A stretch of 64,000 nt of DNA from Coraliomargaritaceae bacterium (GTDB lineage Bacteria > Verrucomicrobiota > Verrucomicrobiia > Opitutales > Coraliomargaritaceae): contig CBFHKU010000005.1 of the NCBI GenBank assembly GCA_965656495.1, forward strand, positions 118,348 to 182,347, read 5' to 3'. Below are positions 1 to 64,000 of the stretch, piece by piece (within the stretch, counting starts at the first letter, position 1; each line of letters begins with the position of its first letter). The translations under genes and the position numbers were made by a program. The notes beneath the pieces were generated by a model. The model saw nothing but the letters and a program-made list of their open reading frames with translations. It ran no database searches and was not told the DNA's origin.

Positions 1-171
1 CATGTCCTCAGTCAATTTTCTACTGAGGAAAAAAAACTTTTAGCGGAACAAATGCCCACTTACGTGGCGCACCTGCTTCGCATTATTGACAGTGACTTCG
101 ACACTGCCATGAATACTATAAATCAACGCAACGCATCAGAGCATGAGCGCAACCAAAACCAAAACCTATAA
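1..171 (+). CDS. pth: peptidyl-tRNA hydrolase, 3' end only
   Basis: Frame 1 reads HVLSQFSTEEKKLL...DTAMNTIN..., resembling the Pth C-terminus; TAA at 169-171; lies directly before rpsF. Not in the ORF track. Confidence 0.75.
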   Translation, partial: HVLSQFSTEEKKLLAEQMPTYVAHLLRIIDSDFDTAMNTINQRNASEHERNQNQNL

Positions 172-439
172 CATCTCTTTCATTTTTGACCTTCGCGATT
201 CGGAAGACGACACGCAGAAAGTCATTGATGATATTCAATCCATCGCGACCAGTCTTGGCGGCGAGGTAACCGGGAGTGAAATCCTCGGCATGCGGGAGTT
301 TGCCCGTGCGGCCGACCAGCGCTTCACTCAGGGGCATTACGTGCAAATGCAGGTCAATGCTGGCCCGGGTTTACCCGCTGAGCTCAAGGAAAAGCTGCGC
401 CACGACCGCCGCGTAGACCGTATTTTTGTCGAGGCCTAA
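143..439 (+). CDS. rpsF: 30S ribosomal protein S6
   Basis: 98 aa, LGMREFAR...GHYV motif, upstream of ssb. Confidence 0.9.
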   Translation: MSATKTKTYNISFIFDLRDSEDDTQKVIDDIQSIATSLGGEVTGSEILGMREFARAADQRFTQGHYVQMQVNAGPGLPAELKEKLRHDRRVDRIFVEA

Positions 440-484
440 GAACGGCCTCTTCTCTATCCGTCACCACCTCAACCCCACAACGTT

Positions 485-940
485 ATGGCCTCCTTCAATA
501 AAGTAATCCTCATGGGCAACCTGACTCGCGACCCGGAAATGCGCGTGACTCCCAGTGGGCTTTCAATTTGTAAGCTGGGGCTGGCGGTTAATCGCAACTA
601 CACGACCCGCGATGGCGAGCGCCGTGAGGAAACTACTTTTGTGGATATCGACGCGTTTGATAAACAGGCGGAGGTGATTGCCAAATATATGAGCAAAGGC
701 AGTCCGATTCTGGTTGAGGGGCGCTTGAAATTCGACCAATGGGAAAGCGACGGCCAAAAACGGTCAAAGCTCTCGGTCGTGCTGGATCGCTTCGAGTTTG
801 TCGGTGGATCCCGCGATCAAAATCAAGGCGGCGGTTACGAACAGAGTTCGCCCCCGGCCCGCGACTCGAAACCGGCTCCCAGCGCTCCAGCCGATAATGC
901 CGGAGATGCCAGCGCACTCGACGAAGACGTCCCCTTTTAA
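485..940 (+). CDS. ssb: single-stranded DNA-binding protein
   Basis: NKVILMGNLTRDPE start, acidic DEDVPF tail. Confidence 0.98.
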   Translation: MASFNKVILMGNLTRDPEMRVTPSGLSICKLGLAVNRNYTTRDGERREETTFVDIDAFDKQAEVIAKYMSKGSPILVEGRLKFDQWESDGQKRSKLSVVLDRFEFVGGSRDQNQGGGYEQSSPPARDSKPAPSAPADNAGDASALDEDVPF

Positions 941-994
941 AAGCGGGACACATCAACTTTACCACAATTAACACTAGATAAATTCCAATAAATT

Positions 995-1507
995 ATGGCT
1001 ACCAATCAGGTACTTCTACTCAAGCCCGTTGAGGGACTCGGCGCCGAGGGCGACACCGTGACGGTTCGCTCCGGTTATGCGCGCAACTTTCTCTTGCCGC
1101 GCAAGATTGCCCTGCCCGTCACGCAGGCCAACAAAAAACAAATGGAGGCGCTGCTCAAGGCTCGTGAAGCACGCGAGCAACAAGAACTGGAGTCCGCTCG
1201 TGAATTGGCACAACGTATCGAAGCCATCACCATCGCAATCGCAGTCAAGACCGGTGAGGGCGGTAAAATGTTTGGTGCCGTCACTGCCAATGATTTGTTG
1301 ACCCGCCTGAAGGAGGAGGGTGTGGAGCTCACAAAGAAGCAATTGCGCTTGCCGGCTCCGGTGAAGGAATTGGGTTCGCATCTTGCCAACGTCAAAATTC
1401 ATGGCGATGTGGAAACTGAACTGAAGTTTGAGGTGGTTTCCGAAAACCCGATTGAGGAGTCCGCAGACGCGGCAGCGGAAGAGGAGACCCAGGAGGTCGC
1501 TGACTAA
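995..1507 (+). CDS. rplI: 50S ribosomal protein L9
   Basis: GLGAEGDTVTVRSGYARNFLLP, GKMFGAVT. Confidence 0.98.
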   Translation: MATNQVLLLKPVEGLGAEGDTVTVRSGYARNFLLPRKIALPVTQANKKQMEALLKAREAREQQELESARELAQRIEAITIAIAVKTGEGGKMFGAVTANDLLTRLKEEGVELTKKQLRLPAPVKELGSHLANVKIHGDVETELKFEVVSENPIEESADAAAEEETQEVAD

Positions 1508-1536
1508 TCCGGCGACCCCATTAACATGTTCTGCTG

Positions 1537-2982
1537 ATGCCATCCGAACCCACGTCTAAACCAAGGAATCGCGGTGGTCGTGATTTTGAGGGCGGGCGTG
1601 CGGCGCTCCAGGGTGGTGATGAATCCATAACCCGTGCCCAACCGCACAGTATTGAGGCGGAGGAAGGCTTGCTGGCCGCCTGCCTGATCGATGGCGGGCG
1701 CGAGGTCTTGACGGATTGCATCGAGGCGAAAATCCAGCCGGATTTTTTCTACAAGGAAACACACAAGCTCATCTTTCAGGCGCTCATTAAACTTTATGAA
1801 GTGGGCGACCCGATTGATGAGATCTTGCTCTATGAATACCTGAAAAAGGAAGGGCTGGATGAAAGCGTCGGCGGGATAGCCACGATTTATGCCATTCAAG
1901 ACCGGATTGAGACTGCCGCGCACGCTCGCTACTTTGCCAAGATTGTTCATGAGAAATACCTGCTGCGGCGCTTGATTCGCACTTCGCGCGAGGCGATTGA
2001 GGCCTGCTATTATCAACAGGAGGATATCAGTGGCTTTATTGAAAAGATCGAGCAGGACATCCACCAGATCAGCAGCGGTCGCATAACCGAGGGAGCGGTG
2101 CCGATTAAAAAACCGCTGGATCAAGCGGTGAATAATATCCAAGCCCTGCTGAATGGGCGTGATGACCTGGAGGGTGTGTTGTCGGGCTTCCGGGATTTGG
2201 ACGGCATGACTTATGGTTTCCACCCCGGTCAGATGATCGTGCTGGCGGCGCGGCCCTCGGTGGGTAAAACCTCGCTTGCGATGAATTTTGCAGAACATGC
2301 GGTGATTCCGGACGGGGGCCACAAGCCCTCCGGTGTCTTGGTCTTCAGTTTGGAAATGACGGCGGCGGATTTGGCGATGCGTTTGATTTGCAGTCGGGCG
2401 CGGGTGGATCAAAAACGTATCCGGGATCGGGTGGCTTCGGCGCAGGATCAACGCGAGATTTTCCAGGCTTCAAAGGAATTGGAGACGGTGCCGTTATGGA
2501 TTGATGATGCTTCCAGTTCCTCGATTCTCGATTTGCGCGCAAAGGCGCGGCGGGTGGATAGCAAGCACCGCTTGGGTTTAATCGTGATTGATTACCTGCA
2601 GTTGGTGCGTGGGACGGATCCACGGATGCCCCGGGAGCAACAGATTGCAGAAATTTCCCGAGGGGTGAAGGGGATGGCGAAGGAATTGAATGTTCCGGTG
2701 GTGGTGCTCAGCCAATTGAATCGTGAATCGGAGCGCGAGAACCGAGATCCGCGCTTGTCGGACCTGCGTGAATCCGGATCGATTGAGCAGGATGCGGACG
2801 TGGTTATGATCCTGCACCGCCCGAAGAAACGGGACGATGACGAGGGTGTGGATGAAGGCGGCATGGCGGGTGATGTGGAACACATCAAGTTAATCATTGC
2901 CAAACAGCGGAATGGGCCGATAGGTGAAGTGGATCTCACTTTCATGCGGCGATACACCCGATACGAGAATTTCCAGCGCTAA
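1537..2982 (+). CDS. dnaB: replicative DNA helicase
   Basis: AARPSVGKT Walker [32 protein letters not shown]. Confidence 0.98.
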
Positions 2983-3012
2983 CGGTCGAATTTCACCTAA
3001 TCTATTCTTATT

Positions 3013-5367
3013 ATGTTTATCTTCAGGCTTCAAAACTATGTAGGCGTATTGCTACTTGCCTGTATGGGGTGGGTGATCACATTGCCCGCTCAATCTGAGC
3101 AAGCTGCCCTGCCGACCGTCGAGTCGATCGAAATTGAGTTTGAGGGGTTCCAATCTGTCAGTGACGGCTTTGTGATGGGTTTTGTTCAGCTGCGCGAGGG
3201 AATGGCTTACAGTTCGGTGCTCGCGGATCAGACGATTCACGCCTTGTATGCGACCAACCGGTTTGAGTTTGTTGAGATAAAGGTTGAGGACGGGGAGGGT
3301 GATGCCGTTAAGGTGATACTGCGTCTTGTTCCAAAATACACTTTAATGACAATCCGTTTTGAGGGCGCTAGTCGTTATTCTTACGACCGTCTCATGGAGA
3401 AGGCAGAGCTCACGGAGGGCGTGCCTTTGGACGAATATGCCATTGCGGCGGGTGCGCGGAAATTACAGGAATACTTTGTTGAAAAAAGTTACTCCGATTC
3501 CACGGTTGAGTACCGAATTGAAAAAGATGGGGAAAGCGGGTTCGCGACCGCGATTTTTGATATAAACCAAGCCCGTAAACTCCACATCAAATCGATCGAG
3601 TTTGAAGGCAATGCCGCAGTCAAGAGTAAGCATTTGCGTCGTGCTATGGAAATCAAGCGGCGGAACTGGATCTCCTGGCTTTCAGGTACAGGAAAGTTTA
3701 TCGAGGCGGATTTCGAGGAGGACTTGGTGAATCTGCGCCAGAAGTATCTGGACGAGGGTTTTCTGGATGTGGAAATCAATGCTGACTCGGTCCGTTTTGA
3801 TTATCCTCGGAAGAAGAAAATGACGATTACAATCCCAATCGTTGAAGGCGCCCCCTACTTTTTGGGTAATTTCTCGGTTGAGGGTTTAACGGTCTTTACG
3901 GAGGCGGAAGTGATGCGCATGGTGCGTCTCAATGCGGGCGACCGGTTTTCTCCCAGCATGGTCGATGCGGCTGCCGATGCGATTCAGGAATACTACACCT
4001 CGCGCGGCTATTTGAATACCTACGTGCGTGCGGAACGCATTTCGACAATGGAGAACCGCACCATCGATATAATTTTCCGGGTTCAGGAAAGTGAGAAATT
4101 TTACGTGGAATCCATCAATATTGAAGGCAACACCAAGACCAAGACCCGGGTGATCGTGCGGGAGTTGGCCTTGCGCCCGGCGGATGTCTTTGACCTCACC
4201 CGCATGAAGACCAGTGAGCGCCGCCTGCAAAATACCCGTTTCTTCCAAGAGGTGCGATTGAATCCGGAAACTACCAATGTCCCGGGGCGCAAGGACTTGA
4301 ATGTGACGGTCAGTGAAGGGCACACCGGAAACCTGAGTTTCGGGATGGGCTTTGGTTCGGTGGAGAGTGCTCAGGTTTTCTTTGAGACGCGTCAGGGCAA
4401 CTTCGACCTGTTCAACCCTTCAAGTGGATTCCAAGGTGATGGACAGAAGTTCCGCCTGCGTTTCTCAATTGGTAATCGCAGTAATCAAGCCCTCTTGACT
4501 TTCGAGGAACCCTGGTTGTTTGAGCAGCGTCTTGCCTTTGGAGTGGAGTTGTTCCGGACAGAATCCGACTACCAAAGTAGTGACTATAATGAATTGCGCA
4601 CTGGTTTTGAACTGTATTTCCGCCGTCGTCTCTTTGAATTGGTGGAGGGGCGCTTGTCTTACCGCCTCGAATTCGTCGATATTTTTGATGTAGCGGGCGA
4701 TGGGGTTGACCCGAATGACAACGTGGCGGACGTCTTTCAGGCGGCGGAGGGCGAATCCACCGTGTCCAAGTTGGGGCTGACCTTCTTGCGTGACTCGCGT
4801 GATTCGGTGCTATTCACGCGGCGCGGCAACCGTACCACCCTTGAGACCGAACTCGCGGGACTGGGGGGCGATGTCAATTACCTGAAATTTGAGGGGCGCA
4901 CCGCGCATTTCATCCCCACCTTTGAGACGCTGGAGCAAACCCTGTCGATTCTGGGTCGTCTGGGAACGGCGCTACCTTATGGTAATAGCGATACGATTCC
5001 GTTTTATGACCGGTTCTATCTGGGTGGCCCGGAAACCTTGCGCGGTTTCGAATACCGCGATGTCGGGCCGCGCGATGAGGACGACCCCAGCGAGCCCGTT
5101 GGCGGTAACACCTACGGAATGCTTTCGTTTGAGTATGGTTTTCGGCTTGCGGAACCCTTTGGTATCGTTGCTTTCTATGATATGGGTTTTGTAAATAGTG
5201 AGGATTTTGATTTCAATTTTTCAGATTATGCTTCTAACTGGGGAGTTGGAGCGAGAATTATGCTCATGGGTTCACCGCTCAAGCTGGATCTCGGTTTTCC
5301 AATGAACGACCCAGCGGGTGACGCCGATGGCACACAATTTAATTTTTCATTTGGCACGCGCTTTTAA
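3013..5367 (+). CDS. bamA: outer membrane protein assembly factor BamA
   Basis: Signal peptide, POTRA repeats ([14 protein letters not shown]), LRGF, C-terminal FNFSFGTRF. Confidence 0.95.
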
Positions 5368-5415
5368 CTCTACTATCTATTCAATTAATAAACCTCAGAT
5401 TATATAAAGATTATC

Positions 5416-6024
5416 ATGAAAAAAACAATAGTACTCGCTCTGGTAACGCTCATGGCGGCCGGTTTTAGTTACGCACAGGAAGCAAGCCGCGTTGGCACGG
5501 TCAATATGGAGCGCCTAATGAATGACTACGTGGACTACCAAAGTGCGGTGAAACGCGTGGAAGGTGCCGCCCAAACTGCTCAAGAAGAAGTGGATGCTTT
5601 TAAAGCCAAGTTAGGCTTGGACGCGGTTGAGGCAAAAGTTCAGGAGCTCCAGCAAACCGCTCAAAATCCTGCAACGGCAGACATCGCTCGTCAAAATGCC
5701 GAGAGCGAAGCTCAAAAACTGATCAATGAAAATCAGGATAAAATCCAGCAACTGAACGCTTACGGCACACAACTCCAGCAGCAAAACCAGCAAAACCGAA
5801 ACCGCATCCTCAATCCTTTCCAGTTGAAAATGCGTGAGGCCATCATTGAAGTGGCGAAAGACAAGGGTTTTGATTTGGTCGTACCCATTGCACCGCAGAA
5901 GGTCACTGTTCCCGTCGATGAAGAAACCACTGAGGAATATAACGTCTTCATGGGGAATATCCTGTATGCCTCTGATAGCATTGAGATCACCGATTCGGTC
6001 ATCGCAGTGCTCAACGCAGAGTAA
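5416..6024 (+). CDS. skp: OmpH/Skp periplasmic chaperone
   Basis: Signal peptide, VGTVNM, coiled coil, VAKDKGFDLV, EITDSVI; between bamA and lpxD. Confidence 0.85.
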   Translation: MKKTIVLALVTLMAAGFSYAQEASRVGTVNMERLMNDYVDYQSAVKRVEGAAQTAQEEVDAFKAKLGLDAVEAKVQELQQTAQNPATADIARQNAESEAQKLINENQDKIQQLNAYGTQLQQQNQQNRNRILNPFQLKMREAIIEVAKDKGFDLVVPIAPQKVTVPVDEETTEEYNVFMGNILYASDSIEITDSVIAVLNAE

Positions 6025-6041
6025 CACAGATGCGTTTTTCT

Positions 6042-6074
6042 AAAACCCTGTTCTCGCCAAGAACAGGGTTTTTT
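6042..6074 (+). terminator. intrinsic terminator between skp and lpxD
   Basis: AAAACCCTGTTCT-CGCCA-AGAACAGGGTTTT followed by further Ts. Confidence 0.8.
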
Positions 6075-6090
6075 CTTTTAAAGACTCACC

Positions 6091-7131
6091 ATGCTTAGTT
6101 ATTCCATCGAACGTATTCTCGAGATAGTCGGGAAAGATGCCATGACAGTTGGCACTTACGACGGTGAGATCAATGGTATTGCATCACTCGCGGATGGCGA
6201 TGCGGGGGATTTGTCTTTTTTGGGTAATGCGAAATACCGTAGTCAGGTGGCGGATTGCGGGGCCTCGGTACTGCTTTTGCCCAAGGACTATGAGGGTCAA
6301 CCCAGGGACGCGCAGCTTTTCATCCTGCTGGAGAACCCCAGTTACGCCCTCGCTTTGATTTGCCGCGACATCGAAAACAATCTTTATCCCCGCCCTCCGG
6401 CTGGCATCCATCCGACCGCGCATGTGGAGGATTCCGCAGTCGTGGATCCAAGCGCGAGCATTGGTGCATTTTGCTATGTTGCGGCAGGTGCTCAAATCGG
6501 GGCACAGGCTGTTTTGGAAAACCATGTTTCGATCGGTCGCGAAGCGCGAATCGGGAAGGAATGTCATTTGTTTCCGCAGGTCACCGTAGCGGATCGATGC
6601 ATCATCGGTGAACGCAACCGCCTCCTCGCGGGCTGTGTGATCGGTGCGGATGGCTACGGTTATGCTCCGGTGGAGGGGCAGCACCAGCGTATACCGCAAA
6701 TTGGGAATGTCGTCACTGAAGCGGATGTAGATATCGGAGCTAACAGTACGATTGATCGGGCACGTTTTGGAACCACTCGAATCGGGGCCGGCACTAAAAT
6801 CGATAATCTGGTACAGGTGGCGCACAATGTCACGGTGGGGAAGCATTGCCTCCTCGTTGCCCAATGTGGAGTCAGTGGGAGCACCGTCTTGGGTGACCGC
6901 GTCATTCTCGCGGGGCAATCCGGCGTAACCGGGCATGTTAATATTGGTGATGGAACTTTGCTTTATGCGAAATCCGGCGCGATGCGTTCCACCGAACCCA
7001 ACGAGAAAATTTCGGGCACGCATGGCCAGAATGCCAACCTAATGAATCGCATCTATGTGCTACAGCGAAAATTGCCGGAGCTCTTCAAAAGGTTTGAAGC
7101 GCTGGAAAAATTTGTAGAATCTCAAAAATAA
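6091..7131 (+). CDS. lpxD: UDP-3-O-acyl-glucosamine N-acyltransferase
   Basis: Hexapeptide repeats, IGADGYGY, TKIDNLVQVAHNV. Confidence 0.97.
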   Translation: MLSYSIERILEIVGKDAMTVGTYDGEINGIASLADGDAGDLSFLGNAKYRSQVADCGASVLLLPKDYEGQPRDAQLFILLENPSYALALICRDIENNLYPRPPAGIHPTAHVEDSAVVDPSASIGAFCYVAAGAQIGAQAVLENHVSIGREARIGKECHLFPQVTVADRCIIGERNRLLAGCVIGADGYGYAPVEGQHQRIPQIGNVVTEADVDIGANSTIDRARFGTTRIGAGTKIDNLVQVAHNVTVGKHCLLVAQCGVSGSTVLGDRVILAGQSGVTGHVNIGDGTLLYAKSGAMRSTEPNEKISGTHGQNANLMNRIYVLQRKLPELFKRFEALEKFVESQK

Positions 7132-7153
7132 TCACCACCATAAACCAAACTCT

Positions 7154-8098
7154 ATGAATTCACTCAAGATTTTCACCGGCAACTCGAATCCCGCCCTCGC
7201 AAAAAAAATATGTGATTATTTAGGTACCAGCTTGGGCGCCGCCACAGTAGAGAGTTTCCCGGATGGAGAGAGTTTTGTGCGGATTGATGAGAATATACGC
7301 GGGGCGGACGTCTTTATCATACAGTCCACCTGCAATCCTGCGAACCAGCATCTGATGGAACTCTTCATCATGATTGATGCCGCCCGCCGCGCCTCGGCAA
7401 AACGCATCACGGCAGTGATTCCATTTTACGGCTACGCGCGGCAGGATCGCAAAGACCAACCACGGGTTCCGATTACCTCAAAACTGGTGGCCAATCTACT
7501 GGTGTCTGCCGGTGCCAACCGCATCCTGACGATTGACCTACACGCCCAGCAAATTCAGGGCTTCTTTGATATCCCGGTTGATCATCTTTACGCTTCCCCA
7601 GTGCTCTTCCAATATTTGAAAGACCTGGATCGCGACAACCTCACGCTCTTCTCGCCGGATGTGGGTGGAATGAAGATGGCCTCGGCCTATGCCAATCTCC
7701 TGAAGGTTCCGCTTGGGTTCATTGCCAAGCGCCGCACCGATGCCGAAACAGTGGAAGCAGTTTCTTTGGTGGGCGAAACGGAAGGTCGCGACATTTTATT
7801 GATCGATGATATGACCGAAACTGCGGGTACGCTTTGTGCCGCCGCCGAGCTTTTGAAAAAGAACGGCGCCCGAAGTGTCATGGCAGCGGTCAGTCATGGA
7901 GTGCTGAATGAACGCGGCTATGAGCGCATCGGCAAGGGCTTGCTCAATCAGTTGATCACCACCGATTCAACCCCGATCGAGCAGCGCGATGACTTACCGA
8001 TCACCGTCCTGAGCGTGGCGGAATTACTGGGAGAGGGTATCAACCGGATTCACAGCAATTCCAGTGTGACCGGCCTCTTTGATGTGAAGGGTTTTTAA
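7154..8098 (+). CDS. prs: ribose-phosphate pyrophosphokinase
   Basis: FPDGE, YARQDRK, DLHAQQIQGFF. Confidence 0.98.
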   Translation: MNSLKIFTGNSNPALAKKICDYLGTSLGAATVESFPDGESFVRIDENIRGADVFIIQSTCNPANQHLMELFIMIDAARRASAKRITAVIPFYGYARQDRKDQPRVPITSKLVANLLVSAGANRILTIDLHAQQIQGFFDIPVDHLYASPVLFQYLKDLDRDNLTLFSPDVGGMKMASAYANLLKVPLGFIAKRRTDAETVEAVSLVGETEGRDILLIDDMTETAGTLCAAAELLKKNGARSVMAAVSHGVLNERGYERIGKGLLNQLITTDSTPIEQRDDLPITVLSVAELLGEGINRIHSNSSVTGLFDVKGF

Positions 8099-8153
8099 TG
8101 GTTTGAAGAAGCAAGTTGCGGAACTTGCAATTTTTCAATTTGTCCTTAACTGA

Positions 8154-9623
8154 ATGAATAAAATTATGCGTCTATTAATCACATTATTATTGGCCGCAGC
8201 GATCATGGTGGTCGCGCTCTGTGGCTCTGAGAATCCCCAACTGAACATTATTCCGGATGATCAGCCCGTTGCGGCGACGGAGGAAATCACAGTGGTTTCC
8301 TACGCTGATGTGCTGGAACGTGCGACTCCCTCGGTAGTGGCGGTTTACACGACCCGTCTGGAAACGGTGCGCAGCAGTCCTTTCTTTGGCCCCCGTGGCA
8401 TGGAGGATATCTTTCGTCAGTTTGGAATGCCGGTACCCGATTCCGGTGGCACGCAGGAACGTGAGAGCACCGGGGTTGGTTCCGGGGTTATTATTTCAAA
8501 GGATGGTTATATTGTGACGAATCGCCATGTGGTCGCGGCGGAGCGGGGTCAAAAGATTGATGAAATCCGAGTCCGCTTGGCGGATGATCGCGAATTTACG
8601 GCGGAGTTGATCGGGGAAGACGCCAAGACCGATGTTGCGGTGCTTCGTATTGAGTCGGATGTCGATTTGCCTGCGATTCAAATCGCCAACAGCGACCTCC
8701 TGCGGGTGGGCGATGTAGTCTTTGCGATTGGCAACCCCCTCGAAGTGGGGCTCACCGCCACCAAGGGAATTGTCTCCGCCACCGGTCGCGATTCCCTCGA
8801 TATCCTCGGTAAGGGGAGCTATGAAAATTTCATCCAAACCGATGCATCGATCAATATGGGTAATTCCGGCGGTGCCTTGATTGACGCTTGGGGTCGCTTG
8901 ATCGGAATCAACACCGCGATTTTATCACGTTCGGGCGGCAGCATTGGCATCGGCCTCGCGATTCCCTCGAACCTCGCGATTGGTGTAGCACACAAACTGG
9001 TCAATAGCGGCGAGGTGCAGCGCGGCTTACTTGGAATCATGCCGGGCGATTTGAATCAGAAACTCGCGGAATCCTTTGGTCTGGAATCAACCAAGGGTGC
9101 CATTGTTAATGAAGTGTATGAAGATACTCCCGCCGAGCGGGGCGGCCTAAAGCATGGCGATGTCATCATTGAAATTGACGGCGCTCCAATCGAATCGGCA
9201 CGCCAATTGCGATTGACGGTCTCACAAATGGCACCGGGTCGTGAGGTACAGGTAAAGGTGATTCGCGATGGCGAGGCCATGACCTTTCCCATTACGCTGG
9301 GTGACTTGAACGGCACTGCTTCGAGCGGCAAGGCTGGCGCAAAGGAATTGCACGGGCTTGATTTGGAACCGGTCGATGATGAGCTACGGGAATCCGCCTC
9401 GATTCCGGACCGGATTCAAGGTCTATACGTGAAGTCCTTGGGTGCCCGTTCGCCCTTTGCAGACGTCCTGCGCCAGGGTGTGGTCATCATTGAGGCGAAT
9501 GGGGTGCGGGTTAAAACCATCGAGGACTTTATGGAAAACCTACGGGTGGGCATCAACCGTCTCTACGTTTGGTATCGTGGCAGCTTTGTTCACGTCGGCG
9601 TTCGCCTTAATGAAGAGGACTAA
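8154..9623 (+). CDS. Do/DegP family periplasmic serine protease with PDZ domains
   Basis: GSGVII, TNRHVV, IQTDASINMGNSGGAL, PDZ domains. Confidence 0.93.
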   Translation: MNKIMRLLITLLLAAAIMVVALCGSENPQLNIIPDDQPVAATEEITVVSYADVLERATPSVVAVYTTRLETVRSSPFFGPRGMEDIFRQFGMPVPDSGGTQERESTGVGSGVIISKDGYIVTNRHVVAAERGQKIDEIRVRLADDREFTAELIGEDAKTDVAVLRIESDVDLPAIQIANSDLLRVGDVVFAIGNPLEVGLTATKGIVSATGRDSLDILGKGSYENFIQTDASINMGNSGGALIDAWGRLIGINTAILSRSGGSIGIGLAIPSNLAIGVAHKLVNSGEVQRGLLGIMPGDLNQKLAESFGLESTKGAIVNEVYEDTPAERGGLKHGDVIIEIDGAPIESARQLRLTVSQMAPGREVQVKVIRDGEAMTFPITLGDLNGTASSGKAGAKELHGLDLEPVDDELRESASIPDRIQGLYVKSLGARSPFADVLRQGVVIIEANGVRVKTIEDFMENLRVGINRLYVWYRGSFVHVGVRLNEED

Positions 9624-9632
9624 AGTCTTCGC

Positions 9633-10721
9633 CTAGGCCGCACCCACGCTTTGCCATAGCGCTTCTATCACGGCGGTTTCGACCCCCTCGGTCGTTACCG
9701 CCTCACCCACTGCCTGAAGGCTTACAAACCGCAGGGAACCGCTGCGGTTTTTCTTGTCTCGTTGCATGGCGGCAAGGAGGGCGCTGGTCTTGAGTGGTGA
9801 TTTCAGGTGCACCGGCAAGGCATGCGTCTCCAGTAGCTGAATCACGCGCTCGACCCAGGACGCCTCAAGCTGACCCAATTCTACGGACAGGCGCGTCGCG
9901 AGTACCAGACCGATGGCGACCGCTTCCCCGTGCAGGTAATCGCCATAACCGGCGGCGTTTTCAATAGCGTGGGCAAAGGTATGACCGAGGTTCAGGAGGG
10001 CACGACCCCCGCTCGCGGCGGTTTCGGTTTCGTCGTCGATCACGATTTGGGCCTTCAGTTCGCAGCAGCGTCGGATGATGGCGGGCAGTGCCTCTGATTG
10101 AGGGCTCAGTGCGCCCAGCGTTTCCAATTCATCGAAGAAGGCGCGGTCCGCCAAGAGACCGTATTTAATGACCTCTGCCATACCTGCCGCAAATTCCCGT
10201 GCGGGCAGGCTTCCCAGAAGTTCGGTATCAACAAAGACGGCCTTCGGTTGCCAGAACGCCCCCACCAGGTTTTTGCCCTCGGCCAGGTTGATGCCGGTTT
10301 TTCCGCCTACCGAACTGTCCACCATTGCGAGCAGGCTCGTAGGGATTTGGTAGAAATCAATCCCGCGCAGATAGCTGGCGGCAACAAATCCCGCGAGGTC
10401 GCCGATCACGCCCCCGCCAAAGGCGAAGACGACGCTGTCGCGGTTGCGATTACCCTGTGCGAGAAAGCTCAGCGCAGTGGCGTAGGGCTCGACGGACTTC
10501 GTGTTCTCACCAGCGGGAAGGCTCAGGATTTCATCTTGGGTGAAGCCTGCCGCTTTCAAGTAATCGGCGCGGCTCGCGAGGAGGTTCGCATCGCAGAGGA
10601 CGCAAACGGCGCGCTGGGCTTGTCTTAATTCCGAGAGGGTCGCGCTGAGCGCCTTTGAACTGTCAGTGAAATGGATGGGGTAGGCGCGGTCGCCGAGGGC
10701 TACGGTTAGGGCTTCATTCAT
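9633..10721 (-). CDS. aroB: 3-dehydroquinate synthase
   Basis: GGGVIGD, DSSVGGKT, LNLGHTFAHAIE. Confidence 0.98.
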   Translation of the reverse strand: MNEALTVALGDRAYPIHFTDSSKALSATLSELRQAQRAVCVLCDANLLASRADYLKAAGFTQDEILSLPAGENTKSVEPYATALSFLAQGNRNRDSVVFAFGGGVIGDLAGFVAASYLRGIDFYQIPTSLLAMVDSSVGGKTGINLAEGKNLVGAFWQPKAVFVDTELLGSLPAREFAAGMAEVIKYGLLADRAFFDELETLGALSPQSEALPAIIRRCCELKAQIVIDDETETAASGGRALLNLGHTFAHAIENAAGYGDYLHGEAVAIGLVLATRLSVELGQLEASWVERVIQLLETHALPVHLKSPLKTSALLAAMQRDKKNRSGSLRFVSLQAVGEAVTTEGVETAVIEALWQSVGAA

Positions 10722-11652
10722 GACTGGCTACGGGTTCTTCGAGGCCAAAGATGGCATCGGTATAGTTTTTGATTGAAAAGGGCTGGAGGTCGTCGGCTTG
10801 CTCACCGAGTCCGACAAAGAAGATGGGGAGCTTCAGGGCGCGATAAATACCCACGAGGGCGCCACCGCGGCTGGTGCCGTCCAACTTTGTAATGATGAGC
10901 CCCGTTAGCGGAAAGCTTTCATTGAATACTTTCGCCTGTTCGATGGAATTGGTGCCGAGGCTACCGTCCACCACAAGCCAACTGTGGTGCGGGGCTTCCG
11001 GATCCTGTTTGCGAATGACGCGGTTGAACTTCTCCAATTCCTTCATGAGGTTACCCTTGGTGTGGAGGCGTCCGGCGGTATCGAGAATGAGAGGGTTGCG
11101 GGCGCGGCTTTGGGCGGCGGCGTAGGCGTCATAAGCCACTGCGGCGGCGTCGGCGCCGTGTTGGCTGGCGACGAGCTCGATCTTGAGTTTCTCCGACCAA
11201 TATTTGATTTGCTCGTTGGCAGCGGCGCGAAAGGTGTCGCAGGCTCCCAGGAGCGGTTGGTAACCCTCCTGTTGGTAGCGGTGGCCCAATTTGGCGGCGG
11301 TGGTGGTTTTGCCGGAACCATTGACCCCCACGAGGGCGATGACCTCCGGTTGATGCGCGCCCAGATTTACCGAGCCTTCTGCGCCCTCAAGCACCCGACT
11401 GAGCACCTCCGCTCCAATGCGGGCCGCCGATTCGCTGCGGAGTTCCTTGTCGGATTGATAGGCGGCTTGAATCGCGCCCATGATTTCCTCGACCGTTTCG
11501 ACTCCGAAATCGGCGGTGTAGAGGGTTTCTTCGAGGGAATCGAGGGCTTCCGCGTCCATGCGCGGACCGGAAAAAACGCGCTCAAAGGCTTTGTGAAAAG
11601 TGGGGGTGTGCTTCTTGAACCCTTCCTTGAATTTTTTGAAACGGCTGAGCAT
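10714..11652 (-). CDS. ftsY: SRP receptor FtsY (NG domain only)
   Basis: GVNGSGKTTT, DTFRAAA, DTAGR, TKLDG. Confidence 0.97.
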   Translation of the reverse strand: MLSRFKKFKEGFKKHTPTFHKAFERVFSGPRMDAEALDSLEETLYTADFGVETVEEIMGAIQAAYQSDKELRSESAARIGAEVLSRVLEGAEGSVNLGAHQPEVIALVGVNGSGKTTTAAKLGHRYQQEGYQPLLGACDTFRAAANEQIKYWSEKLKIELVASQHGADAAAVAYDAYAAAQSRARNPLILDTAGRLHTKGNLMKELEKFNRVIRKQDPEAPHHSWLVVDGSLGTNSIEQAKVFNESFPLTGLIITKLDGTSRGGALVGIYRALKLPIFFVGLGEQADDLQPFSIKNYTDAIFGLEEPVASHE

Positions 11653-11661
11653 GGCTGGGGA

Positions 11662-12123
11662 CTAATCGGCTGCTTTGCGCAAGGGGCGGTCGATCTTGTT
11701 CTTCATGCGATCGAGGAGGCCGTTGATGAAGCGCTTGGAATCGGGGTTTGAGAAATCCTTACCGAGGTCAATGGCTTCATTGATGGTGACGATGGGGGGG
11801 ATGTCGCTGCGGTGCAGGAGTTCATAAATCGCGAGGCGCAGAATGGAGAGGTCGACTTTGGCAATGCGCTTGAAATCCCAGTTTTCAGCGAGTTCGACGA
11901 TCTCCTGATCCAAGGCATCAATGACCCGAATGACGCCGTGGATTAATTCTTCGGCAAAGGCGTAGTAGTCGCGTTTATGATCGCGATCCTCGAGGAAAGT
12001 CGCGACCGCGTCGTTCAATTCCTCGGGTTTGTTGAGTTCCCATTGGTAAAGGAATTGAATGGTGGCGATGCGATTTTCGCGGCGCTGCGAGGGTTTTTTT
12101 ACGGTTGGTTCGTTGTTTTCCAT
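11662..12123 (-). CDS. nusB: transcription antitermination factor NusB
   Basis: QRRENR...QFLYQ, ILRLAIYE, INEAIDL, FINGLLD. Confidence 0.96.
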   Translation of the reverse strand: MENNEPTVKKPSQRRENRIATIQFLYQWELNKPEELNDAVATFLEDRDHKRDYYAFAEELIHGVIRVIDALDQEIVELAENWDFKRIAKVDLSILRLAIYELLHRSDIPPIVTINEAIDLGKDFSNPDSKRFINGLLDRMKNKIDRPLRKAAD

Positions 12124-12578
12124 ATGGATTTAAGGTGTGCCATTTCGAGGGCCGCTTTGGCGAATTCGCGGCCCCGGTTCAGGGAACCCCGGCAGCGCGC
12201 CTCGGCCTGTTCCGGATTTTCGACTACGAGGATGCCGTTGATGACCGGAACCCCGGTTTGAATGCTGATTTGATGGAGGGACGCAGCGGTGCTTTCTCCG
12301 ATGAGGTGATGGTGTTGGGTATCGCCCGCGAGCACAAGGCCAAGCGCGATGACGGCATCGTATTTGCCGGAGCTCGCGAGGAGGTTCGCGGCGTAGGGCA
12401 ATTCATTGGAACCCGGGACACGGATGATCTCCGGCTCGGGGGCCTTGAACTCGGCGAGGGTAAGGGTGGCGTTTTGAAGGAGCGACGCGACCAGGTTTTC
12501 GTTAAAGCGCGCTGCAGCGATGCCGACATGCAGGTCATGTCCTTCAATGGATAGCTCACTTGGGTGGTGCTGGCTCAT
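12099..12578 (-). CDS. ribH: 6,7-dimethyl-8-ribityllumazine synthase
   Basis: ARFN, VPGSNELP, GDTQHH; start re-assigned to MSQHH (12578); 3' end overlaps the nusB start. Confidence 0.93.
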   Translation of the reverse strand: MSQHHPSELSIEGHDLHVGIAAARFNENLVASLLQNATLTLAEFKAPEPEIIRVPGSNELPYAANLLASSGKYDAVIALGLVLAGDTQHHHLIGESTAASLHQISIQTGVPVINGILVVENPEQAEARCRGSLNRGREFAKAALEMAHLKSIWKTTNQP

Positions 12579-12678
12579 ACTGCAACCATACAGGTCAGAA
12601 GCGTTGCCAATGGCAAGAGCGGGTTTTAGGTGGATTCCGTTATCGACCTGCGGCAGGAGATCGCACAAACCTTTAAAT

Positions 12679-13794
12679 ATGTTCAAACTAGGGGCAAAAA
12701 GCGGTGATGCGCGGTGCGGGATCTTATCCACCCGGCACGGGGAGATTCAGACTCCGATTTTCATGCCGGTCGGTACGCAGGCGACGGTGAAGGGCGTGAC
12801 CCCGGAGCAATTGGAAGCGATCGATGCGCAGATCATTTTGGGAAACACCTATCATTTGAACCTGCGCCCGGGCTCGGGTTTGGTGCAGGAAATGGGCGGG
12901 CTGCATCGTTTTATGGGCTGGAATAAACCTATCCTTACTGACAGTGGCGGCTTTCAGGTATTCAGCCTCTCCGAATTGCGCAAGGTGCGGGAAGACGGCA
13001 TCGAATTCCGTTCGCATCTGGATGGCGCACCGCTTTTTCTGGGGCCGGAATCCTGTTATCGGATTCAGGCGGAACTGGGGACCGATATTGCGATGGTGCT
13101 GGATGAATGCCCGCCCTTTCCCTGTGAACGGGACGCCTGCGCCGCGGCGGTCAAACGAACCGTTCGTTGGGCGGGGGAATTTTTAGAGCATGCGCGCCGC
13201 GATGGTTTTCTCGAGCGCGGGCATCATGTCTTTGGGATCATCCAGGGTTCGACTTTCGACGACTTGCGACAGGAGTGCGGCACCGCGCTCGCCGGGATGG
13301 ATTTCCCAGGTTACGCGGTGGGGGGCGTCAGTGTCGGTGAGCCGGAGGAGGAAATGTTGCGGCAGGTGTCAATTTGCGCACCGGTTATGCCGCTGGACAG
13401 GCCGCGCTATGTCATGGGGGTGGGCACGCCGCCCCAGTTATTGAAAATGATCGGGATGGGGATGGATATGTTTGATTGCGTGATGCCGACGCGCTTGGCG
13501 CGCCATGCGAATGTCTTCACACCCAACGGCCTGATCAATCTCAAGAACGAGCGTTTTAAGCATGACGCCGCCCCCATCATGGAGGCGAACAATTATACCT
13601 GTCGCCATTTCAGCCGCGCCTATCTGCGCCACTTGATTATGGCAAAGGAACTCCTCGCATCCACTTTGCTATCCATCCACAACCTGCATTTCTACCTCGA
13701 TTTAATGGCGCAGGCGCGGGCACACATTGAGGCGGGGGATTACGGGCAATGGAGCGCTGCGTGGATCGCGCGTTACGAAGCGGGCGAAGCGTAA
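12679..13794 (+). CDS. tgt: tRNA-guanine transglycosylase
   Basis: TPIFMPVGT, LGNTYHL, TDSGGFQ, DMFDCV; start re-assigned to MFKLG (12679). Confidence 0.96.
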   Translation: MFKLGAKSGDARCGILSTRHGEIQTPIFMPVGTQATVKGVTPEQLEAIDAQIILGNTYHLNLRPGSGLVQEMGGLHRFMGWNKPILTDSGGFQVFSLSELRKVREDGIEFRSHLDGAPLFLGPESCYRIQAELGTDIAMVLDECPPFPCERDACAAAVKRTVRWAGEFLEHARRDGFLERGHHVFGIIQGSTFDDLRQECGTALAGMDFPGYAVGGVSVGEPEEEMLRQVSICAPVMPLDRPRYVMGVGTPPQLLKMIGMGMDMFDCVMPTRLARHANVFTPNGLINLKNERFKHDAAPIMEANNYTCRHFSRAYLRHLIMAKELLASTLLSIHNLHFYLDLMAQARAHIEAGDYGQWSAAWIARYEAGEA

Positions 13795-13795
13795 T

Positions 13796-14416
13796 TCAGG
13801 GCAGGACGAAATCGGTTTCGTGCTGCAGCCAGTTGCAAATCGATTCGGTGAGGGCAATGGCGGTTTTAATTTTGTCCTCGCTCGCCTCCTCGGGGGTGGG
13901 TTGATTGAGCAGTTCTGTTGCGGGGGTTTTGAGACCAGCGGCAAGTTGCGGCCACCAGGATTCGCGGACGGGGTAGCCCTCGGCCTGTAGAAGACGGTAG
14001 AGACTTTTGAGGTGTACGATTTCCGGATAGGGGCGCTCGGCGAAGGCATCGAGGCTTTGCTCGGTCAGTTGAAAGAGGAGGGGATAGTCGCCCATGAGGG
14101 GAGCGTTACGGGCAATGAGCTTCACGAATTCCGAGGCGCAACGGAGGGTGCGGTAAGAAGTCCCGAGTTGGCTGCGGCGATGGAGGGTGCGGTAATCGCG
14201 CACAAAGCGGGTGTTTCCGTTGCGGGCGGTTTCGAGTTCGATCTCGGCGGTATCGAAGAGGTCGGGGGCGTTCTTGAGGGGGTTCTTTTTGGAGGCGCGT
14301 TTCAAGCACATGAAGCAACCGGACTCTGCGGAGAGCGCAGTGATTTTCTGATAGGATTCCCCGGAGGGGGCGAGGCTTAGGACGAGGGCCTGTTCGCTGG
14401 CGGCGGGTTGGCTCAC
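13796..14416 (-). CDS. recO: RecO-like DNA repair protein
   Basis: N-terminal OB-like segment (ALVL..GES), PDLFDTAEI, LYRLLQAEGYP; divergent. Confidence 0.65.
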   Translation of the reverse strand: MSQPAASEQALVLSLAPSGESYQKITALSAESGCFMCLKRASKKNPLKNAPDLFDTAEIELETARNGNTRFVRDYRTLHRRSQLGTSYRTLRCASEFVKLIARNAPLMGDYPLLFQLTEQSLDAFAERPYPEIVHLKSLYRLLQAEGYPVRESWWPQLAAGLKTPATELLNQPTPEEASEDKIKTAIALTESICNWLQHETDFVLP

Positions 14417-15093
14417 TGGGGTGCTTCGGCGGCGGGCGGGTTGTTGATGGTGACGGCTTCGCCGATGTTGTGCTGTGGCACGACTGCGCCGCCGGAGATG
14501 ATGAGTTTCATGCCCTCGGCGATGCTCATATCGAGGCGGGTGACATCCTCTTGTGGGAGCATGAGCAGAAAACCGCTGGTGGGGTTGGGCGTGGTGGGGA
14601 CGAAGACGTTGACGATTTCCTCCCCGGTTACGGATTGGGTTTCCCCCCGCGCCTTACTGGTCAGGAAGCCAAGGACATAGGATTTCTTGCGGGGGTATTC
14701 GAGCAGCACCACCTCCTGAAAGACCGCTTTCTTTTGTTGACTGAAGGTGTCGACGATTTGCTTAACGGTGCGATAAACGGTGTTGATGAAAGGCAGGTTG
14801 TCCAGAATGCGTTCAAAACTGCCGAGAATCATACGCCCAAGCACAAGGCGAGAACCATAACCAAAGAGGGTGATCAACAGGAGCACGACGAAAATTGAGA
14901 GCACCTCGAGTCCAAACTGCACGACCGGCATATCCCGCCATTCGGGATCGAGGTAGAAGAAAAAGAAATTACTCGCAGGGGTTCCGACTCGGTCGAGGAG
15001 GACATTAATAACTACAATCGTCACGCTCAGGGGCAGAATGACAATAACCCCTGTCAGGAATGCGTTTCGTAGTGAACGGAGGATAGCTTTCAT
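14413..15093 (-). CDS. DUF502 membrane protein
   Basis: FLTGVIVILP, VLLEYPRK, FVPTTPNPTSGFL, MKLIISGG; start re-assigned to MKAILRS. Confidence 0.9.
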   Translation of the reverse strand: MKAILRSLRNAFLTGVIVILPLSVTIVVINVLLDRVGTPASNFFFFYLDPEWRDMPVVQFGLEVLSIFVVLLLITLFGYGSRLVLGRMILGSFERILDNLPFINTVYRTVKQIVDTFSQQKKAVFQEVVLLEYPRKKSYVLGFLTSKARGETQSVTGEEIVNVFVPTTPNPTSGFLLMLPQEDVTRLDMSIAEGMKLIISGGAVVPQHNIGEAVTINNPPAAEAPQ

Positions 15094-15203
15094 TAGATGG
15101 TTTATAGAAAAGTTGGTATGAAGGCCTCGCAACTGTAATCGAATGAACTTTCAGTTCCTTATTGGAGTTGTGAAAGGCGTTTACGATTAGGGCTTGCCGA
15201 AAC

Positions 15204-17204
15204 TTGTATCGAAATTTAAATTTAATAATTATCGGAAAAGCACTAAATAAAATAGCTATAAATTATAAGAATATAATATACTGTTGTGGTGAAAGTGCGA
15301 CAGCTAGATTGCTTGGCAAGCAATTGGAGGCCACTGAAGGGGAACCGTATAAAGTCCATTTTGTAACCGAGATAAAGGCTTTGCAGGAGTTGGACATAGC
15401 GAGTGATTGTGATGCCCTCTTGGTGGATTACATCTCTTTTAGTAATGAATTTGAATCTATTCTTGGGTGGTTGAAGCGTGAGAAAGTCAGGCCCGCGATT
15501 CTGGGGATCTTTCAAAGGCAGGAGGATTTGAGTGATGCTGCGGACTTTGTAAGTGCCCTCGATGAATTTGTATTGCTGGATTCAATGCGCTCTGCTGAGT
15601 GCTTGCTGCGAATCGCGCGCACCATTGAACGCTGCGAGCGGGAGCGGGCTCTCGTGATGGACCAAAACCTCTTGCAGTCGTTACTGGAGAGCATTCCTGA
15701 TGCGGTCTATTTTAAGGATGATAAAAGTCGGTTTATGCGGGTCAGCAAGGCTATGCTTCTGAAGTATGGCAAAGATTTTGAAAGTATTCGTGGAATGACG
15801 GACTTTGATCTCTTTACCGATGAACACGCGCGACCGGCATACGAAGATGAAATGGAAATCATGCGAACCGGTAAGGCTATTGTGGGGAAGCTTGAAAAAG
15901 AAACTTTGAAGAGTGGAAAAGTGAAATGGGTGAATACCACAAAGGTGCCCTTGAGTGACGAGCGCGGGCGGATCATTGGCACCCTGGGAATTTCTAGGGA
16001 TATAAGTGATTTACAGGAAGCGCAGGAGAATCTACGGGCAGAACGCAACCTCTTTCGTTCTATCCTCAATAACCTCCCGGACCGCATTTATGTCAAAGAT
16101 TTGCAAGGGCAGTATTTGCGGGCAAATCCATCGCAGATTCAGTTTTTAGGGGCGCCTAGCGAAAAGGCTGTTATTGGAACCACCATGTTTGATCACCTGA
16201 AGGATGAAGCCTCACGCCGCGCCTTTGCGATTGAGGCACAAATCATCCGTGAAATTAAACCGCTTCTAAATAAAGAGTACTCGCATCTGAAAAGAAATGG
16301 TGAGTCGGTCTGGTACCTGACGAGCAAGGTGCCCTTCTTTGATGAAGCAGGTGAACTGGTCGGGACGATCGGGATTTCACGCGACATTACTTTTCAGAAA
16401 CAAACAGAACTGCGATTGCGCGAGGCGATTCAAACCCTCGAGGAAACGAAGTTGCAGATGATTGAAGTCGAGAAATTCAATACCATTGGGCGCATGGCAG
16501 CGGGGATTGCCCATGAAGTCAAAAATCCGCTCGCAGTGGTGAGCCTTGGATTGGAATTTCTTGAGGATAAACTCAAGGCTGAGGCTAAGCTTTCAGAATT
16601 GGTCATCGATATGAAAACCGCCATTGAAAAGGCAAACACCATTATTTTCGATCTCATGGATTACTCGGCATCCCGTGAAGATTCGATGGTTGCGCAGGAT
16701 ATTAATACCCAGATCAAGCGGATCTTAAAACTTATGCAGCACAACTTTGAGAAAGGTGGTGTGATGGTATGCCCCGAATTTTCAGAAGAAGCCCTCTGGG
16801 TTGAAATGGAGCCCTCAAGAATGGAGCAGGTCTTCATGAACCTCTTTTTGAATGCGCTGGCAGTGATGCCCCGGGGTGGCGATTTAACGGTCCGCACCCG
16901 AACCGAACGCTTGAAGCAAGCAGGTGCGAATGTTTCCGCAAAAATAACGGAACGCTTTCGGATCGGCGACCACTTGGCGATCATTGAGATCGAGGACAGC
17001 GGTTCTGGAATCGATCCGGCCCACGCTGATAAAATCTTTGATCCGTTTTTTTCAACCCGCTCAACTGAAGACGGAACCGGACTTGGGCTTTCCGTGACCC
17101 GCAACATCGTAGAAATGCACCGTGGTTTGATCACGCTGGAAAATCGCCTCGATCAACGCGGAGCCTGCGCAAGCTTGATTTTTCCAATCACCCAAAAATC
17201 ATGA
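15204..17204 (+). CDS. PAS-PAS sensor histidine kinase with N-terminal receiver-like domain (start uncertain)
   Basis: Two PAS/PAC domains, H-box AHEVKNP, N-box QVFMNLFLNA, DSGSG, GTGLGL. Confidence 0.9.
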   Translation: MYRNLNLIIIGKALNKIAINYKNIIYCCGESATARLLGKQLEATEGEPYKVHFVTEIKALQELDIASDCDALLVDYISFSNEFESILGWLKREKVRPAILGIFQRQEDLSDAADFVSALDEFVLLDSMRSAECLLRIARTIERCERERALVMDQNLLQSLLESIPDAVYFKDDKSRFMRVSKAMLLKYGKDFESIRGMTDFDLFTDEHARPAYEDEMEIMRTGKAIVGKLEKETLKSGKVKWVNTTKVPLSDERGRIIGTLGISRDISDLQEAQENLRAERNLFRSILNNLPDRIYVKDLQGQYLRANPSQIQFLGAPSEKAVIGTTMFDHLKDEASRRAFAIEAQIIREIKPLLNKEYSHLKRNGESVWYLTSKVPFFDEAGELVGTIGISRDITFQKQTELRLREAIQTLEETKLQMIEVEKFNTIGRMAAGIAHEVKNPLAVVSLGLEFLEDKLKAEAKLSELVIDMKTAIEKANTIIFDLMDYSASREDSMVAQDINTQIKRILKLMQHNFEKGGVMVCPEFSEEALWVEMEPSRMEQVFMNLFLNALAVMPRGGDLTVRTRTERLKQAGANVSAKITERFRIGDHLAIIEIEDSGSGIDPAHADKIFDPFFSTRSTEDGTGLGLSVTRNIVEMHRGLITLENRLDQRGACASLIFPITQKS

Positions 17205-17602
17205 AAAAAGATCAAAAAAATACTCCTTGTCGTGTTCTCGTCATTGACGACGAAGCGCCATTCACCCGCATGCTCAAAATGAATCTGGAAGACGGAGGGG
17301 ACTACTGTGTTGAGGTCGTTAACGAAAGCCCAAAGGCCTGCGCTGTAGCTCGTAGCTTTAAGCCAGATATCATCCTGCTTGATGTTGTTATGCCCGAAGC
17401 GGACGGCGGAGATGTTGCGACGCGCATTCGCGAACACCCCGCGACCGCTGGTATTCCCATCATTTTTGTCTCCGCGATGGTCTCGCGTAAGGAGTCGGGT
17501 GCGGGCCTCTACCAAAGCGGTGGAGAGCATTTTCTCGCGAAGCCTGTGAGCCGCAAGGTTCTCACAGATAGCATCAGTGAGGTTCTGGGGGGGAAGCATT
17601 GA
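17201..17602 (+). CDS. single-domain response regulator
   Basis: VLVIDDE, DVVMP, FVSA, LAKP; ATGA overlap with the kinase. Confidence 0.92.
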   Translation: MKKDQKNTPCRVLVIDDEAPFTRMLKMNLEDGGDYCVEVVNESPKACAVARSFKPDIILLDVVMPEADGGDVATRIREHPATAGIPIIFVSAMVSRKESGAGLYQSGGEHFLAKPVSRKVLTDSISEVLGGKH

Positions 17603-17605
17603 AAC

Positions 17606-17637
17606 AAAAAAGCCCCACCGGTGAAGGTGGGGCTTTT
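17606..17637. terminator. bidirectional intrinsic terminator
   Basis: AAAAAAGCCCCACC-GGTGAA-GGTGGGGCTTTT between the convergent response regulator and ppdK. Confidence 0.85.
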
Positions 17638-17656
17638 GAAATCGGTTTTGCCGGTA

Positions 17657-20395
<2,739 letters not shown>

Positions 20396-20519
20396 AAGTT
20401 GAGACTTTTGAGTCTGGTTGGATGGTTAGATCTGCGCCGATGTTCTTTATGCGCGCAGTAAAACAAAAACACAAAAATGAATCCGTCGCGGCTGTCAACG
20501 GATTAGCTCAGCGGTTGGA

Positions 20520-21068
20520 CTAAACCAAGCCTAGGACCATCTTACCGGTCTCGCTGATCATCTCTTGATGCCAGGGTGGATCCCAGACGATTTCGACGTC
20601 TGCGGTGGCGACACCCGGAACTCCTTCGAGGTGGGTTTTGGCGTCTTCCGCAATGACCGGGCCCATGCCGCAACCGGGGGCGGTGAGGGTCATTTCCATG
20701 CTGACTTTTTGGCCACCCTCGGGGTGGGCTTCCAGTTCAAGGGTATAGACCAGCCCGAGATCGACGATGTTGACGGGGATTTCGGGGTCGAAGACTTTTT
20801 TGAGGGCTTCCCAGAGTTGTTCTTTTTCAACGGGGACATCCGCGTTTGAACTTTTCCCGGCTTGTGCCTCGGGGTCAACTGTTTCGCCGAGGGCATCGGC
20901 ATTGGCCCCGCTGATGCGAAACATCCCGTTCATGGTCATCACGGTGAAGTTGCCGCCGAGGCGGTGGGTGATGGTGACGGACTCCCCTTCGGTGAGCGTC
21001 ATGGGCGTGCCTTGTGGAATGAGGGTCGCTTCCACTTCGCGGGTGAGGGTGCGTTGGTCTTCAGGCAT
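20520..21068 (-). CDS. sufT: Fe-S assembly protein SufT (DUF59, long form)
   Basis: [29 protein letters not shown]; downstream of sufD. Confidence 0.9.
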
Positions 21069-21082
21069 GATGCGAGGTTAGC

Positions 21083-22390
21083 TTATTTGATTTTGGCGTC
21101 AAATTTCTTGTGAATGAGTTGACGGAGGTTTTCCGCGAGTTCCTCGCTATCGACTTTTTCAATGACTTCCTCAAAAAAGCCGAAGACCATCAGTTGCATG
21201 GCGGCGCGGCGGGGGATGCCGCGTTGCATCATGTAGAAGAGTTCGTCGGGGTCGAGGTTTCCGGTGGTGGCACCGTGGGAACATTTGACGTCGTTGGCGA
21301 GGATTTCGAGGCCGGGCAGGGCGTTGGCCTCGGCGGTGGGGTCGAGCAGGAGGTTGCGGTTGGTCTGGTAGGCGTCGGTTTGCTGGGCTCCCTCCGCTAC
21401 TTTGATGAGGCCGGAGAAGATGCTGCGACTGTTGTCGAGGAGGGCGTTTTTATAGAGGAGATCGGAGACCGCGTTGGGGGCGTTGTGGGTCTGGAAGGTG
21501 CGTTGGTCAAACTCCTGCGTTTCCTCGGCGACGGTCAGGGAATACATTTTAACATCGGCGCCCGGGCCTTCGATGCGGGTTTGGTTTTCGTAGCGTGCGC
21601 GCTCCGCGCCAATGTTGACGGCGAGGTTCTTGATCTGGGCATCGCGCCCCGCGACGGTCGTATCGAGTTGAAAGGAGGTGGTTTGCTCGTTCCAGTCCTG
21701 CACGACTTTGCGGAAGACCTGGGCTCCGGCGGCGGCGTGGAGATTGGCGACCGCGATGTTGAGGGCTTGGTTTTCGGTGCTCTCAGAGAAGAAGATATCC
21801 ACCACGGAGGCCTTCGCATTTGCTTCCGCAATAATAAGGGTGTGGGGGAAGACCGCAGCCTTGGAGGCGCTGGTCCAGTAGTAATTGACGAAGGGTTTCT
21901 CGATTTCAACGCCCGCGGGAATAAAGAGCACCGATCCCGCACAGGCAGAAGCGGCGTGGAGCCCGAAGAATTTTGCGGAACCGAGTTCGGTGGATTCCTG
22001 GAGGAAGTAGCGCTCCATGAGTTCAGGGTGTTGCTCAATCGCCTCGCGAAGGGAGCAGTAGCGAACGCCCTGGGAGTGGAGTTCCTCGCTGAGGCCTTCA
22101 AAACCGACGGCGTGGTCGTCAACATAGACGGAGCGTCCGGCGTAGTCCGTGACAAGATTGGAACGCGCAAGCAGGGCGGCGGCGATTTCCTCGGAGGGGG
22201 CCTCGACGGGGGCGAAACCGTCAATATTCAGACGACCCACCGAGGCGAAGCGCCAGAGCTCATCATTGGGAGCCGGAGCGGGGAGGGCTTTGAATTGTGC
22301 GAGTCCAGCCTCGCGGCGATCGGCGAGCCATTGAGGTTCGTCTGTGGAGGAAGCCGGGTCTTGCATGGTGTTTTGGGAAAGCGTGTTCAT
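21083..22390 (-). CDS. sufD: Fe-S cluster assembly protein SufD
   Basis: [22 protein letters not shown]. Confidence 0.93.
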
Positions 22391-22416
22391 TGTGTTGAAT
22401 CCGGGATGGATGCGGA

Positions 22417-23835
<1,419 letters not shown>

Positions 23836-23855
23836 GTTGTGCGAGTGGTGGAGGT

Positions 23856-24614
23856 TTAGGCGGTGGTGGCAAAGGCTTCTTTGACCCAGTCATAGCCCTT
23901 GGCTTCGAGTTCGCGGGCAAGTTCGGCGCTGCCGCTGTGAACGATGCGTCCGTCAAACATAACGTGCACGACATCGGGGACGATGTAGTCGAGGAGGCGC
24001 TGGTAGTGCGTGATCACGAGGAAGCCGCGCTCCGGTCCACGCATGAGGTTGACGCCCTCGGAAACCGTTTTGAGGGCGTCGATGTCGAGACCGGAATCGG
24101 TCTCATCCATCACGCAGTAAGCGGGATTGAGCATGGACATTTGGAGGATTTCGCAGCGTTTCTTTTCTCCCCCCGAGAAACCGGCGTTCAGGGAACGCGC
24201 CGTGAATTTGCGATCCATTTTGAGGGCGTCCATTTTTTCGTAGAGTTCTTTGTAATACTCGACCGCGTTGATGGATTCGCCTTCGGGGAGACGCGCGGCA
24301 CGCGCGGCGCGGATGAAGTTGGCGATGCTTACGCCGGGGATCTCAAGGGGGTATTGGAAGGCGAGGAAGAGTCCCGCATGGGCGATCGCATCGGGTTCCT
24401 CGCCGAGGATGTTTTCGCCATCGAGGGTAATGCTGCCGCTTTCGACCTCGTAGTCCTCGTGACCCGCCATCACTTTGGCGAGGGTGCTTTTGCCGGTTCC
24501 GTTGGGACCCATGAGGGCATGGACTTCACCTTTCGGAATGGTAAGGCTGAAGTCCTTGAGAATGCTTTGCCCCTCGATGGAGACGTTGAGGTTTTTGATT
24601 TCGAGTGCGTTCAT
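23856..24614 (-). CDS. sufC: Fe-S cluster assembly ATPase SufC
   Basis: [32 protein letters not shown]. Confidence 0.97.
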
Positions 24615-24655
24615 TATATAGCTGGATAGATTTTAAAAGGGTTATATTTTTGGGC

Positions 24656-25075
24656 TCAGTTGGAATGACCGTTAAAGGCGATGTCGATGTGCTCGGCGCG
24701 GTAGCCTTGTGGCAGGGCGGCTTTGAGTTCCGACAAGATGTTATCGTTTAATTCGATGTCGATTACTTCGCCGGTAGCCTTGCAATAGAAATGGGCGTGT
24801 TGGGTAAGGTTCGGGCAATAGCGGGTGGGCTCGCGCTCAAAATTCACGGCGCGGATGAGGCCGCTTTCGGTGAGTGTTTCAAGACAGTTATAGACGGTGG
24901 CGAGCGAGATGGAGGGCATTTCGCGGCGGGCGCGGGCGTAGATTTCCTCAGCAGTGGGATGATCGCGCTTGTCGAGCAGGACCGAAAAAACCTGCTCGCG
25001 CTGTTTGGTGGCGCGCAAGCCGGAACGCTCGAGCGCATTCTCCAGCAGGGTCTTGTATTCGGCGTTGAGTTGCAT
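24656..25075 (-). CDS. Fur-family (PerR/Irr-like) transcriptional regulator
   Basis: [25 protein letters not shown]; start re-assigned to MQLNAEY. Confidence 0.9.
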
Positions 25076-25095
25076 TTTTAAGGGTCTTTCGCGAC

Positions 25096-25110
25096 TGAGG
25101 CTAAATCTCA
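25096..25110. promoter_or_regulatory. putative Fur-family operator
   Basis: TGAGGCTAAATCTCA, imperfect 7-1-7 palindrome ~20 bp upstream of the regulator ATG; 14/15 identical to the site before feoA. Confidence 0.65.
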
Positions 25111-25156
25111 ATAAGGAAATTAGAATTAAACAAAGCTTGGGAGATTTTTCAAGTAT

Positions 25157-25177
25157 TATTAAGAATTATTCTAAATA
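25157..25177. promoter_or_regulatory. second AT-rich palindrome (Irr/PerR-box-like)
   Basis: TATTAAGAAT-T-ATTCTAAATA; 9 of 10 positions are inverted-repeat matches. Confidence 0.5.
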
Positions 25178-25246
25178 AAGGCAGTTTATTTCAAACAAGA
25201 GGCATCCGGGCTTGTGCGGGGGGACTGGAATTGCCATTTCAAAGGG

Positions 25247-25996
25247 ATGGCAGGATATCGTTCATTTTTGTTTCCGGAAGCAGAACTGGGAACGGAGCAT
25301 GCGGTTTTGGATGCGCGTGAGAGTCATCATTTGGTGCGGGTTTTTCGCGCGCAGGCTGGGGATTCGGTTGAATTATTGGATGGGCTGGGTCGTCGTTACG
25401 CGGGCCGACTGGTTGAGGCGAATGGCAAGGCGGCGCGGGTTGCGATTGAGTCGGTGACCGAGCACCTGCGCGAGCGGCCCCCGGTTACATTGGTACAGGC
25501 TATTCCAAAGGGAAAGGCGATGGATTTGATCCTGCGGATGGCGGCGGAATTGGGCGCGGCGGCGATCCGGCCGATTTTCACGTCGCAGGGCGAGGTGCAG
25601 CTTTCGGGTGATCGTTTGGCAGGCAAGCTGGAGAAATGGCGACTTGTGATGGTCGAAGCCTGCAAGCAATGCGGCTTGCCTTGGTTGCCGGAATTACATG
25701 CGCCGCAAGACTTTGGCTCCTGGTTTGCGGCGGGGGGATCGGACGATCGCTGCCTGCGGATGGTAGCGAGTCTGGGGGAGCATTCGCGTCCCCTGCAAAC
25801 GGTTTTGAGGGAACGTTCCGGTCAGGTTGAGGCGATTGAAATTGCGGTGGGTCCGGAGGGCGATTTCTCGGCAGCAGAGTATGCTGCTTTTGAGGGCGCG
25901 GGTTGGGAGGCGGTGCGACTGGGGGCGAATGTCCTGCGTGCCGAGACCGCCAGCGCGTATGTGCTCAGCGTGATTGATCAGGCGAAGCAAACCTAG
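25247..25996 (+). CDS. rsmE: 16S rRNA m3U1498 methyltransferase
   Basis: [32 protein letters not shown]. Confidence 0.95.
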
Positions 25997-27207
25997 GACA
26001 GTTCAAAGGCAAGACAGGTCATGTCATCCTGTTGATCGGGCATTTCCGTAAAGGTGCAAACCCGCTTGTGGATGGTTTCAAGGGTTTCCTTTAAAGGTTG
26101 CGTGGCGAGTTCTTCGAGATTTGCGATGAAAGTATCCAAGCCGTATTCCTCTCCATTTGGTTTCGAGGCTTCAATCAAACCATCAGTGAAGGCGTAGAAG
26201 CGGTCGCCGGGATACAGTGTGATGGAGGTGGGTTTAGAGGCTTTGCTGCCCTTGATGCCCATGACGACACCCGGCGGCATTTGCAGGCGTTCGATTTTTC
26301 CGGTGGCGGCGCGCCCGATTAAAACATAGGGATGACCCGCATGGGCAAGGATGAGTTGGCGGCTTCCGTCTTCTTTGCGCTCACCGAAATGTCCCGCGAG
26401 GCCGGTGACGAATCCATTCTCGATACGGCCCGATAATTCGTTATTAACGCCGCCTAGATAGTTTTGAGGGTTATTGCTGTAATGTTCGGCTTCGTGCGAA
26501 GAGAGATATTTCAGGAGCACCGTGTAGAAGGCTGCGGTGATGCCGTGCCCCGAAACATCGCCCAGAAAAAAGAGGAGTGCTTTGTCAGGATTGCGAGGAA
26601 AGCTGAGAATGTCGCCGCCAACCGAGGACATAGGTTTCCAAAGGTATGCGAGCTGAATGCCGGGGATTATCGGTACGCGACCGGGGATCATGACTTCCTG
26701 AACGTGGCGGGCGCTTTGCAAATCCTCACGGAGGATTTCATTTTGTTCGCGCAGGCGTTGCTCGTTCTTCATTAATTTTTCCCGAGCGATGAATTCAGCA
26801 GTCACGTCACGGGAGATTCCGATGATGCCGGCGCATTCTGAACCTTCCAGCCTGAGCGGTGCTTTGGAGGAGGAAACCCAGGTGCTGGAGCCGTCTGTCC
26901 AGGTTTCCTTTTCAATCTTATTGATAAAAGGAATCCCGGTCCGAATGATTTCCTGCTCGTCTTCATGGGCCTGTTGCGCGTGTTCATCCGTAAAAAGGTC
27001 AAAGTCAGTGAGGCCCTCGATTTCATGACGATCCTCGTAGCCGTGCATTTCTGCGAGGGCGCGGCTGGCGGCAATGAAGCGTCCCTTGTCGTCCTTGATA
27101 TAGATCCGATCTGCGCTTTGCTCCATGAGCGTTTCAAAAAGCTGTTGCGCCGAGGCCTTGAGTAAGCCGGGCGAGGCCTCATCCACAGAATCTTCGCGAG
27201 CTGTCAT
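25993..27207 (-). CDS. PAS-domain SpoIIE/PP2C-family phosphatase
   Basis: PAS domain plus [24 protein letters not shown]. Confidence 0.92.
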
Positions 27208-27311
27208 AGTTAGAGAATGGAATCATATTTGAGGTGCTTGGCAATCATTCCCGCAGGCAAATTTTTCACATTGCGCTGGCGTATTTGGAAGGGACGATTT
27301 TCGTAAAAGGG

Positions 27312-27767
27312 ATGCGGGCAGTAATACAACGCGTTAGCAAAGCACAGGTACGGGTCGATGGAACCACGGTGGGCGCCATCGAAGCGGGCATGGTGGTTTT
27401 TCTGGGGGTGGGTTCGCAGGATGATGCCGCCGCGATTGCATGGTTGGTGCCCCGGGTCGCAAAGTTGCGGATCTGGGAAGATGTGGAGGGGCGGATGGCG
27501 CTATCTGTTCAGGAGATCGGCGGCGAAGTCATGGTGATCAGTCAATTCACGCTCTACGGCAGTTTGAAAAAAGGAAATCGTCCATCCTTCAATCGCGCCG
27601 CGGAACCCGGCATGGCGCGCGCCCTGTATGAACAATTTGTCGCGGAGCTTGAGTCGGAACTGGGGCGTCCCGTTGCGACGGGTCGCTTTGGGGCGGACAT
27701 GGCGATCGAGGTCGAGAACAACGGGCCGGTCACGCTGGTGGTGGATACTGCTCAGAGAGACTTCTAA
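27312..27767 (+). CDS. dtd: D-aminoacyl-tRNA deacylase
   Basis: [25 protein letters not shown]. Confidence 0.96.
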
Positions 27768-28297
27768 TGGCACGTGTCTTGAAACAGGGATTTTATGGGC
27801 GTGACACTCAGGTTGTTGCGCAGGAATTGCTGGGTAAGCAGCTTTGCCGGCGTCTGCCTTCGGGGCGCATCATTCGCGGGCGGATCTGCGAGACAGAAGC
27901 CTACGATGGTTTTGAGGATCGCGCTTCGCACGCTCACAAGGGACCGACCCCCCGCAATGTTGTGATGTTCGGGTCGCCGGGCCGCGCCTATATGTATCTT
28001 TGTTATGGAGTGCATTGGATGTTGAATTTCACGACCCGGGAAAAGGGTTATCCCGCGGCGGTGCTGCTGCGCGGGGTCGAGGGAGTCGAGGGCCCCGGCC
28101 GCACAACCCGACATTTTCAAATCAATAGCCGCCACAACGAACAGGTCCTAAGCCGGGTCAATGGGCTATGGGTCGAGGATGACGGCTATGAAATTTGCGC
28201 GGATTCGATACAACGCGCCCCGCGGGTCGGGATCGACTATGCCGGACCTGAGTGGGCCGCCAAGCCTTGGCGATTTATTTGGCAGTCAAGTCGTTGA
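27767..28297 (+). CDS. mpg: DNA-3-methyladenine glycosylase (MPG/AAG family)
   Basis: [33 protein letters not shown]. Confidence 0.93.
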
Positions 28298-29663
28298 GTT
28301 TTTGGCGGAGGAATTCCAGACCGCCATCCACATCGGTGAAGGTGCCGTCCAATTGAGCTTCGTAGGCTTCGTCCAAAATCTCCCCGAATTGCCGTCCCGG
28401 TTTGGCACCGAGTTCCATGAGGTGGCGGCCCAGCATGAGGGGTCGCGGCGCCTTTGCCTCAATGTCAAGTTTGCGGGTCGACTCAAGAAGCCATTTGCCC
28501 TCGGGGAAATCATCGGGCGGAATAGGGGGACGTCCGCATTTGTCGGCATAGGCGACCCGCACCAGGCGGTCGACCCGTTGCACCCGCGCTGCGAGGCGTC
28601 GGATCGCGGAAGGCCCGGCGCCGTCGCGGTAGAGCGCGAGGGGCCGCATATGGTGTTCAACCAAGGGCAGGACTTCCTCAAAGATTTTCTTTTGGCGGGT
28701 GAGGCGCTGCAGGAAACGTTCAGTGGGTGGCAGTCCCAGGATGTCGTGGCGGGGGCTGCGGATGCGCCCGTCAGTATCGACAAAGGTGGTTTCGGGTTTG
28801 CCGAAGTCGTGACACAAGACCGCGAGGCCAACGATGAGGTCTTCCCATTCATCGCCGGTGCGTTGCCCGGCATAGGCGTCGAGGCAATGCCCGGTATGGG
28901 TCCAGACGTCGCCCTCGGGGTGCCATTCCGGATCCTGCGGGCAGTCGACGAGCGCCGCCAATTCCGGGAAATACTGTAACCACTCGCAGGCTTTGAGAAA
29001 TTCAAGCCCCGCGCTGATGCGTTGGCCCTTCAAAAGCAGTTTTTTCCATTCTTCCCATAGCCGTTCTGTGGGCAGATGCTTCGGGTTTAAGCGGGTGCAC
29101 AGTGCGATGGTTGTTGGGTCGGCGACCCAATCAAAGCGGGCGATGAATTGCATGCCGCGCAGGACTCGCAAGGGATCTTCGATAAAAGCGGCAGAGACGT
29201 GACGCAGGCGTCGCGCGCGCAGATCGGCGCGGCCTTCGTAGGGGTCTATCCATTCACCGGTCAGGGGATCGCAACTGATGGCATTGACGGTGAAGTCCCG
29301 GCGGCTCGCAGCTTCTTCGGGGCTCATCGCGGGGTCACCCTCGACCTTGAAGTCGGTGTGCCTGGGGCCGGTTTTTGACTCGCGGCGCGGCAGCGCCAAA
29401 TCGATATTCAAACCCTTTAGGATAAAAACTCCGAAGGCGCGACCCACCGTATCGAGGGCGAATGAGGGGCGCAGGCACGCCTCCACTGCCCTGGCATCCA
29501 GTCCGTAGACCTCCATGTCGACGTCCTTGCTTTCAATCTCCAGCAGACCGTCGCGGACACAACCGCCGACCAATAGCGCGCGACCACCGGCGGCGCGGAT
29601 GAGTTGGGCGACTTTGAGTACCGCTTCTCTTTGAGTCGCTGGAATGTGCTCGGCGCTGTCCAC
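28275..29663 (-). CDS. cca: CCA tRNA nucleotidyltransferase with HD domain
   Basis: [42 protein letters not shown]. Confidence 0.9.
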
Positions 29664-29675
29664 CTTTTGAAAAGT

Positions 29676-30524
29676 TTAGCTGAGGGAATCGCGAATGGCG
29701 GGTGCGCCCCAGTTCAGTTTATCGCGCACAATCGCGAAATGTGAATGGTCGGGGTTTTGCATGAGCCGCAGTCGCGCCGCTGCCAGGTGGATTTCAAGCG
29801 GCAGGCTCTCCGAGGCTTCATCAAAGTGATTGCGCCCGTCGATCGTGACCCGCGGGCTGGGGCCGCTTTGTCCGCGCTCCACGAGGATGCGGGTATCATC
29901 TGAGAAAATAACAGAACGATTACCAAAGGTGTGCGGACAGATGGGGCTCATTGCAATAGCGCTGACTTTGGGGTCAACAATCGGGCCACCCGCAGAGAGA
30001 TTATAAGCGGTCGATCCGGTGGGGGTCGAAAAGATGAGGCCATCACAATGATACTCCGAGACGTAATTATCGTCAGCGCTCACTCGCAGGCGCACGAGCC
30101 CGCTGCCTTGGGTTTCCTTAAAGACGATATCATTGAGGGCATGGATGCGCTTGCCCTGCGCATTCGTCCCGCACAAGACGCTGCGTTCGGCGATGTGGTA
30201 ATCGCCTTTGATAAAATTAGGCAACTCGTGGGCGGCCTCTTCTTGTGAAAAGGTTGCGAGAAAACCGAGCTTTCCGAGGTTGACTCCCAGCAGCGCGCAC
30301 CCGCTTTGAAGGGCGGCGTCGAGTACCCCGAGCAGGGTGCCGTCTCCGCCGATTGTGATGCAAAGATCAAATCCTTCCAAAGCATCAGGGGGGAGGGGAT
30401 AGCTATCGAAGGATTTCGTGCGCACCCCTTCACAATCTGCAATCCCGCCGAGGTAGCGCGCCACATCTCCCGCGCCGGGCTTGGAGCGGTTGATCGCAAA
30501 GGCTATCGATTCAATGGGATTCAT
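29676..30524 (-). CDS. nadK: NAD kinase
   Basis: [34 protein letters not shown]. Confidence 0.96.
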
Positions 30525-30586
30525 TGTGAATTAAGTAAGCGCAAAGCCCCGCAAAGCGCAAACCGATTCAACAACCGCAGGCGCGC

Positions 30587-31339
30587 TCAGCTTTTGCGCA
30601 GGCCGATCAGGTATTCCAAATTGCCGTCCGTTCCTTTGATGGGTGATTCCATTGAGCCGATCAGTTCCGCTCCTTTGAGTTCGCGCAGGGCGAAGGCGGT
30701 GATACCTTCGAGGATGCGGGTTTGAATGGCGGGGTCCCGAATAATGCCACGTCCCGCATCGACCTCGGATTTCTCGGCTTCAAACTGCGGCTTCACGAGG
30801 GCGATGAGACAACCGCCGGATTCGCAAAAGGGCCAAACTGCCGGAAGCACCTTGGTGAGGGAAATAAAGGAGAGATCCATCACGATACGGGGGTAGTGCT
30901 CGCGGGGGAGATCGCCGGGTTTGAGATGGCGGGCATTGGTCTTTTCAAGGTTCGTAACCCGGGGGTCCTGCAGAAGTTTATTGTGTAATTGCGCCCGCCC
31001 CACGTCCACGCAGGTGGCGCTCACCGCCCCGCGCTGCAAACTGCAATCCGTGAAGCCGCCGGTCGAGGCGCCCACATCCAACAACTCGCAAGCCTGCATC
31101 GATATATTGAAACGATCCAAAAAGCCCTCCAGTTTGTCGCCGCCCCGGCTAACAAAGCGCGGCGCTTGCTCCACCTCCAGCGGCAGGTCAGCAGGCACCG
31201 TACGCCCGGGCTTATCGAGCCGTTCGCTGCTGCTGTGGACCTTGCCCGCGAGGATCAATGCTTTGGCTTGCGAGCGGGAGACCGCCAGGCCGCGCGCCAA
31301 AAGCAATTCATCGAGCCGAATCTTTTCAGGTGATGCCAT
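30587..31339 (-). CDS. tlyA: TlyA family rRNA methyltransferase
   Basis: S4 domain [35 protein letters not shown]. Confidence 0.95.
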
Positions 31340-31419
31340 GAGAATTTCACCCAAAGCCTTGGGTATGGAATGCCCAGCTTGCAAGGTAAAGCGGCTCGCT
31401 TTTCATCCTTCCCACCGTC

Positions 31420-31749
31420 TTAGCGGTATTCAATTGCTTCCAGCAGCTTATAAATCACCGGTTCATCCCGCATGTAGCGCAAGCGAATCACTTGCCCATG
31501 CACTGCCGCTTTTTCCTGATCCACATAGATCTGCCGGATCGGGCCTTCGGCAAGCGCTCCCTCGCTATTGGTAAACGGCTCAATCCCATAAACCAGCTCA
31601 AAGCCATAGCGACCGCCTTCCATGAGCTTGACCCCTTCAATCCTTCCATTTGTCGTAATCCAGTCCGAATCCGCGCCATGTTCTACACAGGCAGTGAGCG
31701 CCAGTAATAGTGCCAGGAGGCAGGCGCGCAGACCTTTTTTTGTTTTCAT
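31420..31749 (-). CDS. hypothetical lipoprotein
   Basis: Basic N-terminus, hydrophobic stretch, lipobox LTAC. Confidence 0.7.
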   Translation of the reverse strand: MKTKKGLRACLLALLLALTACVEHGADSDWITTNGRIEGVKLMEGGRYGFELVYGIEPFTNSEGALAEGPIRQIYVDQEKAAVHGQVIRLRYMRDEPVIYKLLEAIEYR

Positions 31750-31753
31750 GGTA

Positions 31754-31975
31754 TTATTTCATAGATTGAAGGTCCTTTTTTTGAGCGGTCGCCAAGACCT
31801 GTTTATCCACTTGAACCGAATCTTGCTCCAAATTGATTTGCGACCGAACCAGGTGCTCAATGATGTAGGTGCGTGAGCGATTCGTGAGCTTCGCGATGAG
31901 GTCAATTCGCGTAACCAAATCCCGTGGGATAGATATTGTAACCGATTGTTTATGCGCTGCTCTTCTATTGGGCAT
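31754..31975 (-). CDS. ribbon-helix-helix (CopG-like) DNA-binding protein
   Basis: VTISIPRDLVTRIDLIAKLTNRSRTYIIE fits the RHH pattern. Confidence 0.75.
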   Translation of the reverse strand: MPNRRAAHKQSVTISIPRDLVTRIDLIAKLTNRSRTYIIEHLVRSQINLEQDSVQVDKQVLATAQKKDLQSMK

Positions 31976-31989
31976 AAGTGTTTATAACT

Positions 31990-32056
31990 AAAAAATATAA
32001 AAAAATAAGCAAAAAAACTTGACGGTTAGGTTATGTTACTTATACCTAATAGGTAT
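31990..32056 (+). promoter_or_regulatory. divergent promoter region with phased A-tracts, TTGACG -35 and operator-like palindrome
   Basis: A-tracts ~10-11 bp apart, TTGACG at 32019, ATACCT-AAT-AGGTAT at 32042-32056 overlapping the ATG. Confidence 0.55.
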
Positions 32057-32273
32057 GACAATCTCAGTCTCACTTCCAGAAGAACTAGTTTGTAAAATAA
32101 AAGAAGCGGCTCAGCGCGATCATCGTTCTATATCCGGGCAGATCGCTTTTTTTTGCGACCGGGGTATGAGTAACATGCTTGAATCTAGGGTGGAAGATCC
32201 AAAAGGCTCGGTTGCTTACGGTAGCAAAAGCAGGAAAGCGGTAAGAGCTAGCAAAGCCAGTTCGAAGAGCTAA
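32055..32273 (+). CDS. ribbon-helix-helix (Arc-like) DNA-binding protein
   Basis: ISVSLPEELVCKIKEAAQRDHRSISGQI fits the Arc/RHH pattern; ATG at 32055. Confidence 0.75.
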   Translation: MTISVSLPEELVCKIKEAAQRDHRSISGQIAFFCDRGMSNMLESRVEDPKGSVAYGSKSRKAVRASKASSKS

Positions 32274-32274
32274 G

Positions 32275-33655
32275 CTCTGTGCCTTGTAGTGCAAAAGGAA
32301 CCACGAATGCCGAGGGTGTTGTTCGTTGAAGGTTGTTCGTTGGGATTACTCTTAATCCTACTCTTATTCTTAATCTTAGGAATATCGATAGGGATGTATC
32401 ACGTGAAAGCGGCAATCCTGTCGCTTTGCTTGTATGGCTTGGGTTGAAAAGCGACAGGAGTGTCGCTTCTACGCTTCCAACGTTCAACTAACAACTTCCA
32501 ACCCCATAACCACTCTGTGGCCTTGGTGCCTCGGCGGTGAATCAGTTGTTTGGAACCACGAATGGACACGAATCGACACGAATGGGCAGGGGCGGGATTA
32601 TCCAAAGTCTTAATCTTAATCATACTCTTATTCTTAATCTTACTCTGAAGAGCATCGAACATCGAACATTGAAACGGGGAGATCGGATTGAATTAAACCA
32701 CAGATTGCGCAGATGGGCGCAGATCAAGGTACCGTTAAAAATCATCTGCGAAAATCTGCGTCATCTGCGGTTCAGAATACTCTTCATCAGGGAAGTTGTT
32801 CACCACGAAGGCGCGGAGCGCACGGAGTGAAGCTTGGACATTGAAGGGCTTGTATCACGTGGAAGCGGCAATCCTGCCGCTTTGCTTGTACGGCTTGTGC
32901 TAGGAAAGCGACAGGAGTGTCGCTTCCACGTCGGGTTACTGAAAAGCGAAGGAACCACGAAAAACATCGAACATCGAAGGTCCAACATCGAACGTTGAAC
33001 GCCGCAGCTCCGTGTCCTCCGCGCCTCTGTAGTGAAAAAGAACCACGAATGGGGAGGGAGTTGTACGTTGTTGGTTGTTAGTTGGGATTACCCTTAATCT
33101 TACTCTCAACAAGAAGGTGGGTTAGGAAATTCGAGAGAGTTGGATATCGTGGAAGCGGCAATCCTGCCGCTTTGCTTGTACGGCTTGGGTTCTAAAGCGA
33201 CAGGAGTGTCGCTTCCACGTCGGGTTACTGAAAAGCGAAGGAACCACGAAAAACATCGAACATCGAACTTCCAACATCGAACGTTGAACATCGAACGCCG
33301 CAGCTCCGTGTCCTCCGCGCCCCGTGGTGAAAAAGAACCACGAATGGGGAGGGAGTTGTACGTTGCTGGTTGTTAGTTGGGAATACCCTTACTCTTACTC
33401 ATAAACTTAATCTTACTCTCAACAAGAAGATGGGTTAGGAACTGCGACAGAGTTGGATATCGTGGAAGCGGCAATCCTGCCGCTTTGCCGGTGCTCGGAA
33501 AGCGACAAGAGTGTCGCTTCCACGTCGGGTGCTTGTAAAGCGACAAGAGTGTCGCTTCTACGTCCGGTTGCTGAAAAGCGACAGGTATGAAAGTGGGAAG
33601 GTTGTGATTACCCTGAGTCTTAATCTTACTCCTACTCTTAATCTTACTCTTAGGA
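32275..33655. repeat. modular repeat island A (4 REP pairs plus microrepeat modules; ~290-313 bp higher-order unit)
   Basis: REP pairs at 32403-32472, 32859-32929, 33149-33218 and 33462-33523, plus an extra hairpin at 33538-33561; CACGAAT, CTTAAT/CTTACT, AACATCG and GCAGAT modules. Confidence 0.95.
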
Positions 33656-33701
33656 ATATCTAAGGTCCGAAGTCCAACGAACAAGCAACAACCCCCAAGA
33701 A

Positions 33702-35531
33702 CTACTTCCCGGTTTTGGCGAGTTTACGGCGTTTGTTGGCGTCGAGTTCGCGCTTGCGCATTCGCAGGAAATTCGGGGTCGCTTCCACCAGTTCATCCGG
33801 CGCGATGTATTCAATGGCGCGTTCAAGGGAAAATTTGATGGGTGGGGCGAGTTGAATGCCCTTGTCGGAACCGGAGGCGCGCATGTTGTCGAGTTGCTTG
33901 GCTTTGGCGGGGTTGACCGGCATATCCTCGCGGCGCGGGTTCTCCCCCACGATCATTCCGTTATAAACTTCCTCGCCGGGGCCGATGAAGAGCTTGCCAC
34001 GGTTCTGGATCGCATCGAGGGCGTAGGGCATCGCCTTGCCGAGCTCCATGCTCACGAGCGTTCCCGTCAGGCGCGTTGAAATCTCGCCGCAATAAGGGCG
34101 GTATTCTAAAAAGGAATGGCTCATGACCCCGTGGCCGGAAGTCATGGTGACGAGGTCGCTTTCAAATCCAATCAATCCCCGGGTCGAAACTTCCGCTTCG
34201 ACCGTGACGCCGGCATTGTGGTGTTCCATGTGGGTGACCTTGCCCTTGCGCTTGGCAAGATTCTCCATAATTCCGCCGAGGTGCTCCTCCGGTGTTTCCA
34301 CCCAGACCTGTTCAAAGGGTTCACAGCGTTTACCGTCGATTTCTTTGTATAAAACTGTCGGGCGCGAGACCAGCACTTCAAAGCCCTCCCGCCGCATCGT
34401 TTCCACCAATACCGCAATCTGCATCGCACCCCGGGCGTTCACCCGGAATTTCGTCCCCTCGTCGGTATCTTCCACTGAAATCGAAATATTGGACTGCGTT
34501 TCGCGAATCAGGCGTTCCCGAATCTGGCGCGAGGTCACCTTTTTCCCATCCTGACCTGCCAGCGGACCGTTGTTGACCGAAAATTCCATCTGCACCGTTG
34601 CAGGGTCGAGTTCCACAAAGGGCAGCGCTTCTGCGTCTTCATTCAAGGCAAGGGTGTCGCCGATATCGACATCCTCAAATCCCGCCAGGCCTACGATATC
34701 ACCGGCCACCGCCTCCGTGACTTCGTCCGTCGCCAGACCGGAGAAGGTTTTCATCTTGGTGATCTTGACGCGTTGACGGCGCCCGTCCTTACGGAGTGCA
34801 AAGATGCCCTGACCTTGCTTTACCTCGCCGGAGAGCACGCGCCCAATCGCCATGCGGCCCACGTAATCATCCCAATCGATATTGGACACCAGCATACGGA
34901 AATCACCCGCCTCGATGGTAGGAGGGGGGATGCGCTCCACAATCGTTTCAAAAAGATCCGTCATGTTTTCGCGCGGGCCCTCGGGGCTGCGATCCGCAAA
35001 GCCCATCTTGGCGGAGGCGTAGAGAAAAGGCGCGTTGAATTGATCATCGTCCGCTTCGAGATCAAGGAACAATTCCAGTACCTTGTCGTGCACCCAATCC
35101 GGGCGTGAAGTGTCGCGGTCGACCTTGTTGATAACGCAAATCGTCTTGAGTCCCGCATCGAGCGCCTTGCGAAGGACCCAGCGCGTCTGCGCCTGTGGTC
35201 CGCCCACTGCATCGGTCAGAAGTAAAACGCCATCCACCATCTTCATGACACGTTCCACTTCTGCCCCGAAATCCGCGTGCCCAGGAGTATCGACAATATT
35301 GATGGTATAGGTGATCCCGTCCTGCGGGTTTTCCCAGCGCACCGCGGTATTCTTCGCCTTGATTGTGATGCCCTTCTCGCGCTCGAGATCCATGGAGTCC
35401 ATGGCACGTTCCTCGACCTGTTGATTCTCACGAAAGGTGCCGCTCTGTTGCAGGAGGCAATCCACCAAAGTGGTCTTCCCGTGGTCAACGTGAGCAATGA
35501 TGGCGATATTGCGGATGTGTTCAGCGTTCAT
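33702..35531 (-). CDS. typA: translational GTPase TypA/BipA
   Basis: AHVDHGKTT, EREKGITIKAK, DTPGHADFG, NKVD. Confidence 0.98.
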   Translation of the reverse strand: MNAEHIRNIAIIAHVDHGKTTLVDCLLQQSGTFRENQQVEERAMDSMDLEREKGITIKAKNTAVRWENPQDGITYTINIVDTPGHADFGAEVERVMKMVDGVLLLTDAVGGPQAQTRWVLRKALDAGLKTICVINKVDRDTSRPDWVHDKVLELFLDLEADDDQFNAPFLYASAKMGFADRSPEGPRENMTDLFETIVERIPPPTIEAGDFRMLVSNIDWDDYVGRMAIGRVLSGEVKQGQGIFALRKDGRRQRVKITKMKTFSGLATDEVTEAVAGDIVGLAGFEDVDIGDTLALNEDAEALPFVELDPATVQMEFSVNNGPLAGQDGKKVTSRQIRERLIRETQSNISISVEDTDEGTKFRVNARGAMQIAVLVETMRREGFEVLVSRPTVLYKEIDGKRCEPFEQVWVETPEEHLGGIMENLAKRKGKVTHMEHHNAGVTVEAEVSTRGLIGFESDLVTMTSGHGVMSHSFLEYRPYCGEISTRLTGTLVSMELGKAMPYALDAIQNRGKLFIGPGEEVYNGMIVGENPRREDMPVNPAKAKQLDNMRASGSDKGIQLAPPIKFSLERAIEYIAPDELVEATPNFLRMRKRELDANKRRKLAKTGK

Positions 35532-35641
35532 GGTCGCGGCGTAAAAATAAAAATCGCCCCGGCGGCAGTGTGCGGCGGGGCGGTCAATTGCACGCCGCGA
35601 TAAGGGCGGCGCACGCGCGGGAAGTCAATGCGAAAGGGTTC

Positions 35642-35859
35642 TTTAACGCTGAGCTTGCTTTTATTTTAAACACAGAGGATCGGAGGGGTATTCTTAAACA
35701 CAGGGGATTGGAGGGCTTATATTTAAACACGGTGAATAGGCGGGGCCGTGTTCAAGGATGTGGGCTAGGAATCATTGATACTCTGTGTTTATGATTCTGC
35801 GCAGGCTTGGTGTCTTTGATGCTCGGTGTTTGATGTTTGCTCTGCAGCATGGCGTTAAA
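35642..35859. repeat. small nested palindromic repeat island
   Basis: TTAAACAC units at 35666, 35694 and 35723, mirrored by GTGTTYA/GTGTTTG units at ~35746, 35781 and 35822; outer TTTAACGC...GCGTTAAA. Confidence 0.7.
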
Positions 35860-35861
35860 TA

Positions 35862-37220
35862 CTACACCGTGTACTGCTCCCCCGGGGTGGGGTCGAGGAT
35901 CTCGCTCTCGGGCATGCGCTTGCGGAGTTCTTTACTGAACCATTGGCGAGCCTCGGTATCGCCGTGGGTCAGAACCACCGCCCGCGCTTCGGATTGGACG
36001 GCGTAGTCGGCGAGTTCTTCGCGGTTGGCGTGTCCACTGAGGTCGAATTGCTCGACTGAGGCGCGGATCGGGGCGCGGTATTCGAGGGTGTCGAAATAAA
36101 AATGAGACGCTTCGGGGTCGGCGAGTAGTTTCCCGCCGGGGGTGTCGGGATCATTATAGCCGACGAAGCAGACTCCGTTTTTGGGGTGGGGCAGGAGCGC
36201 GGCGGCGGTTTTATAAGAGGGTGTGTGTTCGACCATCATGCCGCTGCTTAGGAGGTAGATCCCTTTTTTGGGGAGGTCGCGACCGGGACGGAGGTTGAAT
36301 TCGAGGGCTTTAACGCGCATGCGTTCGAGCATTTGCAGGTCGAAGTCAATGAGGCGGGTCTTTTTGCGGATTTTATCGAAGTAATTGCAGAGGTCCATGC
36401 CGAGACCCGCCGCAAAAATAGGGCAACGCGGAAGGCGCCCAAAGTTTCGAGCCTCGTAGATGATCTTGAAGAGTTCCTGCATACGGCCGAGGGCGAAAGT
36501 GGGGATGAGGCAACTGCCTCCGCGTTCGAGGATCGCGCTGATGGAATCGATGAGGCGGTCGACTTCAGTGGCGCGGGTGGTTTCGGGGCAACGGGCTTTG
36601 GCGCCCCGGGTGGTCTCGAGCACTAGGGTGTCGATTTTTCCGGTGGGGAGGTGGGCGCCGGGGAGGGTGCGTTGCGCTTCGAAGAGGATATCGCCGCTGA
36701 AGACGATGCGGCGGTGCTTGTAGATAAATTCCACCGCGGCGGCCCCGATGACGTGCCCGGCGGGATGGAGGATGACTTCGATCTGATCCTTGCCCTTGGT
36801 GTGGATTTCGCTGCGCTCAAAGCGTTGCCCGTAGAGTTGGCGGGAAAAGATGGCGATCTCGCGATGGTGGAAGAGGGGGAGTTCCGGGATGCCGTGTTCC
36901 TCGCGCTGGCGTTTCATGACGTTGACGGAATTGCGCAGCATCCGGGGGGCGAGGAAGGTATTGGGAAGGCTCGTAATGATCGGGGCGTGGGGATTGCGGG
37001 CCGCAATGAGCGGCATCGAGCCGAGGTGATCGAGGTGGCAATGGGTCAGCACAATGAGATCGATGCTCCGGTCGGCGATGGCGGCGTGGTCGGGGAGGGC
37101 GTCTTTGCCCATCATTTTGGGGTGGAGTCCGGAATCGACTAGAATGTTGAAATCACCGAGGCGGATGAAATGGGAATTGGCTCCGATGCCGCCGTGGCGG
37201 TTGAGGTCGATGAGTTCCAT
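35862..37220 (-). CDS. MBL-fold beta-CASP ribonuclease
   Basis: THCHLDHLG, AGHVIG, FSGD, FALGRMQEL, SGHA. Confidence 0.9.
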   Translation of the reverse strand: MELIDLNRHGGIGANSHFIRLGDFNILVDSGLHPKMMGKDALPDHAAIADRSIDLIVLTHCHLDHLGSMPLIAARNPHAPIITSLPNTFLAPRMLRNSVNVMKRQREEHGIPELPLFHHREIAIFSRQLYGQRFERSEIHTKGKDQIEVILHPAGHVIGAAAVEFIYKHRRIVFSGDILFEAQRTLPGAHLPTGKIDTLVLETTRGAKARCPETTRATEVDRLIDSISAILERGGSCLIPTFALGRMQELFKIIYEARNFGRLPRCPIFAAGLGMDLCNYFDKIRKKTRLIDFDLQMLERMRVKALEFNLRPGRDLPKKGIYLLSSGMMVEHTPSYKTAAALLPHPKNGVCFVGYNDPDTPGGKLLADPEASHFYFDTLEYRAPIRASVEQFDLSGHANREELADYAVQSEARAVVLTHGDTEARQWFSKELRKRMPESEILDPTPGEQYTV

Positions 37221-37354
37221 GAGTGGAAATTTTTAGCTTCTGGATGGCGTGGCTTGACTTGAGGGCTTACATCTTAGAGCCATGTTTATTACAAAATTGC
37301 AACTTTGCATCGCCATTCGCTAGAAATGCCTTTTTCCTATCTACACAATTACTC

Positions 37355-39265
37355 ATGAGTGACCCTTTGAAGCATGAATGCGGCATTGCGATGATCCGCC
37401 TCCTCAAGCCCCTGTCCTACTATCAGGAAAAATACGGCACACCGCTTTACGGCTTCAATCAACTCTTTCTCTTGATGGAGAAACAGCACAATCGCGGGCA
37501 GGATGGTGCCGGGATCGGTTGTGTAAAACTGGGCGTTGAACCGGGGAACCCCTATATGTTCCGCGACCGCAGCATTAAAAGCAACCCCCTCGCTCGCATC
37601 TTTGACGGACAACTGGAGGAATACAACCGCTTGATGGCGGCAGGCACCCTGCACCCGGAGTTTCCTGCGACCGTGAAGGAAAACTTCGACTTTGGGGGCG
37701 AAATCCTGCTCGGGCATTTGCGCTACGGCACCTCCGGGGTCTACACTTCCGCAAACTGCCACCCCTTTGTGCGCCAATCGAATTGGCCGACCAAGAACCT
37801 CATGTTGGCGGGCAATTTCACTATTACCAATGAGAAGGAAATCAATAATTCCCTCATTGAACGCGGGCAGCACCCGATCTTTGGTACCGATACGCAGGCG
37901 GTCCTCGAGGCAATCGGCTTCCACCTCGACGAGGCACACGACGCGATCTATCACCGTATGCGCGACACCATGCAGGGCGGGCAGATCCCTGAAGTTATAA
38001 GTACCGACCTCGACCCGGTTCGCATTTTGCGCAAGGCCGCCGCCGACTGGGACGGCGGTTACACCATCGCGGGGCTCATCGGAAACGGGGATTGCTTCGT
38101 GATGCGTGACCCCCGTGGGATTCGCCCCTGTTTCTATTTTCAAAACGAAGAAGTCATCGCCTTCGCTTCCGAACGCGTCGCGCTCATGACGATTTTTAAT
38201 CAACCCATTGAGCGGGTCTGCGAATTGGAACCGGGTACCGCCACCGTTATCAAGAACGACGGACGGATTTACTGCGAGCCCTTCACCGAGAAGCAAAAGC
38301 TCAGCCCCTGTTCTTTTGAGCGCATCTATTTCTCGCGCGGCAATGACGCCGACATCTACCGCGAGCGCAAAGCCCTCGGTGCGGCGCTGAAGGATCAAGT
38401 CGTCAAGGCGATCAACAACGATTTCGCCCGCAGCGTCTTCAGTTTTGTTCCCAATACGGCGGAGACCGCCTACCACGGCTTGCTGGAGGGACTCCGTCTC
38501 CATCGCCGTGAGGAGGTCAAGCAAACTCTCCTCGATGCCCAGCGCGATGGAACCCTTACCGAAAAACTGATCGATGACTTGATTATGGGCAACTGGCCCC
38601 GGGGCGAAAAGATCGCCCACAAGGACATCAAGCTCCGCACCTTTATCTCGCAGGAGAAAGGCCGCGCCCAACTGGTTTCGCACGTTTACGACATCACTTA
38701 TGGCGTCGTCAAAGAAGGGGACTGCCTCGTCTGTATCGACGATTCCATCGTGCGTGGCACCACCCTTAAGGAATCGATCCTCAACATTCTCAGCCGCACC
38801 AAACCGCGCAAAATCGTGGTGGCATCCACCGCCCCGCAAATTCGCTACCCGGATTGCTACGGGATTGATATGTCCGAGCTCGGGAAATTTATCGCCTTCA
38901 AGGCGGCGGTCGCGCTTCTCGAGGACGACGGGCACAGCGAGCTCCTGCAGGAGGTCTATCAGGAATGCGTCGCGCAATCCAAACTACCGGCTCATCAAAT
39001 GGTCAATTGCGTGCGCCGAATCTACGACCGTTATACCGACCAACAAATCGCCGCCAAGATCGCGGAATTGGTCTACCCTAAAAATGTTGTCTGGACCGGG
39101 CAGCTCGAAATCGAATTTCTAACCGTTGAAAAAATGCGCGCCGCGATTCCCGAGCATAACGGGGATTGGTATTTCACCGGGGAGTATCCAACTCCCGGGG
39201 GTTACGCCACCTTGAATCGCGCCTTTATCAATTATTACGAAAACAAAGACGGACGCGCCTATTAG
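37355..39265 (+). CDS. purF: amidophosphoribosyltransferase (long type)
   Basis: [10 protein letters not shown] propeptide/Cys1, [32 protein letters not shown]. Confidence 0.95.
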
Positions 39266-39323
39266 CCGGAGCCAGCTGCTCTTCTCAAGCGATGCCGTCA
39301 CACCTCGCAAACAATTCCTATTT

Positions 39324-40877
39324 ATGAATAAGACCGCCTTACTCTCCGTAAGTGATAAAACCGGACTCGTGCCCTTCGCACGCGCCCTTGTTGAAACGCA
39401 TGGTTATCGCCTCCTTTCCACCGGTGGAACCGCCAAACTCCTCGAGAGCGAAGGCATCCCCGTGACCGAGGTCAGCGACCACACCGGTTTTCCGGAAATG
39501 ATGGAGGGCCGCGTCAAGACCCTGCACCCCAAGATCCACGGGGGTCTCCTCGCGCGGCGCGACAAGGCCGATCATCTCGAAGCCGCCGAAGCACATGGCA
39601 TCGACCTCATCGACCTCGTGGTTGTAAACCTCTATCCCTTTGAAGCGACCGTTGCGAAACCCGACGTCAGTTTCGAACTCGCCATTGAAAACATCGACAT
39701 CGGTGGCCCCTCCATGCTGCGCAGTGCCGCCAAGAATCACGCCGCCGTCACGGTGGTGGTGGACGCTGCCGATTACGACCGCGTCCTCGCCGCGATGGCG
39801 GACGAGGCCGCGCTGGCAGACTTGCGCCGCGAGTTGGCACTCAAGGTCTTTGAACGCACTGCAGCCTACGACGGCGCAATTGCCGCCTACTTGCAGGGTC
39901 AGGTTGCCGGTGCCGAGCCCGACCTCGCCGCCATTGCGGGCGTGCCGAATCGCTTCAAGACCGACCTCCCGCAAGCCGCCGCCCTCCGCTACGGTGAAAA
40001 TCCCCACCAGCAGGCCGCGCTCTACGGCAGTTTCTTTGATTGCTTTGACCAGTTACAGGGCAAGGCGCTCAGCTTCAATAACATCATTGATATCACCGCC
40101 GCGACTTACCTCATCGGGGAATTCCAAAAGCCCACTATCGCGATTCTCAAGCACACCAATCCCTGCGGCGTCGCATCCGCCGATAACCTCGTGACCGCAT
40201 GGGAGCAGGCCTTTGCGACCGACCAGCAGGCGCCCTTTGGCGGCATCATTGTCGCGAATCAATCAATCGATGCGGACCTCGCCACCATCATCGCCGGGAT
40301 TTTCTGTGAAGTCATCATCGCACCCGATTTCACTCCCGCCGCCCGCGAGATTTTTGACAAGAAAAAGAATCTGCGCCTCATGACCGCGAAGGGGAGCCTT
40401 CCCGCTGATTCCCTTCAGGAAGTCCGTTCGGTGGTCGGGGGCCTGCTCCTTCAGGATCGCGACACCATGCCCGACCGCCCTGGCGATTGGAAGGTCGTCA
40501 CCAAGCGCCAACCCACCGAGGAGGAAATGCGCGCGATGGTCTTTGGCTGGAATGTCGTCAAGCATGTTAAATCCAACGCCATTGTTTACGCCGGTTGCGA
40601 ACGCACTCTCGGGGTCGGCGCCGGTCAGATGTCACGGGTCGACAGTTCCAAGATCGCAGTTTGGAAGGCGGGGGAAGCCGGACTTTCCCTCGATGGTTCG
40701 GTGGTTTGCTCCGACGCCTTCTTTCCTTTTGCGGACGGACTCGAAGCCGCCGCCGAAGCGGGTGCGACTGCTGCGATTCAACCGGGTGGTTCGGTGCGCG
40801 ACGACGAAGTCATTGCCGCTGCGGACGCCCGCGACATGGCGATGATCTTTACCGGCAAGCGTCATTTCAAACATTAG
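39324..40877 (+). CDS. purH: AICAR transformylase/IMP cyclohydrolase
   Basis: [43 protein letters not shown]. Confidence 0.98.
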
Positions 40878-40917
40878 TGCGGCTTGCCAAGTGCCGCTCC
40901 GGCGCTACACTGTGGGT

Positions 40918-41700
40918 ATGCTGAAATTGACTACCCAATTCGTAGCCCTTGTGCTTGCCTTGCATTTCTCGGCCTGTACCACTGTGCCCGTCACGGGGCG
41001 CAAGGCCATGCATATCTATCCCGAGGGAGAAATCGCTCGCATGGCAGTGAGCCAGTTTGAGGATTTGAAAAAAGAGACCGCGCTCTCTACCGACCCGGAG
41101 CTAAACGCCCGCGTCCAACGTGTCGGTCAACGCATCGCCCGCGTCGCGGCGCACGATCTCTCCAACGCCGAGTGGGAATTTGTGGTCTTTGATGACCCCG
41201 AACAGATCAATGCTTTTGCGATGCCCGGCGGAAAGGTCGCGGTTTACACCGGTCTTTTTAAAGTTGCCCAGACTGACGCCGATCTCGCGGTCGTGATCGG
41301 TCATGAAATCGCCCACGTGGTGGCACGCCATGCCTCTGAGCGCGTCAGTCAACAAATCCTCGCGGCGGGCGGAACCCTCGCGGCGGCAGTTGGCACGAGA
41401 GATATGGATGCCGGTCAACGCCGCTTGATCCTAGCGGGGGTGGGCTTGGGTACTACGGTAGGGGTCATGCTGCCCTACAGCCGTTTGCACGAGAGCGAGG
41501 CCGACGCCATCGGCATCCTCTATTCCGCCGAAGCCGGTTACGATCCCCGCGCCGCGATTGGTTTTTGGGAACGCATGGCGGCGGAAAAATCCGACAGTCC
41601 TCCGGAGTTTCTTTCAACGCACCCCTCTGACGCCACGCGCATCCGCAAATTGCATGCCCTCATGCCGGAAGCGGTCGCGATTTATGAAGCGGGTCTTTAG
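40918..41700 (+). CDS. M48 family metallopeptidase lipoprotein
   Basis: FSAC lipobox, NAFAMPGG, HEIAH, ESEAD, STHP. Confidence 0.92.
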   Translation: MLKLTTQFVALVLALHFSACTTVPVTGRKAMHIYPEGEIARMAVSQFEDLKKETALSTDPELNARVQRVGQRIARVAAHDLSNAEWEFVVFDDPEQINAFAMPGGKVAVYTGLFKVAQTDADLAVVIGHEIAHVVARHASERVSQQILAAGGTLAAAVGTRDMDAGQRRLILAGVGLGTTVGVMLPYSRLHESEADAIGILYSAEAGYDPRAAIGFWERMAAEKSDSPPEFLSTHPSDATRIRKLHALMPEAVAIYEAGL

Positions 41701-41748
41701 CGCCGCTGCGGCTTGCATCTTCTCAAAATCGCGGCATCGTCTGCTACT

Positions 41749-43122
41749 ATGATTGATCCGCTTAAGACCCTCAGCGAATACGCGCGCTTTCCCTCGGTTT
41801 CTACCGATCCCGCCTACGCGGAGGGTATGGCACAGGCGCGTGACTACGCCACCGCGCTCCTGAAGCAGCTGGGTTTTGAGGTCGAAGTCGTCGAGACCAA
41901 GCTCCATCCTATTCTTCTCGCGGAACGACACGGCAACCCCGATTGGCCCCACGTCGTCATTTACGGTCACTACGATGTGCAACCCGCCGATCCCTTCGAG
42001 TTGTGGACCTCGCCCGCCTTTGAACCGACCGTCCGCGAGGGCCGGCTCTACGGTCGCGGAACCGCCGATAACAAAGGACCGACGGTCGTCCACATGAGCG
42101 CCCTTGCGCGGGTGCTGGAAGCGCATCCGGATTTACCGCTCAACCTCACCTACGTGATCGAGGGGGAAGAGGAAATCGGAAGCCCCAGTATGCCGGAATT
42201 TTTTGACCGCTACGCCGAACGGCTCGCAAAAGCGGACTGCCTGCTCGTTTCCGATACCGGCAGTCCCAACACCGAACAACTCGTCATCACGACCGGTTTG
42301 CGGGGTCTCGTGGACCTCGAGGTAAAACTGCGCGGGCCTGCCAGCGATCTGCATTCCGGGATTCACGGGGGCGCGGTCTATAATCCCCTGCAGGCGCTTG
42401 CCGAAATCTGTGCCTCCCTGCACAATCCCGACGGCAGCGTCAACGTCCCGGGCTTTTATGACGACGTTCTGCCGCTTTACGATTGGGAACGCGCCGAGTT
42501 GAAACGTTACCCCGAAACGGAGGAGAGCTATGCGAAACTCCTCGACGTGCCGGGCTTTTATCCCGCGAACGGACTTTCGCCCCTCGAGGCGGTGCGCTTC
42601 GGTCCCACCCTCGAATTCAACGGCCTCGGTGGGGGTTACCAGGGGGAGGGCAGCAAGACCGTCATTCCCAGTGAAGCCTTTGCCAAAATCACCTGCCGCC
42701 TCGTGGCGGCTCAGGATCCCCATCAAATCCAGGACGCCGTCATCGCAGCGATTGAGTCGCGTTGCCCCAAGGGGGTGCAATGCCGGATTCGTCGCGGCGG
42801 GGTCGCCTCCGCCTACCTCGTGGTGCCGCCAGGTCGTGAGAACACCCCCGCCGATCAGGGGCCGGTGCTGGCGGGTGCCTTTGATGCCGCGCAAGCCGCG
42901 ATCGCCCATAACTTCGGGAAGGCGCCGCTCTACCTGCGCGAGGGGGGCAGCATCCCCGTCATTGCCGATTTCAAGGCGCGCGCCGGATTGGATGCCGTTA
43001 TGATCGGGCTCTTCACTCCGCTCGACAATCTCCACGCCCCCGACGAAAGTTTTGACCTCGGCTTAATGGAACGCGCCGTCACCGCCTTTGAGGATATCTT
43101 CAAATCCCTCGCGGGCGTCTAG
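41749..43122 (+). CDS. M20 family dipeptidase
   Basis: YGHYDVQP, GRGTADNKG, EGEEEIGS, DLHSG, HAPDE. Confidence 0.92.
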   Translation: MIDPLKTLSEYARFPSVSTDPAYAEGMAQARDYATALLKQLGFEVEVVETKLHPILLAERHGNPDWPHVVIYGHYDVQPADPFELWTSPAFEPTVREGRLYGRGTADNKGPTVVHMSALARVLEAHPDLPLNLTYVIEGEEEIGSPSMPEFFDRYAERLAKADCLLVSDTGSPNTEQLVITTGLRGLVDLEVKLRGPASDLHSGIHGGAVYNPLQALAEICASLHNPDGSVNVPGFYDDVLPLYDWERAELKRYPETEESYAKLLDVPGFYPANGLSPLEAVRFGPTLEFNGLGGGYQGEGSKTVIPSEAFAKITCRLVAAQDPHQIQDAVIAAIESRCPKGVQCRIRRGGVASAYLVVPPGRENTPADQGPVLAGAFDAAQAAIAHNFGKAPLYLREGGSIPVIADFKARAGLDAVMIGLFTPLDNLHAPDESFDLGLMERAVTAFEDIFKSLAGV

Positions 43123-43168
43123 GGCTTGCGGGTCGGGCATTGCTCTGGGTCTCGCCCTAGAAGATGTT

Positions 43169-43846
43169 TTATCCAGAGGATCCTGAACTATTTCGATTCC
43201 TAAGCGCTAAAAAAATTATCATAGCTCCCGTATAAATGATGCCTGCAAAAAGACTGTAATTTTTTATTTCAGGAATAACCGTCACCGATAGCTTTTCCCA
43301 AGCAATAAACCCTTTGTTGTCAGCATTAAGGTGTGTTAAGGTGATTGGGTCATTTGCATTTATCGTGAGGGCGCCTAAGGCGCTTGGCATTGTGTGCGTT
43401 TCATTGCCTGCTGTAAAACTGTGGTTGGTGATATCGTAATCCGTATTTTGGTAGCTTAAGCGTATTATATTATCTGAGCTGTCCGTTTGTGACTCGCCGC
43501 CATTAATGACACTATTTGTATAGGAATTAAGGCGTACTGCCTTGTTAAATGTCAGCGTCATAGAGTAGCCATTCGTTCCTGGAAGCATTTGTAAGCCAAG
43601 ATTCTGAATATAAAGTCGAGGCGCTCCTTGTGCGTCCAGGCTTTCCCAATTATAGGGCCCACTTTCCAGCGTTAGTTTTAAACCCGAACTAGGGTCCGTG
43701 TAGGACTCAACCCCATCACGATCGTAATCAAAGTCCTGAAAAAAATCATAAACTACCACCATCCCTTGAGCAAAAACGCTGGTAGCTCCCAATAGCACGC
43801 AATTAAAAATACCGATCCAGCGAAACAAGCTTTTGAATAAGAACAT
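43169..43846 (-). CDS. secreted protein with PEP-CTERM-like (IPE) C-terminal sorting signal
   Basis: Signal peptide; C-terminus VIPE-IKNYSLFAG, TM helix, RNR; AT-rich relative to neighbours. Confidence 0.65.
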   Translation of the reverse strand: MFLFKSLFRWIGIFNCVLLGATSVFAQGMVVVYDFFQDFDYDRDGVESYTDPSSGLKLTLESGPYNWESLDAQGAPRLYIQNLGLQMLPGTNGYSMTLTFNKAVRLNSYTNSVINGGESQTDSSDNIIRLSYQNTDYDITNHSFTAGNETHTMPSALGALTINANDPITLTHLNADNKGFIAWEKLSVTVIPEIKNYSLFAGIIYTGAMIIFLALRNRNSSGSSG

Positions 43847-43951
43847 GCTAATACCCTAATATATAAATAAAAATTTAACAAGTCCTTTCGGGTTAATTTT
43901 TTCATTTCGTATCCTGAATGATACATCAACAGCAGGTAATCGCCCACATGG

Positions 43952-44113
43952 CTATTGCCCCTGATCCGACCTTAGATCCGTTTTTTTAATATCGCAGCCT
44001 GTTGAATCACAACCACATCCGCCGGACTTCTTTTTGTGCCCAAAGACGCGATACAAAAATGCGAGCGCCCCCAGGAGGACGAGTACGACCAAGACTGTAT
44101 CCAAAAATTGCAT
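43952..44113 (-). CDS. FeoB-associated Cys-rich small membrane protein (53 aa)
   Basis: Hand-translated MQFLDTVLVVLVLLGALAFLYRVFGHKKKSGGCGCDSTGCDIKKTDLRSDQGQ; starts 7 bp after the feoB stop; absent from the ORF track. Confidence 0.8.
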   Translation of the reverse strand: MQFLDTVLVVLVLLGALAFLYRVFGHKKKSGGCGCDSTGCDIKKTDLRSDQGQ

Positions 44114-44120
44114 ACCGGCG

Positions 44121-46286
44121 TCAGGCGAGCCACATCCCGATTTGATAGGTGAGAACCGCCGCCACCCAGGCGAGGGCGGTTAGCCCAAAGAAACTTCCCG
44201 CGGCCCAGCCCCAGTGCAATTCCTTTGCAATCACCGCGACCGTTGCGCCGCATTGCATACAGAGGGCGAAGAATACCATGATGGAAAGCGCCACCGGTAA
44301 ATTGAAGACCGCCTCCCCGGTGCGCGGTCCCGATTCCCATTTCGCTTTGGTGAGGGTGGTGCGCAAGTCGTCCGAGCCTTCATCGATTTCCCCGCCGAGG
44401 GCGTAGGTGATCCCAAGGGTGGAAATAATGATTTCGCGGGCGGGGAAACTGGCGAGCACTCCGACCGTGATCTTCCAGTCATAGCCCGCCGGCGCGAAGA
44501 TCGGTTGCACGGTGCGTCCAAAACGTCCCATGTAGCTTTGTTCGAGGTAGGCGGCATTGACGCGGTGCTCGAGTTGCGCAGGGGAAAGAGCGGTGCTGCT
44601 TTCCGCCGCGGTCGCTTCGACCGCCTCGGCAAGTTCGGGCGGACGGGGAAAATAGAGGAGCGCCCAAATGACAATCGTCATGGCGCAAATCACGGTGCCG
44701 GCACGAATGATGAATTCCGAACCGCTCTCGTAGAGGCGATGCCAGATGCGGCTCAGTTGCGGCACGCGGTAATGGGGCAGCTCCATCACGAAGGGTTGGC
44801 TCGTCACGGAACGCGGGAGACTGCGGTGCAGGAGCCAGGCGAGCGGCCCCGCCAGCAATACCCCGATAAAATGCATCGCGAAGAGCGTGAGGCCCGCGAC
44901 TGCCGCGCCGTATTGCGGTTCAATAAAAGCCCCGATCATAAGGAGGTAAACCGGGAGACGCGCCGAGCAGCTCATGAGGGGCGCAATGAGAATCGTGATG
45001 CAACGCGCCTTGGGATCGCTGATCGTGCGGGTCGCGAGAATCCCCGGAATCGCACAGGCAAAACTGGAGAGGAGCGGCACGAAACTCTTGCCGTTCAAAC
45101 CGCTCCACGAAAAAAGTTTATCCATCAAAAAAGCGGCGCGTGCCATGTAGCCGGTCTCTTCCAAAAGCGCGATGAAGAAGAAGAGCACCAGGATCTGCGG
45201 CAGGAAAACCAAAAAGGCGCCAACCCCGCCAATCACGCCGTCCACTACCAGACTTTGTAACATGGGCGTCGCCGTCAAAAACCCGCCCGCGAAATCGCCG
45301 AGCTTCCCAACCCCGCCCTCGATTAAATCCATCAGCGGCCCCGCCCAAGTGTACACCGATTGAAAGACCACATACATCATCCCCACAAAGACGAGGAGGC
45401 CCCACACACGGTGCAGGAGGAGTTGATCAATGCTCTCGGAGGCGCTGCGTTTTTTCATGGCGGCCTGCCGTTCGAGAATGTCGTTGAGAAGGGGGTTGAG
45501 GAAACGATAGCGCAGGAGGGATTCTGCGGCATCGGGTTGATAGCCCCCCGTGTGGAGTTGTTCGCGGGCGCGGCGCAGGATCGGTTCGCGTTCCGCCGCG
45601 GGGGTCTTGAGGCGTTCCGCCACCGCGCTGCGTTTGTCAAAGAGGAGGCGTTGCAGTTCCCCTTCGCGCAGCGCTTCCCCGCGGTGCTCGATCAATTCAC
45701 TGCGCAAATAGTCCAGCGATTCCGTGACTGCTTCGGGCCAACGGGGACGCACCAGCATCGGTCCAGTCTCGAGGGCGCGGGTCACCGCATCCGCGAGGGC
45801 TCCCGTGCCGCGACGGGTGCGGGCCACGGTCGGCACCACCGGAACCCCGAGGCGTTGCTCCAGTAGTTTGCTGTCAATTTGCAAACCCTTGCGCTCCGCT
45901 ACGTCCCAGCAATTCAACGCAATCACCATCGGCACGCCCAACTCCGAGGCCTGCGAGGCAAGGTAGAGATTCCGTCTTAAATTTTCAACATCGACCACCA
46001 CGATCACGAGGTCGGGTGGGACGGCATCCGCGGAATGCCCCGCCAGAACGTCCACCGCCACGCGTTCATCGAGCGAGACCGCATTTAAATTATAGGTGCC
46101 GGGCAGGTCGATGAGATCGACCCGTTCCCCGCTCGGAAGAGTCCAGGTCCCGGTCTTTTTCTCCACCGTGACCCCCGCGTAATTCCCGACGTGCTGGTGC
46201 AGGCCGGTCAACATATTGAAAAGGGAGGTCTTGCCGGTGTTCGGATTCCCGATCAGCGCAACGCTCAACTGGCGGTCCGCATTCAT
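44121..46286 (-). CDS. feoB: ferrous iron transporter B
   Basis: GNPNTGKT, NYAGVTV, DLPG, GYMARAA, MSCSARLP. Confidence 0.97.
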   Translation of the reverse strand: MNADRQLSVALIGNPNTGKTSLFNMLTGLHQHVGNYAGVTVEKKTGTWTLPSGERVDLIDLPGTYNLNAVSLDERVAVDVLAGHSADAVPPDLVIVVVDVENLRRNLYLASQASELGVPMVIALNCWDVAERKGLQIDSKLLEQRLGVPVVPTVARTRRGTGALADAVTRALETGPMLVRPRWPEAVTESLDYLRSELIEHRGEALREGELQRLLFDKRSAVAERLKTPAAEREPILRRAREQLHTGGYQPDAAESLLRYRFLNPLLNDILERQAAMKKRSASESIDQLLLHRVWGLLVFVGMMYVVFQSVYTWAGPLMDLIEGGVGKLGDFAGGFLTATPMLQSLVVDGVIGGVGAFLVFLPQILVLFFFIALLEETGYMARAAFLMDKLFSWSGLNGKSFVPLLSSFACAIPGILATRTISDPKARCITILIAPLMSCSARLPVYLLMIGAFIEPQYGAAVAGLTLFAMHFIGVLLAGPLAWLLHRSLPRSVTSQPFVMELPHYRVPQLSRIWHRLYESGSEFIIRAGTVICAMTIVIWALLYFPRPPELAEAVEATAAESSTALSPAQLEHRVNAAYLEQSYMGRFGRTVQPIFAPAGYDWKITVGVLASFPAREIIISTLGITYALGGEIDEGSDDLRTTLTKAKWESGPRTGEAVFNLPVALSIMVFFALCMQCGATVAVIAKELHWGWAAGSFFGLTALAWVAAVLTYQIGMWLA

Positions 46287-46510
46287 CCGATCGCTTCTAC
46301 TTCAATCCGCGCCGCGTCCTCAATCCGCAGACTCATCTGACAACCGTTGAATTCAATCGCGATGGGATCCCCCAGCGGGGCCTCGTGCGTGAGGCGCAAT
46401 TCCTGATCCGGCAACAATCCCATCGTCATCAGACGCGCGATGCAGGGATTCCCGCTGTCGAGTTTCGTGACACGGAAGAGGCCGTCTTTTTTTATTCGAT
46501 CCAGTCGCAT
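46283..46510 (-). CDS. feoA: ferrous iron transport protein A
   Basis: RLMTMGLLP, APLGDPI, SLR; 4-bp overlap with feoB. Confidence 0.92.
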   Translation of the reverse strand: MRLDRIKKDGLFRVTKLDSGNPCIARLMTMGLLPDQELRLTHEAPLGDPIAIEFNGCQMSLRIEDAARIEVEAIG

Positions 46511-46529
46511 AGCTAATAAGAGCATTCAA

Positions 46530-46544
46530 TGAGATTTAGTCTCA
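46530..46544. promoter_or_regulatory. putative Fur-family operator
   Basis: TGAGATTTAGTCTCA ~20 bp upstream of the feoA ATG. Confidence 0.7.
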
Positions 46545-46590
46545 ACTGGCAACGAAGAAAAACCGCGAATCTAAAGAAAGCAAACCGGGC

Positions 46591-47127
46591 TTATAATTCG
46601 GAACCGAAGCGGGCCTTGTGACCTTTTGCAACCGCCACGTATTTGTCCGCCCATTCGCGGATTCCGGCGCGCTCCTCCGCGCTGAGTTCACGCACCACTT
46701 TAGCGGGTGCTCCCAGTACCAGCGAACCCGGCGGCACAATCGTTCCCTTCGTCACCAGCGCCCCCGCGCCCACGATCGATTGTTCCCCGATCACCGCGCC
46801 GTCCAGCACCGTCGCCTGCATCCCGATCAAACATTCGTCCCCGATTTCACAGGCATGAATCATTGCAGCGTGACCAATCGTCACGTAGCGACCGACCTTC
46901 ACCCCGAGTTCATCCGCCAAATGCACAATTGTCCCGTCCTGCACATTCGAGCCTTCCCCGATCTCAATCGTCTGGATATCACCCCGCAGGACCGCCCCGT
47001 GCCACACACTGCTGCCCGGCCCCAGCGTCACCGCTCCAATCACCACCGCACCCTTCGCCACGTAGGCGTCCGCCGCCACTTCCGGTTTGCGATCCAAATA
47101 TTCCTCCAAACGTTCTTCTATGGTCAT
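46591..47127 (-). CDS. gamma carbonic anhydrase family protein
   Basis: Hexapeptide repeats, LRGD, NVQDG..H, GH...H. Confidence 0.93.
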   Translation of the reverse strand: MTIEERLEEYLDRKPEVAADAYVAKGAVVIGAVTLGPGSSVWHGAVLRGDIQTIEIGEGSNVQDGTIVHLADELGVKVGRYVTIGHAAMIHACEIGDECLIGMQATVLDGAVIGEQSIVGAGALVTKGTIVPPGSLVLGAPAKVVRELSAEERAGIREWADKYVAVAKGHKARFGSEL

Positions 47128-47184
47128 TCCATGAAATTAGCAGAACTCGCCTGAAAGAAAAGGAAGATGTTGGGCGGTCATGAT

Positions 47185-47656
47185 CGTTGTAGGTTGTTAG
47201 TTGGGATCAGTCTTAATCTTAATAAGATGAAATATTCACCACGAAGGCAGTAAGAGCACGGAGCGGTGAGTGGACGCTGAATCTTTAATGAAAATCTCTG
47301 TGTACTTGGTGCCTTTGTTGTGAACTAATAAAGAACCACGCATGGAGAGGGAGTAGTGCCTTGAAGGTAAGAAACATCGAATATCGAACTTTGAAAAGGG
47401 GCAATGGGTTTGAATTAAACCACAGATTGCGCAGATGAGCACAGATTAAGACACTGTAACCGATCATCTGCGGTTGAGATGACCCTAGATCCTACTCTTA
47501 TTCTTAATCTTACCCTTGGTAAGAGGAAATATTCACCACGGAGAAACGGTATATCGTGGAAGCGGCAATCCTGCCGCTTTTGCTTGTGGCTGAAAAGCGA
47601 CAAGAGTGTCGCTTCCACGTCAGGTGTTTGAAAAGCGACAAGAGTGTCGCTTCCAC
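47185..47656. repeat. modular repeat island B-left
   Basis: Same modules as island A; REP-A at 47556, REP-B at 47595-47618 and 47633-47656. Confidence 0.93.
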
Positions 47657-47727
47657 GGTGAGCAATCAGATCAAGGCCACTTTTGAGTTGGCAAAGGAAT
47701 GACAGTTGTGCTTTAACCAAAAACTGC

Positions 47728-47913
<186 letters not shown>

Positions 47914-47919
47914 ATTCCC

Positions 47920-48420
47920 AACCACGAATGGCGAGGGCGTTGTACGTTGCTGGTTGTTAGTTCGGAATACCCTAAAACTTACTCTTACTCCTAATCTTAT
48001 TCTTAATCCTACTCTCAATAAGATGAAATATTCACCACGAAGGCACCAAGAGCACGGAGCGGTGAGTGGACCCTGAATCTTTAATGAAAATCTCCGTGTA
48101 CTCGCTGCCTCTGTGGTGAGTCAGTTGCTGGAACCACGAATGGGATGGCGTTGAACGTTGCTGGTTGTTAGTTGGGATTACCCTTGGTCTTACTCCTAAT
48201 CTTATTCTTAATCCTACTCTTAGTTAGGAGGAACATCGAAGTGCGACCGGGTTGTGTATCGTGGAAGCGGCAATCCTGCCGCTTTGCTTGCAGTTGGAAA
48301 GCGCGCAGGTGGGAAGGCAGTTGGGAACCCCGAACATTGAACATCGAGCATCGAACTTTAAAGGGATGGCAAATATGGGAAGGTGAGAAAGTACGATATT
48401 GAATAACAGCCTCGGTGGTG
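47920..48420. repeat. modular repeat island B-right
   Basis: GTTGTTAGTT and CTTACTCTTA modules, palindromic CACCAC element 48032-48119, REP-A at 48261, AACATCG module. Confidence 0.93.
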
Positions 48421-48444
48421 AGTCATTAGCAAGAACCCGGGGCC

Positions 48445-48981
48445 TCAGGCATGGAGTTCGGACATGGAACGGGCAACGTATTCCCGTTGAAGGTTTTGCT
48501 TAACGGTTTTGCAGGTGTTGCCGAGGTTGCGGAGATGCCGGAGGGTGGGGCGACCGCATTTGAAGACCAGCAAGCACAGGATCGCGGGGTAGAAGCGCAA
48601 GGGGTGCTTAACCCGTGCCGCCTGTAGGTAGGCGGAGGCAAAAGTTTCCATGGAATGACGGAGACGGGGTTCGTGGGAATCCAACTCACGGCGGAATTGC
48701 CGGATGAAGGCAAGTTGCCCGGGCTTGGGGGAGCGAAGGACGCCTTTTAAGTGGTAGTGTTGGCAGCTCTGAATCTGGCGCATGGATTGATAGACCCGAT
48801 CATGACAAAGGTCGCCCTTGATTAAAACGGCATCGCAGAGCATCTGTTCCAATTCGGTGATGGCAGCTGAAATCCGGCATTCCTGTTCTGCCAGAATGCG
48901 CCGCCTTCGCGCCATGAAAAAGCCATAAAGTCCGGGACTGATCGCCAAACAGAATAAAAGGATCACGAGCAAGTTATTCAT
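48445..48981 (-). CDS. hypothetical protein with N-terminal TM helix
   Basis: 178-aa ORF, hydrophobic N-terminus followed by RRRR; ATGA overlap with the upstream ORF. Confidence 0.6.
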   Translation of the reverse strand: MNNLLVILLFCLAISPGLYGFFMARRRRILAEQECRISAAITELEQMLCDAVLIKGDLCHDRVYQSMRQIQSCQHYHLKGVLRSPKPGQLAFIRQFRRELDSHEPRLRHSMETFASAYLQAARVKHPLRFYPAILCLLVFKCGRPTLRHLRNLGNTCKTVKQNLQREYVARSMSELHA

Positions 48982-49238
48982 AGGTTCTCCTTTTCATAAA
49001 TCATTTGATGCAATCGCTCGATGCGGGCGTCCTTAATCTGCATTTGTTGATCCAGGTATTTTTGACGTTCAAGGGATTGCGCCAACTCCGCACGACAACT
49101 TTTTCCGGCGAGGCGGGTGAAAAAATAATTGATCGCGGAGGCAATTATGAACCCGAAGGCAACACCGCCATACTTGGAGCCCTCGGTGAGCAGACTTTCC
49201 CATATCCCGCTACCCAATTCTAAAATCATACCCTTCAT
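48978..49238 (-). CDS. hypothetical small membrane protein (TM helix plus coiled coil)
   Basis: 86 aa, one hydrophobic helix then a heptad-rich tail. Confidence 0.6.
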   Translation of the reverse strand: MKGMILELGSGIWESLLTEGSKYGGVAFGFIIASAINYFFTRLAGKSCRAELAQSLERQKYLDQQMQIKDARIERLHQMIYEKENL

Positions 49239-49329
49239 TAAATTAGCCTCTGCAAAGCGTCTAAAAACACAATTCGCCTGTCAATTATAATTTTACAATT
49301 AAGTATAAATACCTACCAATACCTAATTT

Positions 49330-49912
49330 TCCTCTTAATCTTACTCCTGCTCCAATCCCCCCTTCAATCTTCACTCCGTGTCCTCCTGCCTCCGTGGTGA
49401 ACACCTCCTTCCTATAAATTGTATGATTTAGATTTAGGTAATCCCAACCCATCGTCCTTTTCAAAGTTCGATGTTCGACCTTCCTCACCTTCCTACCACA
49501 AAAAAGCGGCAGGATTGCCGCTTCCACGATATAAAACCCGGTCGCCCTTCGACGTTCCTCACCTTCCCACCTTCATACTTTCCCACCTCTACGCCTTCCC
49601 ACCTCACCTCCACATTCGTGGTTCCAACAACTGACTCACCACTGAGGCACAGATTACACTGAGATTTTCATTAAAGATTCATTGTCCACTCACCGCTCCG
49701 TGCTCTTGGTGCCTTCGTGGTGAATATTTCATCTTATTAAGATTAGGAGTAAAACCTAGGGTAATCCCAACTTTAATCTATTCGTGCCAATTCGTGTCCA
49801 TTCGTGGTTCCAACTAACAACCCCTTCAAAGTTCGATGTTCAGTGTTCGATGTTCGACGTTCCTCACCTTCCCACTTTCATGCCTTCATACTTTCCCACT
49901 TTCATGCCTTCT
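49330..49912. repeat. modular repeat island C (inverted orientation)
   Basis: Reverse-complement modules; REP-A rc at 49504-49527; 49613-49738 is an inverted copy of 48017-48142. Confidence 0.93.
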
Positions 49913-49954
49913 CCCTTAACCGTAAGTTCCGCCCCGGCATTCCGTTCTTTTATC

Positions 49955-50377
49955 GTGCCCAAAACCTACACCCACACCGCTTCCGTTTATTTTGATGAAC
50001 TCGACGCCTTAGGCGTCCTCCATCACACGCGTTACTTCCTCCACCTTGAACGCGCCCAACAGGCCTTCTTTCAAGACCTCCTCGGCGTCCCCGATTTCAA
50101 TGCCGACCGCGACGAGGATATTTACGTAGTGGTGCACGGACTCGAAGCCCGTTTCCGCGAACCGGTCCGCAAACCGGGCGAGCTCAGCGTCCATTACACC
50201 ATCGATCGCATTCGCGCCAGCGGCGTCACCATGCATTTCCGCATCACCTCCGGCGAGGGCGAAACCCTCCACTGCGACGGCACCCGCACCCTTTGCAAAC
50301 TTTCCGGCGAGACCCATCAACCCGCCCCCTGGAGCGAGCCCTTCCGCGCCGCCATGGAAGCCTGGCAGGCGGGCTAA
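49955..50377 (+). CDS. acyl-CoA thioesterase (4HBT/YbgC hotdog family)
   Basis: VYFDELDALGVLHHTRYFLHLERA; GTG start at 49955 (the ORF-track N-terminus is repeat-derived). Confidence 0.85.
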   Translation: MPKTYTHTASVYFDELDALGVLHHTRYFLHLERAQQAFFQDLLGVPDFNADRDEDIYVVVHGLEARFREPVRKPGELSVHYTIDRIRASGVTMHFRITSGEGETLHCDGTRTLCKLSGETHQPAPWSEPFRAAMEAWQAG

Positions 50378-50387
50378 ACCACGCGCC

Positions 50388-50795
50388 TCAACCCTGATGC
50401 AGGGCGTCCTCGATCGCGCGCTTCACTTCCAACGGTTGCGCCATCCATTTCAACTGCACATCGCTCACCCCGCGACCCGTCACCGCAATGGTGGCATAGC
50501 CGAAAATACGACCCCAAATACTCTGACGAATCTCCACCGTCTCCACCGAACCGAGGCGCATCTCCTCACTGTGACGACTGATGATGCCCTTCTTGAAAAC
50601 CACCCGTTTGTTGGTGACCGCCTGTTCAATGCACTTCAGGCGCAGGTATTCATAACCCGCCACCAACAAAGTAATCCCAAAAGTCGGAATCGCCAACACG
50701 ATCCAACCCACAAACCGCAACCACGCTATCCAATGCAGCTTAAAGGTTGATTGAATCGCTTCTTCGGACGAGAGGGTTTTTTCAATATAAGACAT
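50388..50795 (-). CDS. bacterial PH-domain membrane protein
   Basis: MSYIEKTL..EE, TM, VTNKRVVFKKGII, QSIWGRIFGY. Confidence 0.85.
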   Translation of the reverse strand: MSYIEKTLSSEEAIQSTFKLHWIAWLRFVGWIVLAIPTFGITLLVAGYEYLRLKCIEQAVTNKRVVFKKGIISRHSEEMRLGSVETVEIRQSIWGRIFGYATIAVTGRGVSDVQLKWMAQPLEVKRAIEDALHQG

Positions 50796-50882
50796 CGCAT
50801 GCTCGGTGGATGCCGAAAAATCTAAGACGCACTCACACACCCGCAAGGGAAAAGCGGAGAGGTTATTTGTAATTTGCTGGAG

Positions 50883-51110
50883 GTATGAAAGTCGGATGGT
50901 AGCGTGAATGTTAAACATCGAACTTTGAAGGAGCTGAAGGGGTTGTTAGTTGGAACCACGAATGGACACGAATTGGCACGAATAGTTTGGAGGCGGGATT
51001 ACCCTAGGTCTTACTCCCAATCTTACTCTTAATCCTACTCTCAATAAGGAGGAACGTCGAAGTGCGACAGAGGCTGCATACGGTGGAAGCGGCAATCCTG
51101 CCGCTTTGCT
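50883..51110. repeat. modular repeat island D-left
   Basis: GGTTGTTAGTTGGAACCACGAATGGACACGAATTGGCACGAAT, CTTACTC module, REP-A at 51083. Confidence 0.92.
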
Positions 51111-51169
51111 TGCGATTGGGATTCCATTCTTTTGGTTCCGCGCCTCCTTCCGCGACAAGGGTTCAAGTC

Positions 51170-51589
51170 TTAGAGTGCTTGGATTCCTTCCGGGCTGGAC
51201 TGCTTTGTCTTTTTCCTTTTGGTTCGATACGCCTTTGGAGGCAGACAGTTGTCTGCGCCTCGCTTGGATTTTGGGTGTGCGACCCAATGCCCGGTCTGTC
51301 CCTTTGGCACAAAGGTCTGTGCCAAGTCCGCGCCGACGGCATGACCGGCGCGCACAAGGGTATCGATGGTGAGGTTGCTGTCGCCGCTGAGCATTTTAGT
51401 GATGCGGGAGTTTGGAACCTGCATGCGGGCGGCGAGTTCGGAGCGGTTGATGCCCTCGCGCTTCATAAACTGGAGGAGTGCTTCGACGATCGCGAGCTTG
51501 CAAAGTTCAACGTGGTATTCGACGTCCTCCTGGGTTTGCTTGATGGCATCTGCCAGCGGATTCAGTTTCGTTGTGTGGGTGATTTTCAT
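51170..51589 (-). CDS. Xre-family HTH protein, probable HigA-like antitoxin
   Basis: MKREGINRSELAARMQVPNSRITKMLSGDSNLTIDTLVR. Confidence 0.8.
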   Translation of the reverse strand: MKITHTTKLNPLADAIKQTQEDVEYHVELCKLAIVEALLQFMKREGINRSELAARMQVPNSRITKMLSGDSNLTIDTLVRAGHAVGADLAQTFVPKGQTGHWVAHPKSKRGADNCLPPKAYRTKRKKTKQSSPEGIQAL

Positions 51590-51594
51590 TCTTT

Positions 51595-52020
51595 TTAGCG
51601 GATGGTGATATTTGTCTGTGGCTCCAAGATGGCGTCCATGAATTGCTGTTTGATGAATTGGGCGCGTTGAATATCTGAGTTTTGTTGCTTGCGGGTATTT
51701 TTGTTACCTCCATTGGTGCAGAGAATCAGCTGCGATTGGTCATGAAGGGAGTGGTAAAAGGCATAGAGGCGAAGACCACCGCGTTTGAATTCGAAAAGAC
51801 CGTCTTCAATGTGCCGAAAGGTGATTTGATTTTCGTAGGAGTCATAATTTGCGACTGATGTGATGCGTGCATAAATGGAGCGCCATTTCCGGTAGTCATC
51901 TTTGTGTAACTTCTGGAGGAAATCCTGCGCATAATCTCTACCGTTTAAGCCGAGCGTAACCACTCGCTGACAGGTACCAATGTGAAGGGTGGAAAGGGTG
52001 ATGTCAATTTTAGATTTCAC
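51595..52020 (-). CDS. RelE/ParE (HigB/Gp49-like) toxin
   Basis: FRHIEDGLFEFK..LRLYAFY...LILCTNG..K; upstream of the HTH gene (toxin-first order). Confidence 0.7.
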   Translation of the reverse strand: MKSKIDITLSTLHIGTCQRVVTLGLNGRDYAQDFLQKLHKDDYRKWRSIYARITSVANYDSYENQITFRHIEDGLFEFKRGGLRLYAFYHSLHDQSQLILCTNGGNKNTRKQQNSDIQRAQFIKQQFMDAILEPQTNITIR

Positions 52021-52189
52021 TTATATGTGAAATTAAAGGCTTGCTTTGGGGTGAATTTTTCAGGCATGGAATCGATACTTCCTTTTGATTTTGCCTTTTA
52101 TAGGCCGTGATTCATAAAATTAAATATAAAATACTAAAATGTAAATTTATGCTTGCGGGTGAATGGATCGCACGAGGGGGGTAATTTAG

Positions 52190-52705
52190 GGTGGGAAAGT
52201 GGGAAGGTGTGAAAGTGGGAAGGTGAGGAACGTCGAACATCGAACATCGAACTCTGAAGGGGTTGTTAGTTGAACGTTGTTGGTTGTTAGTTGGAACCAC
52301 GAATGGACACGAATTGGCACGAATAGTTTGGAGGCGGGAATACCCTTACTCCTACTCTTATTCTTAATCCTACTCTCAATAAGAGAAACGTCGAAGGGCG
52401 ACCGGGTTGTATACCGTGGAAGCGGCAATCCTGCCGCTTTTTTGTGGCTGGAACCACGAATGGACACGAATTGGCACGAATAGTTTGGAGGCGGGAATAC
52501 CCTTACTCCTACTCGTATTCTTAATCCTACTCTCAATAAGAGAAACGTCGAAGGGCGACCGGGTTGTATACCGTGGAAGCGGCAATCCTGCCGCTTTTTT
52601 GTGGCTGGAACCACGAATGGACACGAATTGGCACGAATGGAGAGGGGGTTGTAAGTTGAAGGTAAAGAACGTCGAACATTGAACATCCAACATCGAACTT
52701 TGAAG
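52190..52705. repeat. modular repeat island D-middle with 157-bp tandem duplication
   Basis: Unit starts at 52292, 52449 and 52606; REP-A at 52416 and 52573. Confidence 0.95.
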
Positions 52706-52764
52706 GGACGTAGGATTTTTCAAATCGCTTGCGTTTTGGCGGGAGAAATGCTTTTATTTGTTTT

Positions 52765-52940
52765 AACCCTGCGGTGTTCGATTTCATCCGGAGTATCTGT
52801 CCTTTACTGATTTGAATATGGGGGCTGACCCTGGGGCTTCGCTGTCCAGCCGTAAACCGGAAGACAAACAGGCTCGAGGAAGCACCCACCTTGTATTTCA
52901 AAGGCTAAGATCTCCCATCCGTCCGGCACCTGCGGGGCTT
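52765..52940 (+). ncRNA. ssrS: probable 6S RNA
   Basis: Closing stem CCCTGCGGTGTTCG / CGGCACCTGCGGGG; inner TGGGGGCT / AGCACCCA pair flanking a central bubble; ~176 nt; TTGCGT-N17-TTTTAT promoter with extended TG upstream; T-run at the end. Confidence 0.75.
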
Positions 52941-52971
52941 TTTTGTGCGCGGGTGGGAGGCGCTTTTGAGG

Positions 52972-53314
52972 GAACGCTGAACATCGAACGCTGAGCTTTG
53001 AAGGGGGAGTGGTTTTGAATTGAACCGCAGATTGCGCAGATGGGCGCAGATCAAGTCACCGTTCAAACTAATCTGCGGAAATCTGCGTCATCTGTGGTTG
53101 GTATTACCCTTACTAAGAAGCGGTTAATCACGAATAGTCACGAATGAGGTTTACTACAAAGAAACAAAGGTCACGGAATGGATCTTTAGACGAGAAGGTG
53201 GGAAAGTTCGGAGGATGAGCGGGATTAAATTAAGAGTAAGACTGGGAGTGAGACTGAGAGTGGGAACCTCCCCGACCGGTCAAGCCGGTCACCCCGCCTT
53301 ATCAAGGCGGGGAG
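52972..53314. repeat. modular repeat island D-right
   Basis: AACATCG module, 77-bp AACC..GCAGAT..ATCTG..GGTT palindrome 53023-53099, CACGAAT module, double hairpin 53266-53314. Confidence 0.85.
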
Positions 53315-53348
53315 CGATTCATTCGCGTGATTGGTAGTTTCTTCATCC

Positions 53349-53735
53349 AACATCAAACGCTTTCCGTCTGATTTCATGTTTGTTTTGAGTTCTAATGAAT
53401 TCAAGGACTGGAGGTCACAATTTGTGACCTCCAAGGCGGATCTTAAAGGGCTGCGCTATGCGCCGATGGCGTTTACGGAGCAGGGTGTTGCGATGCTTTC
53501 AAGTGTGCTTCGGAGCTCGAAGGCAATAGAGGTAAATATCGCGGTGATGCGTACTTTTGTGCGGCTCCGCAATCTCATGGTTTCCCATAAGGATTTGGCA
53601 GATAAAATCCTAAATTTGGAAAATAAATACGAGGAACAATTCCAAGTTGTTTTTAAAGCGATTCAGGCACTCATTGCCTCAGAGGAAGCGGAAGGAAGTG
53701 CTCCAAAAAGAAAAATGGGTTTTAGGGTCGATTAA
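53349..53735 (+). pseudogene. 5'-truncated ORF6N-domain protein
   Basis: NIKRFPSDFMF...RSQFVTS...YAPMAFTEQGVAMLSSVL...VNIAVMRTFV; the family N-terminus (IRGQKVMLDxDLA..LYGV) is missing and repeats occupy its place. Confidence 0.75.
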
Positions 53736-54541
53736 CTCTCCTGAGCGAGTTCGATGGAGCGGTCGCGGGCGGCGGTGAGGGCTTTTTCAATGAGTCCTCG
53801 GAGGTCGTTGTCGGAGAAGGTTTTGAGGGCGGCGGCGGTGGTGCCGCCTTTGGAGGTGACGGCGTCGCGGAGGGTTTCGGGGTCCTGCTCGGATTGAAGG
53901 AGGAGGGCGGCGGATCCGTAAATGGTGTGGAGGGCGAGGGAGTGGGCGAGGAGGGGGTCGAGTCCGAGTTGGATGCCGGCGTCGCGGAGGGCGGCGGTGA
54001 ATTCAAAGAGGTAGGCGGGGCCGGAGCCGGAAAGGGCGGTGATGGCGTCGAGTTGGGATTCCTCCACGGCGTGGTAATTGCCGAGGGCGGTGAGGATGGC
54101 TTTGACGCGTTGTTCGTCTTCGGGGTCGAGTGCCTGGGCGGGGGTGTAGGCGGTGATACCGGCGCCGATTTGCCCGGGGGTGTTGGGCATGGTGCGGACG
54201 ATGTTGCGGGCTTTGGGGAAGGTGGATTGCAGTTTTTGGAGGGGGGTGCCGGCGAGGATGGAGAGGATGAGTTTGCCCTCGGTAGCGGCGATGAGTTCGG
54301 GGTCGATTTGAGGGAGCTGCTGGGGTTTGCAGGCGAGGACGAGGGTGTGGGCGTCGCGGATCGCGGGGGCGAGGTCGGGGGCGTAGGTGATGCCGGTGGT
54401 GGCGGCGAGTTCGGGGCCGGAGGGGTCGTCGCCGCAGGTGCAGGCGATTTCGGCGGGGGCGTAGTGTTTGTTTTGAAGGAGGCCGTGGATGATGGCGCTT
54501 GCCATGCGTCCGGCTCCGAGAAATGCGATTTGGGTGCTCAT
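53732..54541 (-). CDS. proC: pyrroline-5-carboxylate reductase
   Basis: GAGRMA, CKPQ, RTMPNTP, SGSGPAY, VTSKGGTT. Confidence 0.96.
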   Translation of the reverse strand: MSTQIAFLGAGRMASAIIHGLLQNKHYAPAEIACTCGDDPSGPELAATTGITYAPDLAPAIRDAHTLVLACKPQQLPQIDPELIAATEGKLILSILAGTPLQKLQSTFPKARNIVRTMPNTPGQIGAGITAYTPAQALDPEDEQRVKAILTALGNYHAVEESQLDAITALSGSGPAYLFEFTAALRDAGIQLGLDPLLAHSLALHTIYGSAALLLQSEQDPETLRDAVTSKGGTTAAALKTFSDNDLRGLIEKALTAARDRSIELAQES

Positions 54542-54549
54542 GGGATGGA

Positions 54550-55176
54550 TTAGCTCTGAGGTGGCAGTTCGTTTTTCAAATGTTTTTGGTCGATGACGGC
54601 GGTGCGGGAGAGGAGGTCGTGTCCCATCTGGCGGCGTTTGTTGAAGCAGAGGGTGAGGAGGGTGGCGATGAGGAGGAGGGGGCTGAGGAAGAAGAGGGTG
54701 GCGGTTTTGAGTCCGGCGCGGAGGAAGGCGGCGAAGAAGTTGAGGGGACCGAGGGTGATGGTGCTGATGGATTGGAGGCGGCAGGCGCGTTTGCCGAGTG
54801 AGCCGCCGAGGAAGATTTCACCGATGCCGAAGTAGGCCCAGAAGGTGAGGAGTTGGACCTCGGAGGCGTAACGGAGGGCGGCGAGGAGGTCCTTGCCGGG
54901 TTCGGGCATGGTCTCGCGGGTGGCCTCGGTGCTTTGCATCCATTTTAGGAGTTGGTCGACCCATTCGTTGAGTTCGAGGAAACTGCCGGGGTGGGACATC
55001 GGGAGGAAGATCTTCCAGATGAGAAGGGTGGCAATGGCGCTGCAAAGGATGAAATCGAGGAGGAAGGCGAGGCTGCGGATTCCGAGTCGCGCGGGCGGCA
55101 TGGGGCCGTCGTCGGACAGGATCGTGTCGAGGACGTTGGCGGGTTGTTGATTTGTGCCGGATTCGCTCATGCTCAT
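54550..55176 (-). CDS. RDD family membrane protein
   Basis: RSLAFLLD, SLGK, HDLLSRT. Confidence 0.85.
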   Translation of the reverse strand: MSMSESGTNQQPANVLDTILSDDGPMPPARLGIRSLAFLLDFILCSAIATLLIWKIFLPMSHPGSFLELNEWVDQLLKWMQSTEATRETMPEPGKDLLAALRYASEVQLLTFWAYFGIGEIFLGGSLGKRACRLQSISTITLGPLNFFAAFLRAGLKTATLFFLSPLLLIATLLTLCFNKRRQMGHDLLSRTAVIDQKHLKNELPPQS

Positions 55177-55191
55177 GGGGGGAGGGGCGGC

Positions 55192-56070
55192 TCAGTCCTG
55201 GGCCTGGGCGAGTTTGAAGGCGCGGAGGGTGTTGTGCATGAGCATCGCGACCGTCATGGGGCCAACGCCGCCGGGGACGGGGGTGAGGTGGCTCGCCTTG
55301 GGGGCGATGGCGTCGTAATCGGCATCACCGACGAGGCGGTAGCCGCGTTTCGCCTCGGGATCTTCGACGCGGTTGATGCCGACGTCGATGATGGCGGCGC
55401 CGTCCTTGACCATGTCGGCGGTGAGGAAATGGGGGCGCCCGATCGCGGCGATGATGAGGTCGGCCTGACGGGTGATGGCGGGGAGGTCGGCGGTGCGGGA
55501 ATGGCAGACCGTGACGGTGGCGTTGCCGGGGAGGGCTTTGCGCATCATGAGGAGGGCGGCGGGTTTGCCAACGATCTGGCTGCGCCCGAGGACCACGACG
55601 TGTTTGCCCTCGGTCTCGATTCCGCTGCGGGCGATGAGTTCAACGATGCCGGCGGGGGTGCAGGCGACGAAACCCGAGTCGTCTTCCTGACAGAGTTTGC
55701 CGATGTTGACGGTGTTGAATCCGTCGACGTCCTTGTGGGGGGCGACGCGGTTGAAGGTCTCCGTTTCGTCGAGGTGTTTGGGGAGGGGCGCCTGCACGAG
55801 GATGCCGCTGACGGCGGGGTCGGCATTGAGGGCGTCGATGCGTTCAAAGAGGGTTTCGCGGGTGACGTCGCCGGGGAAGAGGTGGAGTTGGCTGCCGATT
55901 CCGATGCGGGCGGCGGTCTTTTCTTTTTTGCGGACGTAGGAGACCGAGGCGGGATCTTCACCGACGCGAATGAAGGCGACGGTGGGTTTGGCACCGGGGA
56001 GGGCGCTGACCTCGGCAGTGAGTTCTTCGATGATGGATTCGGCGATGGCGTTGCCGTCGATGCGTTGCAT
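55192..56070 (-). CDS. folD: methylenetetrahydrofolate dehydrogenase/cyclohydrolase
   Basis: [34 protein letters not shown]. Confidence 0.98.
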
Positions 56071-56092
56071 GGCTGGGTGGGTTGGTGTTGGA

Positions 56093-56833
56093 TTAACGGG
56101 AATTGAGAAAGAGGCGTTCGATGTCTTTGCGTGCGAGGATTTTGATACCGCCTTTCGGCATACCTTTCAAGACCATCTGACCGATTTGTACGCGCACGAG
56201 TTTTTTGACGAAGTAGCGGTTCGCTTCGAAGAGGCGGCGGACTTCGCGTTTTTTGCCGTGGTGGAGGTGGACTTCGAGGCGGCGGGCGTGGCCTTCGCCG
56301 GCTTCGGGGGCGGGAATGACTTTTTCCGCTTTGAGGAATTCGCCTTCGTCCTCGACCCCGTTGAGGAGTTTCGGGATGTCGGCCTTGTTGAAATCGCGGT
56401 GGAGGACGACGCGGTAACGCTTTACGATTTGGTTGCTGGGGTGGGTGAGTCGGTGGGCGAGGTCGCCGTCGTTGGTGAGGACGAGGAGGCCTTCGCTATC
56501 CTTGTCGAGGCGTCCGGCGCAGAACATGCGTTGGCGCTGGAGGTCGGCGGGGAGGAGGTCAAAGACGGTTTGTCCGCCGTGGGGATCGGAGTTGGTGCAG
56601 AGGAAGCCCTTGGGTTTGTTGAGGATGAGGGTGACAGGGCGGGCGGTCTCGGTGGGGAGGGGCTTTTTGTTAACGAAGATGGCGTCGTCGGGTTGACCTT
56701 TATCGCCGAGTTCGGCGATTTTGCCGTTGTGGCGGACTTTGCCGTCGCGGATGAGGGCCTCTGCTTCGCGGCGGGAACAGAGTCCGGCGTTGGCGATGAT
56801 TTTCTGGAGGCGTTGTGGTTCTTGCTCGGGCAT
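56093..56833 (-). CDS. RsuA/RluB-family pseudouridine synthase
   Basis: S4 domain [25 protein letters not shown]. Confidence 0.92.
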
Positions 56834-56966
56834 GGGAGCACTTCAGTTGAGGAAGGGCGGGGTTGTCAATGTTGCGGAAAGGTAACATTCGTGCTTGCGC
56901 TGGCACGGGTTTATAAAAAGAACAGGTGATGTCGGCATTAAAGCCGAATGCGGACGAAAATAATCT

Positions 56967-57713
56967 ATGACAGAAGCAAGTGAAAAAAAAGTAGCGCTGG
57001 TGACCGGAGCGGGTCGCGGAATTGGAAAAGCAATCGCGGAACGTTTGGCGGATGCGGGGCATCACGTCATTTGCGTGAGTCGATCCGAGGGATCGTGCGG
57101 CGCGGTGGCGGAAGCGATTGTTGCGGCGGGCGGTTCGGCGGAGAGCCGGGCGGTGGACGTGGCGGACCGGGCTGCGATTGAAGCGGCGAGTGCGGCGTTT
57201 TTGGAAACACACGGGACGGTCGATATTCTCGTGAATTGCGCGGGGATCACGCGGGATGGTTTATTGTTCCGGATGTCGGACGCCGACTGGGATGATGTTA
57301 TCGCGACGAATTTGAGCAGTGTCTTTGCGTGGAGTAAGTATTTGGCGCGCCCCATGACGCGGAAACGCTGGGGCCGCATCATCAACATCTCCTCCGTGAT
57401 CGGATTGATGGGGAACGCCGGGCAGGCGAATTACGCCGCGACCAAAGCGGGAATCCACGGGCTCACGAAGAGTCTCGCGAAGGAATTTGCGGCGCGCAAC
57501 GTCACGGTGAATGCGGTGGCACCGGGTTTTATCGCGACCGACATGACCGCGGAATTGAACGAACAGCAGCAGGAGGCGATCGTGGGGATGATCCCCCTCA
57601 AGCGGATGGGCGCCCCTTCAGACATCGCTGCAATGACGAGTTTTTTAGCCAGCGAGGATGCAGGCTTCATTACCGGCCAGGTTTTTACAGTTGACGGTGG
57701 CATGGTGATGTGA
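56967..57713 (+). CDS. fabG: 3-oxoacyl-ACP reductase
   Basis: TGAGRGIG, NCAGITRD, YAATK, VDGG. Confidence 0.96.
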   Translation: MTEASEKKVALVTGAGRGIGKAIAERLADAGHHVICVSRSEGSCGAVAEAIVAAGGSAESRAVDVADRAAIEAASAAFLETHGTVDILVNCAGITRDGLLFRMSDADWDDVIATNLSSVFAWSKYLARPMTRKRWGRIINISSVIGLMGNAGQANYAATKAGIHGLTKSLAKEFAARNVTVNAVAPGFIATDMTAELNEQQQEAIVGMIPLKRMGAPSDIAAMTSFLASEDAGFITGQVFTVDGGMVM

Positions 57714-57755
57714 GACTTCCTTTGATTCAATCAAACAACCACAAAGAACCTAACT

Positions 57756-58010
57756 ATGTCAGACCAAACCATCGAACAGCGCGTCACGACCATCATCGTC
57801 GACCAACTCAATGTAAATGCAGAACAGGTGACTGCGGAAGCCTCCTTCTTGGATGATCTCGGAGCCGATTCGCTCGACACCGTCGAGTTGATTATGGCCT
57901 TTGAGGAAGAGTTCAAGGAAGAGATCGACGGCGAGATTCCTGAAGAGGACGCCGAGAAGCTACAAACGGTAGGTGATGTTTTGAAATACATCACCGAGAA
58001 AGCCGGATAA
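57756..58010 (+). CDS. acpP: acyl carrier protein
   Basis: [12 protein letters not shown]. Confidence 0.97.
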
Positions 58011-58037
58011 GAGCGACTCAAGATTTTTTAAGGACCC

Positions 58038-58067
58038 ACTAAGCCGCATTTATGCGGCTTAGTTTTT
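58038..58067 (+). terminator. intrinsic terminator after acpP
   Basis: ACTAAGCCGCA-TTTA-TGCGGCTTAGT followed by TTTT. Confidence 0.85.
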
Positions 58068-58166
58068 ACCAAGGCCCGAGCCTTTCCCCATCGCGGGGAT
58101 TGCGGGGTCGCTTCTCTGGAATTTGTAGGGTTGAAATAAGCCCGAACTTCGTAATTTTATACTGAA

Positions 58167-59426
58167 ATGGAAATTGAGCGTCAAAATAATCGCGTCGTCG
58201 TCACGGGCATAGGGACAATTGCATCACAAGGAACCGGGATCGATCTGTTCTGGGAAGCACTGCTGGCGGGGAAGAGCGGGATTGATACGGTTCAGTCCTT
58301 CGACATCACGGACTACCCCTCGAAGGTGGGATCGGAAGTGAGTGATTTTAACGCGGGTGATTTCATGGATCCCAAAGAGGCGCGGCGCAATGACCGCTAC
58401 ACCCATTTCGCGGTAGCGGCTTCCAAGCTTGCCCTGCAGGACGGGGGCCTCGATTGCACCGCGCCCGACCCCGAGCGTTTCGGAGTGCTGGTCGGTTCCG
58501 GTATCGGCGGCATGAACACCATTCAGGAACAAAGCTTCCGTCTCTTTGAAAAAGGTCCCCGCAAGGTTTCGCCCTTCATGATTCCCTCCCTCATTGCCAA
58601 CATCGCCAGTGGGGTGGTCGCGATTGAGACCGGAGCGCGCGGCCCGAATTACGGCATCGTGAGTGCCTGCGCCACCGGAACCCATACGATTGGGGAATCC
58701 TTCCGTTTATTGCGCGACGGCGAGGCGGACGTCATGTTGGCGGGCGGCAGTGAAGCTGCGATTACGGAGCTGGGCTACGCAGGCTTTTGTTCGATGAAGG
58801 CGATGAGTACGCAATACAACGATGCCCCCCAGACTGCGAGCCGTCCCTTCGACGCAGGCCGCGACGGATTTGTGATGGGAGAGGGCGCCGGAGTGCTCCT
58901 CCTCGAGACCCTCGAGCATGCTCAGGCACGCGGCGCACGCATCTACTGCGAAATTTCCGGTTATGCCGCCAGTTGCGACGCCTTCCACATCACTTCACCC
59001 GATCCCGAAGGCAAAGCCCTATCCACCGCGATCTGCAAGGTCATCAAGGAAGCGGGCCTCGAGGTCGAGGACGTGGACTACATCAACGCCCACGGGACCT
59101 CCACCCCCTACAACGACAAATTTGAAACCAACGCCATCAAGATCGCGCTGGGCGAGCACGCTCACAAGATCATGGTGAGTTCCACCAAGTCCATGACCGG
59201 GCACCTCCTCGGTGCGGCGGGTGGAATCGAGTCGGCGGTGTGCGTGAAGACCATTCACGAGGGCAAGGTCGCTCCTACCATCAATTACAATGATCCCGAC
59301 CCCGATTGCGATCTCGACTATGTTCCGAACACCATGCGGGAAGCCGACGTGAAAGTCGCGATTTGCAACAACTCCGGATTCGGCGGTCAGAACGCCACAA
59401 TCCTCTTCAAGCAATTCGAAGCCTAA
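58167..59426 (+). CDS. fabF: beta-ketoacyl-ACP synthase II
   Basis: SACATG, NAHGTST, KSMTGHLLG, SGFGG. Confidence 0.97.
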   Translation: MEIERQNNRVVVTGIGTIASQGTGIDLFWEALLAGKSGIDTVQSFDITDYPSKVGSEVSDFNAGDFMDPKEARRNDRYTHFAVAASKLALQDGGLDCTAPDPERFGVLVGSGIGGMNTIQEQSFRLFEKGPRKVSPFMIPSLIANIASGVVAIETGARGPNYGIVSACATGTHTIGESFRLLRDGEADVMLAGGSEAAITELGYAGFCSMKAMSTQYNDAPQTASRPFDAGRDGFVMGEGAGVLLLETLEHAQARGARIYCEISGYAASCDAFHITSPDPEGKALSTAICKVIKEAGLEVEDVDYINAHGTSTPYNDKFETNAIKIALGEHAHKIMVSSTKSMTGHLLGAAGGIESAVCVKTIHEGKVAPTINYNDPDPDCDLDYVPNTMREADVKVAICNNSGFGGQNATILFKQFEA

Positions 59427-59446
59427 GGCCTGCGCTGGGCGCGGAC

Positions 59447-59728
59447 TCAGTCTTGGCTGAGGTCGTGGAAGCGCAGACTTGCCTCCTGTAGCGCGATTAA
59501 TGCCTCGATGGAAAGATTGGAGGCGGGGGCGTCGGGTTCACATACGAAGAGTGGGGTCTTGACTTTTTGTGCGTAAGCCTGCCCGGTAGGGATGGATTTT
59601 TCCGGGGTTGCCTGCATCACCTTCCGCAGGCCATCGATCACCAATTGCCGCAGCGTGGTTCCATTCTCCAAGGCGTGCCGCTTCGCCTCCAGACCCAGTT
59701 CATCCGGTAATTCGATTGTTGTCTGCAT
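59447..59728 (-). CDS. RHH/VapB-like antitoxin-type DNA-binding protein
   Basis: MQTTIELPDEL...AKRHA...TTLRQLVIDGLR. Confidence 0.7.
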   Translation of the reverse strand: MQTTIELPDELGLEAKRHALENGTTLRQLVIDGLRKVMQATPEKSIPTGQAYAQKVKTPLFVCEPDAPASNLSIEALIALQEASLRFHDLSQD

Positions 59729-59793
59729 AATACATCCTTAGGCCCATATCAACAGGCATCAAGCCCCCTGAAGCACCCCTGCCATCGCAGGGA

Positions 59794-60903
59794 TTAGACC
59801 TGTACCTGTTCGACGATTTCGAGGTCGTAACCGTCGAGACCAACGACCTTGCGGTTCGTGCCGGAGAGGAGCCGGATCTTCTTTAGCCCCAGCGCCACCA
59901 GAATCTGCGCCCCGATGCCGTAATCGCGGAAATCCATCTTGGCGGGGCCGACCGTTTTGAGGGCGGCGGTACCGTCCTTTTCCTGTATGCGAATCCCGCC
60001 CTGTGCCTGCTCGATATAGAGCACCACCCCGTGCCCCTTTTCTGCGATCGATTTCAGGGCGTGGTTGAGGGCGTTGTAATTCCCCATACCCTTCGCGCGG
60101 AAGATATCAGCGAGGAGGTTCTCGCTTTGCACCCGCACGAGGGTCGGCTCGGCGTCGAGGGTTCCCATGCTCAGGGCAAAGTGTTGACGGTTGTCGAGGA
60201 CGCTGCGGAAGACGTGGAGATCGAAGGTGCCGAATTCCGATTCAAAGGGTTCGGTCAAGAGGTGCTCGACGAGGCGGTCGCGGGTGTGGCGGTATTCGAT
60301 GAGGTCCGCAATCGAAATGAGCTTCAGGCCGTGTTCCTCCTTGAAACGCAGGAGATCGGGAAGGCGCGCGAGAGAACCGTCCTCGTTCAAAATTTCACAA
60401 ATCACGCCGGCGGGGCTCAGTCCGGCGAGTTGGGCGAGGTCGACCGCCGCTTCGGTATGTCCGGCGCGTTGCAGGACGCCCCCCGGTTTGGCGCGGAGCG
60501 GGAAGACGTGACCCGGCTGCACAAGGGCATCGGCCTGGGTGGCGGGGTCGCCGAGGAGACGGATCGTCTCGGCGCGGTCCGCAGCGCTGATTCCAGTGGT
60601 GATCCCCTGCGCGGCATCGACCGAAACCGCAAAATCGGTCTGGTGGGATTCGCGGTTTTCCGCCGCCATGGGATTGATCCCGAGGTGACGCAATTGCGGC
60701 CCGAGCATCGGGACACAGATCAGGCCCCGGGCGTGGCGAATCATCATGTTCACCGCCTCCGGAGTGACCTTCTCCGCCGCAAAGATGAGGTCGCCCTCGT
60801 TCTCGCGCGCCTCGTCGTCGGTCACAATGACGAGTTTGCCGTCCGCGATATCGCGGATCGCGGCTTCAATGGAATCGAAGGGACTGTCGTGGTGCTGCGC
60901 CAT
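59794..60903 (-). CDS. ribB: DHBP synthase fused to a degenerate GTP cyclohydrolase II domain (RibBX-like)
   Basis: DDEARENEGD, TGISAADR, PGHVFPL, RAGHTEA; C-terminal domain has RVQSENL instead of RVHSECL; start MAQHH at 60903. Confidence 0.9.
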   Translation of the reverse strand: MAQHHDSPFDSIEAAIRDIADGKLVIVTDDEARENEGDLIFAAEKVTPEAVNMMIRHARGLICVPMLGPQLRHLGINPMAAENRESHQTDFAVSVDAAQGITTGISAADRAETIRLLGDPATQADALVQPGHVFPLRAKPGGVLQRAGHTEAAVDLAQLAGLSPAGVICEILNEDGSLARLPDLLRFKEEHGLKLISIADLIEYRHTRDRLVEHLLTEPFESEFGTFDLHVFRSVLDNRQHFALSMGTLDAEPTLVRVQSENLLADIFRAKGMGNYNALNHALKSIAEKGHGVVLYIEQAQGGIRIQEKDGTAALKTVGPAKMDFRDYGIGAQILVALGLKKIRLLSGTNRKVVGLDGYDLEIVEQVQV

Positions 60904-60963
60904 AAATCGGAAAGGGACAGTGTTGGGACAAATGGCTATGGAGCAAGCGTGAAGGTTATTTGA

Positions 60964-61765
60964 GGTGGGAAGGTGGAGAACTTCGAACATCGAACATTGA
61001 ACGTTGAAGGTGGGACTATTTGTTGGGAAAGTGGGAAGGCGTAGAGGTGGGAAAGTTTGAAAGTTGGAAAGTATGAAGGTAGAAGTTCAACGTTGGATGT
61101 TCGATGTTGGACGTTTTTCCGGTGCTTTGCCCTGAGGCCAGCTTAGCTGGCGACCGCTGATGGGCACTTATTTTCGCTCATCCTTAAAACAAAACTATTA
61201 GTGTTTATAAGCGAGGATTAGCGGTTTCCGGCTGTGCCGGATTCAGGGCAGCACGCTGGATACAGTGGAAGCGGCAATCTTGCCGCTTTGCTTGTACGGC
61301 TTGGGTTGGAAAGCGACAAGAGTGTCGCTTCTACGCTTCCAAGGTTCAACTAACAACTTCCAACCCCATAACCACACAGTCTCTGCGTTAAAATTTCCAA
61401 GCTCCGTGCCTTTGCTCCTCAGCGTTTTTACTTCCAACCCCACAGCGCTGCCCTGAGGCCAGCTTAGCTGGCGACCGCTGATGGGCGCTTATTTTCGCTC
61501 ATCCTTAAAATAAAAATATTAGCGTTTATAAGCGAGGATTAGCGGTTTCCGGCTGTGCCGGATTATTCACCACGAAGGCGCGGAGCGCACGGAGCGGTGC
61601 CTGACACTGAATCTTTAATGAAAATCTTCGTGTACTCGGCGTCTCGGTGGTGAGTTGGATATTCGATGTTCTTAAGCCCTATCCCTATTCGTTTTATTTG
61701 TGTCCATTCGTGGTTAGAAATTCGGGGTTGGAAGTTCAGCGTTCGAAGTTCGATGTTCGAAGTTG
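60964..61765. repeat. modular repeat island E
   Basis: AACATCG and GTGGGAAA modules, REP pair 61265-61334, TGCCCTGA element at 61128 and 61449, CACCAC palindrome 61567-61653. Confidence 0.93.
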
Positions 61766-61810
61766 TAAGCGGGGTTGCGTTTGGTGGGGGAAGTTGGCAA
61801 GGGTGTTTGG

Positions 61811-64000
61811 ATGGAAAGTAAGGGTTTACCGATTCACGCGGTGGCGGGGGAAATTGTGGAGGGGATCCGGAAGATGGGTCGGGTGGTGCTGCAGGCTCCG
61901 ACGGGTTCGGGTAAGTCGACGCAGGTGCCGCAGATTTTGTTGGATGATGCGGGGGTGGAGGGTGCGATTGTGGTTTTGCAACCGAGGCGTTTGGCGGCGC
62001 GGATGTTGGCGGCGCGGGTGGCGCGGGAACGGGGGGTGAAGCTGGGGGAGGAAGTTGGGTATCAGATTCGTTTTGAGAATAAGACTTCGAAAGCGACGCG
62101 GATTCGATTTGTGACGGAGGCGATTCTTTTGCGTCAGTTGTTGGGGGATCCTTCGTTGCGGGGGGTGGGTGCGGTTGTGCTGGATGAATTTCATGAGCGG
62201 CATTTGACGAGTGATTTGAGTTTGGCGGGTGCTTTGGAATCGGTACGGACGGTGCGTCCGGATTTGAAGTTGGTGGTGATGTCGGCGACGCTGGATGTGG
62301 CGGGGGTGGCGGGATATTTGGAACCGGCGGCGTTGGTGGAGGCGAGTGGCCGGACTTATCCGGTGTCGGTGGAGTATGCGGGTGCGTCGTTGGGACGGGA
62401 GGCGGCGCCGGTATGGACGCGGGCGGCGCGGGCGTTTCGGGAGGTGGTGCGCGGGGGGACTGCGGGGGATGTTTTGATTTTTATGGCGGGGGCGTATGAG
62501 ATTCGGCGGACTCTGGGGGAACTGGAGGGATTGCCGGAGGCGCGGGGCTATGATTTGTGTCCGCTGCACGGTGAGTTGTCGCCGGAGGCGCAGGATCGGG
62601 CGGTGTCGCGGGGGGATCGACCGAAGGTGATTGTTTCGACGAATGTGGCGGAGACTTCGATTACGATTGAGGGGGTGCGGGTTGTGATTGATGGGGGTCA
62701 GGCGCGGGTGGCGCGGTATGATGCGCGGCGGGGGATCAATGCGCTTTTGGTGGAACCGATCAGTCGTGCGGCGGCGGAGCAACGGACCGGTCGGGCGGGT
62801 CGGACGGGGCCGGGTTTGTGTGTGCGTTTGTGGTCGGAGGCGGAGCATGGGGGTCGGGCGGAACGTGACACGCCGGAGTTGCAGCGGGTGGATTTGGCGG
62901 AGACGGTGTTGTTATTGCGCTCGGCGGGGGTGGATGATTTGGAGGGCTTTGCCTGGTTTGAACGCCCGGAGGGGGCGGCTTTGGAAAAGGCGGTGGGGTT
63001 GTTGGAAAGTTTGGGGGCGTTGGATTCGGGGGGTGTATTGACGGATCGCGGCTTGGCGATGGCGCGTCTGCCGTTGCATCCGAGGTATGCGCGGATGTTG
63101 TTGGAGGCGGCGCAGCGTGGGGTGCTGGGACCGGTCTCGCGGATCGCGGCGTTGAGTCAGGGGCGCCTGGTGTATCGTGCGAATGCGACGGGGGCGTCGC
63201 GGGGGGATCAGGTGCGGGCGATTGAGGATTTTTGCGGGGAGGATTCGGATTGGGAGTTGCAGTTGCGGGCTTTGGAGGTGGCGGGGGCGGCGGAGTATAA
63301 GTTGGAGCGGTGTGCGGGTTTGGGGATTCATGCGGGGGCGGCGCGGCAGGTGGGAACGGCGGCGAAGCAGTTGCGGGGATTGGTGCGGGATTACGCGGGG
63401 GACCGGGATGATTTGGATGCGAAGGGGATGTCGGAAGCGGTGGGGATGTGTTTGCTGTCGGCGTTCTCGGATTATTTGGCGTTAAGGAAGGATGGCGGGA
63501 CGCGGCGTTGTCGTTTGCTGGGTGAACGGGGCGGGGAGTTGCGGCGCGAGAGTGTGGTAGAAAGTGAACTTTTTGTGGCCTCGGAACAAGAGGAGCGGCA
63601 GGTGCGCGGGGAGGTGACGGTATTGCTGGGGATGGCGACGCGGGTGGAGTGCGCGTGGCTGGAGGCGCTTTTTCCGGAGGATTTCAAAGCGGTGGAGGAG
63701 ACGCGTTATGATGCGACGACGCGGCGGGTGGTGAGTGTGCGGGAGCGGCGTTTTCGGGATTTGGTATTGGAACGGGTTGAAGCGGGGGAACCGGATGCGG
63801 ATGCGGCGGGGGAATTGTTGGCGGCGGAGGTGTTGGCGGGTCGTTTGGTATTGAAGCAATGGGATGCCTCGGTGGAGGGATGGATCCGGCGGGTGAATTT
63901 TGTGGCGCGGCATTGTCCGGAAACGGAGATTGCGGCGATTGATGCCGAGGCGCGGGAATTATTGATCGGACAGATTTGCGCGGGGGGTACGAGTTACCGG
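61811..64000 (+). CDS. hrpB: ATP-dependent RNA helicase HrpB (runs off the window)
   Basis: Hand-translated MESKGLPIHA...QAPTGSGKST, VGYQIRFE, LDEFHER, MSAT, STNVAETSITIEG, QRTGRAGR; absent from the ORF track. Confidence 0.92.
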   Translation, partial: MESKGLPIHAVAGEIVEGIRKMGRVVLQAPTGSGKSTQVPQILLDDAGVEGAIVVLQPRRLAARMLAARVARERGVKLGEEVGYQIRFENKTSKATRIRFVTEAILLRQLLGDPSLRGVGAVVLDEFHERHLTSDLSLAGALESVRTVRPDLKLVVMSATLDVAGVAGYLEPAALVEASGRTYPVSVEYAGASLGREAAPVWTRAARAFREVVRGGTAGDVLIFMAGAYEIRRTLGELEGLPEARGYDLCPLHGELSPEAQDRAVSRGDRPKVIVSTNVAETSITIEGVRVVIDGGQARVARYDARRGINALLVEPISRAAAEQRTGRAGRTGPGLCVRLWSEAEHGGRAERDTPELQRVDLAETVLLLRSAGVDDLEGFAWFERPEGAALEKAVGLLESLGALDSGGVLTDRGLAMARLPLHPRYARMLLEAAQRGVLGPVSRIAALSQGRLVYRANATGASRGDQVRAIEDFCGEDSDWELQLRALEVAGAAEYKLERCAGLGIHAGAARQVGTAAKQLRGLVRDYAGDRDDLDAKGMSEAVGMCLLSAFSDYLALRKDGGTRRCRLLGERGGELRRESVVESELFVASEQEERQVRGEVTVLLGMATRVECAWLEALFPEDFKAVEETRYDATTRRVVSVRERRFRDLVLERVEAGEPDADAAGELLAAEVLAGRLVLKQWDASVEGWIRRVNFVARHCPETEIAAIDAEARELLIGQICAGGTSYR

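What the first reader, a model, noticed from the sequence alone, without database searches (positions are those of the whole stretch)
33900..64000. Strand G/C skew flips at repeat islands, independent of gene direction
Spot counts on 60-nt lines of the + strand. Left of islands: 46981-47040 has C31/G13 (minus-strand gene), 50281-50340 has C28/G12 (plus gene), 39961-40020 has C30/G14 (plus gene). Right of islands: 36661-36720 has G26/C12 (minus gene), 53941-54000 has G33/C11 (minus gene), 63601-63660 has G33/C10 (plus gene; hrpB third positions look nearly all G/T). C-to-G switches coincide by eye with islands at ~35.7, 47.2, 50.9 and 61 kb, with origin-like polarity at kilobase scale. Inference: repeated nicking and strand displacement, or local replication starting at islands, leaves a mutational halo in housekeeping genes. 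Caveats: lines were hand-picked; DNA right of inverted island C is C-rich; G-rich tracts at ~11-14 and 25 kb have no visible island.
Basis: partly seen in the sequence, partly recalled or inferred. Interest (0 to 1): 0.75.

Follow-up and report, generated by a model that had tools for sequence, protein, structure and literature searches.

The report
Strand-bias halos around insertion hotspots
In this marine bacterium and its close relatives, DNA on both sides of dozens of spots where repeats, tRNA genes and foreign genes sit has drifted in mirror image (C-rich on one side, G-rich on the other), as if each spot were a small replication origin, which may record where chromosomes break and swap DNA.

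Summary
At fourfold sites, corrected for codon bias, G-C skew steps up by 0.375 across repeat islands (50 of 64 positive; matched null 0.017±0.032, 0 of 2000). This holds for both gene directions and both island orientations, and fades over about 5-9 kb. Inversion, chimerism and codon bias do not explain it.

The islands mark the sites rather than cause them. tRNA genes and accessory-gene insertion points step too, REP hairpins do not predict step size, and congeners keep steps at some island-free orthologous gaps. Silent divergence is not raised; rates are redistributed between strands (C>G/G>C up to 4-fold), so this is not added damage.

Best guess (0.38): polar homologous recombination at these hotspots, with invading strands pointing at the site and MutS blind to C:C, gives strand-biased gene conversion. 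Main rival (0.25): outward DNA synthesis from the sites in a lineage where RecG was not found. The halos are strong only in one clade of a Coraliomargaritaceae-like genus. Ten paper searches found no description. Earlier scan notes report related mirror-image skews on other DNA.

The parts
32295..33684 (+). Repeat island A: mosaic of RAYT-type REP hairpins and short repeat modules; weak skew step
   Evidence: step +0.04; +0.58 over 400 bp
35630..35850 (.). Degraded module cluster between typA and an MBL nuclease gene; modest up-step
   Evidence: read by eye; step +0.51; not scored as island by k-mers
35862..37220 (-). MBL/beta-CASP gene, G-rich on + strand (residual +0.36)
46283..47127 (-). 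feoA and gamma carbonic anhydrase: C-rich halo against the replichore (residual -0.59, -0.70)
   Evidence: similar in 4 congeners
47191..48495 (+). Repeat island B around tRNA-Leu
47728..47814 (+). tRNA-Leu(CAG)
48445..49238 (-). Two accessory ORFs of no known family, not found in the congener loci fetched
49332..49905 (-). Repeat island C, inverted relative to the others
49955..50918 (.). Thioesterase (+) and PH-domain gene (-): C-rich halo left of islands D/E (-0.56, -0.42)
50919..51112 (+). Repeat island D
51170..52020 (-). Accessory HTH antitoxin-like and RelE-like pair (weak matches below cut-off)
52190..53241 (+). Repeat island E, flanking 6S RNA
52763..52942 (+). 6S RNA; conserved at this site in congeners with and without an island
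53376..53735 (+). Accessory ORF6N-domain gene fragment
53732..57713 (.). G-rich halo: proC, RDD, folD, rluB (minus) and fabG (plus); raw fourfold skew 0.95, 0.88, 0.82, 0.89, 0.32
60962..61764 (+). Repeat island F; module content differs among congeners and among strains
61811..64000 (+). hrpB: strongest G-rich halo (325 G, 19 C of 416 fourfold sites); appears to continue, fading, towards dnaA on contig C20

Best explanation
The step points are recurrent recombination and insertion hotspots: repeat islands, tRNA genes and accessory-gene slots that differ between strains. SHOWN: the strand running 5'->3' away from each site gains G and loses C for 3-9 kb on both sides, added to the normal replichore skew, without a higher silent rate. 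INFERRED: strand invasion next to such a site is polar. Whether it starts from a resected break at the site or is a transformation D-loop stopped by the heterology, the invading strand has its 3' end facing the site. Mismatch repair removes the invading allele when the mismatch is well seen (G:G, G:T) and misses it when poorly seen (C:C; A:C less than G:T is recalled, not checked). The net fixation bias is C>G, C>T and A>G on the outward strand: strand-polar biased gene conversion. Islands pile up at the same slots and probably reinforce them, since they are variable between strains and rich in hairpins.
For: Site classes: of 41 up-steps of 0.55 or more, 20 are at islands (64 of 1196 junctions), 7 at tRNAs (27), 4 at inserts; of 16 down-steps, 1 is at an island. 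Accessory TA-, RM- and Fic-like genes at other up-steps were read by eye. Symmetry: independent of island orientation (0.16±0.06 vs 0.19±0.05, n=48) and of gene boundaries. Length 3-9 kb resembles recombination tracts (own knowledge). Rates redistributed: G>A falls 4.3 to 2.7, C>T rises 4.5 to 7.0, C>G/G>C ratio 0.8 to 4.2, sum C>T+G>A 8.8-10.1. By position, ln(C>T/G>A) is 0.08, 0.41, 0.88 and ln(C>G/G>C) 0.34, 0.59, 1.41 for anti side, far and co side; no sequence-context preference. The largest asymmetry is in the pair MutS treats most unequally (PMC3167615 passages). Pneumococcal markers 5' of a heterology are recovered about 4-fold more (cited in PMC4824099 passages), which is the geometry needed. 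MutS, MutL, DprA, ComM and ComEC are present. Strains show mosaic tracts beside island F. Halos reach +0.9 to +1.1, far above the roughly +0.3 uniform skew in G004 and G012, which ordinary forks could not exceed.
Against: No direct evidence of breaks, tract ends or allele-frequency bias. The same spectrum appears in the replichore background, so replication direction explains it equally well. B. subtilis transformation is non-polar (PMC4824099). If T:C is well repaired, as PMC3167615 reports, T>G/A>C and C>A/G>T should shift, and they do not or lean the wrong way (co +0.31±0.43 and +0.02±0.33; anti -0.66±0.32). Recent anti-side rates are neutral rather than reversed. G004 has ComEC but weak halos. 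14 of 64 islands give no positive step, and inserts of 600 bp or more without an island or tRNA average only +0.04.
Confidence: 0.38

Rival explanations
1. The sites launch outward DNA synthesis: auxiliary origins, or break- or stall-induced PriA restart in both directions because RecG is missing. Fork direction near each site is then locally origin-like.
For: Saw-tooth shape with sharp up-steps. Constant summed rates and the same spectrum as the replichore. RecG over cut-off in 0 of 41 genomes of the order, with best matches in Mfd-sized frames. PriA and RuvABC present. E. coli recG mutants replicate divergently from breaks (PMC4752480, PMC7326373 passages). The main replichore switch is blurred over about 70 kb in G002.
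Against: RecG is also not found in G004 and G012, which have weak or no halos. Reversed sides are only about 5 kb long, yet would need most replication rounds reversed. Halos exceed the plateau skew. No DnaA-box excess. RNase HI is not found (0 of 25) but HIII is present in 25 of 25. A genome-wide replichore bias of +0.25 remains.
Confidence: 0.25
2. Outward transcription or R-loops from islands, tRNAs and 6S RNA expose or protect strands, whatever the direction of neighbouring genes.
For: tRNA and 6S sites step. Polarity fits a G-rich non-template strand.
Against: Plain divergent junctions +0.04±0.02 (142) and plain convergent -0.08±0.03 (122). The halo is not cut by changes of gene strand (0.16 vs 0.18). 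tRNA direction shows no evident effect (by eye). 6S lies beside proC in 2 of 11 other family-level loci without the halo (fabG -0.34 and -0.10 vs +0.32). Rho is present.
Confidence: 0.12
3. One reading: a RAYT HUH nuclease nicks REP hairpins, and 5' strand displacement exposes and deaminates the outward strand.
For: Two Y1/RAYT genes flanked by REP arrays. The polarity is right. TnpA-REP cleaves both strands of REP pairs and leaves a 3'-OH primer (PMC3333891 passages). Halo strength roughly follows island load across six related genomes (not independent).
Against: REP-bearing islands step 0.29 vs 0.27 without (39 of 69; adjusted -0.19±0.12). Steps at the two RAYT loci are only +0.28 and +0.11. 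RAYT found in 0 of 6 congeners. G012 has no halo beside Y1 genes. G>A falls and divergence is lower, unlike added damage.
Confidence: 0.08
4. Ordinary causes: expression-linked codon bias, a gene-anchored 5'-G/3'-C gradient, small inversions or chimeric contigs.
For: Coding-strand C preference exists, and a within-gene gradient of 0.075±0.012 persists far from sites. Highly expressed operons look C-rich.
Against: Both gene orientations shift equally (anti side -0.35 and -0.26). Inversions would put down-steps at islands too (1 of 16). Per-gene skew correlates 0.92-0.99 with four congeners. Independent assemblies from three studies match the window.
Confidence: 0.05

Closest known systems
Skew jumps / N-domains at eukaryotic and archaeal replication origins (PMC3459929 listing only; PMC3269012 passages)
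   Same: Sharp C-to-G up-steps with gradual decline, independent of gene strand
   Different: Bacterial chromosome with dnaA and a persisting replichore bias; 3-9 kb scale; steps at repeat, tRNA and insertion slots; no origin shown
GC-biased gene conversion and Hex/MutS marker effects (PMC3167615 passages; gBGC recalled)
   Same: Mismatch-repair asymmetry could fix alleles without raising the mutation rate; fourfold GC is higher near sites (0.85 vs 0.78)
   Different: The bias is G versus C on one strand and flips sign at the site; not found described at genome scale in my searches
Divergent replication at breaks in E. coli recG mutants (PMC4752480, PMC7326373 passages)
   Same: Origin-like polarity around a break; RecG not found here
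   Different: There a mutant phenotype reaching at least 50 kb; here a stable evolutionary footprint of a few kb, absent in other RecG-lacking relatives
HGT hotspots lacking mobile elements (PMC5635113 passages)
   Same: Fast turnover of accessory DNA between conserved flanking genes, often at tRNAs
   Different: The passages read report more recombination in flanks, not a strand-skew footprint
REP/BIME/REPIN with RAYT (PMC3333891 passages)
   Same: Islands contain hairpin REPs matching those around a Y1/RAYT gene
   Different: Islands are mosaics with many non-REP modules; REP content does not predict the skew

Membership tests
Replication origin (oriC-like or auxiliary) | Skew switches from C-rich to G-rich at the site | tested here: met
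Replication origin (oriC-like or auxiliary) | Clustered DnaA boxes | tested here: not met
   2 matches in window vs 3.4 expected, none in islands; 9 perfect matches genome-wide, scattered; consensus recalled from E. coli and may not fit this group
Replication origin (oriC-like or auxiliary) | Copy-number peak or Okazaki strand switch | not testable with these tools
   only assembled contigs available
RAYT/REP system | Y1 HUH gene flanked by REP hairpins that recur genome-wide | tested here: met
RAYT/REP system | REP content determines the skew step | tested here: not met
ssDNA damage halo (resection or kataegis type) | Raised rate, context preference, C loss on the 3'-overhang strand | tested here: not met
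   divergence lower near sites; no context preference; polarity opposite to resection (inference)
Biased gene conversion | Recombination and mismatch-repair machinery; allele exchange among strains | tested here: met
Biased gene conversion | Spectrum follows the mismatch-repair hierarchy | tested here: inconclusive
   C:G pair strongest, transitions next, other transversions do not follow
Biased gene conversion | Fixation bias in allele-frequency spectra | not testable with these tools
   one search listed 40 of 381 variant rows, unpolarised
   plain junctions -0.02 (965); gradient 0.075 far from sites

The most novel reading that the evidence does not exclude
This clade, in which RecG was not found, routinely starts DNA synthesis at dozens of DnaA-box-free chromosomal sites (tRNA, 6S and repeat or insertion slots) in addition to oriC. 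That would be a natural multi-origin or break-primed replication programme in a free-living bacterium, written into silent sites.
Probability: 0.2. Interest if true: 0.92.

Novelty: new variant of a known kind. Interest (0 to 1): 0.7.

Why it matters
Either leading reading bears on an open question. Strand-polar gene conversion would give a directional, single-genome signature of recombination hotspots and a clean test of whether biased conversion shapes bacterial base composition, because G-versus-C strand bias is hard to blame on selection for GC content. Outward synthesis would be evidence for natural multi-site initiation in a bacterium. In practice, local skew switches in such genomes would mislead origin prediction, inversion calls and codon-bias measures.

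Tried and rejected
First gene model picked antisense shadow ORFs in skewed regions (folD, rluB); replaced. The permutation (0.37 vs 0.04±0.05, 0 of 200) used that model and is superseded. A hand-built motif classification of islands was not done; islands were defined from computed k-mers, which miss degraded or lineage-specific modules. The REP test picked the wrong repeat family (2 islands) and was redone. Loss of RNase HI as a cause was rejected because HIII is in 25 of 25 genomes. oriC at dnaA was rejected: no sign change there. DnaA-box scans near the G002 switch showed no excess. Simple parsimony on deeper branches was too biased to use. No RNA holder and no raw-read run was listed, so transcription and depth were not tested. 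Polymorphism spectra were unusable. Only 100 kb of G012 was examined. Missing hits for RadA, Ung, DinB, SbcCD, RecC and DnaQ rest on single E. coli queries; FtsK was also missed, so assembly gaps are possible. One search fetched an unrelated paper. No supplements were read.
Full report
Setting. The window is the end of contig C5 of a 2.06-Mb, 31-contig genome. Holders of the sequence are mostly marine metagenomes. The closest named FolD relatives are an Opitutia MAG (98%) and Coraliomargaritaceae. No gene finder was available, so I wrote one. The second version is neutral between G and C at fourfold sites and agrees with NCBIfam assignments in the window. 'Residual' means fourfold G-C skew on the + strand after removing the coding-strand average of each codon family.

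Observation. All six counts are exact. Islands were defined from over-represented intergenic 11-mers (130 clusters). Among 1196 junctions between core-like genes (AT-rich genes dropped), the 64 with an island step +0.375, 50 positive; matched null 0.017±0.032, 0 of 2000. The step holds at convergent (+0.34, n=28), divergent (+0.66, n=8) and tandem (+0.33, n=28) junctions, whereas plain junctions give -0.08, +0.04 and -0.02. A blind scan finds 18 up-steps and 2 down-steps of 0.8 or more; 17 of 35 up-steps of 0.6 or more lie within 500 bp of an island (chance 3.7%) and 0 of 17 down-steps do. Against a background of +0.25, the side opposing the replichore is -0.03 in the first kb and recovers by about 5 kb; the other side is +0.42 and fades over about 9 kb. 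Genes with and against the fork shift alike, and the halo runs through gene boundaries and strand changes. Island orientation does not matter.

What the islands are. Mosaics of hairpin REPs identical to those flanking a Y1/RAYT gene on C9 and of many short modules. The genome also has GxxExxY (7 matches) and four-helix-bundle genes (4); their link to such modules is recalled, not tested. Module content at one site differs between congeners and between strains.

Sites, not islands. Of 41 up-steps of 0.55 or more, 20 are at islands, 7 at tRNAs, 4 at long inserts, 1 at a weak island and 9 at plain junctions. For 14 chosen sites in 6 congeners, 32 of 84 site-genome pairs had both flanks on one locus. 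23 of these had under 30 bp of island k-mers and a measurable step, and 15 of the 23 still step 0.55 or more; 5 of the 8 weak ones are the 35.7-kb site. The measure misses degraded modules, and some gaps do look repeat-like. Clean cases: a 143-150 bp tRNA-Arg gap (0.90-1.18 in four genomes), 39- and 41-bp gaps (0.64, 0.34), a 93-bp terminator gap (0.57) and the 6S site in G001 (0.71; sequence). Against this, G004 upstream of hrpB and G001 at C1 74.5 kb lack both island and step (0.18 each). REP presence does not predict step size; island size does weakly (rho 0.28, n=100).

Distribution. Per-gene residuals over 196 genes (regions chosen around strong steps; fewer genes per species) correlate with G000 at 0.99, 0.99, 0.95, 0.92, 0.85 and 0.57 for G006, G003, G005, G001, G002 and G004. 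G004 has 3 weak islands and no step of 0.6 or more in 389 kb. G002 has 1 island in 400 kb, 1.1 kb from a 0.71 step, and 5 such up-steps in all. Within syntenic blocks their deviations are 0.37 and 0.54 of G000's. 100 kb of G012 (another genus) is nearly uniform at about +0.27, also beside Y1 genes. Other family-level proC loci lack the halo even with 6S adjacent (these may overlap handle genomes and are not counted as independent). The halos are thus strongest in the island-rich clade.

Substitutions. A 12-rate model on G000, G006 and G003, with genes classed by outgroup composition, shows from weak to strong class: C>T 4.5 to 7.0, G>A 4.3 to 2.7, C>G 1.7 to 4.1, G>C 2.1 to 1.0, A>G/T>C ratio 1.7 to 2.4 (noisy), with the C>T+G>A sum at 8.8-10.1. 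Classing by position gives the same order, with the anti side neutral rather than reversed (ribosomal operon dropped). Fourfold divergence is 0.107 within 1 kb of steps and 0.13-0.16 beyond 4 kb, about what the composition predicts (my arithmetic). There is no neighbour-base preference. The process is therefore ongoing and redistributes change between strands.

Mechanism. Deamination of resected single strands predicts the opposite polarity (inference); an earlier scan note, e1-1902801, reports that opposite polarity elsewhere (not checked). Two readings fit. (B) Polar heteroduplex plus MutS bias: left of a site the invading strand is the top strand, C:C escapes and G:G is rejected (PMC3167615 passages), so top-strand C accumulates on the left and G on the right. 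It accounts for site types, scale, amplitude above the plateau and unchanged rate. The genes needed are present, and a rough estimate of population size times tract coverage puts the required bias within reach (inference). Its weak points are the minor transversion pairs and the non-polar B. subtilis result (PMC4824099 passages). (A) Outward synthesis has a precedent in recG mutants (PMC4752480, PMC7326373 passages), and RecG was not found in 41 genomes, but relatives that also lack it have weak or no halos. Neither is shown.

Literature. Searches found no report of kilobase, origin-like skew halos at repeat, tRNA or insertion sites in a bacterium; the library lacks most subscription papers. 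PMC3269012 (passages) proposes multi-origin bacteria from genome-scale skew only. PMC5635113 (passages) reports more recombination beside hotspots. PMC3315797 was read as abstract only.

Verdict. A real, strong, clade-restricted and apparently undescribed compositional footprint. Interest 0.7.

Noticed in passing
whole order: RecG over cut-off in 0 of 41 genomes (best matches in Mfd-sized frames); RNase HI in 0 of 25, with HIII in 25 of 25
   Followed up: partly
G000 C11 end / C3 start; G002 C7 158-231 kb: The main replichore switch lies near mutS-ftsK-dnaN-recA-gidA, far from dnaA, and is blurred over about 70 kb; both G000 contigs end in islands there
   Followed up: partly
L001 (C9 69 kb) and L002 (C15 9.4 kb): Two Y1/RAYT genes with HUH motifs, each flanked by a different REP family; none found in 6 congeners that partly carry the REPs
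   Followed up: partly
window 60962-61764: The same spacer holds different module mosaics in each congener and varies among strains by small indels and rearranged joints
   Followed up: partly
window 59449-61152: Strain contigs carry divergent patches shared with a roughly 3%-divergent strain, next to identical stretches: recombination mosaics
   Followed up: no
window 47728-47900: The tRNA-Leu 3' end is repeated downstream, like an integration scar; similar at tRNA-Pro (C2) and tRNA-Met (C3)
   Followed up: no
window 25247-25996: Plus-strand gene with residual +0.67 and no island or tRNA beside it
   Followed up: no
G002: ComEC family not found (99% complete) although halos are intermediate; possibly fading relics
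   Followed up: no
window 52292-52605: 157-bp tandem duplication, 99% identical, inside island E
   Followed up: no
G000: No hit for E. coli RadA, Ung, DinB, SbcCD, RecC or DnaQ; FtsK also missed, probably in an assembly gap
   Followed up: no
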